Source: Candidatus Latescibacterota bacterium (GTDB lineage Bacteria; Latescibacterota; CBDEFO01). From it: DNA of 64,000 bases. The stretch spans positions 384,001 through 448,000 of the forward strand of contig CBDEFO010000003.1 of the NCBI GenBank assembly GCA_965237525.1, in the 5' to 3' direction. The notes under the pieces are model-generated. The model did not search any database and was not told the DNA's origin. It saw nothing but the letters and a program-made list of their open reading frames with translations. Shown piece by piece: positions 1-64,000 of the stretch (position 1 is the first letter of the stretch; each line of letters opens with the position of its first letter). The translations under genes were made by a program, and so were the position numbers.

Positions 1-361
1 CACGAACAGCGATCCCATAGCTCACAATGTGCACACTATCTCAGATGAGAATCCGTCTTTCAACAAGTTCCAGAAGAAAAACAAGCTGTCCGTGGTCTTC
101 CAATACCCTGAGATAATTCAGGTGGAATGCAACATGCACAGCTGGATGAAGGCGTGGATCGTGGTGGCTGATAGTACATATTATGCCCTGACGGATAAAG
201 ACGGCTCGTTCAAAATAGAGAACATCCCGCCGGGGACTTATAAATTGAGGCTGTGGCACGAGTCCTTAGGGGAAAACGTAAAGGAAGTCGTAGTTAAATC
301 GGCAGAAGATTTGAAAGTGGACTTCAAACTCAGTAAGAGGAGTACGAATGAATCTGAATGA
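1..361 (+). CDS. Carboxypeptidase-regulatory-like/cupredoxin-like domain protein (5' part outside window)
   Basis: C-N-M-H-S-W-M-K-A-W motif followed by TDKDGSFKIENIPPGTYKLRLWHE; the frame appears open from the window edge. Confidence 0.7.
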   Translation, partial: TNSDPIAHNVHTISDENPSFNKFQKKNKLSVVFQYPEIIQVECNMHSWMKAWIVVADSTYYALTDKDGSFKIENIPPGTYKLRLWHESLGENVKEVVVKSAEDLKVDFKLSKRSTNESE

Positions 362-1094
362 CAGGGTCGCCATTGTCACAGGGGCAGGTAGAGGGATAGG
401 CGAAGCTACCGCTTTGAGGCTGGCAGAATACGGAGCGAAAGTTGCCATCGTGGACATGGATGCACTGACTGCCCACACGGTGGCAGACAAGATAGAGGGT
501 ATGGGCCGAAGGGCAATTGCGGTGGTAGCAGATGTCTCCGACGCCTCGGATGTCCGGAAGATGGTAGAAGCGACTTTGAAGGAGTTCAAAAGGATTGATA
601 TTCTGGTGAATAACGCAGGGATCGCGGGCAAGAGTGCAAAGTTATGGGAACTTACCGAGGAGGACTGGGACTCGGCGATGGGCGTGGACCTAAAGAGCGT
701 CTTCTTGTGCTGTAAGGCTGTAGTCCCTCATATGATAGAGAGAAAATACGGAAAGATCGTGAACGTGGCTTCTATCGCGGGAAAAGAGGGAAATCCAAAT
801 CTTACGGCTTACTCAACCGCAAAGGCGGGCGTTATATGTCTGACGAAGGCTCTGGCCAAAGAGGTGATCGATTACAATATAAACGTAAACTGCGTGTCTC
901 CGGCCCTGGTAGATACTCCCCTATTGAGGCAGTTCCCTCAGCACGTCATAGATTATATGGTGGGCAAGATTCCGCTCGGCAGGCTGGGAACAGCCGATGA
1001 AGTGGCGGCTGTGATACATTTCTTGTCCTGTGACGATGCCAGCTTTGTTACAGGACAGTGCTACGATGTCAGCGGAGGAAGAGCAACCTATTAA
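348..1094 (+). CDS. SDR family NAD(P)-dependent oxidoreductase (FabG-like)
   Basis: TGAGRGIG, NNAG and YSTAK motifs; 248 aa. Confidence 0.92.
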   Translation: MNLNDRVAIVTGAGRGIGEATALRLAEYGAKVAIVDMDALTAHTVADKIEGMGRRAIAVVADVSDASDVRKMVEATLKEFKRIDILVNNAGIAGKSAKLWELTEEDWDSAMGVDLKSVFLCCKAVVPHMIERKYGKIVNVASIAGKEGNPNLTAYSTAKAGVICLTKALAKEVIDYNINVNCVSPALVDTPLLRQFPQHVIDYMVGKIPLGRLGTADEVAAVIHFLSCDDASFVTGQCYDVSGGRATY

Positions 1095-1143
1095 AAAAGC
1101 TTCAGCCACCAAGGCACAAAGATAAAAAAATTAGTGTCTTTGT

Positions 1144-1190
1144 GTTACCCCCTATATCCCCCCTTAATAAGGGGGGATATAGGGGGTAAC
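1144..1190. repeat. Perfect 47-bp palindrome (23-bp arms)
   Basis: GTTACCCCCTATATCCCCCCTTA-A-TAAGGGGGGATATAGGGGGTAAC. Confidence 0.9.
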
Positions 1191-1233
1191 TAACCTCAGC
1201 CTGTGCTTAGCCTTAATTGAAAAGAGCCAAAAG

Positions 1234-3459
1234 TTGTTAGAGCATTTAGAAGGAACAATAGAGCGGATAACGTACCAAAACGAAGAGACAGGGTACGTGA
1301 TCGCCAAGCTTGAGCCCAAAGGGGATCCCCAACTAAAGCGCAGGCGCAGTTCCCCATCGCAGAGATTCTGGGGGCAGAACAAGAGCGCTCTAAATCTGGT
1401 CACGATAGTGGGCGAAATGGCCTCAGTAAATCCGGGCGAGAACGTGACATTAGAAGGCTACTGGACCACTCACCCCGAGTACGGCCACCAGTTCAAAATT
1501 GAATCTTACAAAATAGTCCATCCTTCGACCGTAGAGGGTTTAAGGAAATATTTGGGCTCAGGGCTCATCAAGGGAATAGGACCTGTTACCGCCAGTAGAA
1601 TCGTGGATCATTTCGGTCTGGAGACTTTAGAAGTTATCGAAAACGATCCCGAACGTCTATCAGAGACCCCCGGTGTAGGTGAAAAAAGAGTCAAGATGAT
1701 AGGAAAGGCATGGCAGGAGCAGAGGAAAGTAAAGGATGTGATGCTGTTCCTTCAATCTCACGACGTCAGCACAGGCTATGCGACCAAGATTTACAAACAG
1801 TACGGAGACAATGCCATAAACGTAGTAAAGAATAATCCATATCAACTGGAAAGAGATATATGGGGGATAGGTTTCCTGACGGCGGACAAGATAGCCAGGA
1901 GCATAGGAATAGAGAACGACTCTATCGAGAGAATAAAGGCGGGGATAAGGTATGCGCTCAATAAGCTCTCCGAGGAGGGACACGTCTATGCCCCCTCCTT
2001 GGAACTTGTGGACAAGGCTGTGGAGTTTCTGGAGGTGAGGGCGGAGCTCGTATCTGAGGCTTTAGGGGTGATGGAGCAGGATAAAGAGATTGTAGTTGAG
2101 GGTGGGAGAGTCTTTTTGCCCCCTTTATATTACGCTGAGGTGGGAATTGCTAATAACTTAAAGCGGCTTATGCTCTCCCCGCTCTTCGGGAGGAATTTCG
2201 ACGCCCAGAAAGAGATAGAACACATAGAAAAAAGGAGCAGCATAAGATTCTCCAAAAGGCAAACAGTTGCGATTCAAACCTCCCTTACGGATAAGGTGAT
2301 GGTCCTAACAGGGGGGCCAGGGACGGGAAAGACGACTATCACCAGGGGGATAATAGATGTCTTTGAATCCAACGGGCTGAGAGTCATGCTGTGCGCTCCT
2401 ACAGGGAGAGCGGCCAAAAGGCTCTCTGAGGCCACCGGAAGGAGAGCACAAACCGTTCACAGACTCCTGGGATTCAAGCCGGGTGAAGGTGCTTTCCAGA
2501 AGGACAGGGAAAACCTATTAGATGCGGATGTCCTTATTGTGGATGAGATGTCCATGGTGGATGCGCCCTTGATGAACAGCCTCGTGCGGGCACTTCCTCA
2601 CCAGGCCAGGCTTATCCTTGTGGGAGACGCCGATCAACTGCCCTCTGTAGGGGCTGGAAATGTGCTGAGAGACATAATAGATTCGGGAGAAATTCCAATT
2701 GTCGAGCTATATGAGATATTCCGTCAGGAACGAGGGAGTTTGATCGTTACGAACGCTCATAAGATAAATAGCGGAGAATATCCGTATATTAATAACAAAG
2801 ATTCCAGGGATTTCTTCTTCGTAGAGGAGGAGGACACGGAGTCCACCCCGGGGATAATCGAGGATCTCTGCAAAAGGAGGATCCCAAAGAGGACAGGCCT
2901 TGACCCTATAGACGACATTCAGGTCATCTGTCCTATGTACAAGGGAGAGACAGGTGTCATAAATCTAAACAGCAGGCTTCAGGAGGCTCTAAATCCGATT
3001 CCAGAGATGCCAAAGAAGCCTGTTGATGCACTAAGGATCAGAAGAGGAAACACGGAGTACAGGGTCAAAGATAAGGTGATGCAGATGAGGAATAACTACA
3101 GCAAGATGGTGTTCAACGGAGACATAGGGGCCATAAAGACGATAAATTTGGAGGATCAGAGTCTCAGTGTCATGTTCGATAGACTCGTGGAGTACGACTT
3201 CCGAGAATTAGATGAGTTAATATTAGCGTACGCCGTCTCTGTGCACAAATATCAGGGCAGTGAGTGCAGGGCAATGGTTATGCCTTTGACGACCCAGCAC
3301 TATATGATGCTTCAGAGAAATCTGCTGTACACAGCGGTGACAAGGGCCAGAGACATGGTGGTGCTTGTAGGAACGAAGAAGGCCCTGTGGATAGCCATCA
3401 AGAACGATAAAGTGGCAGAAAGATACACGTCGCTGGACGAAAGACTGAAAGAGCAGTAG
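1234..3459 (+). CDS. recD2: ATP-dependent RecD-like DNA helicase
   Basis: N-terminal OB/HhH region (YLGSGLIKGIGP), Walker A GGPGTGKT, DEMSM, GDADQLPSVG, LLYTAVTRA. Confidence 0.95.
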   Translation: MLEHLEGTIERITYQNEETGYVIAKLEPKGDPQLKRRRSSPSQRFWGQNKSALNLVTIVGEMASVNPGENVTLEGYWTTHPEYGHQFKIESYKIVHPSTVEGLRKYLGSGLIKGIGPVTASRIVDHFGLETLEVIENDPERLSETPGVGEKRVKMIGKAWQEQRKVKDVMLFLQSHDVSTGYATKIYKQYGDNAINVVKNNPYQLERDIWGIGFLTADKIARSIGIENDSIERIKAGIRYALNKLSEEGHVYAPSLELVDKAVEFLEVRAELVSEALGVMEQDKEIVVEGGRVFLPPLYYAEVGIANNLKRLMLSPLFGRNFDAQKEIEHIEKRSSIRFSKRQTVAIQTSLTDKVMVLTGGPGTGKTTITRGIIDVFESNGLRVMLCAPTGRAAKRLSEATGRRAQTVHRLLGFKPGEGAFQKDRENLLDADVLIVDEMSMVDAPLMNSLVRALPHQARLILVGDADQLPSVGAGNVLRDIIDSGEIPIVELYEIFRQERGSLIVTNAHKINSGEYPYINNKDSRDFFFVEEEDTESTPGIIEDLCKRRIPKRTGLDPIDDIQVICPMYKGETGVINLNSRLQEALNPIPEMPKKPVDALRIRRGNTEYRVKDKVMQMRNNYSKMVFNGDIGAIKTINLEDQSLSVMFDRLVEYDFRELDELILAYAVSVHKYQGSECRAMVMPLTTQHYMMLQRNLLYTAVTRARDMVVLVGTKKALWIAIKNDKVAERYTSLDERLKEQ

Positions 3460-3783
3460 ACAGCAAACAGTAGACAGTAGACAGAGGCACAGCCTCACCT
3501 CCCTCCGAGATTGCTTTGTCAGACATTCCTGTCTGACCCACCGTGACGGGTAGGACGGACATTCTTGTCTGTCCTATGAAAGGCCCGGACAAGCACTGTC
3601 ATTGCGAGCCGAAGCCCAGAGCCCTTAGCCCAGAGCGAAGCGAAGGGGCAGCGAAGCAATCTCAAGTGGATGAAGGGATAACCTGTCTATTGTCCGAACA
3701 CACGGGTTGGCCCCTACGAATTTGTCCTCTACCATTGTTTGTAGGGGCAGACCCACGTGTCTGCCCTATCTCATGTATCTACG
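3455..3783. repeat. Composite intergenic repeat cassette (AGTAGAC heptamers, REP-like hairpins, GTCATTGCGAG..GCGAAGCAATCTC module)
   Basis: AGTAGACAG x3, GTCAGACATTCCTGTCTGAC, GGACGGACATTCTTGTCTGTCC, GTAGGGGCAGACCCACGTGTCTGCCC. Confidence 0.8.
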
Positions 3784-4944
3784 AAGGACTCTAAGTTGAA
3801 CCTAACCTCTAAAATAAAAAAACGAGCCGCAGACCTCGGCTTCGACCTTGTGGGCGTCTCCCGCGCTCTGCCACTTCCGGGAGGGGACTTCTACCAAGAG
3901 TGGCTGGAAAAGGGCTACGCAGGCAACATGGAATATATGGAGAGGAACGCGGAAAAAAGGAAAGATCCCGGGAATCTGATAGAGGGAGCCTTATCTGTTA
4001 TATCCGTTGGGATGAACTACTTTGTAAAGGGAGACAGTGCCCCCGAAGATGGAGGCATCTACGGAAGGATAGCGATGTATGCGCTAGGAGACGACTATCA
4101 CGATCATATCAAGAAAAAGCTCTTCGACCTTCTGGAGTTTATAGAGGAGGAGTACAGCGGGGAGGTTAAAGGAAAGGCCTATGTGGACACCGGTCCCGTC
4201 CTGGAACGTGAAATAGGGAACCTTGCGGGGATAGGTTGGTACGGCAAAAACACGAATCTCATAAATAAAGAGATAGGATCGTGGCTCTTGCTGGGTGAGA
4301 TAGTTTTGAATATTGAACTTGAGTACGACGAACCTGCCCTGGACCACTGCGGGACGTGTACAGCGTGTCTCGATGTCTGTCCGACGGAGGCGCTGGTTGA
4401 TCCTTACGTTCTGGACTCGACGCTGTGCATTTCCTATCTGACTATAGAGTTGAAAGGCCCGATCCCTCTCGAACTCAGGCCCCTTGTAGGAGACTATATA
4501 TTCGGGTGTGACGACTGTCAGGATGTGTGCCCCTGGAACAGCAAAGCTGAAGAAACAGATGAACCGGCATTTCAGCCGAGAGACGGCTTTTCGGCGCCCT
4601 CTCTTGTCTCCCTTATGGGAATGGACGATGAGGCGTTCAGGTCACGTTTTAAGGGCAGCCCCATCAAAAGGGCAAAAAGGAGGGGATTTTTGAGAAACGT
4701 GGCTGTCGCTCTGGGAAATTCTGGGAAGAAGGAGGCTATTCCCGTGCTTGTAAAATCGCTGAGGGACGACGACCCGCTCATACGGGGTCACTCTGCGTGG
4801 GCGTTAGGTCAAATCGGGGGGGATGAGGCAAAGAACGCTATGGAACAGGTCTTGGAGGTAGAGAATGATGAGGAGGTAACAAAAGAATTAGAGTATGCCC
4901 TACAGAGTCTTAACCTAATGGGAACGGGTCTGCATAATTCATAA
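3757..4944 (+). CDS. queG: tRNA epoxyqueuosine(34) reductase with C-terminal HEAT repeat (true start probably TTG ~3796)
   Basis: YALGDDYH, VDTGPVLER, CGTCTACLDVCPT, GCDDCQDVCPWN. Confidence 0.95.
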   Translation: MSALSHVSTKDSKLNLTSKIKKRAADLGFDLVGVSRALPLPGGDFYQEWLEKGYAGNMEYMERNAEKRKDPGNLIEGALSVISVGMNYFVKGDSAPEDGGIYGRIAMYALGDDYHDHIKKKLFDLLEFIEEEYSGEVKGKAYVDTGPVLEREIGNLAGIGWYGKNTNLINKEIGSWLLLGEIVLNIELEYDEPALDHCGTCTACLDVCPTEALVDPYVLDSTLCISYLTIELKGPIPLELRPLVGDYIFGCDDCQDVCPWNSKAEETDEPAFQPRDGFSAPSLVSLMGMDDEAFRSRFKGSPIKRAKRRGFLRNVAVALGNSGKKEAIPVLVKSLRDDDPLIRGHSAWALGQIGGDEAKNAMEQVLEVENDEEVTKELEYALQSLNLMGTGLHNS

Positions 4945-4979
4945 TTAGCAACTTTGTTTTAGCCACAGGAAGGTTTCAA

Positions 4980-5374
4980 ATGTCCAGTACAGCCACTACG
5001 AACGCAGTTGAGTGCATAGTTCCAATCCTAAGTGTCAAGGACATTTCAGTCAGCATAGATTACTATGTAAAGGTGCTTGGCTTCAAGCAGGAATGGTCTT
5101 ATGGCGCAGCCTCACCTACATTTGCAGGAGTATCACGTGACAGCTTTTCCATCTACCTATGCCAAGGGATGCCCAAGGCCAACCCGGGACATGGATCTGG
5201 ATCGGCGTTGAGGATGCTGCTGCACTCTTTGAGGAGTATAAGGCGCGGGGCGCTACGATCCGACAGGAACCGACAAACTATTCCTGGGCATATGAGATGA
5301 GAGTCGAGGATCCTGATGGTCACGTTCTGCGCATTGGTTCAGAACCAATGGAAGGTGAGCCTTCAAAGGACTGA
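4980..5374 (+). pseudogene. VOC/glyoxalase-bleomycin resistance family protein, frameshifted near 5165
   Basis: PILSVKDISVSIDYYVKVLGF in one frame; QGQPGTWIWIGVED...WAYEMRVEDPDGHVLRIG in another. Confidence 0.8.
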
Positions 5375-5443
5375 AATTGTCATGCAACTACGAGTGCCAA
5401 CCCGCGGATGAACCAGCCGCGGTAATGGAGAACCAGTAACACA

Positions 5444-5633
5444 AGTAGACAGCATACAGGAAGAAAGGGTCTCAGTGAGATTGCTTCGGGGTGAACGCCC
5501 TCGCAATAACTCCGGTAAAGTAACGGTCATTGTGAATCGCCTACTACGGCCATCGCTAGTAGCTCCTCTGTGTCATTGCGACCCCGTCCGATGGAATCTA
5601 TCGGGGTTAGATCGGGGGAAGGGGAACGATCTC
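5444..5633. repeat. Composite repeat cassette with a nested 21-bp palindrome (5586-5606)
   Basis: AGTAGACAG, GAGATTGCTTCG..CTCGCAATAAC, TGTCATTGCGA..ATCTC. Confidence 0.7.
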
Positions 5634-5790
5634 ATGTAGGCTGTTTATCCCTGCATTGTGTCCGAAATATTTTGATCTGATACTTAGAATTCAGTATTAG
5701 AAGAGCCCAGTTGTTGCGGAATAATACAAATAGAATATCAAAACGTGACCCAGATCACAGACTTTGATTTTAGATATGCGTATCGTTCTG

Positions 5791-5819
5791 TTGACATTTC
5801 TTATGGGATCATGTATTCT
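5791..5819 (+). promoter_or_regulatory. Sigma70-type promoter, with a CRP/FNR-like site upstream at 5744-5759
   Basis: TTGACA-17bp-TATTCT; CGTGA-N6-TCACA. Confidence 0.6.
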
Positions 5820-6019
5820 TATTTATCTGTTTCCCCCTTCCAGCAGCGAAATCTCCCAAATTCAAGCGGGAGGTTAATTGCTGGTTGGGTAGATTAACTA
5901 TGTACAAATAGCTGCAGAAGGAAGTAGATAAAAGCGGATCAGCAACAACTACTAATGGTGCACGAACTTTCTTAATTTTTTTGTTTCTACCGATATTTCC
6001 ACAGTAAAGGAGAGCTTAA

Positions 6020-7538
6020 AAGCCTTGTGAAAAACCCTTAGATTCAGAAAGTAGTATAAAACAAGCATTGATAAAGCAGCTCCGATGTATTATATTATGT
6101 TATTGATAATATTATACATGGAGGAAACAATGACCCCACAAAAGCAGGAACAGACAAATCCGATGTTTCACTATTTTCAGATGGAGGATTTAGTTCCCGA
6201 GGATCATATCCTTCGTCAGATTGATGAGGCAGTTGATTTTTCATTTGTACGAGACGTTGTATCAGATTGTTATTGCCCTGACAATGGCAGACCCGGTATT
6301 GATCCTGAATTAGTTGTTCGAATGATCCTTATTGGCTATCTGTATAATTTGAGTGAGAATCGGCTCTGTCAGGAAGTGGGGATGCATGCGGCATATCGGT
6401 TGTTTTGTCATCAGACATTTGATGATGCGGTTCCGGATAGGAGCACGATCAACAAGCTTCGCAATCACAAGTGGGCATCCAGTGGGTTGTTTGAACGGAT
6501 AATGCGTCAGGTAGTCCAGTGTTGCATAGATGTCGGTCTTGTGAGCGGTAAACACCTTAGTGTCGACGGCACTCAGATACAAGCTGATGCTTCAGTGAAA
6601 AGTATTGAGCCGATAGAACCCCCTGTTTCTCTTGATGATTATCTCAAGGGAATCGGTTTTGAAGGTGATAAGACAAAGGGTAGGTCCGGGCATCCTCAGG
6701 ATAAAGACTTTCATGGTGAAAAGTGGACGAACCAAACACACCGTTCGACTACAGACCCCGACGCGCGCTTATACAGCAAATCGAAGGGCAAAGGGGCTTT
6801 TCTCTCGTTTATGGGCCATGATCTGATCGACACAAAAAGCAGAGTAATCCTTGAGACTCAGGGCACGCAGGCGACAGGGACAGCAGAGCCCGAAAGTGCC
6901 CTTAAGATGGTAGATGACCTTGAAACATACACCATGCCCAAAGACATTCAGACACTTAGTGCCGATACCGGTTACGGTTCTGGTAATTTTATCGCTGATG
7001 TACTTGACCGGGGAATCATACCCCATATTCCTCTGCGAGCCGATGAGAAGATTGAACCGATTCCTACATGGAAAAACAAGACAAATTCAGCACATATTCA
7101 GGCCGAACGGGATAGAAAAGTGCGAGAGGCGAAAGCCAGAAATCATGCACGGTCTATCTCATTAACAGCTGACTACAAACTCTCCCGGAGACTCCGTAAA
7201 CGCAGTGAACATATCTTTGCTGAAGCCAGGCAACAACACGGTATGGGACGAGCCCGTTACAGAGGACCAGCCTCACTGAATGAACAGTTGAATCTTGTTG
7301 CAACAGTACAGAATCTCAAGAGGCTTGTATCTTTCATAAGAAGGGGGAAAGCGTCTATGTGTGCCCTGTCTGTCAAAGACAGTGCATCCTGTTCTTCAAA
7401 CAGCTCCTGTTCCTTGCTGACCAGAACTCTGATAAGACTATTTTGCTTATTCCACAGCAAAACGATACGATATGCTACTCTTTGACCCATAATCGGCGCT
7501 TCAGACGCTGCCTGGGACATAACTATTTCACAAGGCTT
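6020..7538 (+). mobile_element. IS1182-family insertion sequence, copy 1 (1519 bp)
   Basis: Terminal IRs AAGCCTTGTGAAA/TTTCACAAGGCTT; TTAA target duplication; four near-identical copies in the window. Confidence 0.92.
6085..7485 (+). CDS. IS1182-family DDE transposase (likely start ATG 6130)
   Basis: LVPEDHILRQID..GRPGIDP (DUF772-like), VDGTQIQADAS, STTDPDARL, ADTGYGS, SEHIFAEARQQHG. Confidence 0.92.
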   Translation: MYYIMLLIILYMEETMTPQKQEQTNPMFHYFQMEDLVPEDHILRQIDEAVDFSFVRDVVSDCYCPDNGRPGIDPELVVRMILIGYLYNLSENRLCQEVGMHAAYRLFCHQTFDDAVPDRSTINKLRNHKWASSGLFERIMRQVVQCCIDVGLVSGKHLSVDGTQIQADASVKSIEPIEPPVSLDDYLKGIGFEGDKTKGRSGHPQDKDFHGEKWTNQTHRSTTDPDARLYSKSKGKGAFLSFMGHDLIDTKSRVILETQGTQATGTAEPESALKMVDDLETYTMPKDIQTLSADTGYGSGNFIADVLDRGIIPHIPLRADEKIEPIPTWKNKTNSAHIQAERDRKVREAKARNHARSISLTADYKLSRRLRKRSEHIFAEARQQHGMGRARYRGPASLNEQLNLVATVQNLKRLVSFIRRGKASMCALSVKDSASCSSNSSCSLLTRTLIRLFCLFHSKTIRYATL

Positions 7539-7541
7539 TTA

Positions 7542-8960
7542 ATGATGTTAAACTTACGAAAATCTGTTCTATCGCTGGCGGCTATTGCTTTTTTCTTCGG
7601 AATCGTTACGAGTGCTCACGCCCAACTGACCAACCCGAGCTTCGAGACAGGTGACCTAAAGGGTTGACACTCCTCTGGATCTGTCAAAGCCGTTAGGTTC
7701 GGTGGTGGCAATTACCCAAAAGACGGCAAGTACTTCGCCTTTCTCACGGCCAGTGTGTACGGTAGCACCATTTCGCAGACGTTCACGGCAAATGCGGGAG
7801 ACAAAATCTCAGGCTGGGCCTTCTTCAACGTTCAAAGCGGGTCGGCGCAGGTGCAGATCACAGAGAGCGGGTACAAGGGTATATTTAAAACCTCAATTAC
7901 GAGCCCTAAGTGGACCAGCTGGGAGTACAGGTTTAAGAAGAAGGGAAAGTACACCATAAAGGCGCTTCTCTCGCTCAAGAAGGGAGTCAAATTCAAGAAG
8001 GGCAGCGGCATGGGGTTGGACGGCCTTGTACTTGGCAGCGGGAACCGGCTACCGACGGCAGATGCTGGTCCAGACCAGAAGGTAGAATGCGCGGGTCCCG
8101 CAGGAACAAAGGTAACCCTGGACGGTTCGGGATCAAGCGATCCTGATAAGGATTATCTTAGGTACACCTGGAACGGATCCTTCGGGACGGTCACCGGCGC
8201 GAGTCCGACGGTTGCCCTCTCCCACGGCGCCCACGCCATCAAGCTTACGGTGGATGACGGCAAAGGCGGGAAGGATTCAGACAAGGTGACCATCACGATT
8301 ATGGACACTACGCCGCCGAAGATCAGCGTATCAGTGGACCCTGATGAACTGTGGCCGGCCAACCACAAGATGAAGACTATCACAGCTACCGTTACTGTGA
8401 CGGACATCTGCGATCCATCACCCGGCGTCGTGTTGACTACTATCGAAAGCGATGAACCGGACGGAGACTCTGACGCTATCCAGGCTGACAGCGGCACGGA
8501 CGATCGGGAGTTCCTGTTGCGTGCGGAGCGATCTGGAAACGGAGATGGACGGGTCTATACGATCACCTATACAGCGCAGGATGTGTCGGGGAACAGCAAC
8601 AGCGCATCGTCAACTGTGACGGTACCCCACGACAAGGGACAAGGGAAGGCGAAAGGAAGAGCGAAGGTGGCTCTAACGCCTGATACCTACAGCTTACAGC
8701 AGAACCATCCGAATCCGTTCAACCCTGAGACAATGATTGAGTATGCACTCCCGGCGGAAACACACATCCGATTGGTCGTGTACAACCAGATGGGTCAGAT
8801 TGTAAGAACACTGGTGGATGGTCACAGATCAGAAGGCAGCTACGCCATAGTCTGGGATGGCACGGACGATAGCGGAGAAGACCTCGCCAGCGGAATCTAT
8901 CTGTATCGGATAGAGGCGGATGGATTTGTGCAGACGAGGAAGATGACCTTAATGAGGTAG
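7542..8960 (+). pseudogene. Secreted PKD/Ig-domain protein with FlgD-type C-terminal domain; in-frame TGA at 7665-7667
   Basis: Signal peptide MMLNLRKSVLSLAAIAFFFGIVTSAHA, then NPSFETGDLKG*; the same frame continues into ORF 7755-8960 (ADAGPDQ..LDGSGSSDPD, WPANHKM, QNHPNPFNPET..LASGIYLYRI). Confidence 0.8.
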
Positions 8961-8998
8961 GCTCTTTGTCCCATCTCACACAAGCTCACAAAGTAACT

Positions 8999-9036
8999 AA
9001 CAGACAGCCCGTCAGAGATGGCGGGCTGTCTGTTTT
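8999..9036 (+). terminator. Rho-independent terminator
   Basis: CAGACAGCCCGTC-AGAGA-TGGCGGGCTGTCTG-TTTT downstream of the stop at 8960. Confidence 0.8.
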
Positions 9037-9056
9037 GTCATTCATAGGACTGCCCA

Positions 9057-10268
9057 TTGAGTCAGAGTGGCAAAACCGCATTGCAGGATTGTAACAACAA
9101 TTTCAAGACGTGCTTGAGGCTCTGGGCGCTACACAGTACTAGGAAGGCACACGGGATTATGCCAGCACAGAATAAGCTTATCATTCTAAAACCGATGAAT
9201 AAAACGAAAAGATCGATTTTCTACACTGTCCTGATGCTCTTTATCTCCTTGAATACACTTCTCTACACAGGGGATCTTTTCGGATCTCAGCTTGTGGGTG
9301 ATTTCGACGGAGACAATGACGTAGATCGTTCTGATTTTGTTCTTTTCGAGGATGTGTTTGGAACGACGTTCAGCTCAGCCGATTGGAATCCTGTGTTCGA
9401 TTTGGATGATGATGGCGAGATCAGTTTGTCCGACTTTTTGATCTTTGTGCATAACTTCGGCAAGAGTGTAGAGAAAAATGTCTCCGTCAAAACTGAAAAT
9501 CAAAGAACTATATTGTCTTTTCCCGACTATACCCTCGCGGTACAGTATGGCGAACCCGTTGGTATTGTTTCGCTTAAACTTACTGATCAGCAGACGGATT
9601 TTGTGCACCGGAACCTGCCCTTAGGAGACTGGGAATGGTTCAAGATAGATCTGAACGGTCGTCAGAAATGGCTAAAACTGATTATGCCTGAGTGGAGTAG
9701 CCCTGTTCTGAAAACATCTGGTGATCCTGTTGTCCTGAGGTTTGTCAGAGAGAACTCAATTGCGCCGGGCATCAGTCTGGGGGTCGAATATAACCTGAAT
9801 CGCGACAGACCAGAATTTGATATACACTATTCTATCAGCAATTCATCTGGAGAGACGCTCAGAAGCCCCTATGTGATGATCGGCTTTCCGGGATTCTCAA
9901 ATTACGAACAGGTATCCTCTGTTGAAACTGCGCTTGAAACCCGTGTCACCGCAAGCCCTTACACCAATTTCCGCGATGAGGCAATTGCGGTTAACAGAGC
10001 TGAATACCTGCTGTTGCGTCACAATGTGTCTCCTCGTTCAGGTTCCCTTGAGGTCCTAAAGGGAGTTGTCTCCATTAAAGAAGCCAGCCGTATCTTCACA
10101 CTGGAATCTTCTTTTGTGCCTGACAAGACATACAGTCAGGTCTACTCTGCCTATGTCAATAAACCTGCGTACTTGACGTGCCACATCTATGCCTTTCTCA
10201 CCGATATCCCTAATGGAGAAGAAAGAAGAATCACTATCCATTACACCGTCTATAAGAAAGAACCATAG
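9057..10268 (+). CDS. Secreted protein with N-terminal EF-hand/dockerin-like pair and an uncharacterised beta-rich domain (likely start ATG 9195)
   Basis: GDFDGDNDVDRSDF...FDLDDDGEISLSDFLIF after a hydrophobic signal segment. Confidence 0.75.
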   Translation: MSQSGKTALQDCNNNFKTCLRLWALHSTRKAHGIMPAQNKLIILKPMNKTKRSIFYTVLMLFISLNTLLYTGDLFGSQLVGDFDGDNDVDRSDFVLFEDVFGTTFSSADWNPVFDLDDDGEISLSDFLIFVHNFGKSVEKNVSVKTENQRTILSFPDYTLAVQYGEPVGIVSLKLTDQQTDFVHRNLPLGDWEWFKIDLNGRQKWLKLIMPEWSSPVLKTSGDPVVLRFVRENSIAPGISLGVEYNLNRDRPEFDIHYSISNSSGETLRSPYVMIGFPGFSNYEQVSSVETALETRVTASPYTNFRDEAIAVNRAEYLLLRHNVSPRSGSLEVLKGVVSIKEASRIFTLESSFVPDKTYSQVYSAYVNKPAYLTCHIYAFLTDIPNGEERRITIHYTVYKKEP

Positions 10269-10307
10269 GTAAGGGACAGATAAGGCAAGATTGCTTCGCC
10301 ACTTCCT

Positions 10308-11858
10308 TTATCTTCTCTCTCCGAAGTGGTCCAGAAAGACAACAAAGTCGCTGAGCTCTACTTTATCATCTCCATCGAGGTCGAATTTCTCGTCGAATGC
10401 GGTACCACCTAAGCTGGATCCGAAGGCATCAAGGAATAGAACAAAGTCAGCAAGTCCCACCTCGTCATCTTCGTTGAAATCCCCTATAATTTCAGGTACG
10501 TTCTTTACAACAATTCTCACAGAGTCGGATTGACTATCCGCTTCTCCATCGCTGACGACAAGTGTAAAGGTTAATACTAAAGTCTCCGCAACATCAGGAA
10601 GAATAAATGTGGGGCTCTGAATTGTTCGATCTGATAAAGTGACCACAGGGCCTGACACCTGACTCCAAAGATATGTCAAAATATCTCCATCAGGATCGCT
10701 GCTGCCCGAACCGTTCAAGACTACCCTGTCTCCCTCTCCTACTGTCTGATCCGGTCCAGCATTCGCTATGGGAGGCTTGTTGACATCGTTTACAGTAATG
10801 CTCACAGAGTCGGGCTGACTATCCACTTGTCCGTCGCTGACGACAAGCACAAACGTAAATATTAAAGTCTCCGCAACCTCAGGAAGAATAAATGTGGGGC
10901 TCTCGGTTGTTCTGTCTGATAAAGTGACCGAAGGTCCTGACATCTGACTCCAAAGATATGTTAACACATCTCCATCAGGATCGCTGCTGCCCGAACCGTC
11001 CAGAATCAACGTGTCCCTCTCGTCCACTCTCTGATCCACTCCAGCATTTGCTATTGGAGGCTTGTTGACATCGTTTACCGTAATGCTCACAGAGTCGGGC
11101 TGACTATCCGCTTGTCCGTCGCTGACGACAAGCACAAACGTAAATATTAAAGTCTCCGCAACCTCAGGAGCGACAAATGTCGGACTCTGAGCCGTATCGC
11201 TGGATAGTGTGACCGAAGGACCTGACATCTGACTCCAAAGATATGTCACAATATCTCCATCAGGATCGCTGCTGCCCGAACCGTCCAGAATCAATGTGTC
11301 TCCCTCGTTTACAGTGGTGTCTACGCCGGCGTATGCGGTGGGAAGCTCCGGGAAGAAGACCGTCCTGGTCAAAATTGAAACAGCGACTCCCCCTTCATTC
11401 ACCTCAAATCTATCGATCGTAAAGTTCCCGATGCCCTGGGGATCTATCACCTCGAAAGGAATTCGAAGGATCTCACCGGATCCCTCTATTGGAGAAGCCG
11501 AAGCAAATGCCACCTTTACTGCATTTCCGACAGTGTTTGGAAAAAACAGAAAGCTACCTGTTATTTCGTGGGTTATTTCGTCGGTTATTACATTGAACAC
11601 ATCGCTGCTGAATGTGATAAATATCTCGATAGAGTTTACACTGTCCTCCGGAGCGATAGTATCTACAACGACGGTGATGAATAAGGTGCTATCGGGCATC
11701 TCTTGAACAGGACCGAGACCGACGTTGATGTCGCCATAGGCAGTGTGTGCAGTCAAGATAACCAGGCCCATAGCAAAAGTGGACAAACCCGCAAAGATGA
11801 CCAAGACATTTTTGAATCTTTCCATAGATTCTGGTGCCGAGGGGAGATCCCGATTCAC
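10308..11858 (-). CDS. Cohesin-like domain + three PKD/REJ-like repeats + C-terminal dockerin-like domain
   Basis: VKVAFASASPIEGSGEILRIPF (cohesin-like); three 95-aa repeats with a 285-bp DNA period; GDFNEDDEVGLADF..FDLDGDDKVELSDF. Confidence 0.8.
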   Translation of the reverse strand: MNRDLPSAPESMERFKNVLVIFAGLSTFAMGLVILTAHTAYGDINVGLGPVQEMPDSTLFITVVVDTIAPEDSVNSIEIFITFSSDVFNVITDEITHEITGSFLFFPNTVGNAVKVAFASASPIEGSGEILRIPFEVIDPQGIGNFTIDRFEVNEGGVAVSILTRTVFFPELPTAYAGVDTTVNEGDTLILDGSGSSDPDGDIVTYLWSQMSGPSVTLSSDTAQSPTFVAPEVAETLIFTFVLVVSDGQADSQPDSVSITVNDVNKPPIANAGVDQRVDERDTLILDGSGSSDPDGDVLTYLWSQMSGPSVTLSDRTTESPTFILPEVAETLIFTFVLVVSDGQVDSQPDSVSITVNDVNKPPIANAGPDQTVGEGDRVVLNGSGSSDPDGDILTYLWSQVSGPVVTLSDRTIQSPTFILPDVAETLVLTFTLVVSDGEADSQSDSVRIVVKNVPEIIGDFNEDDEVGLADFVLFLDAFGSSLGGTAFDEKFDLDGDDKVELSDFVVFLDHFGERR

Positions 11859-12299
11859 CCGGGGTGAGGAATCAGCACTTTCTCCTTTCTAAGTATCGGG
11901 TCAAAATAGTCTGGAGGTGACTGTAGAGAACCAGCATAGCACACACCAAATAGTAGGCGAATAATTTTAAGTGAGATTGTTTCGCCTACCTCCCAATGAT
12001 ATCTCTTACCTTCAGTGATCGCGAGGGCTGAAACCGCGTAGCAATCTGAACGGAAGGGAGGATCTGTCTCTGACTACCATATGCTGTCTATGGTTTACTT
12101 GCTATAATATATCATCCTTTCCTTGGATAGGCAATATCCTTTCTTGCTTCAGACAATTTCTGATATATGAACAGGAAGAAAAGCTTGCTGCGAAGTAGAA
12201 CCCTCTTTACATCCTGAAAGAAATTTAGTACTATAGCTCAAGTTGTGCCCTCGTACTAAGACCCCAAAACTCATCAGAACTCAGTTCAAAGGATAACAA

Positions 12300-12936
12300 A
12301 TGAAGCGGATAATTTCTTATGCCGTTCCGGCACTATTGCTCGCTTTGAATCCGACTATCCATGTACAAATCCTGCTCGGACCTACAGCCACTAGTGTCGG
12401 GAGACAACCTTCGTCAATCTTTACCACGGATTTAGATAGAGATGGAGATAATGACCTGACTGTAGCTCCTGGAACCGCCAATGGTATATCAGTGTTGTTG
12501 AACAATGGAAATGGGACATTTGCAGAACCGGTGAACTATGGTGCTGGGGATAGTCCCTTTTCAATTTACAGTGCGGATTTAGATGGAGATGCAGATAATG
12601 ACTTAGCTGTGGCCAATTTTGATAGCGATGATGTATCGGTGCTGTTAAATAACGGAGACGGGACATTTGCAGACAGGGTGAACTATATAGTTGGGGACGA
12701 TCCCAGATCAGTCTTCAGTGCAGATTAAGTTGGAGATGGGGATAATTACCTGGCTGTGGCTAATAAGGTAATCTTTGATAAGAACACCTTTAAACTCATC
12801 AGTACCGTCCCAGTGTTGTTGAACCTGTCTATTCAACCCTGAGACTCCCATCCATTACGACCTTGCCGCGCGAAGCTGTGTTGATATATCTGTCTATAAT
12901 ATGATGGGACAGAAGGTAGGGCCATTGGTGTCCTGA
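12300..12936 (+). pseudogene. FG-GAP/VCBS repeat protein with FlgD-type C-terminal remnant
   Basis: DLDGDADNDLAVAN repeats; TAA at 12726 inside a repeat; downstream ISVYNMMGQKV remnant. Confidence 0.75.
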
Positions 12937-13070
12937 CGGGGTAACGGGGTATTAGAGGAGGAGACGGCTGTGAATAAGATAAAGGAGAGCAAGACGAAAG
13001 CATTTAATGTCTTATCGTGCATAGCTGTTCTAATCTTGATCGGATGTGGTGATAGTGTCAAGGGATTAGA

Positions 13071-13660
13071 TTCCAGAAGCCTATAAGGAAGCCGCCTCGC
13101 TACCTTTCACAAGAAGAGATAGACGCTCTGATTTCGGAGTGTCCACCACATCTTTATCCTATCGTAGTTATCGCTCTTTATACAGGAATGAGAAAAGGAG
13201 AGATATTCAACCTCAAGTGGGGGGATGCAGATTTAAAGCAGGGAGTAACATCGGTCAATAACCGGGAGGACTTCCACACAAAAAACTTTGATAACCGGAT
13301 TATACCGATGCGTCCGGTTGTGAGGTAAGCGCCAAGCAGACATCCACGTTACATCTCCAGCCCTTACGTGTTCTGTAACAAAAACAACGAACCTATAAAG
13401 ATGTAAAAAGAGCTTTGCAGGCGCTCTTACAAGGGCAGGTATTACCAACTTCAGATTTCATGCTCTACGACATACATTCAGCTCGTGGCTTGTAATGTCT
13501 GGTGTTGATCTGGCTACAGCACAGGAACTTATGGGGCATAAGACAATTTCAATGACATTACATTAGGCCCATCTTGCCGCAGGCCCATCTTGCCCCGAGT
13601 CACCTGAAGGATGCCATAGACAAACTGAATCTGAGTGGACACTATTTGGACACCCAGAAG
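13071..13660 (+). pseudogene. Tyrosine recombinase/integrase catalytic-domain remnant
   Basis: ALYTGMRKGEIFNLKW and FRFHALRHTFSSWLVMSGVDL..ELMGHK; internal stops and a frameshift; the expected catalytic Tyr position is TAG. Confidence 0.88.
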
Positions 13661-13724
13661 AAAAAGAAAAGCACTTAGCTTGGAAGTCAGTTCTTCTAAG
13701 TGCTTTATTTGGAGTAAGATATAG

Positions 13725-13800
13725 TGGAGCCGGCGAAGGGACTCGAACCCCCGACCTGCTCATTACAAGTGAGCTGCTCTACCAGCTGAGCTACACCGGC
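13725..13800 (-). tRNA. tRNA-Thr(TGT)
   Basis: GCCGGTGTAGCTCAGCTGGTAGAGCA-GCTCA-CTTGTAA-TGAGC-AGGTCGGGGGTTCGAGTCCCTTCGCCGGCTCCA; 76 nt with encoded CCA. Confidence 0.97.
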
Positions 13801-13814
13801 CTAAGCTGGAATTA

Positions 13815-13843
13815 AATCTAAACCGTCAGTCTCGATATGTCAA
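13815..13843 (-). promoter_or_regulatory. Sigma70-type promoter of tRNA-Thr
   Basis: TTGACA-17bp-TAGATT. Confidence 0.7.
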
Positions 13844-13869
13844 GCAAAAAAGTAGACAGGGCACCGCGT

Positions 13870-15366
13870 TTAGCTGAATGCTGTCCAGTTGTCTTTGTGT
13901 TTCCATATAGTTCCTTCCGTCCTGTCTTCTAACTCTACTCCCATTGCAGAAAGCTGAACTCTTATCTTATCGGACAGCTCCCACTCTTTCTTCTGTCTCA
14001 TCTTTGACCTAACTTCCACCAGCAGATATATTAGACCATCTATATTCTGTGAATCGTCTTTACCGGCAAATTCCAGTTTCAGGCCTAAGACGTCCGAGAT
14101 CAGTTTCATCCTATTCTGGGCCATTAAAAGTAGTGCCCCTCTGGCCTCGTTCCTCTCCATCTGGGTCACTACATTTGCGCGCTTAGAGAGATCGAACAAT
14201 ACCGAAAGAGCCTGCGGAGCGTTGAAATCGTCATCCATCGCCTTCTCGAATCGTTCTTTCGCACTTTCTGTCTCCTCAAATAGTTCCCTATCCTCGCTTG
14301 ATAACGAAGCCTCACAAATATCTGCCTTCCTTGATGTGCCCTGTGAGGATAGATGGATGTTTCTGGAGGCATTTACCAATCTCTCCAGTCCGCTTTGTGC
14401 ACCTTTAAGCGCTTCTTCTGAGATCTCCACCGGACTTCTGTAGTGACCGCTTAATATCAGCAATCTGACGGCCTGTGGGCTATACTTTTTGAAAGCGTCC
14501 TTTATGGTCAGGAAATTCCCAAGGGACTTGCTCATCTTCACGCCGTCCACAGTCACCATGTTATTGTGCATCCAATACCGCACAAAAGGACTCCCCGTAG
14601 ATCCCTCGCTTTGCGTTATCTCACACTCGTTGTGAGGGAAGATATTTTCCATTCCCCCGCCGTGGATATCGGTCGTCTCTCCCAGGTACTTCATCGCCAT
14701 AGCCGAGCATTCCACGTGCCAGCCTGGATAGCCCCAGCCCCAGGGGCTCGGCCACTTTAATATATGACCCTCCCGAGCTTTCTTCCACAAAGCAAAGTCA
14801 ACAGGGGCCTCCTTTTCGGGATTGACCTTAACTCTGGCGCCCTCTTTAAGCTCCTCTACCTTCCTACCTGAAAGCTTCCCGTACTGGGAAAAACTCGACA
14901 CCCTGAAGTACACAGAACCGTTGACTTCGTAAGCATGCCCTCTTTCAATCAGGGTCTTTATAAGCTCTATCTGCTCGCAGATGTGTCCACTTGCACGGGG
15001 AGAGATATCGGGCCTTAGGACGTTTAAGGCATCCATGTCCTCAAAATAGCTCCTCGTATAGGTCTCGGCTAGTTCCATAGGTTCGACCCTTTCGAGTGCA
15101 GCCCTTTTTATCAGCTTATCCTCACCCTCGTCCGAATCGTCTGTGAGATGCCCTACGTCCGTGATGTTCTGAACATACCTTACCTTATATCCTGAATACC
15201 TTAAATACCTTACAATTACGTCAAAGCTTATGTAACATTTGGCGTGTCCCAAGTGAGCGTGGTCGTAGACCGTAGGACCGCACACATACATACTCACTCT
15301 GCCCTTCCTTAAAGGCTCAAACTCCTCTTTTTTCCTCGTCAGGCTGTTGTACACCATCAGAGCCAT
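13870..15366 (-). CDS. cysS: Cysteine--tRNA ligase
   Basis: [31 protein letters not shown]. Confidence 0.98.
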
Positions 15367-15397
15367 TTCAGTCTCCCGATAGACATTCTTTTACCGT

Positions 15398-16006
15398 CTA
15401 CAGTTGAACTTTTCTTTTGCGCCAGTAGAGGACAGACCCGACGCAGACCAAAAGTGCCATAATTATAAAAGCTGCTGTGTTATACCTTCTCAAGAGCTGG
15501 GCAGCCATTTCCCAGTTTTCTCCCGCTATCAGCCCGGCACATACCAAAAGTCCGTTCCATATGATCATCCCTACAGAACCGTAGAGGGCTATCTTGCCTG
15601 CTGACATCTTGCTTGCCCCTGCAAGGGGGGAGATCATCGACCTGACTCCTGGAAGGAACCTGTTAATCAGTATCACTTTATATCCGTATCTGCTCAGCCA
15701 CCTTTGCGCCTTCGCTGTGTTCTTGGGGGAAAAGAGCCTCTTTCTCCTCTCATCTGAGAAGAACGCATTACCCAGATAGAGTCCGACGTAATATACGAAC
15801 ATAAACCCCAGAATACTCCCGAGAAGGGCCGCGCTGATCATTGGAGTCAGCTTCAAGACCCCTATCCCGACTAAATAGGCCCCGAAAATTGTCACAAGAT
15901 CGCCCGGTACGGGAGGGACAACGTTCTCCAAGAAAGAATTCAAAAATAAGAGGATGTAGATAGTCTCTGGGCCCAGGGATGATATGAAGTTTGTAACTTC
16001 CTGCAC
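15398..16006 (-). CDS. DedA family membrane protein
   Basis: LENVVPPVPGD, RFLPGVR. Confidence 0.9.
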   Translation of the reverse strand: MQEVTNFISSLGPETIYILLFLNSFLENVVPPVPGDLVTIFGAYLVGIGVLKLTPMISAALLGSILGFMFVYYVGLYLGNAFFSDERRKRLFSPKNTAKAQRWLSRYGYKVILINRFLPGVRSMISPLAGASKMSAGKIALYGSVGMIIWNGLLVCAGLIAGENWEMAAQLLRRYNTAAFIIMALLVCVGSVLYWRKRKVQL

Positions 16007-16019
16007 TTATTGCCCCCGA

Positions 16020-16172
16020 AATAAGTAGAAAAGGCACATGCTCTTCCCATGAGTTTGCTTCGGGTTTGGGACCTCGCAATAACCAAAAGCCGAAGATATG
16101 CACCGTCATTGCCATCCCCGAATGAAGCCCCAATAGATTCAATTGGGGGTCGGGGATGGCAAAGCAACCTCA
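16020..16172. repeat. REP-like cassette containing a 21-bp palindrome (16128-16148)
   Basis: TTGCTTCG..CTCGCAATAAC; GTCATTGCCATCCCCG..CGGGGATGGCAAAGCAACCTC. Confidence 0.7.
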
Positions 16173-16173
16173 C

Positions 16174-16644
16174 TTAGAATGCCTTTCCCTGTACACTTTC
16201 TACTGATTTATGGCGGACAGTGCCGCCGACAACTATTCCAGCACTGATCAAAATCAAATTTTTGATAATATACTGCCCTGCAAGGGTAAGACCGTAAGGA
16301 AAATGGGTAAAACACACGTCAGGTAACAGGACTAAAGGGAGCATTGTCCCCGGCATCTGCAAGAAAAGCAAAAAAAGAGCGGCGCGGATAAGCGGACGAA
16401 ACAGCAAGCCCACGCCGATGGCTACCTCCCACCATCCAAGGATAGGAACGAATAGATCAGGAGGTAACCAATAGACTGTCCTTTTTGCCAGTTCTGCCGC
16501 GGGGCTGATCCCTAAAGGCTTTAATATTCCAAACCAGATGAATATGATCCCCAGGGACATTCTAAGAAGAAAGTGACCGTACCTTCTCATCCATCCGGCA
16601 ATGGACCGATCAATCTGGTCAAACGCTGTAAACATATTTGCCAC
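16174..16644 (-). CDS. DoxX-family membrane protein
   Basis: LRMSLGIIFIWFGILK, GQYIIKNLILI. Confidence 0.85.
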   Translation of the reverse strand: MANMFTAFDQIDRSIAGWMRRYGHFLLRMSLGIIFIWFGILKPLGISPAAELAKRTVYWLPPDLFVPILGWWEVAIGVGLLFRPLIRAALFLLFLQMPGTMLPLVLLPDVCFTHFPYGLTLAGQYIIKNLILISAGIVVGGTVRHKSVESVQGKAF

Positions 16645-16746
16645 TCTTGCCCGGTCCCCCCAAAGTTACCCATGTCAGACATGCCTGTCTGACATGAAAC
16701 AGAAACAGAGCTGAATTTCTGTCGACCAATGACGGGGAAAAAGAAA

Positions 16747-17919
16747 CTATACGATATTAAGAGCGGCGTTGATATCGTCCTGATAGACTGTATGCCGATC
16801 TTCTATAACATCGGTGACTAAAAGAGGTCGATTTTGTGCTGAGGATTCGATCACAGCGTAGGATAAAGCCATTGCTTCCAGCCCCGACTGTCCATCGGTT
16901 TCAAACTCCACCTCTCCATTGATAGCTCTGAGGAACTCGAGCAACTCCAATGTGACTGGATTGGTTAATCCTCCGGGAAACTGGGATTTTTTGAGTTCTG
17001 TTGGCGCGTTTGCCTTGTAATATTCGACTAGGCCGATTCTCTTCCCGCCATCGAGGAAGAGCGTGTCCTCCTTCAGACATCCCTCTTCGCCGTAGATGGT
17101 GTAAGGGACGCTTGTGGTCTCTGCCCCGTGTCCCCACAAGGTCAGGACCCACACTCCTGTTGCACCGCATTCGAACTCCAAAAGTGAGAACGACGCATCC
17201 TCCACGCTATTCTCAAAGGGCTCAGATTTGATACCTAATTCGTCGCGAAGATATCGGAACGGAACGAAATGTCGCGCCATTCCGAAGACCTGTTTGACCT
17301 CTCCAATATGAAGCCTGAAAAGATCGGCGTGGTGTACGCCCATATCCAGCACCCATCCCGCTCCGGCATCCATCTTTCGATGTCTCCAGGGAGTTCCTGC
17401 GACGACGGAATCGGGAACACCCTCAATACCGACCTGAATCATTATCTTCGGCTCTCCGAGCAGCCCCCCATCGATAACGTACTTTCGAGCGCGCTGATTC
17501 AACGCGCGTCTGGTATTTTCCGCTACTCCTAAGATCCTACCTGTCCTCTTAGCCGTTTCGATCATACGGCGGCCTGCGCGGATAGTTATGGCAAAAGGCT
17601 TCTCCACCATGCAATCTATCCCGGCCTCCAGAGAGTCGATGGCGATATTGTGGTGGCTCTTATGATCCGTTACTATATCCACCGCGTCCACTATCCTTTC
17701 ATCGAGCATCTGACGATAGTCAGTAAATATCTTAGGGCGATATCCGAGTCGCTCCTCTGCGGTATCTGCAGCGATCTGGGCACGCTCCTCTACTATGTCG
17801 CATACGGCTGTCAACTCGCCGATATTAAACCCTGAATGAACCATGTCCTTGAGACATTTTGACCTTGACTGTGCCATCGAGCCAGTGCCGATAATGCCTA
17901 TACGAACTCTTTGGCTCAT
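16747..17919 (-). CDS. Gfo/Idh/MocA family oxidoreductase
   Basis: IGIIGTG, VEKP, DMGVHHAD. Confidence 0.92.
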   Translation of the reverse strand: MSQRVRIGIIGTGSMAQSRSKCLKDMVHSGFNIGELTAVCDIVEERAQIAADTAEERLGYRPKIFTDYRQMLDERIVDAVDIVTDHKSHHNIAIDSLEAGIDCMVEKPFAITIRAGRRMIETAKRTGRILGVAENTRRALNQRARKYVIDGGLLGEPKIMIQVGIEGVPDSVVAGTPWRHRKMDAGAGWVLDMGVHHADLFRLHIGEVKQVFGMARHFVPFRYLRDELGIKSEPFENSVEDASFSLLEFECGATGVWVLTLWGHGAETTSVPYTIYGEEGCLKEDTLFLDGGKRIGLVEYYKANAPTELKKSQFPGGLTNPVTLELLEFLRAINGEVEFETDGQSGLEAMALSYAVIESSAQNRPLLVTDVIEDRHTVYQDDINAALNIV

Positions 17920-18143
17920 TGAACTTTGACCTGTCTTTCAACTTCTGTTCCCGCGATGAGTTCCCTAAAATCGATGCCTAAGATACGGGCTAACTTCTTG
18001 ACCACCTCCACTCTCGGAACGAAGCCGTGGTCTATCTTGCTCAGGTAACCCTGGGCTATCCCCGCCTTTTCAGAAAGCTCTTTTTTGTCTATTCCTTTTT
18101 CTTTGATAATCTTATTGAGTCGCTCACTGATCGATCCCTCCAT
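17916..18143 (-). CDS. XRE-family helix-turn-helix protein
   Basis: ELSEKAGIAQGYLSKIDHG; RBS AAGGAGG. Confidence 0.85.
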   Translation of the reverse strand: MEGSISERLNKIIKEKGIDKKELSEKAGIAQGYLSKIDHGFVPRVEVVKKLARILGIDFRELIAGTEVERQVKVQ

Positions 18144-18168
18144 GGCTTGTCCTCCTTGTGGGATTGCT

Positions 18169-19359
18169 TCAATCTTTCAGACTGTGATGCACCGTAGATA
18201 CAGCGTAAGCCCCTATGCCTTCGCCTCTGCCTGTATAGCCTAATCCCTCAGTCGTCGTTGCCTTTACAGAGATTCTGTCCTTATCTATGCCCAGGGCGTC
18301 GGCTATGTTCTTGCGCATTTGAGATATGAACTTTGAGACTTTCGGCCTCTGCGCAGCAATAGTAGAATCCACGTTCACAATGCAAAAGCCTCTATCATCC
18401 AATATCTTCCTTACGCTCTCCAGAATAATCAGACTCGAGATACCTTCAAATTCGGGGTCAGAATCGGGGAAATGTCTTCCGATGTCGCCTAAAGCTGCAG
18501 CGCCTAAAAGGGAATCCGCAATGGCGTGACAGAGCACGTCCCCATCCGAATGACCCAAAAGCCCCATTGCAAAAGGAATCTGAACTCCGCCTAATATCAG
18601 CTTTCTGTCATCTTGGAGCCTGTGAACGTCGAATCCGTGACCTATCCTCAAATTCGGAGCGCCTGTTCTATTGGCGCTCTCCATCCTGCCCAAGATCAAC
18701 TTTCCGACCTCCATATCCTCAGGCGTAGTAATCTTTATGTTATCGTATGACCCCTCCACAATCCCTACGCCATGTCCTAACCTCTCAACCAAAGCCGCCT
18801 CATCAGTCCCGTAGAATCCATCTTCAAGCGCCCTTTCAAATGCCCTTTCTAATATCGTCCTCTCGAATACCTGGGGAGTCTGTGCGCACCATAGACTTTC
18901 TCTGTCCAGAGTGCACTCCACAACTTTATCCCTGCAGAACTTCACCGTATCAACAGCCCGAACAGCCACGATAACAGCCCCCGCATCTTTGCAAAGCTCC
19001 ACAGCCTTATCGATCAAGTCCGGTTCTATAAATGGCCTCACAGCGTCGTGAACGACAACTATATCGATGTCCTTTTCTAAAACCTTCAGCCCCTCGTAGA
19101 CAGAATCTTGTCTCTGTCTACCGCCAGTCACAACCTTTGAGACTTTTCCGAATCCCAATCCAACCTCATCCCGGCATAGTTCCACATATCCTTTTGGGGC
19201 AACTACCACCACTCTGTCTATTGACTTGCAGTCTTCAAATTTTTTGAGCGTATGAGCCAGAATCGTCCTCCCGCACAACTTTCTGAACTGCTTTGCTCTT
19301 TTTTCTCCCATCCTAACCCCCGCCCCAGCCGCAGGAATGACAGCCCCGACCACAGACAA
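18169..19359 (-). CDS. ispDF: Bifunctional IspD/IspF
   Basis: [22 protein letters not shown], then [22 protein letters not shown]. Confidence 0.96.
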
Positions 19360-19517
19360 ATTTTGGATCCTTCAAGATTATATTTTTCGACTACAGGTGC
19401 AGTCATCAGATATGTTCAGATAGTTCGTATTTCGTCTTTGAGACGTTTCTACTCAATGGAAGAATGTTGCAACCACAGCAAATCGGTTCCACATACGATA
19501 TCTTGGCTTTGACAGCT

Positions 19518-19546
19518 AAGATAAGAAAGAAGTTACCGGATGTCAA
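19518..19546 (-). promoter_or_regulatory. Sigma70-type promoter for the ispDF run
   Basis: TTGACA-17bp-TATCTT. Confidence 0.6.
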
Positions 19547-19696
19547 TAAGAGACCTTATGTAAACTCCTATCTCGAAGAACACTCGATGTTAGGGCCAGT
19601 CGACACCAATTTCTGAGCACTTCGGAGAGAGCTTGTGGGAAGTGAACCATTCTTAGGGGTTGATTTGACAACTCACGGTTCTTACAGTTACTAAAA

Positions 19697-21215
19697 AAGC
19701 CTTGTGAAATAGTTATGTCCCAGGCAGCGTCTGAAGCGCCGATTATGGGTCAAAGAGTAGCATATCGTATCGTTTTGCTGTGGAATAAGCAAAATAGTCT
19801 TATCAGAGTTCTGGTCAGCAAGGAACAGGAGCTGTTTGAAGAACAGGATGCACTGTCTTTGACAGACAGGGCACACATAGACGCTTTCCCCCTTCTTATG
19901 AAAGATACAAGCCTCTTGAGATTCTGTACTGTTGCAACAAGATTCAACTGTTCATTCAGTGAGGCTGGTCCTCTGTAACGGGCTCGTCCCATACCGTGTT
20001 GTTGCCTGGCTTCAGCAAAGATATGTTCACTGCGTTTACGGAGTCTCCGGGAGAGTTTGTAGTCAGCTGTTAATGAGATAGACCGTGCATGATTTCTGGC
20101 TTTCGCCTCTCGCACTTTTCTATCCCGTTCGGCCTGAATATGTGCTGAATTTGTCTTGTTTTTCCATGTAGGAATCGGTTCAATCTTCTCATCGGCTCGC
20201 AGAGGAATATGGGGTATGATTCCCCGGTCAAGTACATCAGCGATAAAATTACCAGAACCGTAACCGGTATCGGCACTAAGTGTCTGAATGTCTTTGGGCA
20301 TGGTGTATGTTTCAAGGTCATCTACCATCTTAAGGGCACTTTCGGGCTCTGCTGTCCCTGTCGCCTGCGTGCCCTGAGTCTCAAGGATTACTCTGCTTTT
20401 TGTGTCGATCAGATCATGGCCCATAAACGAGAGAAAAGCCCCTTTGCCCTTCGATTTGCTGTATAAGCGCGCGTCGGGGTCTGTAGTCGAACGGTGTGTT
20501 TGGTTCGTCCACTTTTCACCATGAAAGTCTTTATCCTGAGGATGCCCGGACCTACCCTTTGTCTTATCACCTTCAAAACCGATTCCCTTGAGATAATCAT
20601 CAAGAGAAACAGGGGGTTCTATCGGCTCAATACTTTTCACTGAAGCATCAGCTTGTATCTGAGTGCCGTCGACACTAAGGTGTTTACCGCTCACAAGACC
20701 GACATCTATGCAACACTGGACTACCTGACGCATTATCCGTTCAAACAACCCACTGGATGCCCACTTGTGATTGCGAAGCTTGTTGATCGTGCTCCTATCC
20801 GGAACCGCATCATCAAATGTCTGATGACAAAACAACCGATATGCCGCATGCATCCCCACTTCCTGACAGAGCCGATTCTCACTCAAATTATACAGATAGC
20901 CAATAAGGATCATTCGAACAACTAATTCAGGATCAATACCGGGTCTGCCATTGTCAGGGCAATAACAATCTGATACAACGTCTCGTACAAATGAAAAATC
21001 AACTGCCTCATCAATCTGACGAAGGATATGATCCTCGGGAACTAAATCCTCCATCTGAAAATAGTGAAACATCGGATTTGTCTGTTCCTGCTTTTGTGGG
21101 GTCATTGTTTCCTCCATGTATAATATTATCAATAACATAATATAATACATCGGAGCTGCTTTATCAATGCTTGTTCTATACTACTTTCTGAATCTAAGGG
21201 TTTTTCACAAGGCTT
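19697..21215 (-). mobile_element. IS1182-family IS, copy 2 (transposase 19750-21150)
   Basis: Same IRs and length as copy 1; flanks AAAA / TTAG, so no matching duplication. Confidence 0.92.
19750..21150 (-). CDS. IS1182-family transposase
   Basis: Protein identical to that of 6085-7485. Confidence 0.92.
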   Translation of the reverse strand: MYYIMLLIILYMEETMTPQKQEQTNPMFHYFQMEDLVPEDHILRQIDEAVDFSFVRDVVSDCYCPDNGRPGIDPELVVRMILIGYLYNLSENRLCQEVGMHAAYRLFCHQTFDDAVPDRSTINKLRNHKWASSGLFERIMRQVVQCCIDVGLVSGKHLSVDGTQIQADASVKSIEPIEPPVSLDDYLKGIGFEGDKTKGRSGHPQDKDFHGEKWTNQTHRSTTDPDARLYSKSKGKGAFLSFMGHDLIDTKSRVILETQGTQATGTAEPESALKMVDDLETYTMPKDIQTLSADTGYGSGNFIADVLDRGIIPHIPLRADEKIEPIPTWKNKTNSAHIQAERDRKVREAKARNHARSISLTADYKLSRRLRKRSEHIFAEARQQHGMGRARYRGPASLNEQLNLVATVQNLKRLVSFIRRGKASMCALSVKDSASCSSNSSCSLLTRTLIRLFCLFHSKTIRYATL

Positions 21216-21243
21216 TTAGTGTCTTATGCTCTTAAACTTTTGC

Positions 21244-21272
21244 TTGACTTTGCATCGCCATAGTGTTATACT
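21244..21272 (+). promoter_or_regulatory. Near-consensus sigma70 promoter between two IS copies
   Basis: TTGACT-17bp-TATACT. Confidence 0.7.
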
Positions 21273-21459
21273 ATTAGCCTGTGTGTCTGTCCCTGAATAG
21301 CTACTCTAGAAATTTACCTATATGTCGAAGGCGATGGGGAACTTTTTCAGAAAAACTCCCAATTTTGCCTTCTAACTGGAAGGGTTTTTAGAATCACCGT
21401 ATCGATACTTCTTGTCCTTAAGTAAGAAGATACTTGATGTGTTTTTTGATAGGTATTAG

Positions 21460-22978
21460 AAGCCTTGTGAAATAGTTATGTCCCAGGCAGCGTCTGAAGC
21501 GCCGATTATGGGTCAAAGAGTAGCATATCGTATCGTTTTGCTGTGGAATAAGCAAAATAGTCTTATCAGAGTTCTGGTCAGCAAGGAACAGGAGCTGTTT
21601 GAAGAACAGGATGCACTGTCTTTGACAGACAGGGCACACATAGACGCTTTCCCCCTTCTTATGAAAGATACAAGCCTCTTGAGATTCTGTACTGTTGCAA
21701 CAAGATTCAACTGTTCATTCAGTGAGGCTGGTCCTCTATAACGGGCTCGTCCCATACCGTGTTGTTGCCTGGCTTCAGCAAAGATATGTTCACTGCGTTT
21801 ACGGAGTCTCCGGGAGAGTTTGTAGTCAGCTGTTAATGAGATAGACCGTGCATGATTTCTGGCTTTCGCCTCTCGCACTTTTCTATCCCGTTCGGCCTGA
21901 ATATGTGCTGAATTTGTCTTGTTTTTCCATGTAGGAATCGGTTCAATCTTCTCATCGGCTCGCAGAGGAATATGGGGTATGATTCCCCGGTCAAGTACAT
22001 CAGCGATAAAATTACCAGAACCGTAACCGGTATCGGCACTAAGTGTCTGAATGTCTTTGGGCATGGTGTATGTTTCAAGGTCATCTACCATCTTAAGGGC
22101 ACTTTCGGGCTCTGCTGTCCCTGTCGCCTGCGTGCCCTGAGTCTCAAGGATTACTCTGCTTTTTGTGTCGATCAGATCATGGCCCATAAACGAGAGAAAA
22201 GCCCCTTTGCCCTTCGATTTGCTGTATAAGCGCGCGTCGGGGTCTGTAGTCGAACGGTGTGTTTGGTTCGTCCACTTTTCACCATGAAAGTCTTTATCCT
22301 GAGGATGCCCGGACCTACCCTTTGTCTTATCACCTTCAAAACCGATTCCCTTGAGATAATCATCAAGAGAAACAGGGGGTTCTATCGGCTCAATACTTTT
22401 CACTGAAGCATCAGCTTGTATCTGAGTGCCGTCGACACTAAGGTGTTTACCGCTCACAAGACCGACATCTATGCAACACTGGACTACCTGACGCATTATC
22501 CGTTCAAACAACCCACTGGATGCCCACTTGTGATTGCGAAGCTTGTTGATCGTGCTCCTATCCGGAACCGCATCATCAAATGTCTGATGACAAAACAACC
22601 GATATGCCGCATGCATCCCCACTTCCTGACAGAGCTGATTCTCACTCAAATTATACAGATAGCCAATAAGGATCATTCGAACAACTAATTCAGGATCAAT
22701 ACCGGGTCTGCCATTGTCAGGGCAATAACAATCTGATACAACGTCTCGTACAAATGAAAAATCAACTGCCTCATCAATCTGACGAAGGATATGATCCTCG
22801 GGAACTAAATCCTCCATCTGAAAATAGTGAAACATCGGATTTGTCTGTTCCTGCTTTTGTGGGGTCATTGTTTCCTCCATGTATAATATTATCAATAACA
22901 TAATATAATACATCGGAGCTGCTTTATCAATGCTTGTTCTATACTACTTTCTGAATCTAAGGGTTTTTCACAAGGCTT
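21460..22978 (-). mobile_element. IS1182-family IS, copy 3
   Basis: 1519 bp, TTAG target duplication on both sides. Confidence 0.92.
21513..22913 (-). CDS. IS1182-family transposase
   Basis: One R>Q change versus copy 1. Confidence 0.92.
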   Translation of the reverse strand: MYYIMLLIILYMEETMTPQKQEQTNPMFHYFQMEDLVPEDHILRQIDEAVDFSFVRDVVSDCYCPDNGRPGIDPELVVRMILIGYLYNLSENQLCQEVGMHAAYRLFCHQTFDDAVPDRSTINKLRNHKWASSGLFERIMRQVVQCCIDVGLVSGKHLSVDGTQIQADASVKSIEPIEPPVSLDDYLKGIGFEGDKTKGRSGHPQDKDFHGEKWTNQTHRSTTDPDARLYSKSKGKGAFLSFMGHDLIDTKSRVILETQGTQATGTAEPESALKMVDDLETYTMPKDIQTLSADTGYGSGNFIADVLDRGIIPHIPLRADEKIEPIPTWKNKTNSAHIQAERDRKVREAKARNHARSISLTADYKLSRRLRKRSEHIFAEARQQHGMGRARYRGPASLNEQLNLVATVQNLKRLVSFIRRGKASMCALSVKDSASCSSNSSCSLLTRTLIRLFCLFHSKTIRYATL

Positions 22979-23069
22979 TTAGGCCATTGATTTTATTATA
23001 TTCAAAGTAACCTTTAGCTTTCGGTATGGTTGCTGATTGCATATACTTTGGATGAAAGGATAGATTACT

Positions 23070-23681
23070 GTGGCTGTGCAATCGCCTGTATCAAACCAGA
23101 CTAGTCTGGTGGAGATCGCCCTCTACGGCAGGGGGGGTCAAGGCGTAAAGATGTCAGGGGATATTATATCTTACGCCCTGTTCGATGAGGGGAAGAAGCT
23201 CTACAGCCAGCCGAAGTACGGAAGCGATAGGATGGGAACGCCTGTGGGATATTCCATAAAGTTCGACAGGGAGGGGGCACAGCTGAACGATAGGAGCTGG
23301 ATCAAAAATCCGGGCTATCTGGTCGTGATGGATACGGTGATCTTCAGCAGTCAGGGGTTGGATCTTATAAGTTCCCTCAAGGAGGGCGGAATCCTCATAA
23401 TCAACAGCAAGAAAGACCCTCTAAAATTCAGCTTTTTGGGGCCGTTCAACATAGCTACAGTAGATGCAAGCGGCGTTGCCAAGGAGCTGGGTCTTATCAA
23501 GGGGAGCGTGCCTCTTCTGAGTCCCATAATGCCGGGGGCATTCTCGAAGGTAACGGGGATGGTGAGCATGGAGAGTCTGGAAAAATCTCTTGAGAAGGTC
23601 CTCACAAAAAGCGGTCTGACCCGGCGGCTGGATCAGAACATAGAGGCCCTAAGGAGAGGCTACGAAGAGGTAAGGCAGTAG
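23070..23681 (+). CDS. 2-oxoacid:acceptor oxidoreductase gamma subunit
   Basis: GRGGQG, YGSDRMGTPV, NIEALRRGYEE. Confidence 0.9.
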   Translation: MAVQSPVSNQTSLVEIALYGRGGQGVKMSGDIISYALFDEGKKLYSQPKYGSDRMGTPVGYSIKFDREGAQLNDRSWIKNPGYLVVMDTVIFSSQGLDLISSLKEGGILIINSKKDPLKFSFLGPFNIATVDASGVAKELGLIKGSVPLLSPIMPGAFSKVTGMVSMESLEKSLEKVLTKSGLTRRLDQNIEALRRGYEEVRQ

Positions 23682-23875
23682 ACAGCAAACAGGTGGTGGA
23701 TAGGGAGATTGCTCCGGGATGAATCTCCTCGCAATAGACGTTGCCTACTTTTGCCTTCGGTCATTTCGACTCGCCGATTGAATCTTTCGGGGAAGCCCAG
23801 AGCAAAGCGGAAGAGTCAGTGAAGCAATGTCCGAGACAGGCTATAGGGGGGAGAATACCCCGCCTACAGTCTACT
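23677..23875. repeat. Composite repeat cassette with a nested 21-bp palindrome (23772-23792)
   Basis: AGTAGACAG...AGTCTACT ends; GAGATTGCTCCG..CTCGCAATAG; GTCATTTCGA..GTGAAGCAATG. Confidence 0.75.
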
Positions 23876-23897
23876 TTATTCAGGGGGTATATAGATA

Positions 23898-25634
23898 GTG
23901 GCAGGAAATAGTGGGCCTGTGCGTTTTGCTTCTACACGGAGCAGCACCGAGATTTTGACGGGAAGTCAACGGTACGAAAGGCCGATATACGATTTTTATC
24001 TTAAGGACGCTCCGTGCCGTGAGGCGTGTCCCGCGGGACACGACATCGCCTGGGCTCTCTTTATGGTGGGTAAGGGAAGGTACGATCTGGCGTTTTCAAC
24101 GTTCAAGGAGGAGAGCCCGTTCCCGTCGGTGACGGGGAGGGTGTGCTATCATCCGTGTGAGAGTGAGTGTAACAGAGGAAGATACGATCAGCCTCTTGCT
24201 ATAAGCGCTTTAGAGCGGGTGTTTTCGGATTTAGGGGATAACGGGGAAGTTGAAAAGCCGGACACAAGATACAGCGAAAGGGTGGCGATCATAGGGAGCG
24301 GCCCGTCGGGTCTGACCTGTGCTTATCATCTAAGAAGGCTCGGTTATCCTGTTACGGTGTTCGAGGCTGATGCGGAGCCGGGCGGCGCTCTTTTAACGGG
24401 GATTCCGGATTACAGGCTCTCCAAGGATATTATCAGAGGGGAGATCGACAAGCTTTCAAGGATGGGTATTCGGTTTGAAGTGAAGACAAAGGTTGGCGAG
24501 GATGTCTCTTTTGAGCAGATTCGAAAGAATCATAAGGCGGTGTTCTTAGGTGTTGGACTCCCGAAGGGTCGAATGCTGAATACCCCCGGAGCGGATGGTG
24601 TCGATGTGATGACCGGCGTGGACTTCCTGTTCAAGGTAAATATGGAAGGCGGGGTAAAGATGGGCAAAAGGGTGATGGTGATAGGTGCAGGTGATGTGGC
24701 GATAGATGTTTCTCGTTCCGCTATAAGGTCGGGGGCTCGTGAGGTGACGATATGCTGTGTTGAGAAGTTGGAGGATATACCCGCCCATCCTGAGGAGGTG
24801 AAGGCTGCTATTAGTGAGGGGGTAAAGATAGAATCTTCTTTGGCTTCGACGCTTATTTCGCCGAACGGAGGCGGTCTGGTTGTGGACTTTGCCGGGGTAA
24901 GATCGTTCGGAAGGCAATCAGATGGGGATGTGAAGATCGACATAGATGAACATACAAAGAGGACTATCAGCACGGATCAGATCATCTGCGCAATCGCTCA
25001 GCAATCGGACCTTGGGTTCCTGCCCGGTGGATTGAACAGCAAGTCCCACATAGAGGTTGACATCTTCGGACGGACAAAGGAGGAGGGTGTATTCTCAGGT
25101 GGCGACGTGACGGGGACTTACAACGTGGTGAACGCCATAGGTTCGGGGAAAAGAGCTGCAATAGGGATAGATTGCTACTTGAGGGGACGGGATGTGGGCG
25201 GTCTTATGGAAAAGCTGAGGATAGGGGGACAAGGGGCAATTTCGATGAAGTCGTATATGGAGATCATAAAAGGCGAAGAGCCTCAAGTAAGGTCCCAAAA
25301 GATAATCCCGATCGAAGAGATCAATCTGGACTATTTTCCTGAAGAAGAAAAGACGCATCACAAAGAGCTCTCCTTAGGCGAAAGAAAAGAGAGTTTCAGA
25401 GAGGTCAACTTTGCGTTTACTCCCGAGGAAGCTCTGCGGGAAGCACTACGATGCTTCAACTGCGGTATGTGCAATATGTGCGGGAATTGCTACACTTTCT
25501 GTCCCGATTCTGCGGTCATACAAAAAGACGATTGGAGCTTTGAGATTGCCACGGATTACTGCAAGGGCTGCGGCGTATGCGTCCAGGAGTGTCCGAGGTC
25601 TGCTATGTCAATGGTACTAGAAGAGGAGATATAA
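23898..25634 (+). CDS. GltD/SudA-like FAD/NAD(P) Fe-S oxidoreductase with C-terminal 2x[4Fe-4S] delta-like domain
   Basis: PCREACPAG, GRVCYHPCESECNR, IIGSGPSGL, VIGAGDVAID, CNMCGNCYTFCP, CKGCGVCVQECP. Confidence 0.88.
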   Translation: MAGNSGPVRFASTRSSTEILTGSQRYERPIYDFYLKDAPCREACPAGHDIAWALFMVGKGRYDLAFSTFKEESPFPSVTGRVCYHPCESECNRGRYDQPLAISALERVFSDLGDNGEVEKPDTRYSERVAIIGSGPSGLTCAYHLRRLGYPVTVFEADAEPGGALLTGIPDYRLSKDIIRGEIDKLSRMGIRFEVKTKVGEDVSFEQIRKNHKAVFLGVGLPKGRMLNTPGADGVDVMTGVDFLFKVNMEGGVKMGKRVMVIGAGDVAIDVSRSAIRSGAREVTICCVEKLEDIPAHPEEVKAAISEGVKIESSLASTLISPNGGGLVVDFAGVRSFGRQSDGDVKIDIDEHTKRTISTDQIICAIAQQSDLGFLPGGLNSKSHIEVDIFGRTKEEGVFSGGDVTGTYNVVNAIGSGKRAAIGIDCYLRGRDVGGLMEKLRIGGQGAISMKSYMEIIKGEEPQVRSQKIIPIEEINLDYFPEEEKTHHKELSLGERKESFREVNFAFTPEEALREALRCFNCGMCNMCGNCYTFCPDSAVIQKDDWSFEIATDYCKGCGVCVQECPRSAMSMVLEEEI

Positions 25635-25638
25635 AGCA

Positions 25639-25794
25639 GTAGACAGCATTAACAAGTAGACAGCAAACAGTAGACAGTAGACAGGGTACTACCTGCTATC
25701 CCCATAGAAAGGCAGGAGAGGCAGACCCGTGTGTCTGCCCTAGGCAGTGAACAGGCCATCCCTTCCCCTCTGCCTACTGACTCTACAGTCTACT
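25639..25794. repeat. Composite repeat cassette
   Basis: AGTAGACAG x4, GGCAGACCCGTGTGTCTGCC hairpin, inverted CAGTCTACT end. Confidence 0.75.
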
Positions 25795-25813
25795 TGAATA
25801 AAGGAGATAGAAA

Positions 25814-26974
25814 TTGGATAGAAATGGAAAAGTTGAGCTGATGAACGGGGCTGAGGCGCTTTCCTGCGCTTATGAGCTTGCTGGCGTAAGGATAGCGTAC
25901 ACGTTCCCGATAACGCCTCAGACCGAGGTGTTAGAATACCTGTCCAAAAGCCAGAAGGTCAGGTGCATACAGGCGGATTCTGAGTACAACGTCCTGGCTG
26001 GGGCTGAAGGGGCTCTGTGGGCGGGTGAGAGGTGCGCCGTTTCGACATCGTCCCAGGGGCTGGTGCTTATGAGCGAGTTGATGTGGGAGACGGCGGGAAA
26101 CAGATTGCCTTTGGTTATGGGCGTGTTCAACAGGGCACTGAAGTGGCCTGCGTGGAATCTGCAAGCCCAACAGAACGACTCTCTATTTATGAGGGATACG
26201 GGCTGGCTTCAGTTCTATTGCGAGTCGGCTCAGGAGGTATTGGACTTCGTGCTGATGGCGTTCAGAGTCTCAGAGGAGGTCCTGCTCCCTTCTATGGTGG
26301 CGGGAGATGGGTTCTATGTATCGCATGAAAAGGAGGAGGTGCACGTTCCGGGTGAGGATGAAGTTAGAGAGTTTGTGGGAAAGCCGAATTTTGGCGACCT
26401 GCCGAGTTTTGAAAACCCGAGAATCTACGGCGGACTTCCGCCTTCTTCGACGTATTTCAGCCTATGCCGGAAGATGCACAGAGAGATGGAGTCGGCAGCC
26501 GATGCGTTCAGGAGTGCCGCAGATGAATTTGCGATTCGCTTCGGCCGGAAATACGAACCAATTGAGACTATAAAGATGGAGGATGCCGAGACGGTGATGG
26601 TAACAGCAGGAGCCATAAGCGGGACAGCAAGGCAGGTCGTGGAGGATAACGGAGCATACTTGGGGCTGTTGAAGATTCATAACTTCCGTCCCTTTCCCAA
26701 GGATGAGATTAGAAGGGCCTTAAATGGAGCTCGTAAGGTGGCTGTGTTCGACAGGAACATAGCTATGGGAATAGGAGGGATCTTCTCCTGGGAACTGAAG
26801 GCTGCTCTTTTCGATGTGGAAAAAAGACCTGTGATATATAATTTTGTGACGGGATTGGGGGGCACGGATGTGACACCTGAGATGGTAAATATGGCTCTGG
26901 ACTATATGGAAAGCACAGACCAACCGGAGGATGAATGTCTCTTCTTGACAGAGGAAGGCGTAAATTTACAATAG
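25814..26974 (+). CDS. 2-oxoacid:acceptor oxidoreductase alpha subunit
   Basis: FPITPQT, SEYNV, TSSQGL, FRPFP, GLGGTDV. Confidence 0.92.
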   Translation: MDRNGKVELMNGAEALSCAYELAGVRIAYTFPITPQTEVLEYLSKSQKVRCIQADSEYNVLAGAEGALWAGERCAVSTSSQGLVLMSELMWETAGNRLPLVMGVFNRALKWPAWNLQAQQNDSLFMRDTGWLQFYCESAQEVLDFVLMAFRVSEEVLLPSMVAGDGFYVSHEKEEVHVPGEDEVREFVGKPNFGDLPSFENPRIYGGLPPSSTYFSLCRKMHREMESAADAFRSAADEFAIRFGRKYEPIETIKMEDAETVMVTAGAISGTARQVVEDNGAYLGLLKIHNFRPFPKDEIRRALNGARKVAVFDRNIAMGIGGIFSWELKAALFDVEKRPVIYNFVTGLGGTDVTPEMVNMALDYMESTDQPEDECLFLTEEGVNLQ

Positions 26975-27001
26975 ATAAACTATCCCGATCGAGGTTTTAA
27001 T

Positions 27002-27904
27002 ATGGACGTAAATATAGATGAGAAGAGCAGTCTGCTCAATACACTGGGTATTCCCACGTTCGCCGAGGAGAGCCTAACTGCAGGGCACAACGCCTGTCCT
27101 GGGTGTGGTTCTACGATTGCCTTGAGAATGGTCTTAGATGCAATTGGGCCTAAAACTTACTATTTCGTTCCGGCGGGATGCGCCAGCCTATATTTTGGCC
27201 CTGACGACACAATAGCTTCATCGACGCCGATGATCCATACAGCGTTTGCGGCCTCGTTCGCTCAGGCTGAGGGCATGGCTCACGCTCTGGAACTCCAGGG
27301 AAGAACGGATGAGCACGTTGCGGTCTGGGCTGGCGATGGGGCTACGTACGACATCGGTATGGGGGGTCTTTCAGGCGTCGCGGCGAGGAACGGAAATGTG
27401 ATCGTAATCTGTGACGACAACGAGGGGTATCAAAATACCGGCGGGCACAGCAGTACGGCTACTTCTACGGGGGCCTTAACTAGATCTACACAGCCGAACT
27501 TTTCCCTTTCTCCACTGAAGAAGGATATCATAGAGGTTCTGGCGGCTCATAGGGTGCCGTATCTGGCAACTATCTGTGCTGCATACCCTGAGGATCTTAA
27601 AAGGAAGATCGAAAAAGCAAAGAGCATTTACGGCTTCAAGTTTCTTCTGCTTTTAACGTCGTGTGTGGCCTGGGGACACGAAAGTCAGGTTGCAGTGAAG
27701 CTGGTCAGGATGTCTGTGGAGACGGGGTTTTTTCCCCTGTATGAGATCGAGAACGGCAACAAATATAATATAACACATGAGCCTCAGTTCCTTCCTTTAG
27801 AGGAGTTTACGAAACTTCAAAGGAGGTTCTACGGAATAGACCTTGACCCTCTGAAGGAACAGGTAAAGCAAAAGTGGGATTATCTGAAGGCCAGAGTGGC
27901 CTAA
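27002..27904 (+). CDS. 2-oxoacid:acceptor oxidoreductase beta subunit (TPP-binding)
   Basis: GHNACPGCG, GDGATYDIG..DNEGYQNTG. Confidence 0.92.
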   Translation: MDVNIDEKSSLLNTLGIPTFAEESLTAGHNACPGCGSTIALRMVLDAIGPKTYYFVPAGCASLYFGPDDTIASSTPMIHTAFAASFAQAEGMAHALELQGRTDEHVAVWAGDGATYDIGMGGLSGVAARNGNVIVICDDNEGYQNTGGHSSTATSTGALTRSTQPNFSLSPLKKDIIEVLAAHRVPYLATICAAYPEDLKRKIEKAKSIYGFKFLLLLTSCVAWGHESQVAVKLVRMSVETGFFPLYEIENGNKYNITHEPQFLPLEEFTKLQRRFYGIDLDPLKEQVKQKWDYLKARVA

Positions 27905-28018
27905 AGTAGTGGTCGCAGTGGTTCTCGGATTCCTCCTTGGACGACGAAAGCAATTGGACTAACTACGGTGACCAAGGTAGCCTTAGTCTTGTACTTCCCC
28001 TCTGAATAAGGAGCTAAA

Positions 28019-28171
28019 ATGGGCGACGATCTTCTTCATCTCTTTGCGGCTTACGCGGTAATATGGGTAGCTCTTGCGTCTTATATATTTACTCTTTCGA
28101 GGCGACAGAAGAGGATATGGAGAGAGATAGAGACTCTGAAGGAGTCTCTCAATAGGAATAACTCGGAGTAG
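28019..28171 (+). CDS. CcmD-family small membrane protein (50 aa, absent from the ORF track)
   Basis: RBS AAGGAG; MGDDLLHLFAAYAVIWVALASYIFTLSRRQKRIWREIETLKESLNRNNSE. Confidence 0.75.
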   Translation: MGDDLLHLFAAYAVIWVALASYIFTLSRRQKRIWREIETLKESLNRNNSE

Positions 28172-28177
28172 CCCACG

Positions 28178-29317
28178 TTGCAGAATGATGAGGAATACGA
28201 CGCTGTATTGATAATCGCCGACAGCGAGCGGGACTCTGATCTTTACTACGCTACGGGATTTCTGGCTCCCGATCCTTTTATATTTATTCAAAGGAAAGAC
28301 CAGAAAATCCTGATTATGAGCGATCTGGAGATAGATAGGGCAAAGTCCGAGTCCAGAGCTGATCTGATATTTTCTTACTCCAAATATGAGAATATGCTTA
28401 AAAGGGCGGGCGTAGAGTCGCCCTTTTTTATTGATGTGCTGGATTCGGTTCTAAAGGAGATGGAGGTAGAGTCGCTGCTCGTTCCAGGGAACTTCGGGAT
28501 CGAATACGCAGATGGACTTAGAGGGATGGGCTATCAGATAGCTTTCCGGAAGCCTCCCTTCTTCTCTGAGAGGGAGGTAAAGTCGGAGGAAGAAATAGGG
28601 TACATAAAGGAGACGCTTAAGTCCGCCCAGAACGCTGTAGATGCAGCCATACGTACGATAGGGGATTCAAAGATCGGAGTCGACGATACTCTGTATCGTA
28701 ATGGGGAGCCGCTGACTTCGGAAGCTGTAAGGAAGATAATCAACGTGAAGTTGATGGAGGAGAATTGCATAGCGTCGGGTACGATAGTGGCGTCCGAAGA
28801 TCAGTGTTGCGATCCTCACAATCGGGGATCGGGATGCTTAAAGGCACATCAGACGATAATCATGGATATCTTTCCCAAGTCCGTTCGTACGGGCTACTAC
28901 GCGGATATCACAAGGACGGTCGTAAAAGGAGAAGCTTCTTCTGAGGTAAAAGGGATGTACGGCGCGGTGGCCAAGGCTCAAGAGATAGTGCTAAAGGAGA
29001 CAAAGGACGGAGCGGACGGTTCAAAGATACACTCTCTTGTGCTGAGATCCTTCGAGGAGGCAGGGTACAAGAGTGGCGAGATTGACGGCAGGATGCAGGG
29101 ATTCTTTCACGGGACAGGGCACGGCGTGGGGTTGGACATCCATGAGCCGCCCAGGATGAGCAAGACAGGCCAAGTACTCAAATCGGGGCATGTGGTGACT
29201 AATGAGCCGGGGCTTTACTATATCGGTATCGGGGGGATAAGGATAGAGGATTTAATGGTTGTAAGGCGTGACGGGTGCGAAAATCTGACAACCTATCCCA
29301 AGGAGCTTGAGGTTTAA
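28178..29317 (+). CDS. Xaa-Pro aminopeptidase (M24)
   Basis: DIFP..DITRT, HGTGHGVGLDIHE, EPGLY, GIRIED. Confidence 0.93.
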   Translation: MQNDEEYDAVLIIADSERDSDLYYATGFLAPDPFIFIQRKDQKILIMSDLEIDRAKSESRADLIFSYSKYENMLKRAGVESPFFIDVLDSVLKEMEVESLLVPGNFGIEYADGLRGMGYQIAFRKPPFFSEREVKSEEEIGYIKETLKSAQNAVDAAIRTIGDSKIGVDDTLYRNGEPLTSEAVRKIINVKLMEENCIASGTIVASEDQCCDPHNRGSGCLKAHQTIIMDIFPKSVRTGYYADITRTVVKGEASSEVKGMYGAVAKAQEIVLKETKDGADGSKIHSLVLRSFEEAGYKSGEIDGRMQGFFHGTGHGVGLDIHEPPRMSKTGQVLKSGHVVTNEPGLYYIGIGGIRIEDLMVVRRDGCENLTTYPKELEV

Positions 29318-30074
29318 TCTGGGTATGAGGGCAATAATCATAGGAGCAGGAAGGGGCATAAGACTTATGCCTCTTACTGAAGAGCTCCCCAAGTGCCTGG
29401 CTTGTGTGGGGGATAAGCCTATGCTCGATTGGGGGATCGAAGCTTTTCGGGCTTCGAAAGTAGAGGAGATTGTATTTATAGGGGGATATCAGATAGATAA
29501 GATTCGAAAAGCTTATCCAGGGCTTAAGTTTTACCATAACAAGGACTGGGAAAACAACAATATCTTATCGTCTCTGTTCTGCGCTGAGCCGGAGATGGAT
29601 AGTCCCTTTATCTGCGCCTATTCGGATATACTATATGAAAAACCCATAGTAGAGAAGCTTATGGAGAGCAAAGCGGACATCACGTTAGCTGTGGACGTGG
29701 ATTGGCGCAAGCGCTACAGGAAGCGCACAGAACACCCTGAATCTGAGGCTGAGAAGGTCCTTATAGAAGAGGAAAGGGTAGTTGAGATAGGCAGGCACGT
29801 GGACTCGGATTTAGCGTACGGGGAATATATCGGTGCGGCCAAGTTCAGCAAAGACGGGGCTGACATGCTAAGGAGTCACTACAGACGGGTATTGAGGGAA
29901 TACAATGGGAGACCGTTTCAGTTCGCGCCTTCGGTCCAAAAGGCGTATTTGATAGATATGTTTCGGGAGTTGATCGCCAACGATGTCCAGGTGCATAAGA
30001 TCGATACAGTGGGCGGATATTTGGAGGTGGATACGACACAGGATTACAAGATAGCACTAAAGGAGTGGAGATAA
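29307..30074 (+). CDS. Sugar/phosphocholine nucleotidyltransferase family protein (likely start ATG 29325)
   Basis: IIGAGRGIRLMPLTEELPKCL, YSDILY, EVDTTQD. Confidence 0.88.
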   Translation: MRFNLGMRAIIIGAGRGIRLMPLTEELPKCLACVGDKPMLDWGIEAFRASKVEEIVFIGGYQIDKIRKAYPGLKFYHNKDWENNNILSSLFCAEPEMDSPFICAYSDILYEKPIVEKLMESKADITLAVDVDWRKRYRKRTEHPESEAEKVLIEEERVVEIGRHVDSDLAYGEYIGAAKFSKDGADMLRSHYRRVLREYNGRPFQFAPSVQKAYLIDMFRELIANDVQVHKIDTVGGYLEVDTTQDYKIALKEWR

Positions 30075-30080
30075 CAAGTT

Positions 30081-30180
30081 GAGTAGACAGCGCATCACCC
30101 TCCCCCTCAACTGTCATTGCGAGCAAAGCGAAGCAATCTCGCAGACAGGGCATCTCTTGCCCTCTGTATGCCGTCTACTC
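30081..30180. repeat. Compact repeat cassette with inverted ends
   Basis: GAGTAGACAGC...GCCGTCTACTC enclosing TGTCATTGCGAGCAAAGCGAAGCAATCTC. Confidence 0.8.
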
Positions 30181-30208
30181 AGATAGGTAACGAGCGGGGG
30201 AAGATACT

Positions 30209-31273
30209 ATGAACTTCGATGATATTCTTTTCCCCACGACAGTCGTTGGAAGTATGCCGAGGTCTCAGTTCGTCAAAGATCTCCTCGAGCCTGAGCACTA
30301 TAAGACACTTTCGAAGGACGAGTTCAAAAGGCAGGTGGACGCCTCGGTGGAGTATATCATCGCTATGCAGGAATCCGCTGGAATCGACATCATCTCCGAC
30401 GGTGAGTGGAGGAGGAGGTCTTACATAGGGGTGATAGCTGAGATTATGGACGGTTTTGAAAGGGAGCTAAATAATGGCGTTTACTGGCACACGGTCGTAG
30501 ATAAGATGACTCCGAAGCGTCCGGAGGTGATCGCGGAGGAGGTCAGATTTCTAAAGGAGCATACCGACCGCGGGACCAAGGTGTGCCTGCCTTCACCCTA
30601 TCTTTTAGGACAGAGAATGTGGGATCCCCAAAGATCGAGGGACGCTTACCCCAAAAGGGAGGATTTTACCGAGGCACTGATTCCGGTTTTGAGGAACGAA
30701 CTTATCGCCGTAAGGAACGCAGGAGCTACGGTGGCTCAGTTTGACGATCCGCATCTTTGTCTCTTTGTGGATGAGGGTATACGAAGGCGATATGATGATC
30801 CCCAGGGTGAGATGGAATATTGCGTAGATATGTTGAACAGGATCGTGGAAGGGGTTGAGAGGATAAAGATTTCGGTTCACCTTTGCAGGAGAAACAAAGG
30901 GCGCAGTGGCTGGGTTGGTGAGGGAGGCTATGAGCCGATTCTGCCGTATTTGAAGAAGCTGAAAGTGGATCAACTCCTTATGGAGTTCACGATCCCTGTG
31001 GCGGGCGATTTGAAGGTGCTTTCGGAATTGCCCGATGATGTGGAAGTAGGACTCGGGTGTGTGGATTGTCGGGGAGAGCACATAGATACGCCTGAGGAGA
31101 TAGTGAGCCGTGTGGAGAACGCTCTTGAGTATATAAAACCCCAGCGGATTACTTTAAATCCCGACTGCGGATTTGCCCCCGGCAGTGCCGCTGATATCCC
31201 TATCGATGAGGCTTATCAGAAACTGAAGAATGAGGCGAAAGCCGCAGAGATTTTGAGGGGCAAATACGCCTAA
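30209..31273 (+). CDS. Cobalamin-independent methionine synthase II family protein
   Basis: TTVVGSMPR, DGEWRR, HLCRRN, NPDCGF. Confidence 0.9.
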   Translation: MNFDDILFPTTVVGSMPRSQFVKDLLEPEHYKTLSKDEFKRQVDASVEYIIAMQESAGIDIISDGEWRRRSYIGVIAEIMDGFERELNNGVYWHTVVDKMTPKRPEVIAEEVRFLKEHTDRGTKVCLPSPYLLGQRMWDPQRSRDAYPKREDFTEALIPVLRNELIAVRNAGATVAQFDDPHLCLFVDEGIRRRYDDPQGEMEYCVDMLNRIVEGVERIKISVHLCRRNKGRSGWVGEGGYEPILPYLKKLKVDQLLMEFTIPVAGDLKVLSELPDDVEVGLGCVDCRGEHIDTPEEIVSRVENALEYIKPQRITLNPDCGFAPGSAADIPIDEAYQKLKNEAKAAEILRGKYA

Positions 31274-31348
31274 CACAGTTACTCTTCCCGCCTGAACGAA
31301 CCGTAGGCAACCTCCAACATACCGATATCCGTCGGAAGATAGGATAAA

Positions 31349-33124
31349 ATGGAGAAAAGCTATTTCAAACTTTACATAAGGCTCGTAAAGGAATTCCTAC
31401 TTCCATATTGGAAGGCTATAGTCACAGCGCTTGTGTGTATGTTCTGTATATCGGGGCTGAACGTGATTCCGGCTCTGTCGGTAAAGTTTCTGATCGACGA
31501 TATTATTCCCGATAAGGATTTGACTTTGCTCGGTCTCCTTGCCGGGGCTCTTGTTGTAGCCTATACTTTGAGGGCTATCACCGAGTTCGGTCAGGATTAT
31601 CTAGCTCACAGGGTCGCCGAACTAGTGATGTTCGATCTGAGGGTGCAGGTATACGGACACATTCAAAAGCTTTCGTCTAATTTCTTCAGGAACAGGCGCA
31701 CAGGTGAGATCATGTCGAGGATAATCAACGACATCGATTCTCTAAGGGATATGTTAGCTCACAGCGGTGATGCCATTGTAACTCAGAGTTTGAATGTTTT
31801 AGTCGTGGCTGCGGTTCTTTTCACACTCCAATGGAAACTTGCGCTCTTTACGTTGATTCCAATTCCTCTCACTATCATTTTGGTCCTCTACTTTAATAAG
31901 GCTGTGCGTCAGGTGTACCAAAATGTGCGGGAAAAACTTGCGGACGTAAACGCAAGGCTTCTGGATAACTTATCGGGGATAGAGGTTATAAAGTCGTTTG
32001 TAATGGAGAGGCGGGAATTGAACAGATTTGCAGCGGAGAGCAAAGACTATTTCAATGAAAATATGGTAGCTATAAAGCTATGGGCATATATATTTCCGAC
32101 TATGATATTTGTCGTGGGTATTGGATCAGTGATAGTGATTTGGTACGGCGGAGGTCAGGTTATAAGTGGGGAGCTTACTGTGGGTAGCCTTGTAGCGTTT
32201 TCGGCTTTGGCTTGGAGGCTGTACTGGCCCCTTATGGACCTAGGTAGAGAGAACGAGAAGATTCAAAAGGCGATGGCGGCTGTGAAGAGGATATTTGAGC
32301 TTTTAGATACCGAGCCTGAGATAAAGGACTCGCCTTCTGCGGTGGAGCTTACCCACCCCCGATTGAATCTATCGGGTGTTAAAGGGGAGATTGAGTTCCG
32401 TGGAGTCTCGTTCGCGTACGACAGGGATTGCGTTCTCAAAAATATACATCTGAAGATCGAGCCTGGGGAAATCATCGCACTTGTGGGTCCAAGCGGTGTG
32501 GGAAAGACTACTCTGGCGGGATTGATCCCGAGGTTCTACGATCCCGATGAGGGCACGGTTTCGATATACGGTATAGACATTAAAGGGATAAAGCTTGAGT
32601 CCTTGAGGAGCAATATCGGGATTGTGCATCAAGAGACGTTCCTTTTCAATGGGACGATAGCAGAAAACGTAGGCTACGGGAAGATAAGTGCCTCTTTAGA
32701 CGAGGTAGTTGAAGCTGCAAAGGCGGCGAATATATACGATTTTGTATCCGAACTCCCCGATGGGTTTGACACTGTGGTGGGAGAAAGAGGAGTCAAACTT
32801 TCGGGGGGACAGAAGCAGAGGATAGCTATCGCAAGGGCTATTTTGAAGGACCCACCCATACTGATTTTAGATGAGGCGACTTCATCTGTAGATACCGAGT
32901 CGGAACAGCTTATACAGCAGAGCTTGTCTCTCCTTTTGAAGGATAGGATGACCCTCATAATCGCTCACAGGTTAGCTACGATCAAGTCAGCCCACAGGAT
33001 AGTGGTCTTAAAGGATGGAGAGATAGAGGAGATAGGGTCTCATTTTGAACTGATAGAGAACGGCGGCGCGTACAGACGTCTCTACGAGGCGCAGTTCGGC
33101 AGCCGAGAAGCGGTGGTGGAGTAG
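31349..33124 (+). CDS. ABC exporter, permease + ATPase (MsbA-like)
   Basis: Six-TM domain, GPSGVGKT, LSGGQKQR, DEATS; carries a 7-aa palindrome-derived insert. Confidence 0.95.
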   Translation: MEKSYFKLYIRLVKEFLLPYWKAIVTALVCMFCISGLNVIPALSVKFLIDDIIPDKDLTLLGLLAGALVVAYTLRAITEFGQDYLAHRVAELVMFDLRVQVYGHIQKLSSNFFRNRRTGEIMSRIINDIDSLRDMLAHSGDAIVTQSLNVLVVAAVLFTLQWKLALFTLIPIPLTIILVLYFNKAVRQVYQNVREKLADVNARLLDNLSGIEVIKSFVMERRELNRFAAESKDYFNENMVAIKLWAYIFPTMIFVVGIGSVIVIWYGGGQVISGELTVGSLVAFSALAWRLYWPLMDLGRENEKIQKAMAAVKRIFELLDTEPEIKDSPSAVELTHPRLNLSGVKGEIEFRGVSFAYDRDCVLKNIHLKIEPGEIIALVGPSGVGKTTLAGLIPRFYDPDEGTVSIYGIDIKGIKLESLRSNIGIVHQETFLFNGTIAENVGYGKISASLDEVVEAAKAANIYDFVSELPDGFDTVVGERGVKLSGGQKQRIAIARAILKDPPILILDEATSSVDTESEQLIQQSLSLLLKDRMTLIIAHRLATIKSAHRIVVLKDGEIEEIGSHFELIENGGAYRRLYEAQFGSREAVVE

Positions 33125-33154
33125 TAATCTTACATTAATGCTAATTACATTTTG

Positions 33155-33236
33155 GTACTTATCAGAGATAGACTCTACCGCAAAGAGAAGGCCCCTCCGA
33201 CCGTGGAAGGGCCTTTGTTCTATTCCTTACATGTAC
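33155..33236. mobile_element. MITE-like hairpin element, copy A
   Basis: AAGGCCCCTCC-GACCGT-GGAAGGGCCTT core, similar to 33788-33875. Confidence 0.55.
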
Positions 33237-33389
33237 GGCCCATGTAGTTTTGAGCTTTATGACGTACTGGAGAGTTGATCTTATATCTCAAGCCCCACAT
33301 CCTGTGCCCCAGTGGGCACGGTACTTTCTTACTGCCAGATCTAGCGTATTGCCGCCGAAAGCGTTGCACTATCTTCTTTGCTTCTTCTC

Positions 33390-33959
33390 TTAAACCAGCA
33401 CGTCCTCAATCTTATCCAGGAAGTATATGTCGGGCTGGTCAGCAAGCGAGTTCCGGAGATGATTACCAGCATTAGTTCTGCTTTGAATAGCGACCTTCTT
33501 GCAAATGCAATAAAGCAGTGTGTTAATACGCTTGTACAACTAGATTTCCGAGCCCCATACTATCAGGGAAATTCGGAGGCGTTGTTACTACTTCATCCCG
33601 GGAACTTTGTCTTCGTCGAGTCCCGTTCCAATCCTACTATCCTGCATATTAGCTCCAACGGTACCCCCGAGTGGATCCACCGACCGTACTGCCGAGCCTT
33701 CTCCAGATCATCCCACTCAAAGAGGATATTACTTCGAGCTCATTGGGGTCATCAGCACTGCGGAAGAGGTGTCCCCCTTTGGAACCTCGACAAGTTGCCG
33801 GATATAGAGACCATCCAACAAATAGGCCCCTCCGATGGTGGAAGGGGCCTTCTTCTATCCACTTCTTACTTGTCAGCTACGTGTTGCTCCGTGCTCATCG
33901 AATATAGGCTTCCATGTGGCGTAATCCTCGACTTTATGGCGGACAAGTACGTCCGGCAT
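33390..33959 (-). pseudogene. Small cyclase/ABM-like protein broken into three pieces
   Basis: MPDVLVRHKVEDYATWKPIFDEHGATRS / GSKGGHLFRSADDPNEL..ILFEWDDLEKARQY / LADQPDIYFLDKIEDVLV*; RBS GGAGGT; promoter TTGACA-17bp-TATCTT at 34014-34042. Confidence 0.8.
33788..33875. mobile_element. MITE-like element, copy B, inserted in the cyclase gene
   Basis: GACAAGT...ACTTGTC ends; internal AGGCCCCTCC-GATGGT-GGAAGGGGCCT hairpin. Confidence 0.65.
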
Positions 33960-34114
33960 GGTATATCACCTCCATTTCTGTAGGTATTCTGATAACTACA
34001 GTAAAATTTCTTCAAGATATACCATGTCTCAGCGATTGTCAACGGAAAACTCACCCCGATAGACAAAAAAAGCTAAAACCGTGACAGCTCCCTAACTTAG
34101 AAAAAAACGGTCTT

Positions 34115-34804
34115 TCACGAATCAACCCTTCCTTTTACAGCTCTGAAGAGTCCTCGTGCGGCCCTCTGCGTGGTTTGCTGCCGGCGCCCTGTCCACCCCA
34201 CCCACGCTTGATCTTCTACGTTTATGCCCGCGCTTTGAAACTCACAGACTAAGTCATTAACTATGTAGCTGCGAAAGCCCGGAGATTCCAGAAATTCAAA
34301 CGAAATAACACCCAGAGTTATCCATCTTTTGAGTCCTCCCTCAGGTATCCAGTAATCGCCTACGACCACTCTCTTCTTTGCTATACGGGCCATCTCTTTG
34401 AGCACTTTCATCCTCTCATTATCCCACATCTCGTGCAGCGACATTGACATTACAACGTGATCGAAGCTCTTATCTCTAAACCCTAACTCCCTTGCGTCCA
34501 TCTGATAAAACTGAGGTATCTTTACGTTTGAACCTTGTATATGCGAAGCCTTCGATCTTGCCACATTTAGCATAGCCTCGGACATATCGACTCCCACGAC
34601 CTTGGCCCCTTCAAGTGCAGAAAGATATGCCACACCGCCTGTCCCTGTACATACATCCAGAAGCTTATCCCCCGGCTCGACTCCCGCCAATCGGACGATT
34701 TCCCTCCACAACGGGTGTAAAACCCGTCCTATCCTGTCATAGTGCTTTGCCACCCTGTTGAAGAGGCGATACGGCTCTGTGCGCTTATGTACAGTTGAAT
34801 CCAT
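34115..34804 (-). CDS. Class I SAM-dependent methyltransferase (UbiE-like)
   Basis: LLDVCTGTG, GVDMSEAML, DARELGF. Confidence 0.88.
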   Translation of the reverse strand: MDSTVHKRTEPYRLFNRVAKHYDRIGRVLHPLWREIVRLAGVEPGDKLLDVCTGTGGVAYLSALEGAKVVGVDMSEAMLNVARSKASHIQGSNVKIPQFYQMDARELGFRDKSFDHVVMSMSLHEMWDNERMKVLKEMARIAKKRVVVGDYWIPEGGLKRWITLGVISFEFLESPGFRSYIVNDLVCEFQSAGINVEDQAWVGWTGRRQQTTQRAARGLFRAVKGRVDS

Positions 34805-34814
34805 GTATTCTGAG

Positions 34815-36017
34815 CTATTGACTTTTTCCTTTCAATATCGAATCTGAGATCCTCTCTAACGCATCCAAGAGTATTTCTATATCCTCATCAGAATGGGTAG
34901 CCATAAGGCTGAGCCTGAGACGGCTCGTCCCCTCTTTGACAGTAGGAGGACGTACCCCCCAAAGGAATATTCCCATTTCCAGGAGATTTAACCCCACCTC
35001 CATAGCCCGCTCAGCGTCACCTACAAAGATGGGGATAATCTGAGACTCTGAGCCCATAGTATCCAGACCCATCTTTTGGAGCTTTTGTTTGACTGTGCTT
35101 ACGTTCTTCCACAACTTGGCTCTCAGGTGAGGCTCCCTTTCGACCAGATCAAGCGCGGCTATCGTTGAGGCGCACATCTCAGGCGGCAGTGCTGTGGTAT
35201 ATATGTAGCTTTTGGATCTGTTCCGCAAAAAATCGACTAATTCCCCACTCCCTGCTATGAAGCCCCCAAACGTCCCTAAAGCCTTGCTTAAAGAACCCAT
35301 ATAGACAGGGATTTTGTTTTCTACTTTCAGGCTCTCTGTAACTCCTTTTCCCTTTTCTCCAAAGACGCCCAAGCCGTGTGCTTCGTCCACCATAAGGGAT
35401 GCTCCGTACCTTTCGCAAAGGTCGGCAATCTCTCTCAAAGGCGCAATGTCTCCGTCCATCGAAAAGACGCTGTCCGTTACCACAAGCCGTCTTCTGAATT
35501 TCTGTGCTCTTGTCAGAACTTTTTCCAGGTCATCTAAATCCTGATGCTTATACACTAGCACTTTAGCTCTGGACGTCCAGCATGCCTCGATTATGCTGGC
35601 ATGGTTCTGCCTGTCTATAATAACAGTGTCGCCTTCTTGTACGAGCGATGTAATGGCACCTAAATTTGCTGTGTATCCCGATGGGAAGAGAATGGAATCC
35701 TCAAGTCCCAAGAACTCTGCTAATCTTTCTTCTAAATGGCGATGTATCTTCGTAGTTCCTGAAATGAGCCTCGACGACGCCGTGCTGCACCCGTATTCCT
35801 CCAGAGTCTCTATTGCAGCCTCCTTCAGCTCAGGACGGTCGGCAAGACCCAAATAGTTATTCGAGCAGAAGACTATGACCTCTTTACCGTCTACTATCGC
35901 TCTTTCTCTACAAGATCCCGAGATTATGAGTTCCCGTCGATAGAGGCCCTTTTCTTTAATCTGTCTAAGTTCGTCCTTTAGAAAATCGAGCATCCTCTCC
36001 CCCTGTCTATTGGGCAA
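34815..36017 (-). CDS. bioF: 8-amino-7-oxononanoate synthase
   Basis: FCSNNYLGL, SRLISG, NHASI, FSMDGD, DEAHG, SLSKA. Confidence 0.88.
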   Translation of the reverse strand: MPNRQGERMLDFLKDELRQIKEKGLYRRELIISGSCRERAIVDGKEVIVFCSNNYLGLADRPELKEAAIETLEEYGCSTASSRLISGTTKIHRHLEERLAEFLGLEDSILFPSGYTANLGAITSLVQEGDTVIIDRQNHASIIEACWTSRAKVLVYKHQDLDDLEKVLTRAQKFRRRLVVTDSVFSMDGDIAPLREIADLCERYGASLMVDEAHGLGVFGEKGKGVTESLKVENKIPVYMGSLSKALGTFGGFIAGSGELVDFLRNRSKSYIYTTALPPEMCASTIAALDLVEREPHLRAKLWKNVSTVKQKLQKMGLDTMGSESQIIPIFVGDAERAMEVGLNLLEMGIFLWGVRPPTVKEGTSRLRLSLMATHSDEDIEILLDALERISDSILKGKSQ

Positions 36018-36058
36018 ACACGCGGATTCGCCCCTACGTGCCTTTCCCTGTCTACTGT

Positions 36059-37834
36059 CTAACCAGAGAGAATGTCTGTTCTACTGTCTACTTTCTTTTG
36101 GGTCCACCAGGTAAAGTCCACATCCTCAAAGAGGCTGTCCTGTTCCTTACAGGACTCCAAGAATGCCTTATCTTCGTCGGTTATTTCTTTGTTCTTTTCG
36201 GCCATATCACAGAGGCGTTTGAAGTTCTCATAGTGCAGACTTGTCCTCGCCTCAGCGTAATCCCTTGCGTGCCACGTGCTGATTAAAAACTGCCAGTCAC
36301 TGCTTTGCAAAAGGAGGAGCTCCACAGCCGCCTGGTCTAATAGCTCTTTTAGCTGATCGTCTTCCGTCCCTTCGAATTTACCAGCCAGCTCTTCGAACCT
36401 TTCTTCCGCCTCGTAGATGTACTTCCACGTCCATTTGGTCCAATCGTTCAGCCATATATAGTGAAATCCTCCTTCGCCCCAACTGCCTTCGGGTATGTGC
36501 ACAACCGCTTTGGGGCTGTGACTTTCAAGGTACTCACCGCAGGTGGCTGGGTCAATTTGGCTATCGTTGTGGAGCTTCTTTAGGACTCTGTAGATCCACC
36601 TTGGACCCTCAAACCACCAGTGACCGAAGAGTTCTCCGTCGTAGGGAGCGACTATGATCCCTTCGTCCTCATTGTAATCGGATAGTATCCCCTTAGCAAG
36701 CTCCACAAAGTGATCGGTTTGATTTTCCAAGATTTCATCTATCCTTGCTGGCTCGTACTCTTGTTTGTCGCCTAAATCAGCGTTAGTGTCTGTTACCCTC
36801 CAGTATCTGTGTCCTCCCGGAAAGTGTTTTTTGTGAAAGTCCAGATAGTCGCCGTCCCCCGGATAGCCCGATTCACCGCTCCAGACCTGAAGTGCTGTCT
36901 TTGGGTCTCTGGCAAATATGCCGACAGGCTTGTCCCCTCCCGGAGAACTTGCCAGATAGTAGGCGTAAGGTGTTTTTTCTCTATCCTCCTCTTTGGGCTG
37001 ATAAGATCTGGCGAACTGCTCCCACAATCTCTTGAGGGCCTCAAACCTGTCTATATAGACGCCTACAGCTTTCCCTCCTCTCAGAAGGTGCGAATCTATT
37101 ATAAAATACTCTATCCCCTCATCGAAAAGGAATTCCTCCACTCCCGCTCTTAAGGTTTTCTGACCTCCGCCCTCTTCAAGGGGCGATGCCCACTCGTATC
37201 TGGGTCTGTAAGCGCACTCTGGGAGCCAGATCCCTCGGGGTCTTCTCCCGAAATGCCTTTCGTAGGTAGTCACTCCCCCTCGTATCTGAGCTCGCACCGA
37301 GGAATCCCTCCCCAGAAGGGGGAGATACCCGTGTGTGGCAGCCGATGTGATGATCTCTATATGCCCGTCGTCCTGGAGCTTTCTGAACGCGCTTGTGATG
37401 TCTGTCTTGTATCTGTTCTCAAAATGATCTCCTACCCTCCCGTAGAAGTCGATCCAACATTGCGCAAGATACGCTTTGTGACCGTCTCCATATCTTTGGA
37501 ATTCATCCCTATCGGTCTGAGCCGACTCTATCTTCTGCTTAAGGTATCCCTCGAAGTTCTGCTTGAATCTCCTGTCCTTAAGCTGCTCGCATAATACCGG
37601 GGTCAAGCCCACTGTGATCTTGGGAGAAATGCCTTCAGCTTCAAGGTCGTACAGCGCATCTAGGACGGGGATGTAGGTCTCCGAAGCGGCCTCATTCAGC
37701 CAATCTAAGCCGTGAGGCCATCGTCCGTGCGATATGACGTAGGGAAGATGGTTGTGCAAAACCAAAGCGAAGTAACCTTTTGCCATTAAAATCGTCTCCT
37801 GGTTTAGTAGGGTCGAACCCAAGTGTTCACCCAA
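36059..37834 (-). CDS. GH57 1,4-alpha-glucan branching enzyme (DUF1957)
   Basis: LHNHLPY, ETYIP, THGYLPL, WLPECAY, DGELFGHWWFEG, QSSDWQF. Confidence 0.93.
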   Translation of the reverse strand: MGEHLGSTLLNQETILMAKGYFALVLHNHLPYVISHGRWPHGLDWLNEAASETYIPVLDALYDLEAEGISPKITVGLTPVLCEQLKDRRFKQNFEGYLKQKIESAQTDRDEFQRYGDGHKAYLAQCWIDFYGRVGDHFENRYKTDITSAFRKLQDDGHIEIITSAATHGYLPLLGRDSSVRAQIRGGVTTYERHFGRRPRGIWLPECAYRPRYEWASPLEEGGGQKTLRAGVEEFLFDEGIEYFIIDSHLLRGGKAVGVYIDRFEALKRLWEQFARSYQPKEEDREKTPYAYYLASSPGGDKPVGIFARDPKTALQVWSGESGYPGDGDYLDFHKKHFPGGHRYWRVTDTNADLGDKQEYEPARIDEILENQTDHFVELAKGILSDYNEDEGIIVAPYDGELFGHWWFEGPRWIYRVLKKLHNDSQIDPATCGEYLESHSPKAVVHIPEGSWGEGGFHYIWLNDWTKWTWKYIYEAEERFEELAGKFEGTEDDQLKELLDQAAVELLLLQSSDWQFLISTWHARDYAEARTSLHYENFKRLCDMAEKNKEITDEDKAFLESCKEQDSLFEDVDFTWWTQKKVDSRTDILSG

Positions 37835-37955
37835 TTTTCAGGGCAGACACGCGGGTCTGCCCCTACAGATTCTTACTGCCTACCTGAAGCCTGCTATTCT
37901 ACGACATTTCTTGGCTGGCCCTCCCTTTGGCTCTGGGCTTCCTCGACCCCCGATC

Positions 37956-39410
37956 TTATACTTCTTTTTCCTTCCATTTGCCTCTCTTGAACCAGTATAT
38001 CATTAACGACCCTCTAACAATCCCTGTGACGCTGATGGCCCATCAGACGCCGTTTATGCCCAGGGGGATCGAAAAATAATGTGCAAGGGGGATTCTGGCT
38101 ATATTCAACGGAACCGAGATTACGGTTGGCGGGATAGTATCTCCCGCTCCTCCGAACGCTCCCTCCAAAACCGATTCAATTCCCATGAAGATCTCCGCGA
38201 TTGCGATGATCTTTAGATAATTGGAGCCAATTCTTACAACTTCCGAATCCGATATAAAAATCGAGATAATGTAAGCTGGCAAGGTAAGATATATGACGGC
38301 GAAAAAACCGTTTATTACCGAGAGTATGCCACAGGTCTGCCAGGCCGTGGACTCTGCTCTTCGGGGTTTGCCCGCTCCCATGTTCTGTCCTACCAGAGTC
38401 GAAACTGCTGTGGAAAACGCTATGGCTATCATGTAGGATATAGACTGGACCTTATGTCCTGCTCCGAGAGCCGCTACTGCCTCTGTCCCGAATTTAGTTG
38501 TGATTTTGGTCAAGAAGATGAAGACGATGCATATCAAAAATCCCGCTACAGCTACCGGTATTCCTATCCTCAGTATCCTCCACATCAACTTCAAGTCGAG
38601 CTTTTTACCGCCAAACGATATTTGGATTGTCTTGGCTCTGCTCAAGAGGATGTAGAAAGCCACGATGATTCCTGTCGCTCTGGAGATGACAGTAGCAAGG
38701 GCGGCCCCCGCCACTTCCATCCTCGGAAAGGGTCCCAGGCCGAAGATTAAAAATGGGTCCAGTGCGGCATTCAAAAGGACTGACATAAAGAGCACTTTCA
38801 TAGGAGTCTTCGTATCACCGCTTCCCCGAAAGATAGCATTTATCGTCGTAAAGAGGAAGATCGTTAAGACTCCCCCAAAGATCGTGCGCAGGTACCCTGT
38901 ACCCATGGAGGTTACATCTTCGGCAGTGCCCATAAGGTCAAAAAGAGAAAAGCTGAAGTAAAGCCCCAGAGTCCCCACGATCGCAGAAAATATGACACAA
39001 AGGACTAACCCCTGGCCGGCCACGTAGGAAGCCGTCTTTGTGTCGCCTGACCCCGTACACCGCGCCACCATTGCTGTTACTCCTACAGCGATCATCTCCG
39101 TCAGTGCAAATACGCTCCAGACTACGAATCCGGCAGTGCTGACAGCCGCCAGGGCAGCCGGACCCAATCTCCCGACCCAAATGGCATCTACTATATTGAA
39201 GGCGGTCTGAAGGAGCATAGAGACCACGATGGGCCATGCTAAAAACACTATGTTTTTAGATATGTTCCCTGTAATTAGTCTGTTATCCGCAGTCTTTTGC
39301 AATGTTTCTTGCAAAGCTTCTTTCCTCTGTCTATAAAGAAAAGTTGCTGTATCCTCTTTGCTTGATACTCGACTCCCTGTCTGATAGTTTCTCGCATCAA
39401 ATAATAACAA
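37956..39410 (-). pseudogene. MATE efflux transporter with in-frame TGA 28 codons before the natural end
   Basis: Typical MATE motifs (GSGDTKTP, GQNMGAG); GINGV*WAISVTG...WFKRGKWKEKEV* continues in frame. Confidence 0.8.
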
Positions 39411-39539
39411 TGGCGGAAGACAAAGTCAATCAAAATGCAGAAAGATTCCACAAATCCCTAAGTACAGTTGACCTCTGGCAAGATCGGGGCAGCTTTAGGA
39501 ACACAATTCATAAGGCAAGATTGAAACTCTCTTCATAAG

Positions 39540-39720
39540 GAAGATTAAGATGTAGTGGCATAACGTGTGGCCACTGCAAGCAGACGGTGCGGGAGGAATT
39601 GCCGGGGCAACAAAAAGGTCGTAGGTGACCTTGCCATCCCTGATCGATTCTATCGGGGAAGAACCTTTTGGGGGACAAAGGAATTGGAGGTCTTAAAAAA
39701 AGCCGTGGCAGATGATAAAA
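39540..39720 (+). pseudogene. HMA/CopZ-like metal chaperone remnant
   Basis: SGITCGHCKQTV motif; LEVLKKAV in another frame; 21-bp palindrome at 39638. Confidence 0.55.
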
Positions 39721-39826
39721 GCGGAAAAGTGAAGATCACTGTCGAAAAGGAAGGTGCTCCTGACGCAGATCTAATTGGAAATCTGAACACGCACGATATG
39801 CCGAGCAATTCTAGTGCCGGACGAAG

Positions 39827-40936
39827 CTAGGCGATTAGCTGATCTGCAAGCTCACGGTACTGCCCGGCGAGTGTTGGCAGCCTCTGTGTGTCACGTTCAA
39901 TCATCGACGCGACTTTGGGCTGCACCGTCAATCGATCTTCGAGGAATACAGAACTGCACGCTTTATGAAGGTAGTTAACCAATCCAAGCTCCAAGTCTTC
40001 GCGCGTCAGTGTTGCTTTCTTTCTGTACGCGTGTATGAAGTGAGACGCCTTTTCCACGTTCGAAGGGCCAAAACCTGAATTGAAGCACGCAAGCATTATG
40101 AACATCACCACATCCTCGACTGCGTGACCAGTCCGAACGTCTTCGAGGTCAAGCAGGGCGGTCACATCGCCATCGCTGTTGAATAGCAGGTTCTCGTTAT
40201 GGTAGTCACCATGGATTAGCGTGGATGACCCAACCGCCATATTTTCAGCTTCTCGAAGTCTCGTCAGTATTTTCGCCTTAATCGTCAATAAACGGGTGAC
40301 GAGATCTGCACTGTCTTTCCGTTGGAATTTCCGCATTGTTCGATGCAAGCGTCTCATTGCGGTCGAATGGTCTGTGCGCTGCTGATCCGAAGACTCAAGC
40401 CGTAGATAAGAGGAAGCGCGGAGCTCGTGCAGCTTGACCAAGAGTGCCGCAGCTTTGCTGAGCGAGTTCTGTGTTAGCGAGCGTTCGTGCAGGGTAACGC
40501 CAGGGACTAATGGATATAGTGCGTACATTCTTCCTTGAATGAGAGCGTGACGGTCACCGGTGACGCTTTCAACAGGCTCAACAACCGGTATGCCGTTGTT
40601 CTTAAGGAATATAGTAACTGCCTCAAGTCTCAGTGACGTTGCTACTGAACCCTGATATCGTTTCAGAATCAGCTCACGCTCACCACATCTGACGACGTAG
40701 TTTTCTGCGGATACGCCACCCGCATACTTAACGACACTGATGTCCGAGGTAGCGTATTTCTCGCACAGCTCCCGAATTATACTGTGGCCCAAATATCTTA
40801 TCGTGTCCCTGCGTTCGCGAGGATCATCTCGGGGACACGGCATTCCCTGGCCATGGCCCACTTTCCGCGGTAAACTCCAAGATCGAGTTTCTGATCTAAT
40901 CTGCGACTTCTCCCTATAAAAGCTAAGGTAATGCAT
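39827..40936 (-). CDS. Aminoglycoside/homoserine-kinase-type-II-like phosphotransferase
   Basis: IHGDYHNENLLF..LLDLE; the annotated N-terminus is probably over-extended. Confidence 0.8.
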   Translation of the reverse strand: MHYLSFYREKSQIRSETRSWSLPRKVGHGQGMPCPRDDPRERRDTIRYLGHSIIRELCEKYATSDISVVKYAGGVSAENYVVRCGERELILKRYQGSVATSLRLEAVTIFLKNNGIPVVEPVESVTGDRHALIQGRMYALYPLVPGVTLHERSLTQNSLSKAAALLVKLHELRASSYLRLESSDQQRTDHSTAMRRLHRTMRKFQRKDSADLVTRLLTIKAKILTRLREAENMAVGSSTLIHGDYHNENLLFNSDGDVTALLDLEDVRTGHAVEDVVMFIMLACFNSGFGPSNVEKASHFIHAYRKKATLTREDLELGLVNYLHKACSSVFLEDRLTVQPKVASMIERDTQRLPTLAGQYRELADQLIA

Positions 40937-40990
40937 AACTAAGGTTGCACTAATTTAGCTCTTGGACAGCTTGTTGATAGAGTAGTTTTC

Positions 40991-41755
40991 TTATAAGTGG
41001 AAGGAGATTTTCGTGGCGATGGTTGAAGCGCCACTCGACCTCTTTAAGATAAAGGTAGAAGTAGTTCTTGTCAACACCTCCCCGATAGAATCAATCGGGG
41101 ATCGCTGGTAAAGCCAGTGTTTGGCATATGACCAGAAGCCTTCCACTGCATTGAGGTGATCTTTTCCTTTAGCTATGCCCTTCTCTTTTGGAACTACCAC
41201 GTGGTTGCCGCTGATAGAAAGGGGGGCATAGGCTATCCAATTATCGGTGCAATACAAGCTCCCTTGTCTGGTGTGTTGGGCAATAAGAGGAAGCAGTGAC
41301 TATCGACTCCTTGAACAGACAGGGAAGGTCAACACCCTACCTTTTCTCTGATATATCCCAAAGACTATCTGCTTGCCATAAGCACCCCAACCTATCTTAG
41401 CAGATCTTCTACCACCAAAGAGAGTCTCATCCATCTCAAGTTCACCTTCAAGGGGTTCAAACTCCCCGAAAGTGTGGTGGTAGATCGCCTTTCTGATGAT
41501 CCGATACCAGCGCTCCATCCCCGATAGAATCAATCGGGGACCTGTCCTTGTGTATGGAATCTGGAATCGCACCCCCGATAGGTTCAATCGGGAGGAGATA
41601 TTCGAGTCTTCTGCCAGAAGGTGGTGGTCAGTTTCCTGGTCGATCCCCAATTGAGTCTATTGGGGATGAATTTACACTTACGACAGCGTAACTGATCAGT
41701 CTTGAGTAGCCAAAATTTTCTTCCCCTGCAGCTAGGTCAATTTTTCTACTGCATT
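40991..41755 (-). pseudogene. IS1595-family transposase pseudogene containing four 21-bp palindromes
   Basis: Zn-ribbon remnant, EMDETLFGG, KQIVFGIYQR, YCTDNW, HLNAVEGFWSYAK, YLKEVEWRFNHR in shifted frames. Confidence 0.85.
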
Positions 41756-41889
41756 ACCTTTTTCGATATTCAAGGGGTATTGTTATCTGCTCCTGCTTCG
41801 TGACTTTGTTGTAAGCATTCTAATCAGTAATACTGGGAGTATTATCTGTATATAAACTTTTCTATTCTTTATCCCAATTTTGTTTAGCA

Positions 41890-42174
41890 TTATATATCAT
41901 CCAAGCTCCTAATGTCTCCTACATATTCAGCTCCACACCTTACCAGCATATCCGTGAGCAGGTAGCAATGGCAAAATGAATCCGCCCGACTAGAACAGGC
42001 TACGATTATCTCCTCCAAATTGAGAACCTCGTCCCATCGCTGTCTATTATCCCGATAACTTGCCCGCATCATCCTATAATATTCGTGAGTGTATTCCTCC
42101 TCAGTCATTCTACCTTGTTTAGTTCCCATTACGATCTTCCAGGCCGGTGCACATACTTTGTCACCTGATTTCAC
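41890..42174 (-). pseudogene. DUF488-like protein fragment
   Basis: AP-W..EEYT..Y..MM..ACxxxxxxFCH pattern; no clean start. Confidence 0.5.
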
Positions 42175-42458
42175 AGTGACGTCTAGTACACCTTGACAGT
42201 TAGCATTGTGATTAGAGAAGCCTTAGCTGAGAAATAATAGCTCCAAAAGTTAGGTAGTTTTCGGTGCCAAATAGACAAGAAACGCCGATAACAGATCCCA
42301 AGCCGGGATTAAAAACGTGCATGGTGCAACCCACCTAGTGGCTAAGGTAACACTTTTTTAGATCTCGAATTTAACGTCAAAGTATTGGTTTACAACCGTT
42401 TACCGATTTTAGGCGCGGCTAAAAGTGTACCCTGTTTTGAAGATGCCAAAAAAAGTTC

Positions 42459-42504
42459 TTGACAAAAGAGGAAAGTTGCTGTATATTTAACACTGTTAAG
42501 TATA
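42459..42504 (+). promoter_or_regulatory. Sigma70 promoter with overlapping palindromic operator
   Basis: TTGACA-17bp-TATATT; TTAACACTGTTAA at 42487-42499. Confidence 0.75.
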
Positions 42505-42531
42505 ATTACTACGTAAATTGAAAGCGAAACA

Positions 42532-43137
42532 ATGGGTATTCAAGAACGCAGAGCAAAGGAAAAAAAGAGGTTGCGCCAGCAGATTCTCGATGCAGCCCGC
42601 GAGCTGTTCGTCAATGAAGGCTACGAGAACGTCTCGATGCGAAAGGTGGCCCGCAAGATCGAGTACTCGCCGACGACGATCTACCTCTATTTCAAAGACA
42701 GGGCAGAGCTTCTGGAATCTGTTTGCCATAAGACGTTCGTTAACTTGCAGAGCAGGCTTGAAACACTTTTTAAGGACCTGAGCGACCCTGTCGAAACCCT
42801 ACGAAAATGTACACATGCTTATGCCGAATTCGGCCTCAAATATCCGGAGGATTACAAACTTACGTTTATCATCCGTCCTCAGTACCAGAGGGGTTTAGGC
42901 CTGAAAAAGGGATCCCCTGCCGAAAAGATTTTCAACTACCTGCATGCTGTGATCAAAGAATGTATTCAACAGAAGAAATTCCGCCAGGTGGATGTCGAAA
43001 CCACCAGTCAGGCGATATGGTCAGCGGTTCATGGCGTCACATCGCTGGTCATTACTTTTCCCGATTTTCCCTGGGTGGATAGAGAAGAATTGATCACCCA
43101 GGTCATCGACACGATGATCGAAGGCCTGAGGGCATAG
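42532..43137 (+). CDS. TetR/AcrR family regulator (WHG-like C-terminus)
   Basis: ILDAARELF..VSMRKVARKIEYSPTTIYLYFKD; WSAVHG. Confidence 0.95.
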   Translation: MGIQERRAKEKKRLRQQILDAARELFVNEGYENVSMRKVARKIEYSPTTIYLYFKDRAELLESVCHKTFVNLQSRLETLFKDLSDPVETLRKCTHAYAEFGLKYPEDYKLTFIIRPQYQRGLGLKKGSPAEKIFNYLHAVIKECIQQKKFRQVDVETTSQAIWSAVHGVTSLVITFPDFPWVDREELITQVIDTMIEGLRA

Positions 43138-43168
43138 ATTTTTTCTAAAAAGTAGAAAAGAGATAGCA

Positions 43169-44362
43169 ATGACGATTACAGCACATGAATACTTGAGTCG
43201 AATGGAAAGTTTGCAGCATGAAGTTGCTGAACATGGCCTTGAAGCCTTCTTGGTCTCAAGCGAAGAGAGCATCTACTACCTGACGGGTGTTTCCTATCGA
43301 CCTTTTTTGAGAGGCCCTTCTTCATCATTGTCCGGCCTGAAGCAGTCGCAACGTTTCTCGTGCCCACTCTTGAAAAAGACCATCTGCAACAGGCACCAAA
43401 TGTGAGCGAGGTACAAACGTACTGGGATTACCCTTCATCACCTGGGCAGGGATGGCCAGAACGACTCCTTGACATCATTAGCAACGCCTCAAAACTGGGC
43501 GTTGAACCGGGGAGCCTACCCCAAGAAATCTCTGGTTGCCTTACAAACCATTCCACGCAGGTTCTACCACTGGTAGAGGAATTGCGACTCACTAAGGTCG
43601 CCAGCAGAGATTCAGATGGTGCGTCAGGCAGCACGTTATGCCCATCTGGGTATGGAAAAGGTTATCGGTGTATCGTACTATGGCGTTTCTGTGATGGAGC
43701 TATTCGCGCAGGCTCGAGCTGTTCAGATGCAGATATTGAAAGACACCGATTATGACGTCCTTACGACCAGTGTTCTTCTTGGCGCCTGGCCAGCCCCCTT
43801 AAGTGCTCAACCCCACGCAGTACCATCCCTATATGACCGCTTGAAAGAAGGTCCTCATATTGCACTGGCGCTGTTGCGAGTCAATGGCTATGCCGCCGAG
43901 TGCGAACGTACGTACTTTCTCTCTCAGCCAGATGCTGAAGTGAAAGAAGCCTTCGCCTCTATACAAGAGGCCCGAAGGCGAGCGGTTGCCCTGATACGAC
44001 AAGGTGTCAGATGTGCTGAAGTTGATGCTGCTGCCAATGGGTTTCTTCGAGAAAAGGGATATGGTGATTATCTATTGCACCGAACCGGTCACGGCATCGG
44101 GTTAGGAAATCACGAGGGGCCGTGGGTGGCCGAAGGAAGTGAAGAGTTTCTCGAAGAAAACATGCTCATCAGCGTTGAGCCCGGCATCTATCTGCCGGGA
44201 ATTGGTGGGCTGCGGCACTCTGACACAGTTCTGGTGACCAAAGATGGTTACGAACTGCTAACACAATATCCTATTGATCTGGAAGCCCTAACCATTCAGT
44301 CGTACAAACCAATCCGCCGTCTTATTGGAGCTTTTACACGCTGGGTAGTGGGTATCACATAA
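43169..44362 (+). pseudogene. Xaa-Pro peptidase (M24) with two frameshifts
   Basis: Three overlapping ORFs, shifts near 43305 and 43596; HRTGHGIGLGNHE, EPGIY. Confidence 0.85.
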
Positions 44363-44412
44363 GCTTCAGAGACTACCTCGCATGACATCGTCTATTTTTT
44401 TTGCTCGGATGG

Positions 44413-44425
44413 TTAACACTGTTAA
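44413..44425. promoter_or_regulatory. Second copy of the putative TetR operator
   Basis: TTAACACTGTTAA, identical to 42487-42499. Confidence 0.65.
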
Positions 44426-44542
44426 GTTGCCACGGCCTGCAGTCCAATTTGCTTTGATCGGCGCTACGATCCTCAATATCGACGACCAACAGGTCATTGG
44501 GGTTATCCCTGCTAAAGGGACACAACAAAGGAGGATGTACCA

Positions 44543-46036
44543 ATGAAACGGGTATTGTTTGTCATCGTATTTGGTCTGATGTTCTTGGTTGCCGTGATCC
44601 TGATAAGGACACTGCGCTTCACTACCAAACAGTTTCAGGTAGATGCGCCAGCGCCGATTGCCCTCAATCGAGACCAGATTGCCAGGCATCTTTCGGAGGC
44701 CATCCAATTTAAGACCATCTCATTTCAGGACTCTAAGCAATTTGATACCGAGGAATTCCTCGGTCTGCATCAGTATCTCGAACAGACGTTTCCTATGGTT
44801 CACGCGACCTTGGCGAAGGAAGTTGTCGGGGACTTGAGCCTTCTTTACACCTGGGAGGGAAGTGAGTCGAAGGAGAAGCCGATTCTTCTGTGTGCCCATA
44901 TAGACGTTGTGCCTGTCGAGTCCGAAAAGAAGGGCGATTGGACCTACCCTCCTTTCGAGGGACGTATCGCCGAGGGCTACATCTGGGGCCGAGGCACCAT
45001 GGATGTCAAAGTTGGCGTTTTAGGGATACTTGAGGCTGTAGAAACGCTATTGGGAAAAGGTTTCCAGCCCCAACGCACGATTTATCTGGCCTTTGGCCAC
45101 GATGAGGAGACAGGAGGGCAAAGGGGAGCTGCCAGGATTGCCGCACTTTTGCATTCCAGGGGAATCGAACTCGAGTATATGCTCGACGAAGGTCTCGTCA
45201 TTACTGACGGAATCTTGCCGGGCGTTTCCAGGTCAGTTGCACTGGTTGGCATAGCTGAGAAAGGCAAGGTCAGTATCAAGTTCACTGTCGAAGGCAGAGG
45301 AGGACACGCCTCAATGCCCCCACCACACACCACCATTAGCATCCTTAGCACTGCCATACACAACCTTGAAAGACATCAACCGTCGCCAAGAATCGAGGGA
45401 CCCGTTCGGCAGATGTTCGAGTATGTAGGGCCGGAAATGCCTTTTTGGGGGCGGATGGCATTCGCGAACATCTGGTGTTTTGGGCGATTGATCGAGCGAA
45501 AACTTTCCACATCGCGAGCGACAAATGCCCTGATCAGAACCACTATGGCGCCGACGATTTTCAAGTCCGGCGTAGAGGAAGATGTATTACCGAAAAGCGC
45601 CGAGGCAGTCGTGAACTTTCGGATTCTTCCCAGCGACAGTATTGCAGGCGTTGTGGAACGTGCAAGCCGGGCCATTGACGACACACTAGTGAAAATTCGG
45701 CTTTTGAAACACAGTGCCTTTCAGCCATCCGTCGTGTCGGACATAGCATCTCCGAGTTTTAAGATGCTTCAGCGAACGATCCATCAGGTCTTTCCAGACG
45801 TTATTGTCGCTCCCTCCCTGTTCATAGCAGCGAGCGACTCACGACATTTCGCTGCGCTGACCCGCAACATCTATCGGTTCGTTCCGATGCGGCTCAAGGG
45901 CGAGGATCTCAAGAGACTCCATGGTCGTGACGAACGCATCTCCGTCGATAACTACGAAGAGATTGTGAGATTTTACATTCAGTTGATTCATAATTCTTCG
46001 TCCGACGTGCGGCCCACCACGCCATCTGACCCGTAA
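44543..46036 (+). CDS. M20 family peptidase (carboxypeptidase S/PM20D1-like)
   Basis: AHIDVVP, GRGTMDVK, HDEE, GGHAS, HGRDER; N-terminal TM segment. Confidence 0.92.
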   Translation: MKRVLFVIVFGLMFLVAVILIRTLRFTTKQFQVDAPAPIALNRDQIARHLSEAIQFKTISFQDSKQFDTEEFLGLHQYLEQTFPMVHATLAKEVVGDLSLLYTWEGSESKEKPILLCAHIDVVPVESEKKGDWTYPPFEGRIAEGYIWGRGTMDVKVGVLGILEAVETLLGKGFQPQRTIYLAFGHDEETGGQRGAARIAALLHSRGIELEYMLDEGLVITDGILPGVSRSVALVGIAEKGKVSIKFTVEGRGGHASMPPPHTTISILSTAIHNLERHQPSPRIEGPVRQMFEYVGPEMPFWGRMAFANIWCFGRLIERKLSTSRATNALIRTTMAPTIFKSGVEEDVLPKSAEAVVNFRILPSDSIAGVVERASRAIDDTLVKIRLLKHSAFQPSVVSDIASPSFKMLQRTIHQVFPDVIVAPSLFIAASDSRHFAALTRNIYRFVPMRLKGEDLKRLHGRDERISVDNYEEIVRFYIQLIHNSSSDVRPTTPSDP

Positions 46037-46119
46037 GGCCGCACGTCTCCCTCGGCATGTTGTCTATCTAACAAATTTCGGCACGAAAACAAAAAGTTTT
46101 TGAAGAAGGGAGGAGAAAG

Positions 46120-47352
46120 ATGAGTTTTCTTTGCGGGCTTGCGAAAGTCAGTCTATTTGCTCTTGTTCTGGTGATCATCCTTATCGGTCTTTTTTATAAG
46201 GAACTAAATCGCGTCTACAACGTGATTACCCTGTTCAAGTCAGATCGCGTGGTGAACAACTTTCGCTCGATGGAGACAATGTTCGAGGCGGTACCGATTC
46301 ATCGGGGTCGGTTTGTGCATAAGTTCGAGCGCGAATTGGCAGATTTGCCAATGACCTACCAATACAAAGGGGAGACTAAAGATCTGGTCGAATTTCTCGG
46401 AGAGACCTGGACAACAGGATTGATTGTGCTCAGGGCTGGCAAAATTGTCTTCGAGGAATATTACAGAGGTAATACGGAGGCGTCCAGGACAATCTCCTGG
46501 TCAGTCGCGAAGTCCTTTGTATCGGCTCTGGTCGGCATTGCGGTCAATGAAGGGCACATAACCGACATTCAAGAGCCAGTCACAGACTACGTCCCGTTTC
46601 TACACGGCACAGGATATGACGGTGTGCCGATAAAGGATGTCCTCCAAATGTCTTCAGGAATCCGCTTCAACGAGGACTATGGGGACTTTTTCTCAGACAT
46701 TAACCGGATGGGGAGGGCTATCGCCTTCAAAACTTCGCTTGATGATTTTGTCTCGTCCCTGAAGCGCGAACGCACACCAGGTACGTACAATCACTACGTA
46801 AGTATGGATACACAGGTCCTCGGTATGGTGCTACGAGAAGCTACGGGGCAGACTTTGACATCCTATCTGGAGAGAAAGATTTGGCAAAAGATTGGGATGG
46901 AGTCGAACGCCTATTGGTTAACCGATAGCAGGGGTATGGAGCTAGCCTTTGGTGGTCTCAATGCCGTACTCAGAGATTATGCCCGTTTCGGTATGCTATA
47001 CTTGAACGAGGGAGCATGGAACGGAGAACAGATAATACCGCGCGAATGGGTGCAAGAATCAGTAACCCCAGATGCGCCTCACTTGCAGCCGGGTGACAAT
47101 CCAGCGTCCAGTTGGGTGCTCGGCTACGGTTTTCAGTGGTGGATTCCGCAAGAACCCGAAGGCGATTTCTTGGCGATTGGTATCTACAATCAGTTCATCT
47201 ACGTTCACCCCAAGCATAAAGTCGTGATTGCGAAGAGTTCGGCTTATCCAGGCTACAATCTGGACGGTGATGAGAAAGAGCGGATCCACGAACAGATATT
47301 GGAGTCCATAGCGGTATTTCGGGCAATCGCTAGAGATCTGACACGGGACTGA
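46120..47352 (+). CDS. Serine hydrolase, beta-lactamase class C/NylB-like
   Basis: SVAK (SxxK), YVS, RDYARFG, YGFQWW. Confidence 0.9.
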   Translation: MSFLCGLAKVSLFALVLVIILIGLFYKELNRVYNVITLFKSDRVVNNFRSMETMFEAVPIHRGRFVHKFERELADLPMTYQYKGETKDLVEFLGETWTTGLIVLRAGKIVFEEYYRGNTEASRTISWSVAKSFVSALVGIAVNEGHITDIQEPVTDYVPFLHGTGYDGVPIKDVLQMSSGIRFNEDYGDFFSDINRMGRAIAFKTSLDDFVSSLKRERTPGTYNHYVSMDTQVLGMVLREATGQTLTSYLERKIWQKIGMESNAYWLTDSRGMELAFGGLNAVLRDYARFGMLYLNEGAWNGEQIIPREWVQESVTPDAPHLQPGDNPASSWVLGYGFQWWIPQEPEGDFLAIGIYNQFIYVHPKHKVVIAKSSAYPGYNLDGDEKERIHEQILESIAVFRAIARDLTRD

Positions 47353-47398
47353 AAACTAATAGCCGCCCCGGGATCGAATATTTCACCAGCGTTCTGTA

Positions 47399-48280
47399 AT
47401 GAATGAGGCGAGATCATTGAAACGCATAATAACAGCGGATTTACACACGAGGCACATTATTGGATTGCTAACAAATATCTTCCAGTATCTGAGCGAATTT
47501 GGATACCAACAGGTCCCTGTCTGGTATGATTCATCTGGGTCCGTGGTCAATGATTTTCAGACCATCGGTAAAAAGCTGAAATTCATTAAAATAATCCCCA
47601 ATCCCTATCCGTTTTACGACTGGATTATGGGGTTCCACGAACGGTGGTCCAACCGTGCAGCGCTCCGTGGGCCGGTCTTGGAGAGGGTCAACCGAATCCT
47701 GGAGGCAGGTGTGGGAACAGGTTATTTTCTCAGCCAGGTTGTTCGGAAGACTAAGGAAGGACAGAGGGTTACCGCTGTTGATCTGTCCCGGCAAATGCTT
47801 GATAATGCGAAAAACTACCTGGTAAAACACGATCTTCTGTCTGCACGGGTGAATTTCGAGCAAGGCGACTGCAAAGGGTTGCCCCATGTGGATGAGGCTT
47901 TTGATCTTTATATGTCAAGCTATCTGTTCGATCTCTTGAACGAAGAAGAGATTATGCTTGCGATCAAGGAAATAGAGCGTGTTCTCATACCTGACGGTCA
48001 CGCCATCCTGATTACTATGACGACCGAACTCCACGACCTCTGGTGGCCCATAAGAGCGTTCTACCGGATTATGAACGAGCTCTACTGCCTGGGCTACTAC
48101 CAGGGAAGATGGAACCCGATCTGGAGATTCCTATGTGCGAATTACGCACCTCACTGCCGCCCTATCGCCTTGGGCAAGTATCTGAGGAGATTCCCATCTA
48201 TGGCCATCGAATACACAAAAATTAGCCATGTCTCGTTCTTTCCGGTCCGGATTTATTATGTTAGAAAAAGTCATACGTAA
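47399..48280 (+). CDS. Class I SAM-dependent methyltransferase
   Basis: ILEAGVGTG, AVDLS, SYLFDLL. Confidence 0.85.
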   Translation: MNEARSLKRIITADLHTRHIIGLLTNIFQYLSEFGYQQVPVWYDSSGSVVNDFQTIGKKLKFIKIIPNPYPFYDWIMGFHERWSNRAALRGPVLERVNRILEAGVGTGYFLSQVVRKTKEGQRVTAVDLSRQMLDNAKNYLVKHDLLSARVNFEQGDCKGLPHVDEAFDLYMSSYLFDLLNEEEIMLAIKEIERVLIPDGHAILITMTTELHDLWWPIRAFYRIMNELYCLGYYQGRWNPIWRFLCANYAPHCRPIALGKYLRRFPSMAIEYTKISHVSFFPVRIYYVRKSHT

Positions 48281-49048
48281 ATTGTGGTTGTTATTCAGAA
48301 TGGCCTGGACAGCATTTTTTGCAGGCTCAACCAGGGCCTTTTATGATGGAATTTCCCCCATTTACGAATCGACCTTTCTGAATCACATTGTCCATGTTGA
48401 AAATATCGTAGCTCTTCTTGCAAGTACATTTTCTTGGATGGAGGGATTCATCGTACTTGACTTGGGGTGTGGAACCGGCTTACTGAGCAAGGCTCTATCC
48501 AGAGAAGGATTCCGCGCGATTGGCATGGACATTTCCCTGCAATCACTCCAGATTATGCAGCAGAGTGATCAAGGAGTGTCCTTGATCCATGGCGATGCAA
48601 AGTCTATCCCGTTTTCAGGCTGTAGCTTCCAGGCTATCGTCTGCCTGGGTGTCTGGCGTCATCTTCCTCATCCAGAGATAGTTCTCGATGAAATCTGCCG
48701 TGTGCTCGGCGAAGACGGGAATTTCGTCCTGGGATACTTCCCTCCGAAGCTCGGTGGACTCTTTCATATCCCGGACAACCCTTTGGGAAGAATGCTGGCG
48801 TGGTCATACAAAAAAACGGTCGTTGGTTCGGCTATGATGATCTGCTCGATCTTGACCTTGAAGAGCAAGCGTGGCAGGCCATTAGCAATAGGTTTGACCA
48901 AGTCCACAGAATAGAATCCGGAAAGCACTGGCACTTGATCCTAGCACATCACCCACTACCGGTTTGTGAGCAAGGGACTGGTATTGACGGGTTATTCACC
49001 GCCGACAATGCACACATCAAGCTGAATCGACTCTATCCACAATCTTAA
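48258..49048 (+). pseudogene. Class I SAM-dependent methyltransferase, frameshifted near the A-run at ~48810
   Basis: VLDLGCGTG; the C-terminus continues in ORF 48800-49048. Confidence 0.7.
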
Positions 49049-49329
49049 CTGTCAAAGAGGACTAACCTTTGTGCCAGTGCAATATGAACTGTGTATATCT
49101 GTAACACTGTTATCTCCTCCTTCTTCTCGGCTCTTCTGCCTCTGCCACAATCCGATCAATTTTAGCTAACAAATCTTCCTTATACCAGCTATCCCTCAAC
49201 AACTGCTTAAAGCTGGGACTCTTTTGAATACTCTTTCGTATATTCCTAAAGTATAGACTTTCTTTTGTTCTCAGGTGGAAGATTCTTGATATACTGGATA
49301 ATTGTCTCAAAGCTGCTGTAATAAAATGT

Positions 49330-50678
49330 GGTTCTTCTTCAAAAAGTGTAGTTATTGACGGAAGTAGTTTTTTGAGAATTTAATATTGAAAGGCATCTGT
49401 CTTTTCCTGTATAGTTTATAGTAGTAAGAACAAACAAATACAGGTAGGGGGGACAGGATGCCTGGTGACATCAGAGCAGAATGGCTTAATCTGCCAGCTG
49501 AAGATTGAAAGACTTGACTTTGTTGATTCTTATTCCCGATGCACTACCAGATTTGAGGAACTTGTAGCCAGACTCTGCCGAATAACCAGCCTGAAGCAAG
49601 TAGCCGAACTCCTTGAGTTGGACTGGAAGACAGTCAAAGCAATTGACAAGAAGTTCCTGGAGAAACAGTTCTCCATTCCAGACTACGACGGCTTAAGGAT
49701 TCTAGCAGTAGATGAGATAGCTTCCCATAAAGGCCATAACTACTTTACGGTCGTTATGGATCTAGAGCAAACCCGGGTAGTCTGGGTCGGCAAAGGTCGA
49801 ACTCAAGAAACCCTGGATCGGTTTTTCAAAGAACTCGGTCCACAAAGGAGCAAGCAAATAGAGGCAGTAGCCTGTGATATGTGGGACCCATACATCGCCT
49901 CTATCAAGGAGCACGCTCCAGGGGCCAAAACAGTATTTGACAAATTCCACGTCATCAAAAACTACTCCAGGATCATAGATAAAGTCAGAAATATCGAGTT
50001 TAAGAAAGCTACCGAACAGAACAAAGAGGCCATCAAAGGCACTAAGTACCTCCTACTTAAGAATCGACATAAACTCAATAATGATCAGAAAGAGCAACTT
50101 TGCAGATTGCTTGAGTTAAACCAGAACATAAACATCGCCTATATGCTCAAGGACGATCTTAAAAGGCTCTGGAATTATAAATCTGCCGGCTGGGCTAATC
50201 CCCAATTGATTCTATTGGGGATGCCTTGACTGTTGGGTTAGCACCGCCGTAGCCAGTAGTATCAAACCCCTTATGAAATTTGCTCAGACCCTGGATAACT
50301 ATCGTTACGGTCTTATTAACCACTGCTATTACCCCATCAACACTGGCAAATTAGAAGGAATGAATAACAAGATCAAAGTCATTAAGCGCATTGCCTATGG
50401 ATTTCACGATGACGACTACTTTATCCTGAAGATCAAACAAGGATGCTCAGCCCCATCGGATACTGAATAGCTAAAATAAAGTTCTATTGCCCAAAGAGAT
50501 CGGATTCAATGTTGATATTGATCCAAGCCATAAACCTTTGACTTAACCACATTGTTACAATCCCTGAAGCGAGCCTACAATCCCTTCATTATTTACCTAT
50601 TACCACTATTAACTTGTACAAAAACTCAAGAGACCATGAAACAGAATTACCCGCTACTACACTTTTTGGAGAAGATCC
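49330..50678 (+). mobile_element. ISL3-family element, defective
   Basis: IRs GGTTCTTCTTCAAAAAGTGTAG / CTACACTTTTTGGAGAAGATCC; transposase LAVDE, CDMW, FDKFHV, EGMNNKIK; N-terminal deletion and palindrome-associated frameshift at 50200. Confidence 0.88.
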
Positions 50679-51111
50679 AGATTATTCAGCTTGAGGAACA
50701 GAAGGAACAATTAGATAGGGAGAACCTAGATATTGATCTGCTAATAGAGGAAGCAAAAAGGAAAGTCGCCAACGCATCTGTAATGAAGAATACATTGACG
50801 ACTTTTGCTGAGCTCTACTTGGAAACAACTCCAGAGGAGAAAAAGCAGTTGATGCAAATGCACATCAATGAACTTTTATGGACGCCCACCAAAATAAAGC
50901 TAGCTCTATTTGAAAACCCCACTGAAATCCCACCTATTGCCCTGCCCACAACCTAGAAAGTTTCAGTGAGAGCTACAGTCTGGCACCCCGGGATGATGTC
51001 CCAAAGCGTACTTTTGTGGGATGAGTCAAAGCTGGAAATGAAACGAGTAGCAGCAGGTCACACCAGAATCAGTCTTCTTCCTCAGGATAGCCCCGTACAA
51101 AGCTCCGCTTA
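50679..51111 (+). pseudogene. Large serine recombinase C-terminal remnant
   Basis: Coiled coil, then F.ELY...TPEEKKQLMQ..I..L.W....IKLAL; truncated by ISL3; internal TAG. Confidence 0.5.
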
Positions 51112-51618
51112 ACTCTTTCTACTCATACGGGAACACTCAGCAACCTTTTCCTTCCGGTCGTCTTCTAAAAATATCTTGCACAAAAGCTCAGCCAGTATTA
51201 AAACAGAGGCTGTCAGAAATGGATCTCTTTCGTTTTGGTAATTAGCGATAGGTATAATTAAAGCAAAGCTTCGGCCCGTTCGTAACAAACTTTACATATC
51301 CTTTTGTAGTATTTGTAGAATAGTGGACAAATAATAAAGAATTGTAAAATATAAAGATATAATCGCAAACAATTTGACAAAGATTTAGAATTTGCATATA
51401 TTGATGGCAATAGCTTTTGCGGTGTTTCCATATCCTGATCCGAGCAAAAAGCAGGTTGGTGGTAAGGCAATGGATCGGATTTGATCGGTACAAAGTCCAT
51501 GCTCGTTTTGAAAAGATTATTTATCAGCTCGGATTATTTCTCCAAAACGCTTATTGCATCGAAAGGTCTTATCAGATTGTAGCTAAATTGTTGCTGATGT
51601 AAAATATCTAATCACTAG

Positions 51619-53137
51619 AAGCCTTGTGAAATAGTTATGTCCCAGGCAGCGTCTGAAGCGCCGATTATGGGTCAAAGAGTAGCATATCGTATCGTTTTGC
51701 TGTGGAATAAGCAAAATAGTCTTATCAGAGTTCTGGTCAGCAAGGAATAGGAGCTGTTTGAAGAACAGGATGCACTGTCTTTGACAGACAGGGCACACAT
51801 AGACGCTTTCCCCCTTCTTATGAAAGATACAAGCCTCTTGAGATTCTGTACTGTTGCAACAAGATTCAACTGTTCATTCAGTGAGGCTGGTCCTCTGTAA
51901 CGGGCTCGTCCCATACCGTGTTGTTGCCTGGCTTCAGCAAAGATATGTTCACTGCGTTTACGGAGTCTCCGGGAGAGTTTGTAGTCAGCTGTTAATGAGA
52001 TAGACCGTGCATGATTTCTGGCTTTCGCCTCTCGCACTTTTCTATCCCGTTCGGCCTGAATATGTGCTGAATTTGTCTTGTTTTTCCATGTAGGAATCGG
52101 TTCAATCTTCTCATCGGCTCGCAGAGGAATATGGGGTATGATTCCCCGGTCAAGTACATCAGCGATAAAATTACCAGAACCGTAACCGGTATCGGCACTA
52201 AGTGTCTGAATGTCTTTGGGCATGGTGTATGTTTCAAGGTCATCTACCATCTTAAGGGCACTTTCGGGCTCTGCTGTCCCTGTCGCCTGCGTGCCCTGAG
52301 TCTCAAGGATTACTCTGCTTTTTGTGTCGATCAGATCATGGCCCATAAACGAGAGAAAAGCCCCTTTGCCCTTCGATTTGCTGTATAAGCGCGCGTCGGG
52401 GTCTGTAGTCGAACGGTGTGTTTGGTTCGTCCACTTTTCACCATGAAAGTCTTTATCCTGAGGATGCCCGGACCTACCCTTTGTCTTATCACCTTCAAAA
52501 CCGATTCCCTTGAGATAATCATCAAGAGAAACAGGGGGTTCTATCGGCTCAATACTTTTCACTGAAGCATCAGCTTGTATCTGAGTGCCGTCGACACTAA
52601 GGTGTTTACCGCTCACAACACCGACATCTATGCAACACTGGACTACCTGACGCATTATCCGTTCAAACAACCCACTGGATGCCCACTTGTGATTGCGAAG
52701 CTTGTTGATCGTGCTCCTATCCGGAACCGCATCATCAAATGTCTGATGACAAAACAACCGATATGCCGCATGCATCCCCACTTCCTGACAGAGCCGATTC
52801 TCACTCAAATTATACAGATAGCCAATAAGGATCATTCGAACAACTAATTCAGGATCAATACCGGGTCTGCCATTGTCAGGGCAATAACAATCTGATACAA
52901 CGTCTCGTACAAATGAAAAATCAACTGCCTCATCAATCTGACGAAGGATATGATCCTCGGGAACTAAATCCTCCATCTGAAAATAGTGAAACATCGGATT
53001 TGTCTGTTCCTGCTCTTGTGGGGTCATTGTTTCCTCCATGTATAATATTATCAATAACATAATATAATACATCGGAGCTGCTTTATCAATGCTTGTTCTA
53101 TACTACTTTCTGAATCTAAGGGTTTTTCACAAGGCTT
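51619..53137 (-). mobile_element. IS1182-family IS, copy 4
   Basis: 1519 bp; flanks CTAG / TTAA do not match. Confidence 0.92.
51672..53072 (-). CDS. IS1182-family transposase
   Basis: Three amino-acid changes versus copy 1 (K>E, L>V, C>Y). Confidence 0.92.
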   Translation of the reverse strand: MYYIMLLIILYMEETMTPQEQEQTNPMFHYFQMEDLVPEDHILRQIDEAVDFSFVRDVVSDCYCPDNGRPGIDPELVVRMILIGYLYNLSENRLCQEVGMHAAYRLFCHQTFDDAVPDRSTINKLRNHKWASSGLFERIMRQVVQCCIDVGVVSGKHLSVDGTQIQADASVKSIEPIEPPVSLDDYLKGIGFEGDKTKGRSGHPQDKDFHGEKWTNQTHRSTTDPDARLYSKSKGKGAFLSFMGHDLIDTKSRVILETQGTQATGTAEPESALKMVDDLETYTMPKDIQTLSADTGYGSGNFIADVLDRGIIPHIPLRADEKIEPIPTWKNKTNSAHIQAERDRKVREAKARNHARSISLTADYKLSRRLRKRSEHIFAEARQQHGMGRARYRGPASLNEQLNLVATVQNLKRLVSFIRRGKASMCALSVKDSASCSSNSSYSLLTRTLIRLFCLFHSKTIRYATL

Positions 53138-53402
53138 TTAAGAGCCCCGCCATAAAGACGGATAAGCTGTCCATTTTGGGGAGGAGTACATCAAGTTTGG
53201 AAAGATAAAAATCCCATTTGAAAAATCTGAGGGCGTAATTAAAAACAGAAAACAGAAGGATCAGTGGAAGGTATATCCAGTGGAAGGCCTTAAAGGCTAC
53301 TATTATTCTATGATAGTCAAAGTGGAGGCTAATAGCGATAAAGACTATCACTCCCAAGCACAAGGATAGGGCGATCTTTCTTTTGAGTCTTCGAAACATC
53401 AT
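53138..53402 (-). pseudogene. UPF0104/lysylphosphatidylglycerol-synthase TM-domain protein truncated by IS
   Basis: LFSVFNYALRFFKWDFYL..SLSVFMAGL runs directly into the IS end. Confidence 0.75.
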
Positions 53403-53407
53403 TATTA

Positions 53408-53571
53408 AGTAGACACAAACATAGACAGTATACGGAGGGGAAAGACTCGGACCGAGATTGCTTCGCTGGCCCCTTGCTTTGCTCGGGGCTTCAGCTCGCA
53501 ATGACCAAGAGTCCGAATCCTGGAAGCAATCCCCGATTGAGTCTATCGGGGACCGGGGGCTACTGTCTAGT
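53408..53571. repeat. Composite repeat cassette with a nested 21-bp palindrome (53531-53551)
   Basis: AGTAGACA...CTGTCTAGT; GAGATTGCTTCG..CTCGCAATGAC. Confidence 0.75.
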
Positions 53572-55011
53572 TGGTTTTAGTCTCCACAGGTATACGACCA
53601 ACACTGCGCCGAACGTGATCGTAATGATAGGAAGTACATATCTTATGTCAAAGAGGGAATCCCGGCCGCCAATTTCCCGGTATTTCTTTCTGGCAAAGAG
53701 CGTCCATTCTAATATGCTCCTGTTCCTAAATTTGGCATCTTTCCACTTCCTGCGGGCAAGATCAAATAATTCGTCTTCGCTAAGGGGCATACGGGAGAGT
53801 CTTTCTCTTGATTCTTCCTTGGGCGGTCCATCCTTCAGGATAGATTTCCAGGCCCTTACCAGATCGCCGTGCGAATCTATGATCATTACTCCGATAAGGT
53901 CGTTGAGTATGCTCCATCTTTCCGATCCTCTGCCGGAGTCGTAGGTTAGACTCGACTTCATTTCGAAGGGGTTTATATAGACGGAGTTGTAGGCCTTCTT
54001 TCGATCATAGAGTTTTGGGGTGACGGCAAGTCTGTTGAGTTGAAAGTCCATCGGGCCACCGGGAGTACCTTTTTTGTAGAACCATATCTTCTGTCCCTTC
54101 TCCGAAAGGACAAAGTCAATGAACTTCCCCGCAAGCTTTGGGTTGGGTGCTCCCTTTAGCATGGCTATTCCGTCGGGATTGACGACTGTGAGCCCCTCGG
54201 GCATTACGTAGCCAATTTTGTCCCGTCCGACCCGATTAATTGTGGACGTAGCGTAAAAGTCTATAGCCAGGCCGTACGCCGCATCACCTGTGGACACCTC
54301 TTTTAGCGTCTGCCCTGAGCCCTTCACAAAGTTTCTTACGTTGGCCCCCATACAGGTTATGACCTGCCATCCCTTATCCCATCCGTAGGCCTGGAGGATG
54401 ATCTCGTACATCATATGGACGCTTCCGCTATTTCTGGGATCTGCGGAGCTTACCCAGGTCAAAAGGGGAGGATCTGTCAGATCCTCCCACGCCTTGGGTT
54501 CGGGCAACTTCATTATATCCAGTACTTTTTTGTTGTAGATTATACCGAATCCAGCAAGGGCGGCGCCGTACCATCTGTATTGGGGGTCATATACGGGGAC
54601 CCCGGCGACAGTCTTGCCCACTCTGTCTAAGATCTTATCGGGAACCTTATATGGCTGGAGGAGTTCCAGTCGGGCAAGTTCCCAAAAGGGATCGGTTCCC
54701 CCGCCGAACAAGAGATCGACACCGATACCGTCGGGGTTTTGGGAGAATTCGGACTTGACAAATTTCAAAATGTCGGAGGTCCCTCCCACATCGAGCCATT
54801 CTATCTCCATGCCCTCATAAGCCTCTTTGAACGCCCTTTCAAATTCGTGCTCTATCCCTTCCCAGTGAGGGGAAATTATGATAATTCTCTCCTCAGAAGA
54901 CGAAATATCCGCTCCAGAAAGAGTAAACGCAAGCGCGGTGAAGAGGGCAATGTGGAAGATGTGCGTATTCACACGATAGATTAAGTAGAGGGAAAGCCTA
55001 AGGCAGCTCAC
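53560..55011 (-). CDS. ABC transporter substrate-binding protein (Fe3+/thiamine type) with C-terminal TM anchor
   Basis: IISPH, DLLFGGG, ADPRNSGS, PDGIAMLKGAPN. Confidence 0.85.
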   Translation of the reverse strand: MSCLRLSLYLIYRVNTHIFHIALFTALAFTLSGADISSSEERIIIISPHWEGIEHEFERAFKEAYEGMEIEWLDVGGTSDILKFVKSEFSQNPDGIGVDLLFGGGTDPFWELARLELLQPYKVPDKILDRVGKTVAGVPVYDPQYRWYGAALAGFGIIYNKKVLDIMKLPEPKAWEDLTDPPLLTWVSSADPRNSGSVHMMYEIILQAYGWDKGWQVITCMGANVRNFVKGSGQTLKEVSTGDAAYGLAIDFYATSTINRVGRDKIGYVMPEGLTVVNPDGIAMLKGAPNPKLAGKFIDFVLSEKGQKIWFYKKGTPGGPMDFQLNRLAVTPKLYDRKKAYNSVYINPFEMKSSLTYDSGRGSERWSILNDLIGVMIIDSHGDLVRAWKSILKDGPPKEESRERLSRMPLSEDELFDLARRKWKDAKFRNRSILEWTLFARKKYREIGGRDSLFDIRYVLPIITITFGAVLVVYLWRLKPTRQ

Positions 55012-55122
55012 AAGCAGGACGAGGCAGTCTAATGGAGATTGCTTCGCCCACTTCGTGGCTTGCCCCCGATAGATTCAATCGGGACTCAAGGGATAGGAGG
55101 AGGTACTCTGTCTACTGTTCTG

Positions 55123-56106
55123 TTATTCCAGGTCTTTGCGCGCGGCAATAGCCTCTTCTTCGGGCTTTTCTTCGCGTTCTTTTTCCATCTTCTTTATCAG
55201 CCTTTTGTCGAACTCCCTGGCGGAGTGATAGCCATGTATCTTCTCCACGTAGTTCAGGGCTATAGATTCGGATATTACGGTGACGTTCTTTCCCGGATAG
55301 ACGGGGACAGTGACCACAGGAACCTCTATATCCAAGATGGTAGTGGCCTTATCATCAATGCCTGTCCTTTCGTATTGTAAATCCTTGCTCCAATCTACAA
55401 GTTGAACCTCGACTTCGATCCTCTTTTGCAACCTTATGCCCCTAATGCCAAACATACTCCTTATGTCTATTAATCCTACGCCTCTTATCTCCATAAAATG
55501 GCTAAGGGTCGGATCACAGCTCCCCACAAGTATGCCCTGGGCCTTTCTGGTGACAGTGATTATGTCGTCGGCAACTAACCGATGTCCCCTTTCGACAAGG
55601 TCCAGAGCTATTTCGCTTTTGCCTATTCCGCTCCTCCCTGTAAAGAAGAGCCCCACACCATAGACGTCCACAAGCGATCCGTGCCGCGTTGTCTGAGGAG
55701 CCAGAAGGTCGTCCAGGTAGAAGTTGAAGAGGTGGCCAAATTTGGTCGTTCCAAGGGTTGTCTTCAATAGAGGAATGTCAGTCTGGTCCGCCAGTTCGAT
55801 CATAAGCGGCAGTGGATCGTTGTTGTCAGTGAGCACAACGCAGGGGAGATCAAATTGATATATAGTCTTGAGTGCCTCACTCCTGTCGTATTCGGAGACT
55901 TTACTTAGGTAGAGCATCTCCGTGTTACCTATGACCTGGATTCTATCGTAGGTGTAGAGGTCTATAAAGCCGGTAAGCGCCAGGCCCGCACGATGTATCT
56001 CAGTCGTGTTCATCTTCCGCCAAAGCCCGTCTTTACCGGCCAGAAGCTGGAGTCTCAACCTTCTGCCAAATTCCTCAAGTACATAACCTACCCCGACCTC
56101 TGTCAT
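55123..56106 (-). CDS. hprK: HPr kinase/phosphorylase
   Basis: GRSGIGKSE, LVADD, MEIRGVGLID. Confidence 0.97.
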   Translation of the reverse strand: MTEVGVGYVLEEFGRRLRLQLLAGKDGLWRKMNTTEIHRAGLALTGFIDLYTYDRIQVIGNTEMLYLSKVSEYDRSEALKTIYQFDLPCVVLTDNNDPLPLMIELADQTDIPLLKTTLGTTKFGHLFNFYLDDLLAPQTTRHGSLVDVYGVGLFFTGRSGIGKSEIALDLVERGHRLVADDIITVTRKAQGILVGSCDPTLSHFMEIRGVGLIDIRSMFGIRGIRLQKRIEVEVQLVDWSKDLQYERTGIDDKATTILDIEVPVVTVPVYPGKNVTVISESIALNYVEKIHGYHSAREFDKRLIKKMEKEREEKPEEEAIAARKDLE

Positions 56107-56142
56107 ATACGAACACCGCCTTGAATTTTTGGAAAAACTGAT

Positions 56143-56493
56143 TTACTCATCTTCATTTGTGTTCTCCGAGTCAAGAGAATCTATCAGTATTGACTCTTTG
56201 TCTATGCGCTTTGATCTTATCTTATCGTGCAATTTCTTCAACTGGCGCTTAAGCTTTTCCACTGCGCCATCTACCGACGCGCCCATATTGTCCGATTGGT
56301 GAGTCGCCACCAGCGTATGTTTGTAGACGTTTACGGCTATCTCCACAGAGTGCCTGTGCTTCTCCACGTTCATTGTTACATTGCAATCTATTATGCCGTC
56401 GTAGAACTTCTCCAATTTGGCTATTTCAGCGTTAATATGTTCCCTTAGCGAGTCAGACATGGCAAAGTGTCTTGCCGTAACGTTCAAGCGCAT
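56143..56493 (-). CDS. raiA: Ribosome hibernation factor / ribosome-associated inhibitor
   Basis: VTARH..SDSLREH..KLEKF, SVDGAVEKLKRQLKK. Confidence 0.92.
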   Translation of the reverse strand: MRLNVTARHFAMSDSLREHINAEIAKLEKFYDGIIDCNVTMNVEKHRHSVEIAVNVYKHTLVATHQSDNMGASVDGAVEKLKRQLKKLHDKIRSKRIDKESILIDSLDSENTNEDE

Positions 56494-56551
56494 CTATTCC
56501 CCCGTTCCCAATGTGTATTTGAGCGTTAATACTGCCTACATTATAAAACTC

Positions 56552-56580
56552 AAGATAACTTGTAACTGAAGATATGTCAA
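56552..56580 (-). promoter_or_regulatory. Sigma70-type promoter of raiA-hprK
   Basis: TTGACA-17bp-TATCTT. Confidence 0.65.
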
Positions 56581-56599
56581 CACCTTTTTTCCTTAGGGA

Positions 56600-57762
56600 G
56601 AAGAGTAAAGACACATGGTATCCACCCTCACGGGATAATTTTGCCTATACTTAGGTGAGGACTGAAAAAAGGAGGGTAGATACCATGGAGAATGCTATCA
56701 GTTACAGTGATGTTCTTGTTCTTAATCCTAATCCTGTTGATCTTCATATCAAGATGGTTCAGACTGCTCAGCTATACGGTGTCTCGTATGCTGCAAGGGC
56801 TTTTAATACAACACGCAAGAGCATAAGAAAATGGCTGAAACGTTATCTTGAAGAGTCTAGAAAATCATACGAAAGCACCCATTAACCCTCACTGTTTGTT
56901 ACCGGAGGAGATCAGAAAGCTGATTGTAAAGTTCTGACAGACCCATCCTTCTTTGGGATATCCGTATCTATTGGGTTTTCTCCAAAAACAAAATGTTCCA
57001 ACTGATCAAATTCCCTCCAAACAGACTGCCTATGCTATCTGGAAAAAACACAATCTCATAAAGAAACGCAGGCGAAGATGGAAGAAAAAGAAACTTGTTT
57101 GCCAGTGGAAAAAGAAACTACGCCCCTTTGAATATATCCAGATCGATGTCAAACATCTGTGCGATATCCCCAACTACCTGAAACAACACTACAAAACAGG
57201 TGCCCAACTCCCTATGTTTGAGTATACTGCCAGAGATATCAAGACAGGCGGTCTCTTTGTAAGCCTGGCAGACGAACAAAGCCTGATCAACTCCTGCATC
57301 TTGGCCGAAGCATTACTCCAACACCTGGAAGACCACAAGGTCTATCCACGAAAGATCCAAACCGACAACGGCAGCCAATTCGTCAATACAGAGGATGCCC
57401 TCAAAAAGACCCTCTTTACCGACCTCATCCAACAAAGAGGCATAGAACATAAACGCATCCCACCAGGGGCTACTACATACCAATCCGATGTAGAACGCGC
57501 CCACAGCCTAATCGAATATGAATTCTACGACACCATCAAGACTACCAACCGTGCCAACCTCTGCCGGAAACTCCAAACCTATCAATGGTTGTTCAATGCC
57601 CAAAGACATAATAGCTACAAAGAATCCAAAACCCCTCTGCACATAGCAACCGAACATACACCCACAGAAAACCTCGACCCTCAACTTTTTAACTTCCCAG
57701 TCTTGATCCTTGACTCTCTTCTCTCTATCTTTATCAGGGATGGATACCATGTGTCTTTACCC
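56600..57762 (+). mobile_element. IS481-like element (defective transposase) with 20-bp IRs and 19-bp flanking direct repeat
   Basis: IR GTAAAGACACATGGTATCCA (56605) / TGGATACCATGTGTCTTTAC (57741); DR CACCTTTTTTCCTTAGGGA at 56581 and 57763; HTH + QIDVK, QTDNGSQF, VERAH; frameshift and TGA between the two ORFs. Confidence 0.85.
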
Positions 57763-57951
57763 CACCTTTTTTCCTTAGGGATTTCGCGATGAAATAATGT
57801 TGTATCGGAATGCTAAGATGACTTTGGGCGAGAGATTGCATTATAATTATTCATTTGACTTTACCTATTTTCTTTATTATCTTTTTATATCAAAGTGGTC
57901 TATTTTGAGAGGATGAGAACCATAATTTAACCTTAAACATGTGGAGGCATA

Positions 57952-58614
57952 ATGGGACGCTTTTACGATGAGGCTCTGATTCCTGATGAAATGAGAAGGA
58001 ATTTTGATGTCTACGACAGGATAAAAGAAATAGGGATCAACCTCGGCACGTTTGAGGAAAAAGTCGGATCTATTGCAGGGGCAGGACTTGCTGGAGCCAT
58101 TTTTTCGGAATCCGGACTGGTCTATCTTTCTGGTGCGGGCGGAGGCACCGTGTCAATGTTGGATCACGAGGAATTGATAAAGTTGGGTCAGGAGGGGGGA
58201 AGAGAGGCAGCAGATCAGCACATCAGCACTCTTCACTGGGCTATAACTTGCGGCGGTGAGGGAGGAGACCTCAACGATGTCCTCTACACCGTCAAGGTGC
58301 TCGGCATGGTAGCCTCACCCGCTGCGGCAGCATTTCTCAGCGCCCCAGCTGTGATAAACGGTTACTCGTTCAGACTGCACTCTGTATTCGGCGGAGGTCA
58401 CTCAGATTATGCTCAAGATGGGATCGATCCAGGGGGCTTCTCGGGTGTGCATGCCAGAAGCGCTGTGGGAGGCTTCGCCGGAGGATGGTCGGTGGAACCT
58501 GAAATAATCGTTGCAATTCCTTCGGAGTTGGCAAAGGGGATAATCAAGAATAGAGGTTGGATCTTTCCTCTTCCACCCGCTGTGCTTGAAAAGGTATTAA
58601 AGTCCCGCGGTTAG
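57952..58614 (+). CDS. Divergent RidA/YjgF-like protein
   Basis: LVYLSG, VKVLGMV, PAVING.S..L..VFG, HARSAVG, VEPE; RBS GGAGG. Confidence 0.6.
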   Translation: MGRFYDEALIPDEMRRNFDVYDRIKEIGINLGTFEEKVGSIAGAGLAGAIFSESGLVYLSGAGGGTVSMLDHEELIKLGQEGGREAADQHISTLHWAITCGGEGGDLNDVLYTVKVLGMVASPAAAAFLSAPAVINGYSFRLHSVFGGGHSDYAQDGIDPGGFSGVHARSAVGGFAGGWSVEPEIIVAIPSELAKGIIKNRGWIFPLPPAVLEKVLKSRG

Positions 58615-58621
58615 ATAGTTC

Positions 58622-58646
58622 TGGCCGGGTTTGAAAAGCCCGGCCA
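58622..58646. terminator. Hairpin between convergent genes
   Basis: TGGCCGGGTTT-GAA-AAGCCCGGCCA. Confidence 0.7.
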
Positions 58647-58649
58647 TCT

Positions 58650-59675
58650 TCATTTTGAGCTTGTGCAAAGTCTCCTTACAAGTGTCTCGACAGATGTCTT
58701 TTCGCCTCTTCTTGTCCTTCCTCCCTTAAGCTCGCTATCAGCTTGGAGGAGGAGCTCGGTGTCCTCCAAGAGTTCATCCTCAAGGAAGTTTTTAGCCTGG
58801 GCTAAGTAATTCTTTACAAAATACGGGTGAACTCTGAGCTTTTTGGACAGTTCATCAGGTGGAAGCCCTGACCCCTCCAATTTCTGGACCTTCAAGAGGA
58901 TCATAAGATGCCGAAAGATAGCCGCTACGATCCTTGTGCCCTTTTCTCCCTTTGCAGACATTCTCCCGGCTATGAATAGGGCCTTTGACGTATCCTTTTC
59001 CCCTATTGCATCCGTAAGGTCGAAAATGCTCTCAGATCTGGAATACCCGACCACATCTTCCACATCCTTTTTGTCTATCTGAGGCCTGTCACTCACAGAG
59101 ATCGAAAGTTTTTCTATCTCATTGGCAAGATCACCTAAATTGCTCCCAGCACTCTGGTGAAGTAATCTGACGGCGTCAGAAGATATTTTCTTCTTATACC
59201 TTTTGACTTTCCCCTCTATCCATCCGGGAATACTCCTGTCGTAGAGGGGCTTAAACTCGACTACTGTGCCTCTCTTTAGAAGCAGGGAAAATACCTCCCT
59301 GCGCGTATCGGTCTTTCCTCCAGCTACATCCATTTTCCCCCCGACCAAGATAAAAGATGTAGTCTCCGGAGGATCTGAAATCAGCGGCAGGAGTGCTTGG
59401 GCCATCTTTTGAGACATCTGCTCGCACCTCTTGAGTACCACCACCCTTTTAGCAGACATCAGTGGGAACGAAGTAACGGCGTTGACCACAGTCTCCGGTG
59501 CTGTCTGATCGGAGTAAAAGACGCTCAAGTTGAAATCTCTGTTTGACGGGGCAACTATAGACTCGACAAGTAAGGAGAGTGTCTCATCCCTTTGAAACTC
59601 ACCCTGACCGTATAACAGGTAGAGCGGAGAAAAATCCCTCCGTTCGATGTGCGCTATAAGCTGTTTGTAGTCCAT
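58650..59675 (-). CDS. holA: DNA polymerase III subunit delta
   Basis: PLYLLYG, FPLMSAKRVVVL, NEIEKL, IFDLTDAI, VHPYFV, ADSELKG. Confidence 0.93.
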   Translation of the reverse strand: MDYKQLIAHIERRDFSPLYLLYGQGEFQRDETLSLLVESIVAPSNRDFNLSVFYSDQTAPETVVNAVTSFPLMSAKRVVVLKRCEQMSQKMAQALLPLISDPPETTSFILVGGKMDVAGGKTDTRREVFSLLLKRGTVVEFKPLYDRSIPGWIEGKVKRYKKKISSDAVRLLHQSAGSNLGDLANEIEKLSISVSDRPQIDKKDVEDVVGYSRSESIFDLTDAIGEKDTSKALFIAGRMSAKGEKGTRIVAAIFRHLMILLKVQKLEGSGLPPDELSKKLRVHPYFVKNYLAQAKNFLEDELLEDTELLLQADSELKGGRTRRGEKTSVETLVRRLCTSSK

Positions 59676-59705
59676 AAGAAAGTAAAAGGATACAGCGCTG
59701 GGGCA

Positions 59706-60728
59706 TCAACTCTTTCTACGTCCAAGCATTAGCTCATGGGCCCTGCGGTACATCGCCAACGCGTCTTTGGGCTGATTCTTCCTGTCGTAGAGCACCCCCA
59801 AATACCAGTACGCCCTGCCGTTGTTCGGATCGCTCTCCAAAAACTTCTGGAACGATTGTATGGCCCTGTCGTAAAGTCCCTTGTGGAGATGGGCGGCTCC
59901 GAGATAATAGTAGGGCTCAAAGAAGTTTTTGTCTATGTTAATGGCCCTTTGAAGATCAAGTATGGCCCTGTCGTAGTGACCTTTTTTGCATAGCAGGACG
60001 CCCATAGTGTAGTGTGCCCTGAAGCTTCCCGGTTCTATCTCTATTACTTTGCTGAACTCTGCTTCAGCCTCTGTATAGAGACCACTCTGCCAGTAGGTTG
60101 TCCCCAAGTTGTAGTGAGCGTCCAGATTGTTGGGGTCTAGAGTCAGGACCTCTTTGAATTCGCTGGCAGCCTTGTTGTAATCTCCTAACTTTTCATATAC
60201 CAATCCCAGGCCGTTTCTGGCCTCAACATTTCTGGGCTCTCTTCTAAGGATATACTTGTACTTTTCAACAGCGGTCCAAGGGTCCCCCTTTTGGGCGTCC
60301 TCTTTTGCTTCTTTCTTATATCTTTCTAATTCGTCTTCCATCTTTTCTAAAACGCCCTTCTGCCCTTCGAAATCCGGGGGAGTTTCAGATGCAGAGCCCT
60401 CACCGACAAACGCTTGTTCTCTATAGTCGTCCACCTTTCTTTGAGATAGGCTCTCTGCTATCTTATCTCTGAATTTGGAGTACGGCTTGAAATGGGGTTT
60501 TGGCTTCATCTGGGAAGACTGGTCCAGTACATCTTTAGACTGTTTGACCCGTATGGAAGGTCTAAACGTCCCGAATCCCCTCAGTTCAATCTTTTCTCCC
60601 TTCTCCAGCGCCACACTAATCTCAGATAGTACTCCTTCCAGGACTCTGCTTACATCCTCCCTGGACAGGGAATATCTCTCCGAGATGATGCGTGCTATAT
60701 CGTCGTTGTTTAGCGAGTTCCTTTCCAT
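59706..60728 (-). CDS. HU/IHF-domain protein fused to TPR repeats
   Basis: GEKIELRGFGTF..PHFKP, followed by about six TPR motifs. Confidence 0.85.
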   Translation of the reverse strand: MERNSLNNDDIARIISERYSLSREDVSRVLEGVLSEISVALEKGEKIELRGFGTFRPSIRVKQSKDVLDQSSQMKPKPHFKPYSKFRDKIAESLSQRKVDDYREQAFVGEGSASETPPDFEGQKGVLEKMEDELERYKKEAKEDAQKGDPWTAVEKYKYILRREPRNVEARNGLGLVYEKLGDYNKAASEFKEVLTLDPNNLDAHYNLGTTYWQSGLYTEAEAEFSKVIEIEPGSFRAHYTMGVLLCKKGHYDRAILDLQRAINIDKNFFEPYYYLGAAHLHKGLYDRAIQSFQKFLESDPNNGRAYWYLGVLYDRKNQPKDALAMYRRAHELMLGRRKS

Positions 60729-60791
60729 TTAGGTAATTCCTCTTTAGGTGGACGGTTGTAAGGACACCTACTCTCCCTGACTGTCTGCTGT

Positions 60792-60957
60792 TTATGAATC
60801 TGACTCTTCTATGTCTTTAAACTCCGCGTCCTGTATCTTTGAACTGTTCAGGTCTATTCTTTTTCTTTTTCTCCTCTGGGATTCATTCCTCACGATCCTG
60901 ACAAGATTGTAGACAAGTATCAGCAGGACCCCCCAACATTAACAACTTGAAAAGCAT
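60792..60957 (-). pseudogene. Small single-TM protein with +1 frameshift in a G6 run
   Basis: Removing one G gives MLFKLLMLGVLLILVYNLVRIVR...KIQDAEFKDIEESDS*. Confidence 0.55.
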
Positions 60958-60994
60958 CTGTTAGTCCTTTTGGCGACAACGTGTATCTGTTTTG

Positions 60995-61459
60995 TCATTC
61001 CAATCCTTCACGGCTCTTAATCTCTATCTGTTCAGGTCCTCTCATGAAGAGGGCCGGAAAGGAAAATCTAGCGGCCACAGCTCCAAATGCGTCGGCAATA
61101 AAGTCGAAGATAGAAGCGACTCTTCCGCGTACGAACATCTGATGGATCTCATCTGAAGCGGCCCACATCACTGCCACCAATAGAGCCAATGTAAGGGCTC
61201 TTTGTCTGAACTCAGCATGTTTTGACTTGTAGAATGCTGTAGAAACCAAGATACCCAGAATGCAGAACTCCAAAAAATGGGCCGCTTTGTCGATGTTCCA
61301 TATTCTGATAGAAGGGGTGTACTCCTGGGGTATGGATGAAGCGATAAATATTGCGGTCGCCCATAGAATAGCGGGGAGCTGGTATTTGACAAAGCTGTAC
61401 TTTGGAGCCGAGATGCTATCTTGATCAGCAGGTGAATCTGGTCTCTTTATCTCCGTCAA
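60995..61459 (-). CDS. VanZ family protein
   Basis: DKAAHFLEF, SDEIHQMFVRGR, DFIADAFG. Confidence 0.9.
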   Translation of the reverse strand: MTEIKRPDSPADQDSISAPKYSFVKYQLPAILWATAIFIASSIPQEYTPSIRIWNIDKAAHFLEFCILGILVSTAFYKSKHAEFRQRALTLALLVAVMWAASDEIHQMFVRGRVASIFDFIADAFGAVAARFSFPALFMRGPEQIEIKSREGLE

Positions 61460-62468
61460 CTATGTCTCCTATTATATAGGCTTTTTCCTTGTTATCTTCC
61501 AAGACCTTAAGGACATCCTTAACATAACTTTTGGAGACCAACAGGCCTAATCCTATTCCCATATTGAAGGTGCGAAACATTTCATCCCAAGCTACATTTC
61601 CTACCCTTTGAAGGAGGGAGAAGATGGGCGGAACATCCCACGATTTTGTGTCTACGAGCGCTGCCACCCCATCGGGAAGGATCCTTGGGATGTTGTCTTT
61701 TAGTCCTCCTCCCGTGACGTGGGCGATGCCTTTGATCCTGTCCTCTTCTAAGAGTCCCCATAAGGGTTTGAAATAACATCTGTGAGGCTTGAGGAGTTCC
61801 TCTTTAAGCGTCGTTCCTAACTCTTCTACAAAGTCGTCAATCTCAAACCCTGCCACTTCGAACAACAGCTTCCTTGCCAGGGAATATCCGTTGGTGTGCA
61901 GGCCGTCGGAGGCTATCCCGATTATCTTATCGCCCTTCTTAATAGCCGAGCCGTCTATTATCTTCTCTTTCTCGACGATCCCCACTATAGTCCCCACTAA
62001 ATCGTACTCATTCTGCTCGTAGAAATCGGGCAACTCGGCGGTCTCGCCTCCTAAGAGGGCACAGCCTACCTGTCTGCATCCTTCCGCTATTCCTTCGACC
62101 ACGCTTTTGGCTACATCGGGGTCGAGTTTCCCCATAGACAGGCAGTCCATAAAAAAGAGGGGTCTTGCCCCCTGGGCGAGTATGTCGTTGACGCAGTGCG
62201 CTACAAGGTCTCTTCCGACGGTGTTGTTGATTCCGGTCAAGAAGGCTATCTTGAGCTTGGTTCCGACGCTGTCTATGCTCGCAACCAACACCGGCTCTTT
62301 GTAGCTCTTTACGTCTAATGCCACAAGTCCGCCGAAATTCCCGACGTCGGATAGGACAGAGGGACCAAACGTGGAGCGTACGGCCGATTTCATTCTCCCT
62401 ATTGCATCATCTTGGGCGGAAATATCCACTCCGGCGTCCCTATAGCGAAACTTTCGCTTTTCCCCCAT
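61425..62468 (-). CDS. purM: Phosphoribosylformylglycinamidine cyclo-ligase
   Basis: YRDAGVD, DSVGTK, GGETAE, GLHTNGYSL, HVTGGG, TFNMGIG. Confidence 0.97.
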   Translation of the reverse strand: MGEKRKFRYRDAGVDISAQDDAIGRMKSAVRSTFGPSVLSDVGNFGGLVALDVKSYKEPVLVASIDSVGTKLKIAFLTGINNTVGRDLVAHCVNDILAQGARPLFFMDCLSMGKLDPDVAKSVVEGIAEGCRQVGCALLGGETAELPDFYEQNEYDLVGTIVGIVEKEKIIDGSAIKKGDKIIGIASDGLHTNGYSLARKLLFEVAGFEIDDFVEELGTTLKEELLKPHRCYFKPLWGLLEEDRIKGIAHVTGGGLKDNIPRILPDGVAALVDTKSWDVPPIFSLLQRVGNVAWDEMFRTFNMGIGLGLLVSKSYVKDVLKVLEDNKEKAYIIGDIVDGDKETRFTC

Positions 62469-62473
62469 ATCTC

Positions 62474-63064
62474 CTATTTCCCTCCTCTGAAGCCTCCGCC
62501 GCTGAAGCCTCTTGTCCTACCTCTTCCAAGGCTCCCCTGTCTTACGGTCCTGCCGTAATATCCGGAGCGTTGATACCTGTAGTCGTACCTTGGATAGCCC
62601 CCGTAGTAGCCGTACTGGCCTCTGAACATGCTGCTGAGCCACCACATGGTCAGTATGTCCCCCGCGCCGATGTAGCTGTGGCGGCGGTAACGGTCGGTAG
62701 CGACTAGTCTCTGGGAAGACCTCTCAGCTTCGAGCTTGAAGACAAGCATGTCCGAACCTGGACTATATCCTGACATTCTGTCCCTGTCGACAAAGCCCAC
62801 GATGCTACCGTCTTTTTGCTCTCTGACCTCCACACGCCCCTGGCCCTTGTAAAGACCTTTAGCGTTGATGTCGCCCTCAAAGCTTCTGAGATCCCTGCTG
62901 TCCCGTTTGACGAAGTCCTTGTAGAGTTTCAAGACCTCTTCAAGATCTACATCTGCCGCTGCGGCTCCGGACGCCCCGGGTCCTCCATCCAGTGCGCAGG
63001 ACAGTGTGGCCAATGCAGTCAAAAGGACCGCTGTCAAAAAGATCTGTGATTTCAAAGTTTTCAC
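62474..63064 (-). CDS. Hypothetical lipoprotein with Gly/Arg/Tyr-rich tail
   Basis: Lipobox-like TLSC; ends RGRTRGFSGGGFRGGK. Confidence 0.7.
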   Translation of the reverse strand: MKTLKSQIFLTAVLLTALATLSCALDGGPGASGAAAADVDLEEVLKLYKDFVKRDSRDLRSFEGDINAKGLYKGQGRVEVREQKDGSIVGFVDRDRMSGYSPGSDMLVFKLEAERSSQRLVATDRYRRHSYIGAGDILTMWWLSSMFRGQYGYYGGYPRYDYRYQRSGYYGRTVRQGSLGRGRTRGFSGGGFRGGK

Positions 63065-63067
63065 TCC

Positions 63068-64000
63068 CTATAGTTTAGAGGTCGCCTTCTCCATCCTTTG
63101 GAGGGCTTCCTTTATGTTCTCAACGGAGTTGGCGTAGGAGAATCTGAGATATCCGTCTCCATATTCCCCAAAAGACGTGCCTGAAAGACACGCCACGCCT
63201 GCATCATCTAACAGATAGTCCTGGAGCTTTTCGCAGTTCATGGGAACTTCCTTAACGTTGGGAAAGACGTAGAAGGCCCCGTGTGGACTCAGACAGCTTA
63301 TCCCTTCGATGCTGTTTAGCCCTTCTACTATGGCGTCCCTCCTTATCTTAAACTCGGTGACCATCTTCTCCGATTCATCCTGTGGCCCAGTTAGCGCCTC
63401 TATTCCCGCTATCTGGGTGAAACTGGCAGTGCAGGAGTTGCTGTTGACCATAAGCTTTGCGACCTGTTCTGCGAGAGTTTCGGGCATAGCTCCGTAGCCC
63501 ATTCGCCATCCGGTCATAGCGTAGGTCTTGGAGAATCCCTCCAGAAGGATCGTCTTATCCTGCATGCCGGGAATAGACAGAATGCTTTCGTGTTCGCCTG
63601 CGTAGAGGATTCTGCTGTAGACTTCATCCGTCAGGACTATGATGTCCCTTTCAAGTGAGATCTGTGCTACGGCTTCGATATGCTCCTTTGAGAGGACTCC
63701 GCCCGTAGGATTCTGAGGCGAGTTCAAGATTATCATCCTCGTCCTATCGCTGACTCTGTCCCTTAAGTCATCTACGGAGAAGCTAAACTCTTTCTCCTCC
63801 AGGAGCGGAAGCGGAACGGGCTTTGCACCGATGAAGTTTATGACCGATTCGTAGATGGGGAAGCCCGGATTCGGATAGATCACCTCCTCGCCCGGGTCGA
63901 CGCAGGCCATGATGCAGAAGAACATTATGGGCTTGGCGCCGGGCGTCACTACGATCTGATCCGGATTGCAGTCCACACCCCTGGTCTTTTGAACCTCTTC
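63068..64000 (-). CDS. PLP-dependent aminotransferase class I/II (5' end outside window)
   Basis: NSPQNPTG, DEVY, GFSKTYAMTGWRMG, YLRFSYA. Confidence 0.93.
   Translation of the reverse strand, partial: EEVQKTRGVDCNPDQIVVTPGAKPIMFFCIMACVDPGEEVIYPNPGFPIYESVINFIGAKPVPLPLLEEKEFSFSVDDLRDRVSDRTRMIILNSPQNPTGGVLSKEHIEAVAQISLERDIIVLTDEVYSRILYAGEHESILSIPGMQDKTILLEGFSKTYAMTGWRMGYGAMPETLAEQVAKLMVNSNSCTASFTQIAGIEALTGPQDESEKMVTEFKIRRDAIVEGLNSIEGISCLSPHGAFYVFPNVKEVPMNCEKLQDYLLDDAGVACLSGTSFGEYGDGYLRFSYANSVENIKEALQRMEKATSKL

Follow-up and report, generated by a model that had tools for sequence, protein, structure and literature searches.

Since two sister species of Candidatus Latescibacterota split, a 23-nt DNA hairpin has been acquired at numerous sites. 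In a comparison of one genome (G000) with 2.0 Mb of its sister species (G001, ~95% identical), 48 distinct matched sites, after merging, were filled in one genome while that copy was absent from the other. A first-pass annotation of the window (the whole 64,000-nucleotide stretch of DNA that was analysed) had described the repeat as a mobile palindrome of 21 bp; its mobility is borne out by these empty orthologous sites, and its length has to be corrected.

A genome-wide motif search recovered 598 copies in G000 at ≤3 mismatches (233, 411, 542 and 598 cumulatively at 0, 1, 2 and 3 mismatches), whereas two order-5 Markov controls gave 0, 0, 0–1 and 1–2 matches at the same thresholds. Copies were mostly singlets with a median spacing of 3.7 kb and a density of ~13 per 100 kb. 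The occurrence in both orientations, the kept mismatch at position 8 and the varying centre reported for the window hold throughout the genome, with 295 and 303 copies on the two strands and the T:T at positions 8/14 retained in 553 of the 598. The unit reads Y-CCCCGATTGANTCTATCGGGG-R, that is, the 21-nt core plus one base at each end: the bases at −1/+22 covary as a pair (z 20.9) and differ between filled and empty sites at 37 of 62 ends, so both positions are part of the element. Flank information ends 5 bases out, which rules out the end of a longer, known IS. The hairpin fold is stable (about −8 kcal/mol), and all 11 double changes at stem 5/17 are complementary. Loop inversion was seen in 1 of 72 orthologous pairs and in window copy 41573, and partial-arm duplications of 9–12 nt were present among the sites. 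GANTC bias was absent (1.04), comparison with Rfam gave a single match, to a tRNA, and viral contigs held no exact match. An artefact is ruled out by the occurrence of the hairpin in independent genomes. The sequence was undescribed in the literature searched, which comprised mostly open-access texts exclusive of supplements (related hairpins may be among the SRMs listed in the PMC11893778 supplement).

All 12 annotated window copies were found again (Table 1), 11 of them within 2 mismatches and the one at 5586 with 3, against a mean chance expectation of 0.01 at ≤2 mismatches (100 shuffles); a search of the window to 4 mismatches added no further copy. The paired G:C>A:T change was present in 16128, 41645 and 50200, as annotated. 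Of six copies placed in dead genes, five could be confirmed there (four in an IS1595-like remnant, one in a truncated ISL3 gene, at its end), and the copy at 39638 was without a paralogue. The one copy said to be in frame in an intact gene does lie in the ABC transporter linker, which is ~6 residues longer than in solved homologues. The 16127 site is spanned by a sister-species contig (run X6) with 20 gap positions. As annotated for the four young IS1182 copies, that IS was nearly free of the hairpin, with 2 copies in 212 kb against the genome-wide density.

Table 1. Hairpin copies in the window and their state in the sister species or in paralogues.
Position	Strand	Feature	Comparison
5586..5606	+	Worn, with 3 mismatches	Nested in older copy within CGTC-type REP; common to G001
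16127..16149	-	23-nt unit in older copy within REP hairpin	G001 site without unit, net +19
23772..23792	+	Worn copy in intergenic REP-like repeat	No orthologue in compared part of G001
32357..32377	+	In-frame copy, peptide PRLNLSG, TMD-NBD linker of ABC transporter 31349-33124	Common to G001
39638..39658	+	Intergenic copy, MatE / phosphotransferase gene interval	Common to G001; without paralogue
41080..41100	-	Copy in decayed IS1595-like transposase	Absent from paralogues, net about +20
41519..41539	-	Copy in decayed IS1595-like transposase remnant	Absent from paralogues, net +21
41573..41593	-	Copy with loop inversion	
41645..41665	+	A:T-variant copy in decayed IS1595-like transposase remnant	
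50200..50220	+	A:T-variant copy, end of truncated ISL3 transposase ORF 49465-50229	
53531..53551	+	Copy 3' of solute-binding-protein gene, adjoining heptamer-type repeat	Two copies here in G001
55064..55084	-	Intergenic copy within another repeat	G001: extra 12-nt arm at site

Strict matching of sites from G000 to G001 (n=134) gave 62 pairs of the same length, 26 at +17 to +22, 7 at +26/27 and 39 others; from G001 to G000 (n=113) the corresponding numbers were 54, 11, 4 and 44, length differences outside the main classes making up 83 of the 247 strict pairs. In the usual event, either 2–6 target bases are replaced for a net gain of +17 to +22 or 26–27 nt are added. Target bases were deleted in 36 of the 48 events; a clean 21-bp insertion was ruled out. 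Pure deletion of the filled form could explain only 3 of 31 clean events, while 24 require at least two changes, indicating that the filled state is mostly derived. Of 481 distinct gaps of 8–80 bases that separate the sister genomes, 74 correspond to an added hairpin copy, and copies inside older copies document self-insertion. The reported lack of a consistent target duplication stands for most sites, but of 180 independent sites 13 carried a 4-bp duplication, against a null mean of 1.85. Contigs of near-identical strains from other runs, which break at repeats and are blind to rare variants, showed no empty alleles. Outside genes the net gain was +19 or +20 in 23 of 38 events, and inside genes it was +18 or +27 in all 6; this in-gene pattern is a survivor effect, and the element is not codon-multiple as first proposed. 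Copies lay deep in genes in 55 of 598 cases compared with 57% of random sites, and strand bias was absent with respect to both GC skew (207 vs 206) and transcription (147 vs 145).

Directly outside the 23-nt unit, each strand shows a YYNR preference, and joins sit 3' of a tetranucleotide, most commonly TTGA. Filled and empty sites mismatched at positions 2–5 in 14, 11, 9 and 5 of 62 cases, compared with 49/930 further out (P 4e-7). Sharing of both tails among unrelated sites exceeded that in shuffles (22 vs 11.2 pairs, P 0.0095; 6 vs 1.5, P 0.0055), although several tests were run and sharing was not significant at 1, 2 or 5 bases. Among YYNR tails, 69 of 164 were 4-mers of the element itself against 27.9% expected, an excess that donation by self-nested copies would produce. 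A search for the best donor gave a slight excess of matched bases (13.5 vs 11.3 in the null) that is confounded by repeats, and changed tail bases moved toward YYNR in 3 cases and away in 4, and toward commoner tails in 14 versus 12. Changes are frequent in the next 2–4 bases of the flanks, which also show weak co-inheritance; this points to a short-tailed hairpin patched in by microhomology.

Only 2 of 168 genomes of the same phylum held many copies; letter-identical copies occurred in other phyla, and identical 21-mers in distant Deltaproteobacteria. As annotated, the hairpin encodes no enzyme. Cas1 was absent from G000 and G001, the search for a four-helix-bundle IVP returned 0, and a reverse transcriptase search covering G000 alone also returned 0. 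A single IS110 copy, absent at the G001 site and with one worn hairpin 166 bases upstream, offered no mobiliser link. Paralogue families near hairpin copies were IS remnants and repeats only; 60 ORFs lay between two copies, of which the 20 inspected encoded ordinary or unknown proteins, and ORFs beside 51 foreign hairpin contexts gave no mobiliser link.

Judged by its sequence, the hairpin is likely to descend from an Ssn-nuclease-linked CGTC-tagged repeat. Its core is 1–4 substitutions from common CGTC-tagged REP cores of equal length with the same stem and T:T, tagged cores near its sequence flank Ssn homologues (loci L314 and L296), and two tagged cores in another genome (G044) are identical to minor variants in G000. 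The same likeness extends to the NTS/SRM hairpins with Ssn in the consulted sections of Chenal 2025 (PMC11893778), and the CGTC REPs, in the sections of Di Nocera 2013 (PMC3733652) used here, are like the hairpin without a known dedicated transposase. Compared with the CGTC REP/SRM of those sections, the hairpin has no CGTC/TGTC tag or CCA-type tail, occurs mostly as singlets and flanks no Ssn gene, and its mobility is demonstrated here by empty sites. A terminal GTCAT was found in 1 of 598 G000 copies, and no copy in G001 was tagged. The published degenerate SRM motif matched 0/598 copies, and also missed Ssn-flanking hairpins at L157, L296 and L314. At 31 Ssn loci the untagged hairpin was found 0 times, tagged relatives flanking at least 2. 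The Ssn gene of G000, at L157:3836-4159 on the minus strand, has another kind of hairpin beside it, small GIY-YIG genes are absent from G001, no Ssn gene lay near the 51 foreign contexts, and Ssn homologues were as frequent in carriers (5/14) as in non-carriers (23/67; P=1.0). SsnA cuts ssDNA just 5' of such hairpins and requires tag bases plus a C after the palindrome, according to the consulted part of PMC11893778; these bases are missing from the hairpin, which counts against the Ssn route.

To call the hairpin an undescribed system was too strong, as it is SDR-like and related in sequence to CGTC-tagged REP/SRM hairpins. The Nostocaceae SDR1–8 of Elhai et al. 2008 are reportedly 21–27-nt hairpins with filled and empty contexts, usually free of target duplication, and are said to nest in other repeats and heptamer repeats, to insert in-frame peptides and to have no known mobiliser. 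By this description the hairpin is alike in size, fold, filled and empty contexts, nesting and in-frame insertions, and is mostly duplication-free; unlike SDRs, it replaces target bases, alters flanks, inserts into itself, has the same tail preference at both ends and is kin to a known tagged REP, and its host belongs to a phylum other than the cyanobacteria. Rickettsia palindromic elements are much longer than the hairpin, whose in-frame cases are by comparison a filtered minority. As with those elements in the consulted part of PMC3733652, working genes tolerate in-frame copies of it (55 cases). It resembles the GTAG REPs/REPINs with RAYT, as presented in part of Bertels and Rainey 2011 (PMC3116915), in being short, non-autonomous, high-copy and extragenic with a likely ssDNA route, but moves as a single unit and not as a doublet, lacks the GTAG tag and has no RAYT in G000 or G001.

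The reading we favour, with about even confidence, is that this non-autonomous 23-nt hairpin moves as an ssDNA hairpin whose ~4-nt tails pair loosely with the target, usually replacing 2–6 of its bases. A nuclease that recognises hairpins would free a donor copy from single-stranded DNA; pairing of both tails would give the net +17 to +22 and pairing of one tail the +26 or +27, and the patch would be fixed by host repair or replication. The element probably arose when a CGTC-tagged REP/SRM hairpin shed the fixed tag, a tail now standing in the tag's position. The likeliest cutter, tentatively, would be a GIY-YIG nuclease of the Ssn type that acts in trans, perhaps transiently. Possible, and no firmer than that, is the fuller picture of a 27–31-nt single-stranded 'oligo-transposon', a tag-shed REP core with inherited 4-nt tails that spreads by patch recombination within genomes and between phyla, its own transposase absent. 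Genome comparisons showed no intermediate, enzyme or ongoing event.

Similar events could arise with no dedicated enzyme, through replication template switching or short-patch conversion in which a nascent strand jumps via 3–5 bases of homology onto a hairpin copy and back. The lack of a mobiliser in two near-complete genomes suits this route, as do the ragged junctions, the partial-arm duplications, the occasional loop inversion and the instant paired changes at stem 5/17, all of which are typical of polymerase switching. We nevertheless consider it fairly unlikely, given that a single sequence with the kept T:T dominates and no comparable spread is seen for the genome's other hairpins, that the sharp +26/27 class suggests a donor with defined ends, and that letter-identical copies occur in other phyla. 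The kept stem mismatch and the joins beside a tetranucleotide would also fit cutting and pasting by a Y1/HUH transposase (RAYT or IS200-type) since lost from the genus; GTAG-type REPs in G000 imply a past RAYT, and all four deltaproteobacterial carriers have Y1 genes. This is improbable, and the RAYT/HUH link suggested at first found no support: G000 and G001 have no PF01797 match, the hairpin is in 0/10 Y1 loci from carriers, and its events are two-sided with target-base deletion, unlike HUH insertion, which is precise and one-sided.

A DDE transposase or integrase that pastes the 23-mer as a minimal MITE would account for the 4-bp duplications, and the genome has many IS families, but the deletion of target bases in most events, the unrelated ends of the abundant IS and the absence of Cas1 make it very unlikely, and for the main event class it is largely refuted. 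Neither terminal repeats shared with an IS nor a fixed target duplication was seen, the IS inspected being the most abundant one and one IS110. Least probable by far is a protein-binding site or terminator under selection, for which the palindromic, stably folded and mostly intergenic sequence would speak: the hairpin decays no more slowly than its flanks (47/1302, 3.6%, vs 97/2604, 3.7%), so that decay after insertion is neutral, its density is lowest in divergent spacers (3.25 vs 4.8 per 10 kb), and copies lie in dead genes and in frame and are gained or lost between genomes.

Hairpin insertions add 6–9-residue loops to working proteins and can mislead annotation. The family offers 48 before/after junctions, a target rule and an Ssn-hairpin link, and the route is testable with synthetic oligos. 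The spread of transposase-less tiny repeats is posed as an open question in the consulted part of PMC3733652 and raised again in that of PMC11893778. If true, the oligo-transposon would rank with the smallest mobile DNAs and account for the multiplication of transposase-less CGTC REPs and SDR-like repeats.

A genome-wide search of the Candidatus Latescibacterota source genome (G000, GCA_965237525.1; 4.58 Mb in 8 contigs) recovered 233 exact copies of the hairpin and 598 near copies with up to 3 mismatches, versus 0–2 in two Markov controls, a comparison that the first-pass annotation had called for. All 12 copies it reported in the window, which spans G000:C3:384001-448000, were found in place, and the properties it described extend to the 598 genome-wide copies: both orientations occur, and the T:T mismatch said to be kept in the stem is present at positions 8/14 in 553. 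Copies lie on 8/8 contigs, and either strand of the element forms a hairpin of 8 stem pairs and 7 loop nucleotides. G000 also has ~20 dispersed copies of a 17-nt sister hairpin that shares this stem but has a loop of only 3 nt; this sister hairpin is itself a target and was also seen as an insert.

The element is real and mobile. G000 was compared with G001, a ~95% identical sister species of the same genus (2.0 of 4.54 Mb covered), requiring each flank to align for 120 bases or longer and at 88% or higher. Among 134 G000 sites, 62 had the same length in G001, 26 differed by +17 to +22, 7 by +26/27 and 39 otherwise; for 113 G001 sites the corresponding numbers were 54, 11, 4 and 44. The empty orthologous sites sought by the earlier annotation were thus found: merging gave 48 distinct filled/empty events at +17 to +28 (36 short, 11 long, one +24), some pairs of which may be paralogues. 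Pure deletion of the filled form could account for no more than 3 of the 31 short events with clean junctions, so these differences are mostly gains; in 9 of the 36 short events the target was an older copy. Copies common to both genomes diverge by 3.6% and their flanks by 3.7%, so the sequence is under no selection once inserted. Of the 598 copies, only 55 are placed well inside long ORFs, where 57% of random sites would fall, and all 6 in-gene events were at +18 or +27, while 23 of 38 events outside genes were at +19 or +20.

Coordinates of element copies and other features
Feature	Location	Observation
Element copy	window 16128	gain into older copy
Element copy	window 41080	empty paralogues exist
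Element copy	window 41519	empty paralogues exist
Element copy	window 41573; G000:C8:1387677	loop orientation reversed between paralogues or orthologues that share the insertion site
Tandem array	G000:C8:1858387-1859361	element in its units
Ssn-type GIY-YIG gene	L157:3836-4159 = G000:C4:479836-480159, minus strand	only small GIY-YIG gene in G000
IS1182/IS5-like element	window 6016-7542, 19750-21150, 21513-22913, 51672-53072	TTAA-ended inverted repeats
IS110-family gene	G000:C8:1207682-1208800	single in G000; absent from matching G001 site; ends at heptamer-type repeat

The element had been described as 21 bp long. Positions −1 and +22 are complementary (TA in 213 and CG in 143 of 451 contexts; covariation z 20.9 over 180 independent sites) and, at 37 of 62 ends, do not match the empty site, which makes the unit 23 nt. 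Short insertions replaced 4 target bases in 14 cases, 3 in 7, 5 in 5, 6 in 3 and 2 in 2, and long insertions brought along one 4-nt tail, as a 3–4-bp duplication or as foreign bases. Just outside the unit, YYNR-Y occurs on both strands (46% left, 41% right, versus 5.8% background), the two sides being independent and the signal ending 5 bases out; YYNR fits empty and filled sites equally (24/62 and 21/62). Mismatch between filled and empty sites was raised at positions 2–5 (39/248 versus 49/930 further out), and the profile was flat in 61 shared control sites. Unrelated sites shared both tails above shuffles at 3 and 4 bases, with no excess at 1, 2 or 5, and tails were enriched for 4-mers of the element itself.

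The most likely route is a single-stranded hairpin with ~4-nt tails, which would be released from a donor copy and patched into a site pairing loosely with the tails; pairing of both tails would give the short class, and of one tail the long class. The main rival is template switching with no dedicated enzyme. Counting against inherited tails in the hairpin-patch route, altered tail bases showed no direction of change and a search for donors gave a weak signal.

Neither G000 nor G001 contained a Y1 transposase or Cas1, and no reverse transcriptase was found in G000. GTAG-type REP families occur throughout G000, yet searches of both genomes turned up no RAYT gene; a REP doublet (31–33 copies in G000) carries the element. 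The IS1182/IS5-like element, with 113 full copies in G000 (92–99.9% identical) versus 11 matches in 2 Mb of G001, has undergone a recent burst in G000.

The G000 Ssn-type gene sits in a locally duplicated stretch. Its position between two NTS-like hairpins is the layout described for genes of Ssn ssDNA nucleases (PMC11893778). These hairpins are not the element, G001 has no small GIY-YIG gene, and the presence of Ssn homologues does not follow that of the exact 21-mer (5/14 carriers versus 23/67 non-carriers). Among 30 Ssn loci from the deltaproteobacterial class, however, a frameshifted homologue (L314) and an intact one (L296, 70% identical) are flanked by CGTC-tagged hairpins of the element's type, whose 21-nt cores differ from it by 2–4 substitutions and share the T:T. 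Tagged cores in another compared genome (G044) are 1 substitution away and equal minor G000 variants. The tagged form occurs in 12/14 carriers versus 10/67 non-carriers, kin not being independent and the patterns overlapping; tagged copies are all but absent from G000 and G001. The element thus probably branched off from a CGTC REP and lost the tag, the direction being our reading.

The element works like cyanobacterial SDRs, and our literature search found no paper describing its sequence. It lacks the GTAG tag, doublet organisation and flanked RAYT gene of RAYT-linked REPs, and is kin to CGTC REPs but without their tag; CGTC REPs are said to have no dedicated transposase (PMC3733652).

Across 40 relatives the element was carried only by G001 (394 copies), and a looser core matched 279 times in G000, 254 in G001 and once in each of two others among 168 genomes of the phylum. 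The exact 21-mer was present in 14 of 81 genomes of the deltaproteobacterial class and, among the matches listed, in records titled Deltaproteobacteria and Thermodesulfobacteriota and one Nanoarchaeia contig (36, 10, 6, 8 and 1 copies). It also occurred on metagenome contigs of 36–68% GC, which had no megablast match to G000 (80 of 120 loci, those with DNA). Because this spread is patchy and letter-identical, it would imply horizontal transfer of the element.
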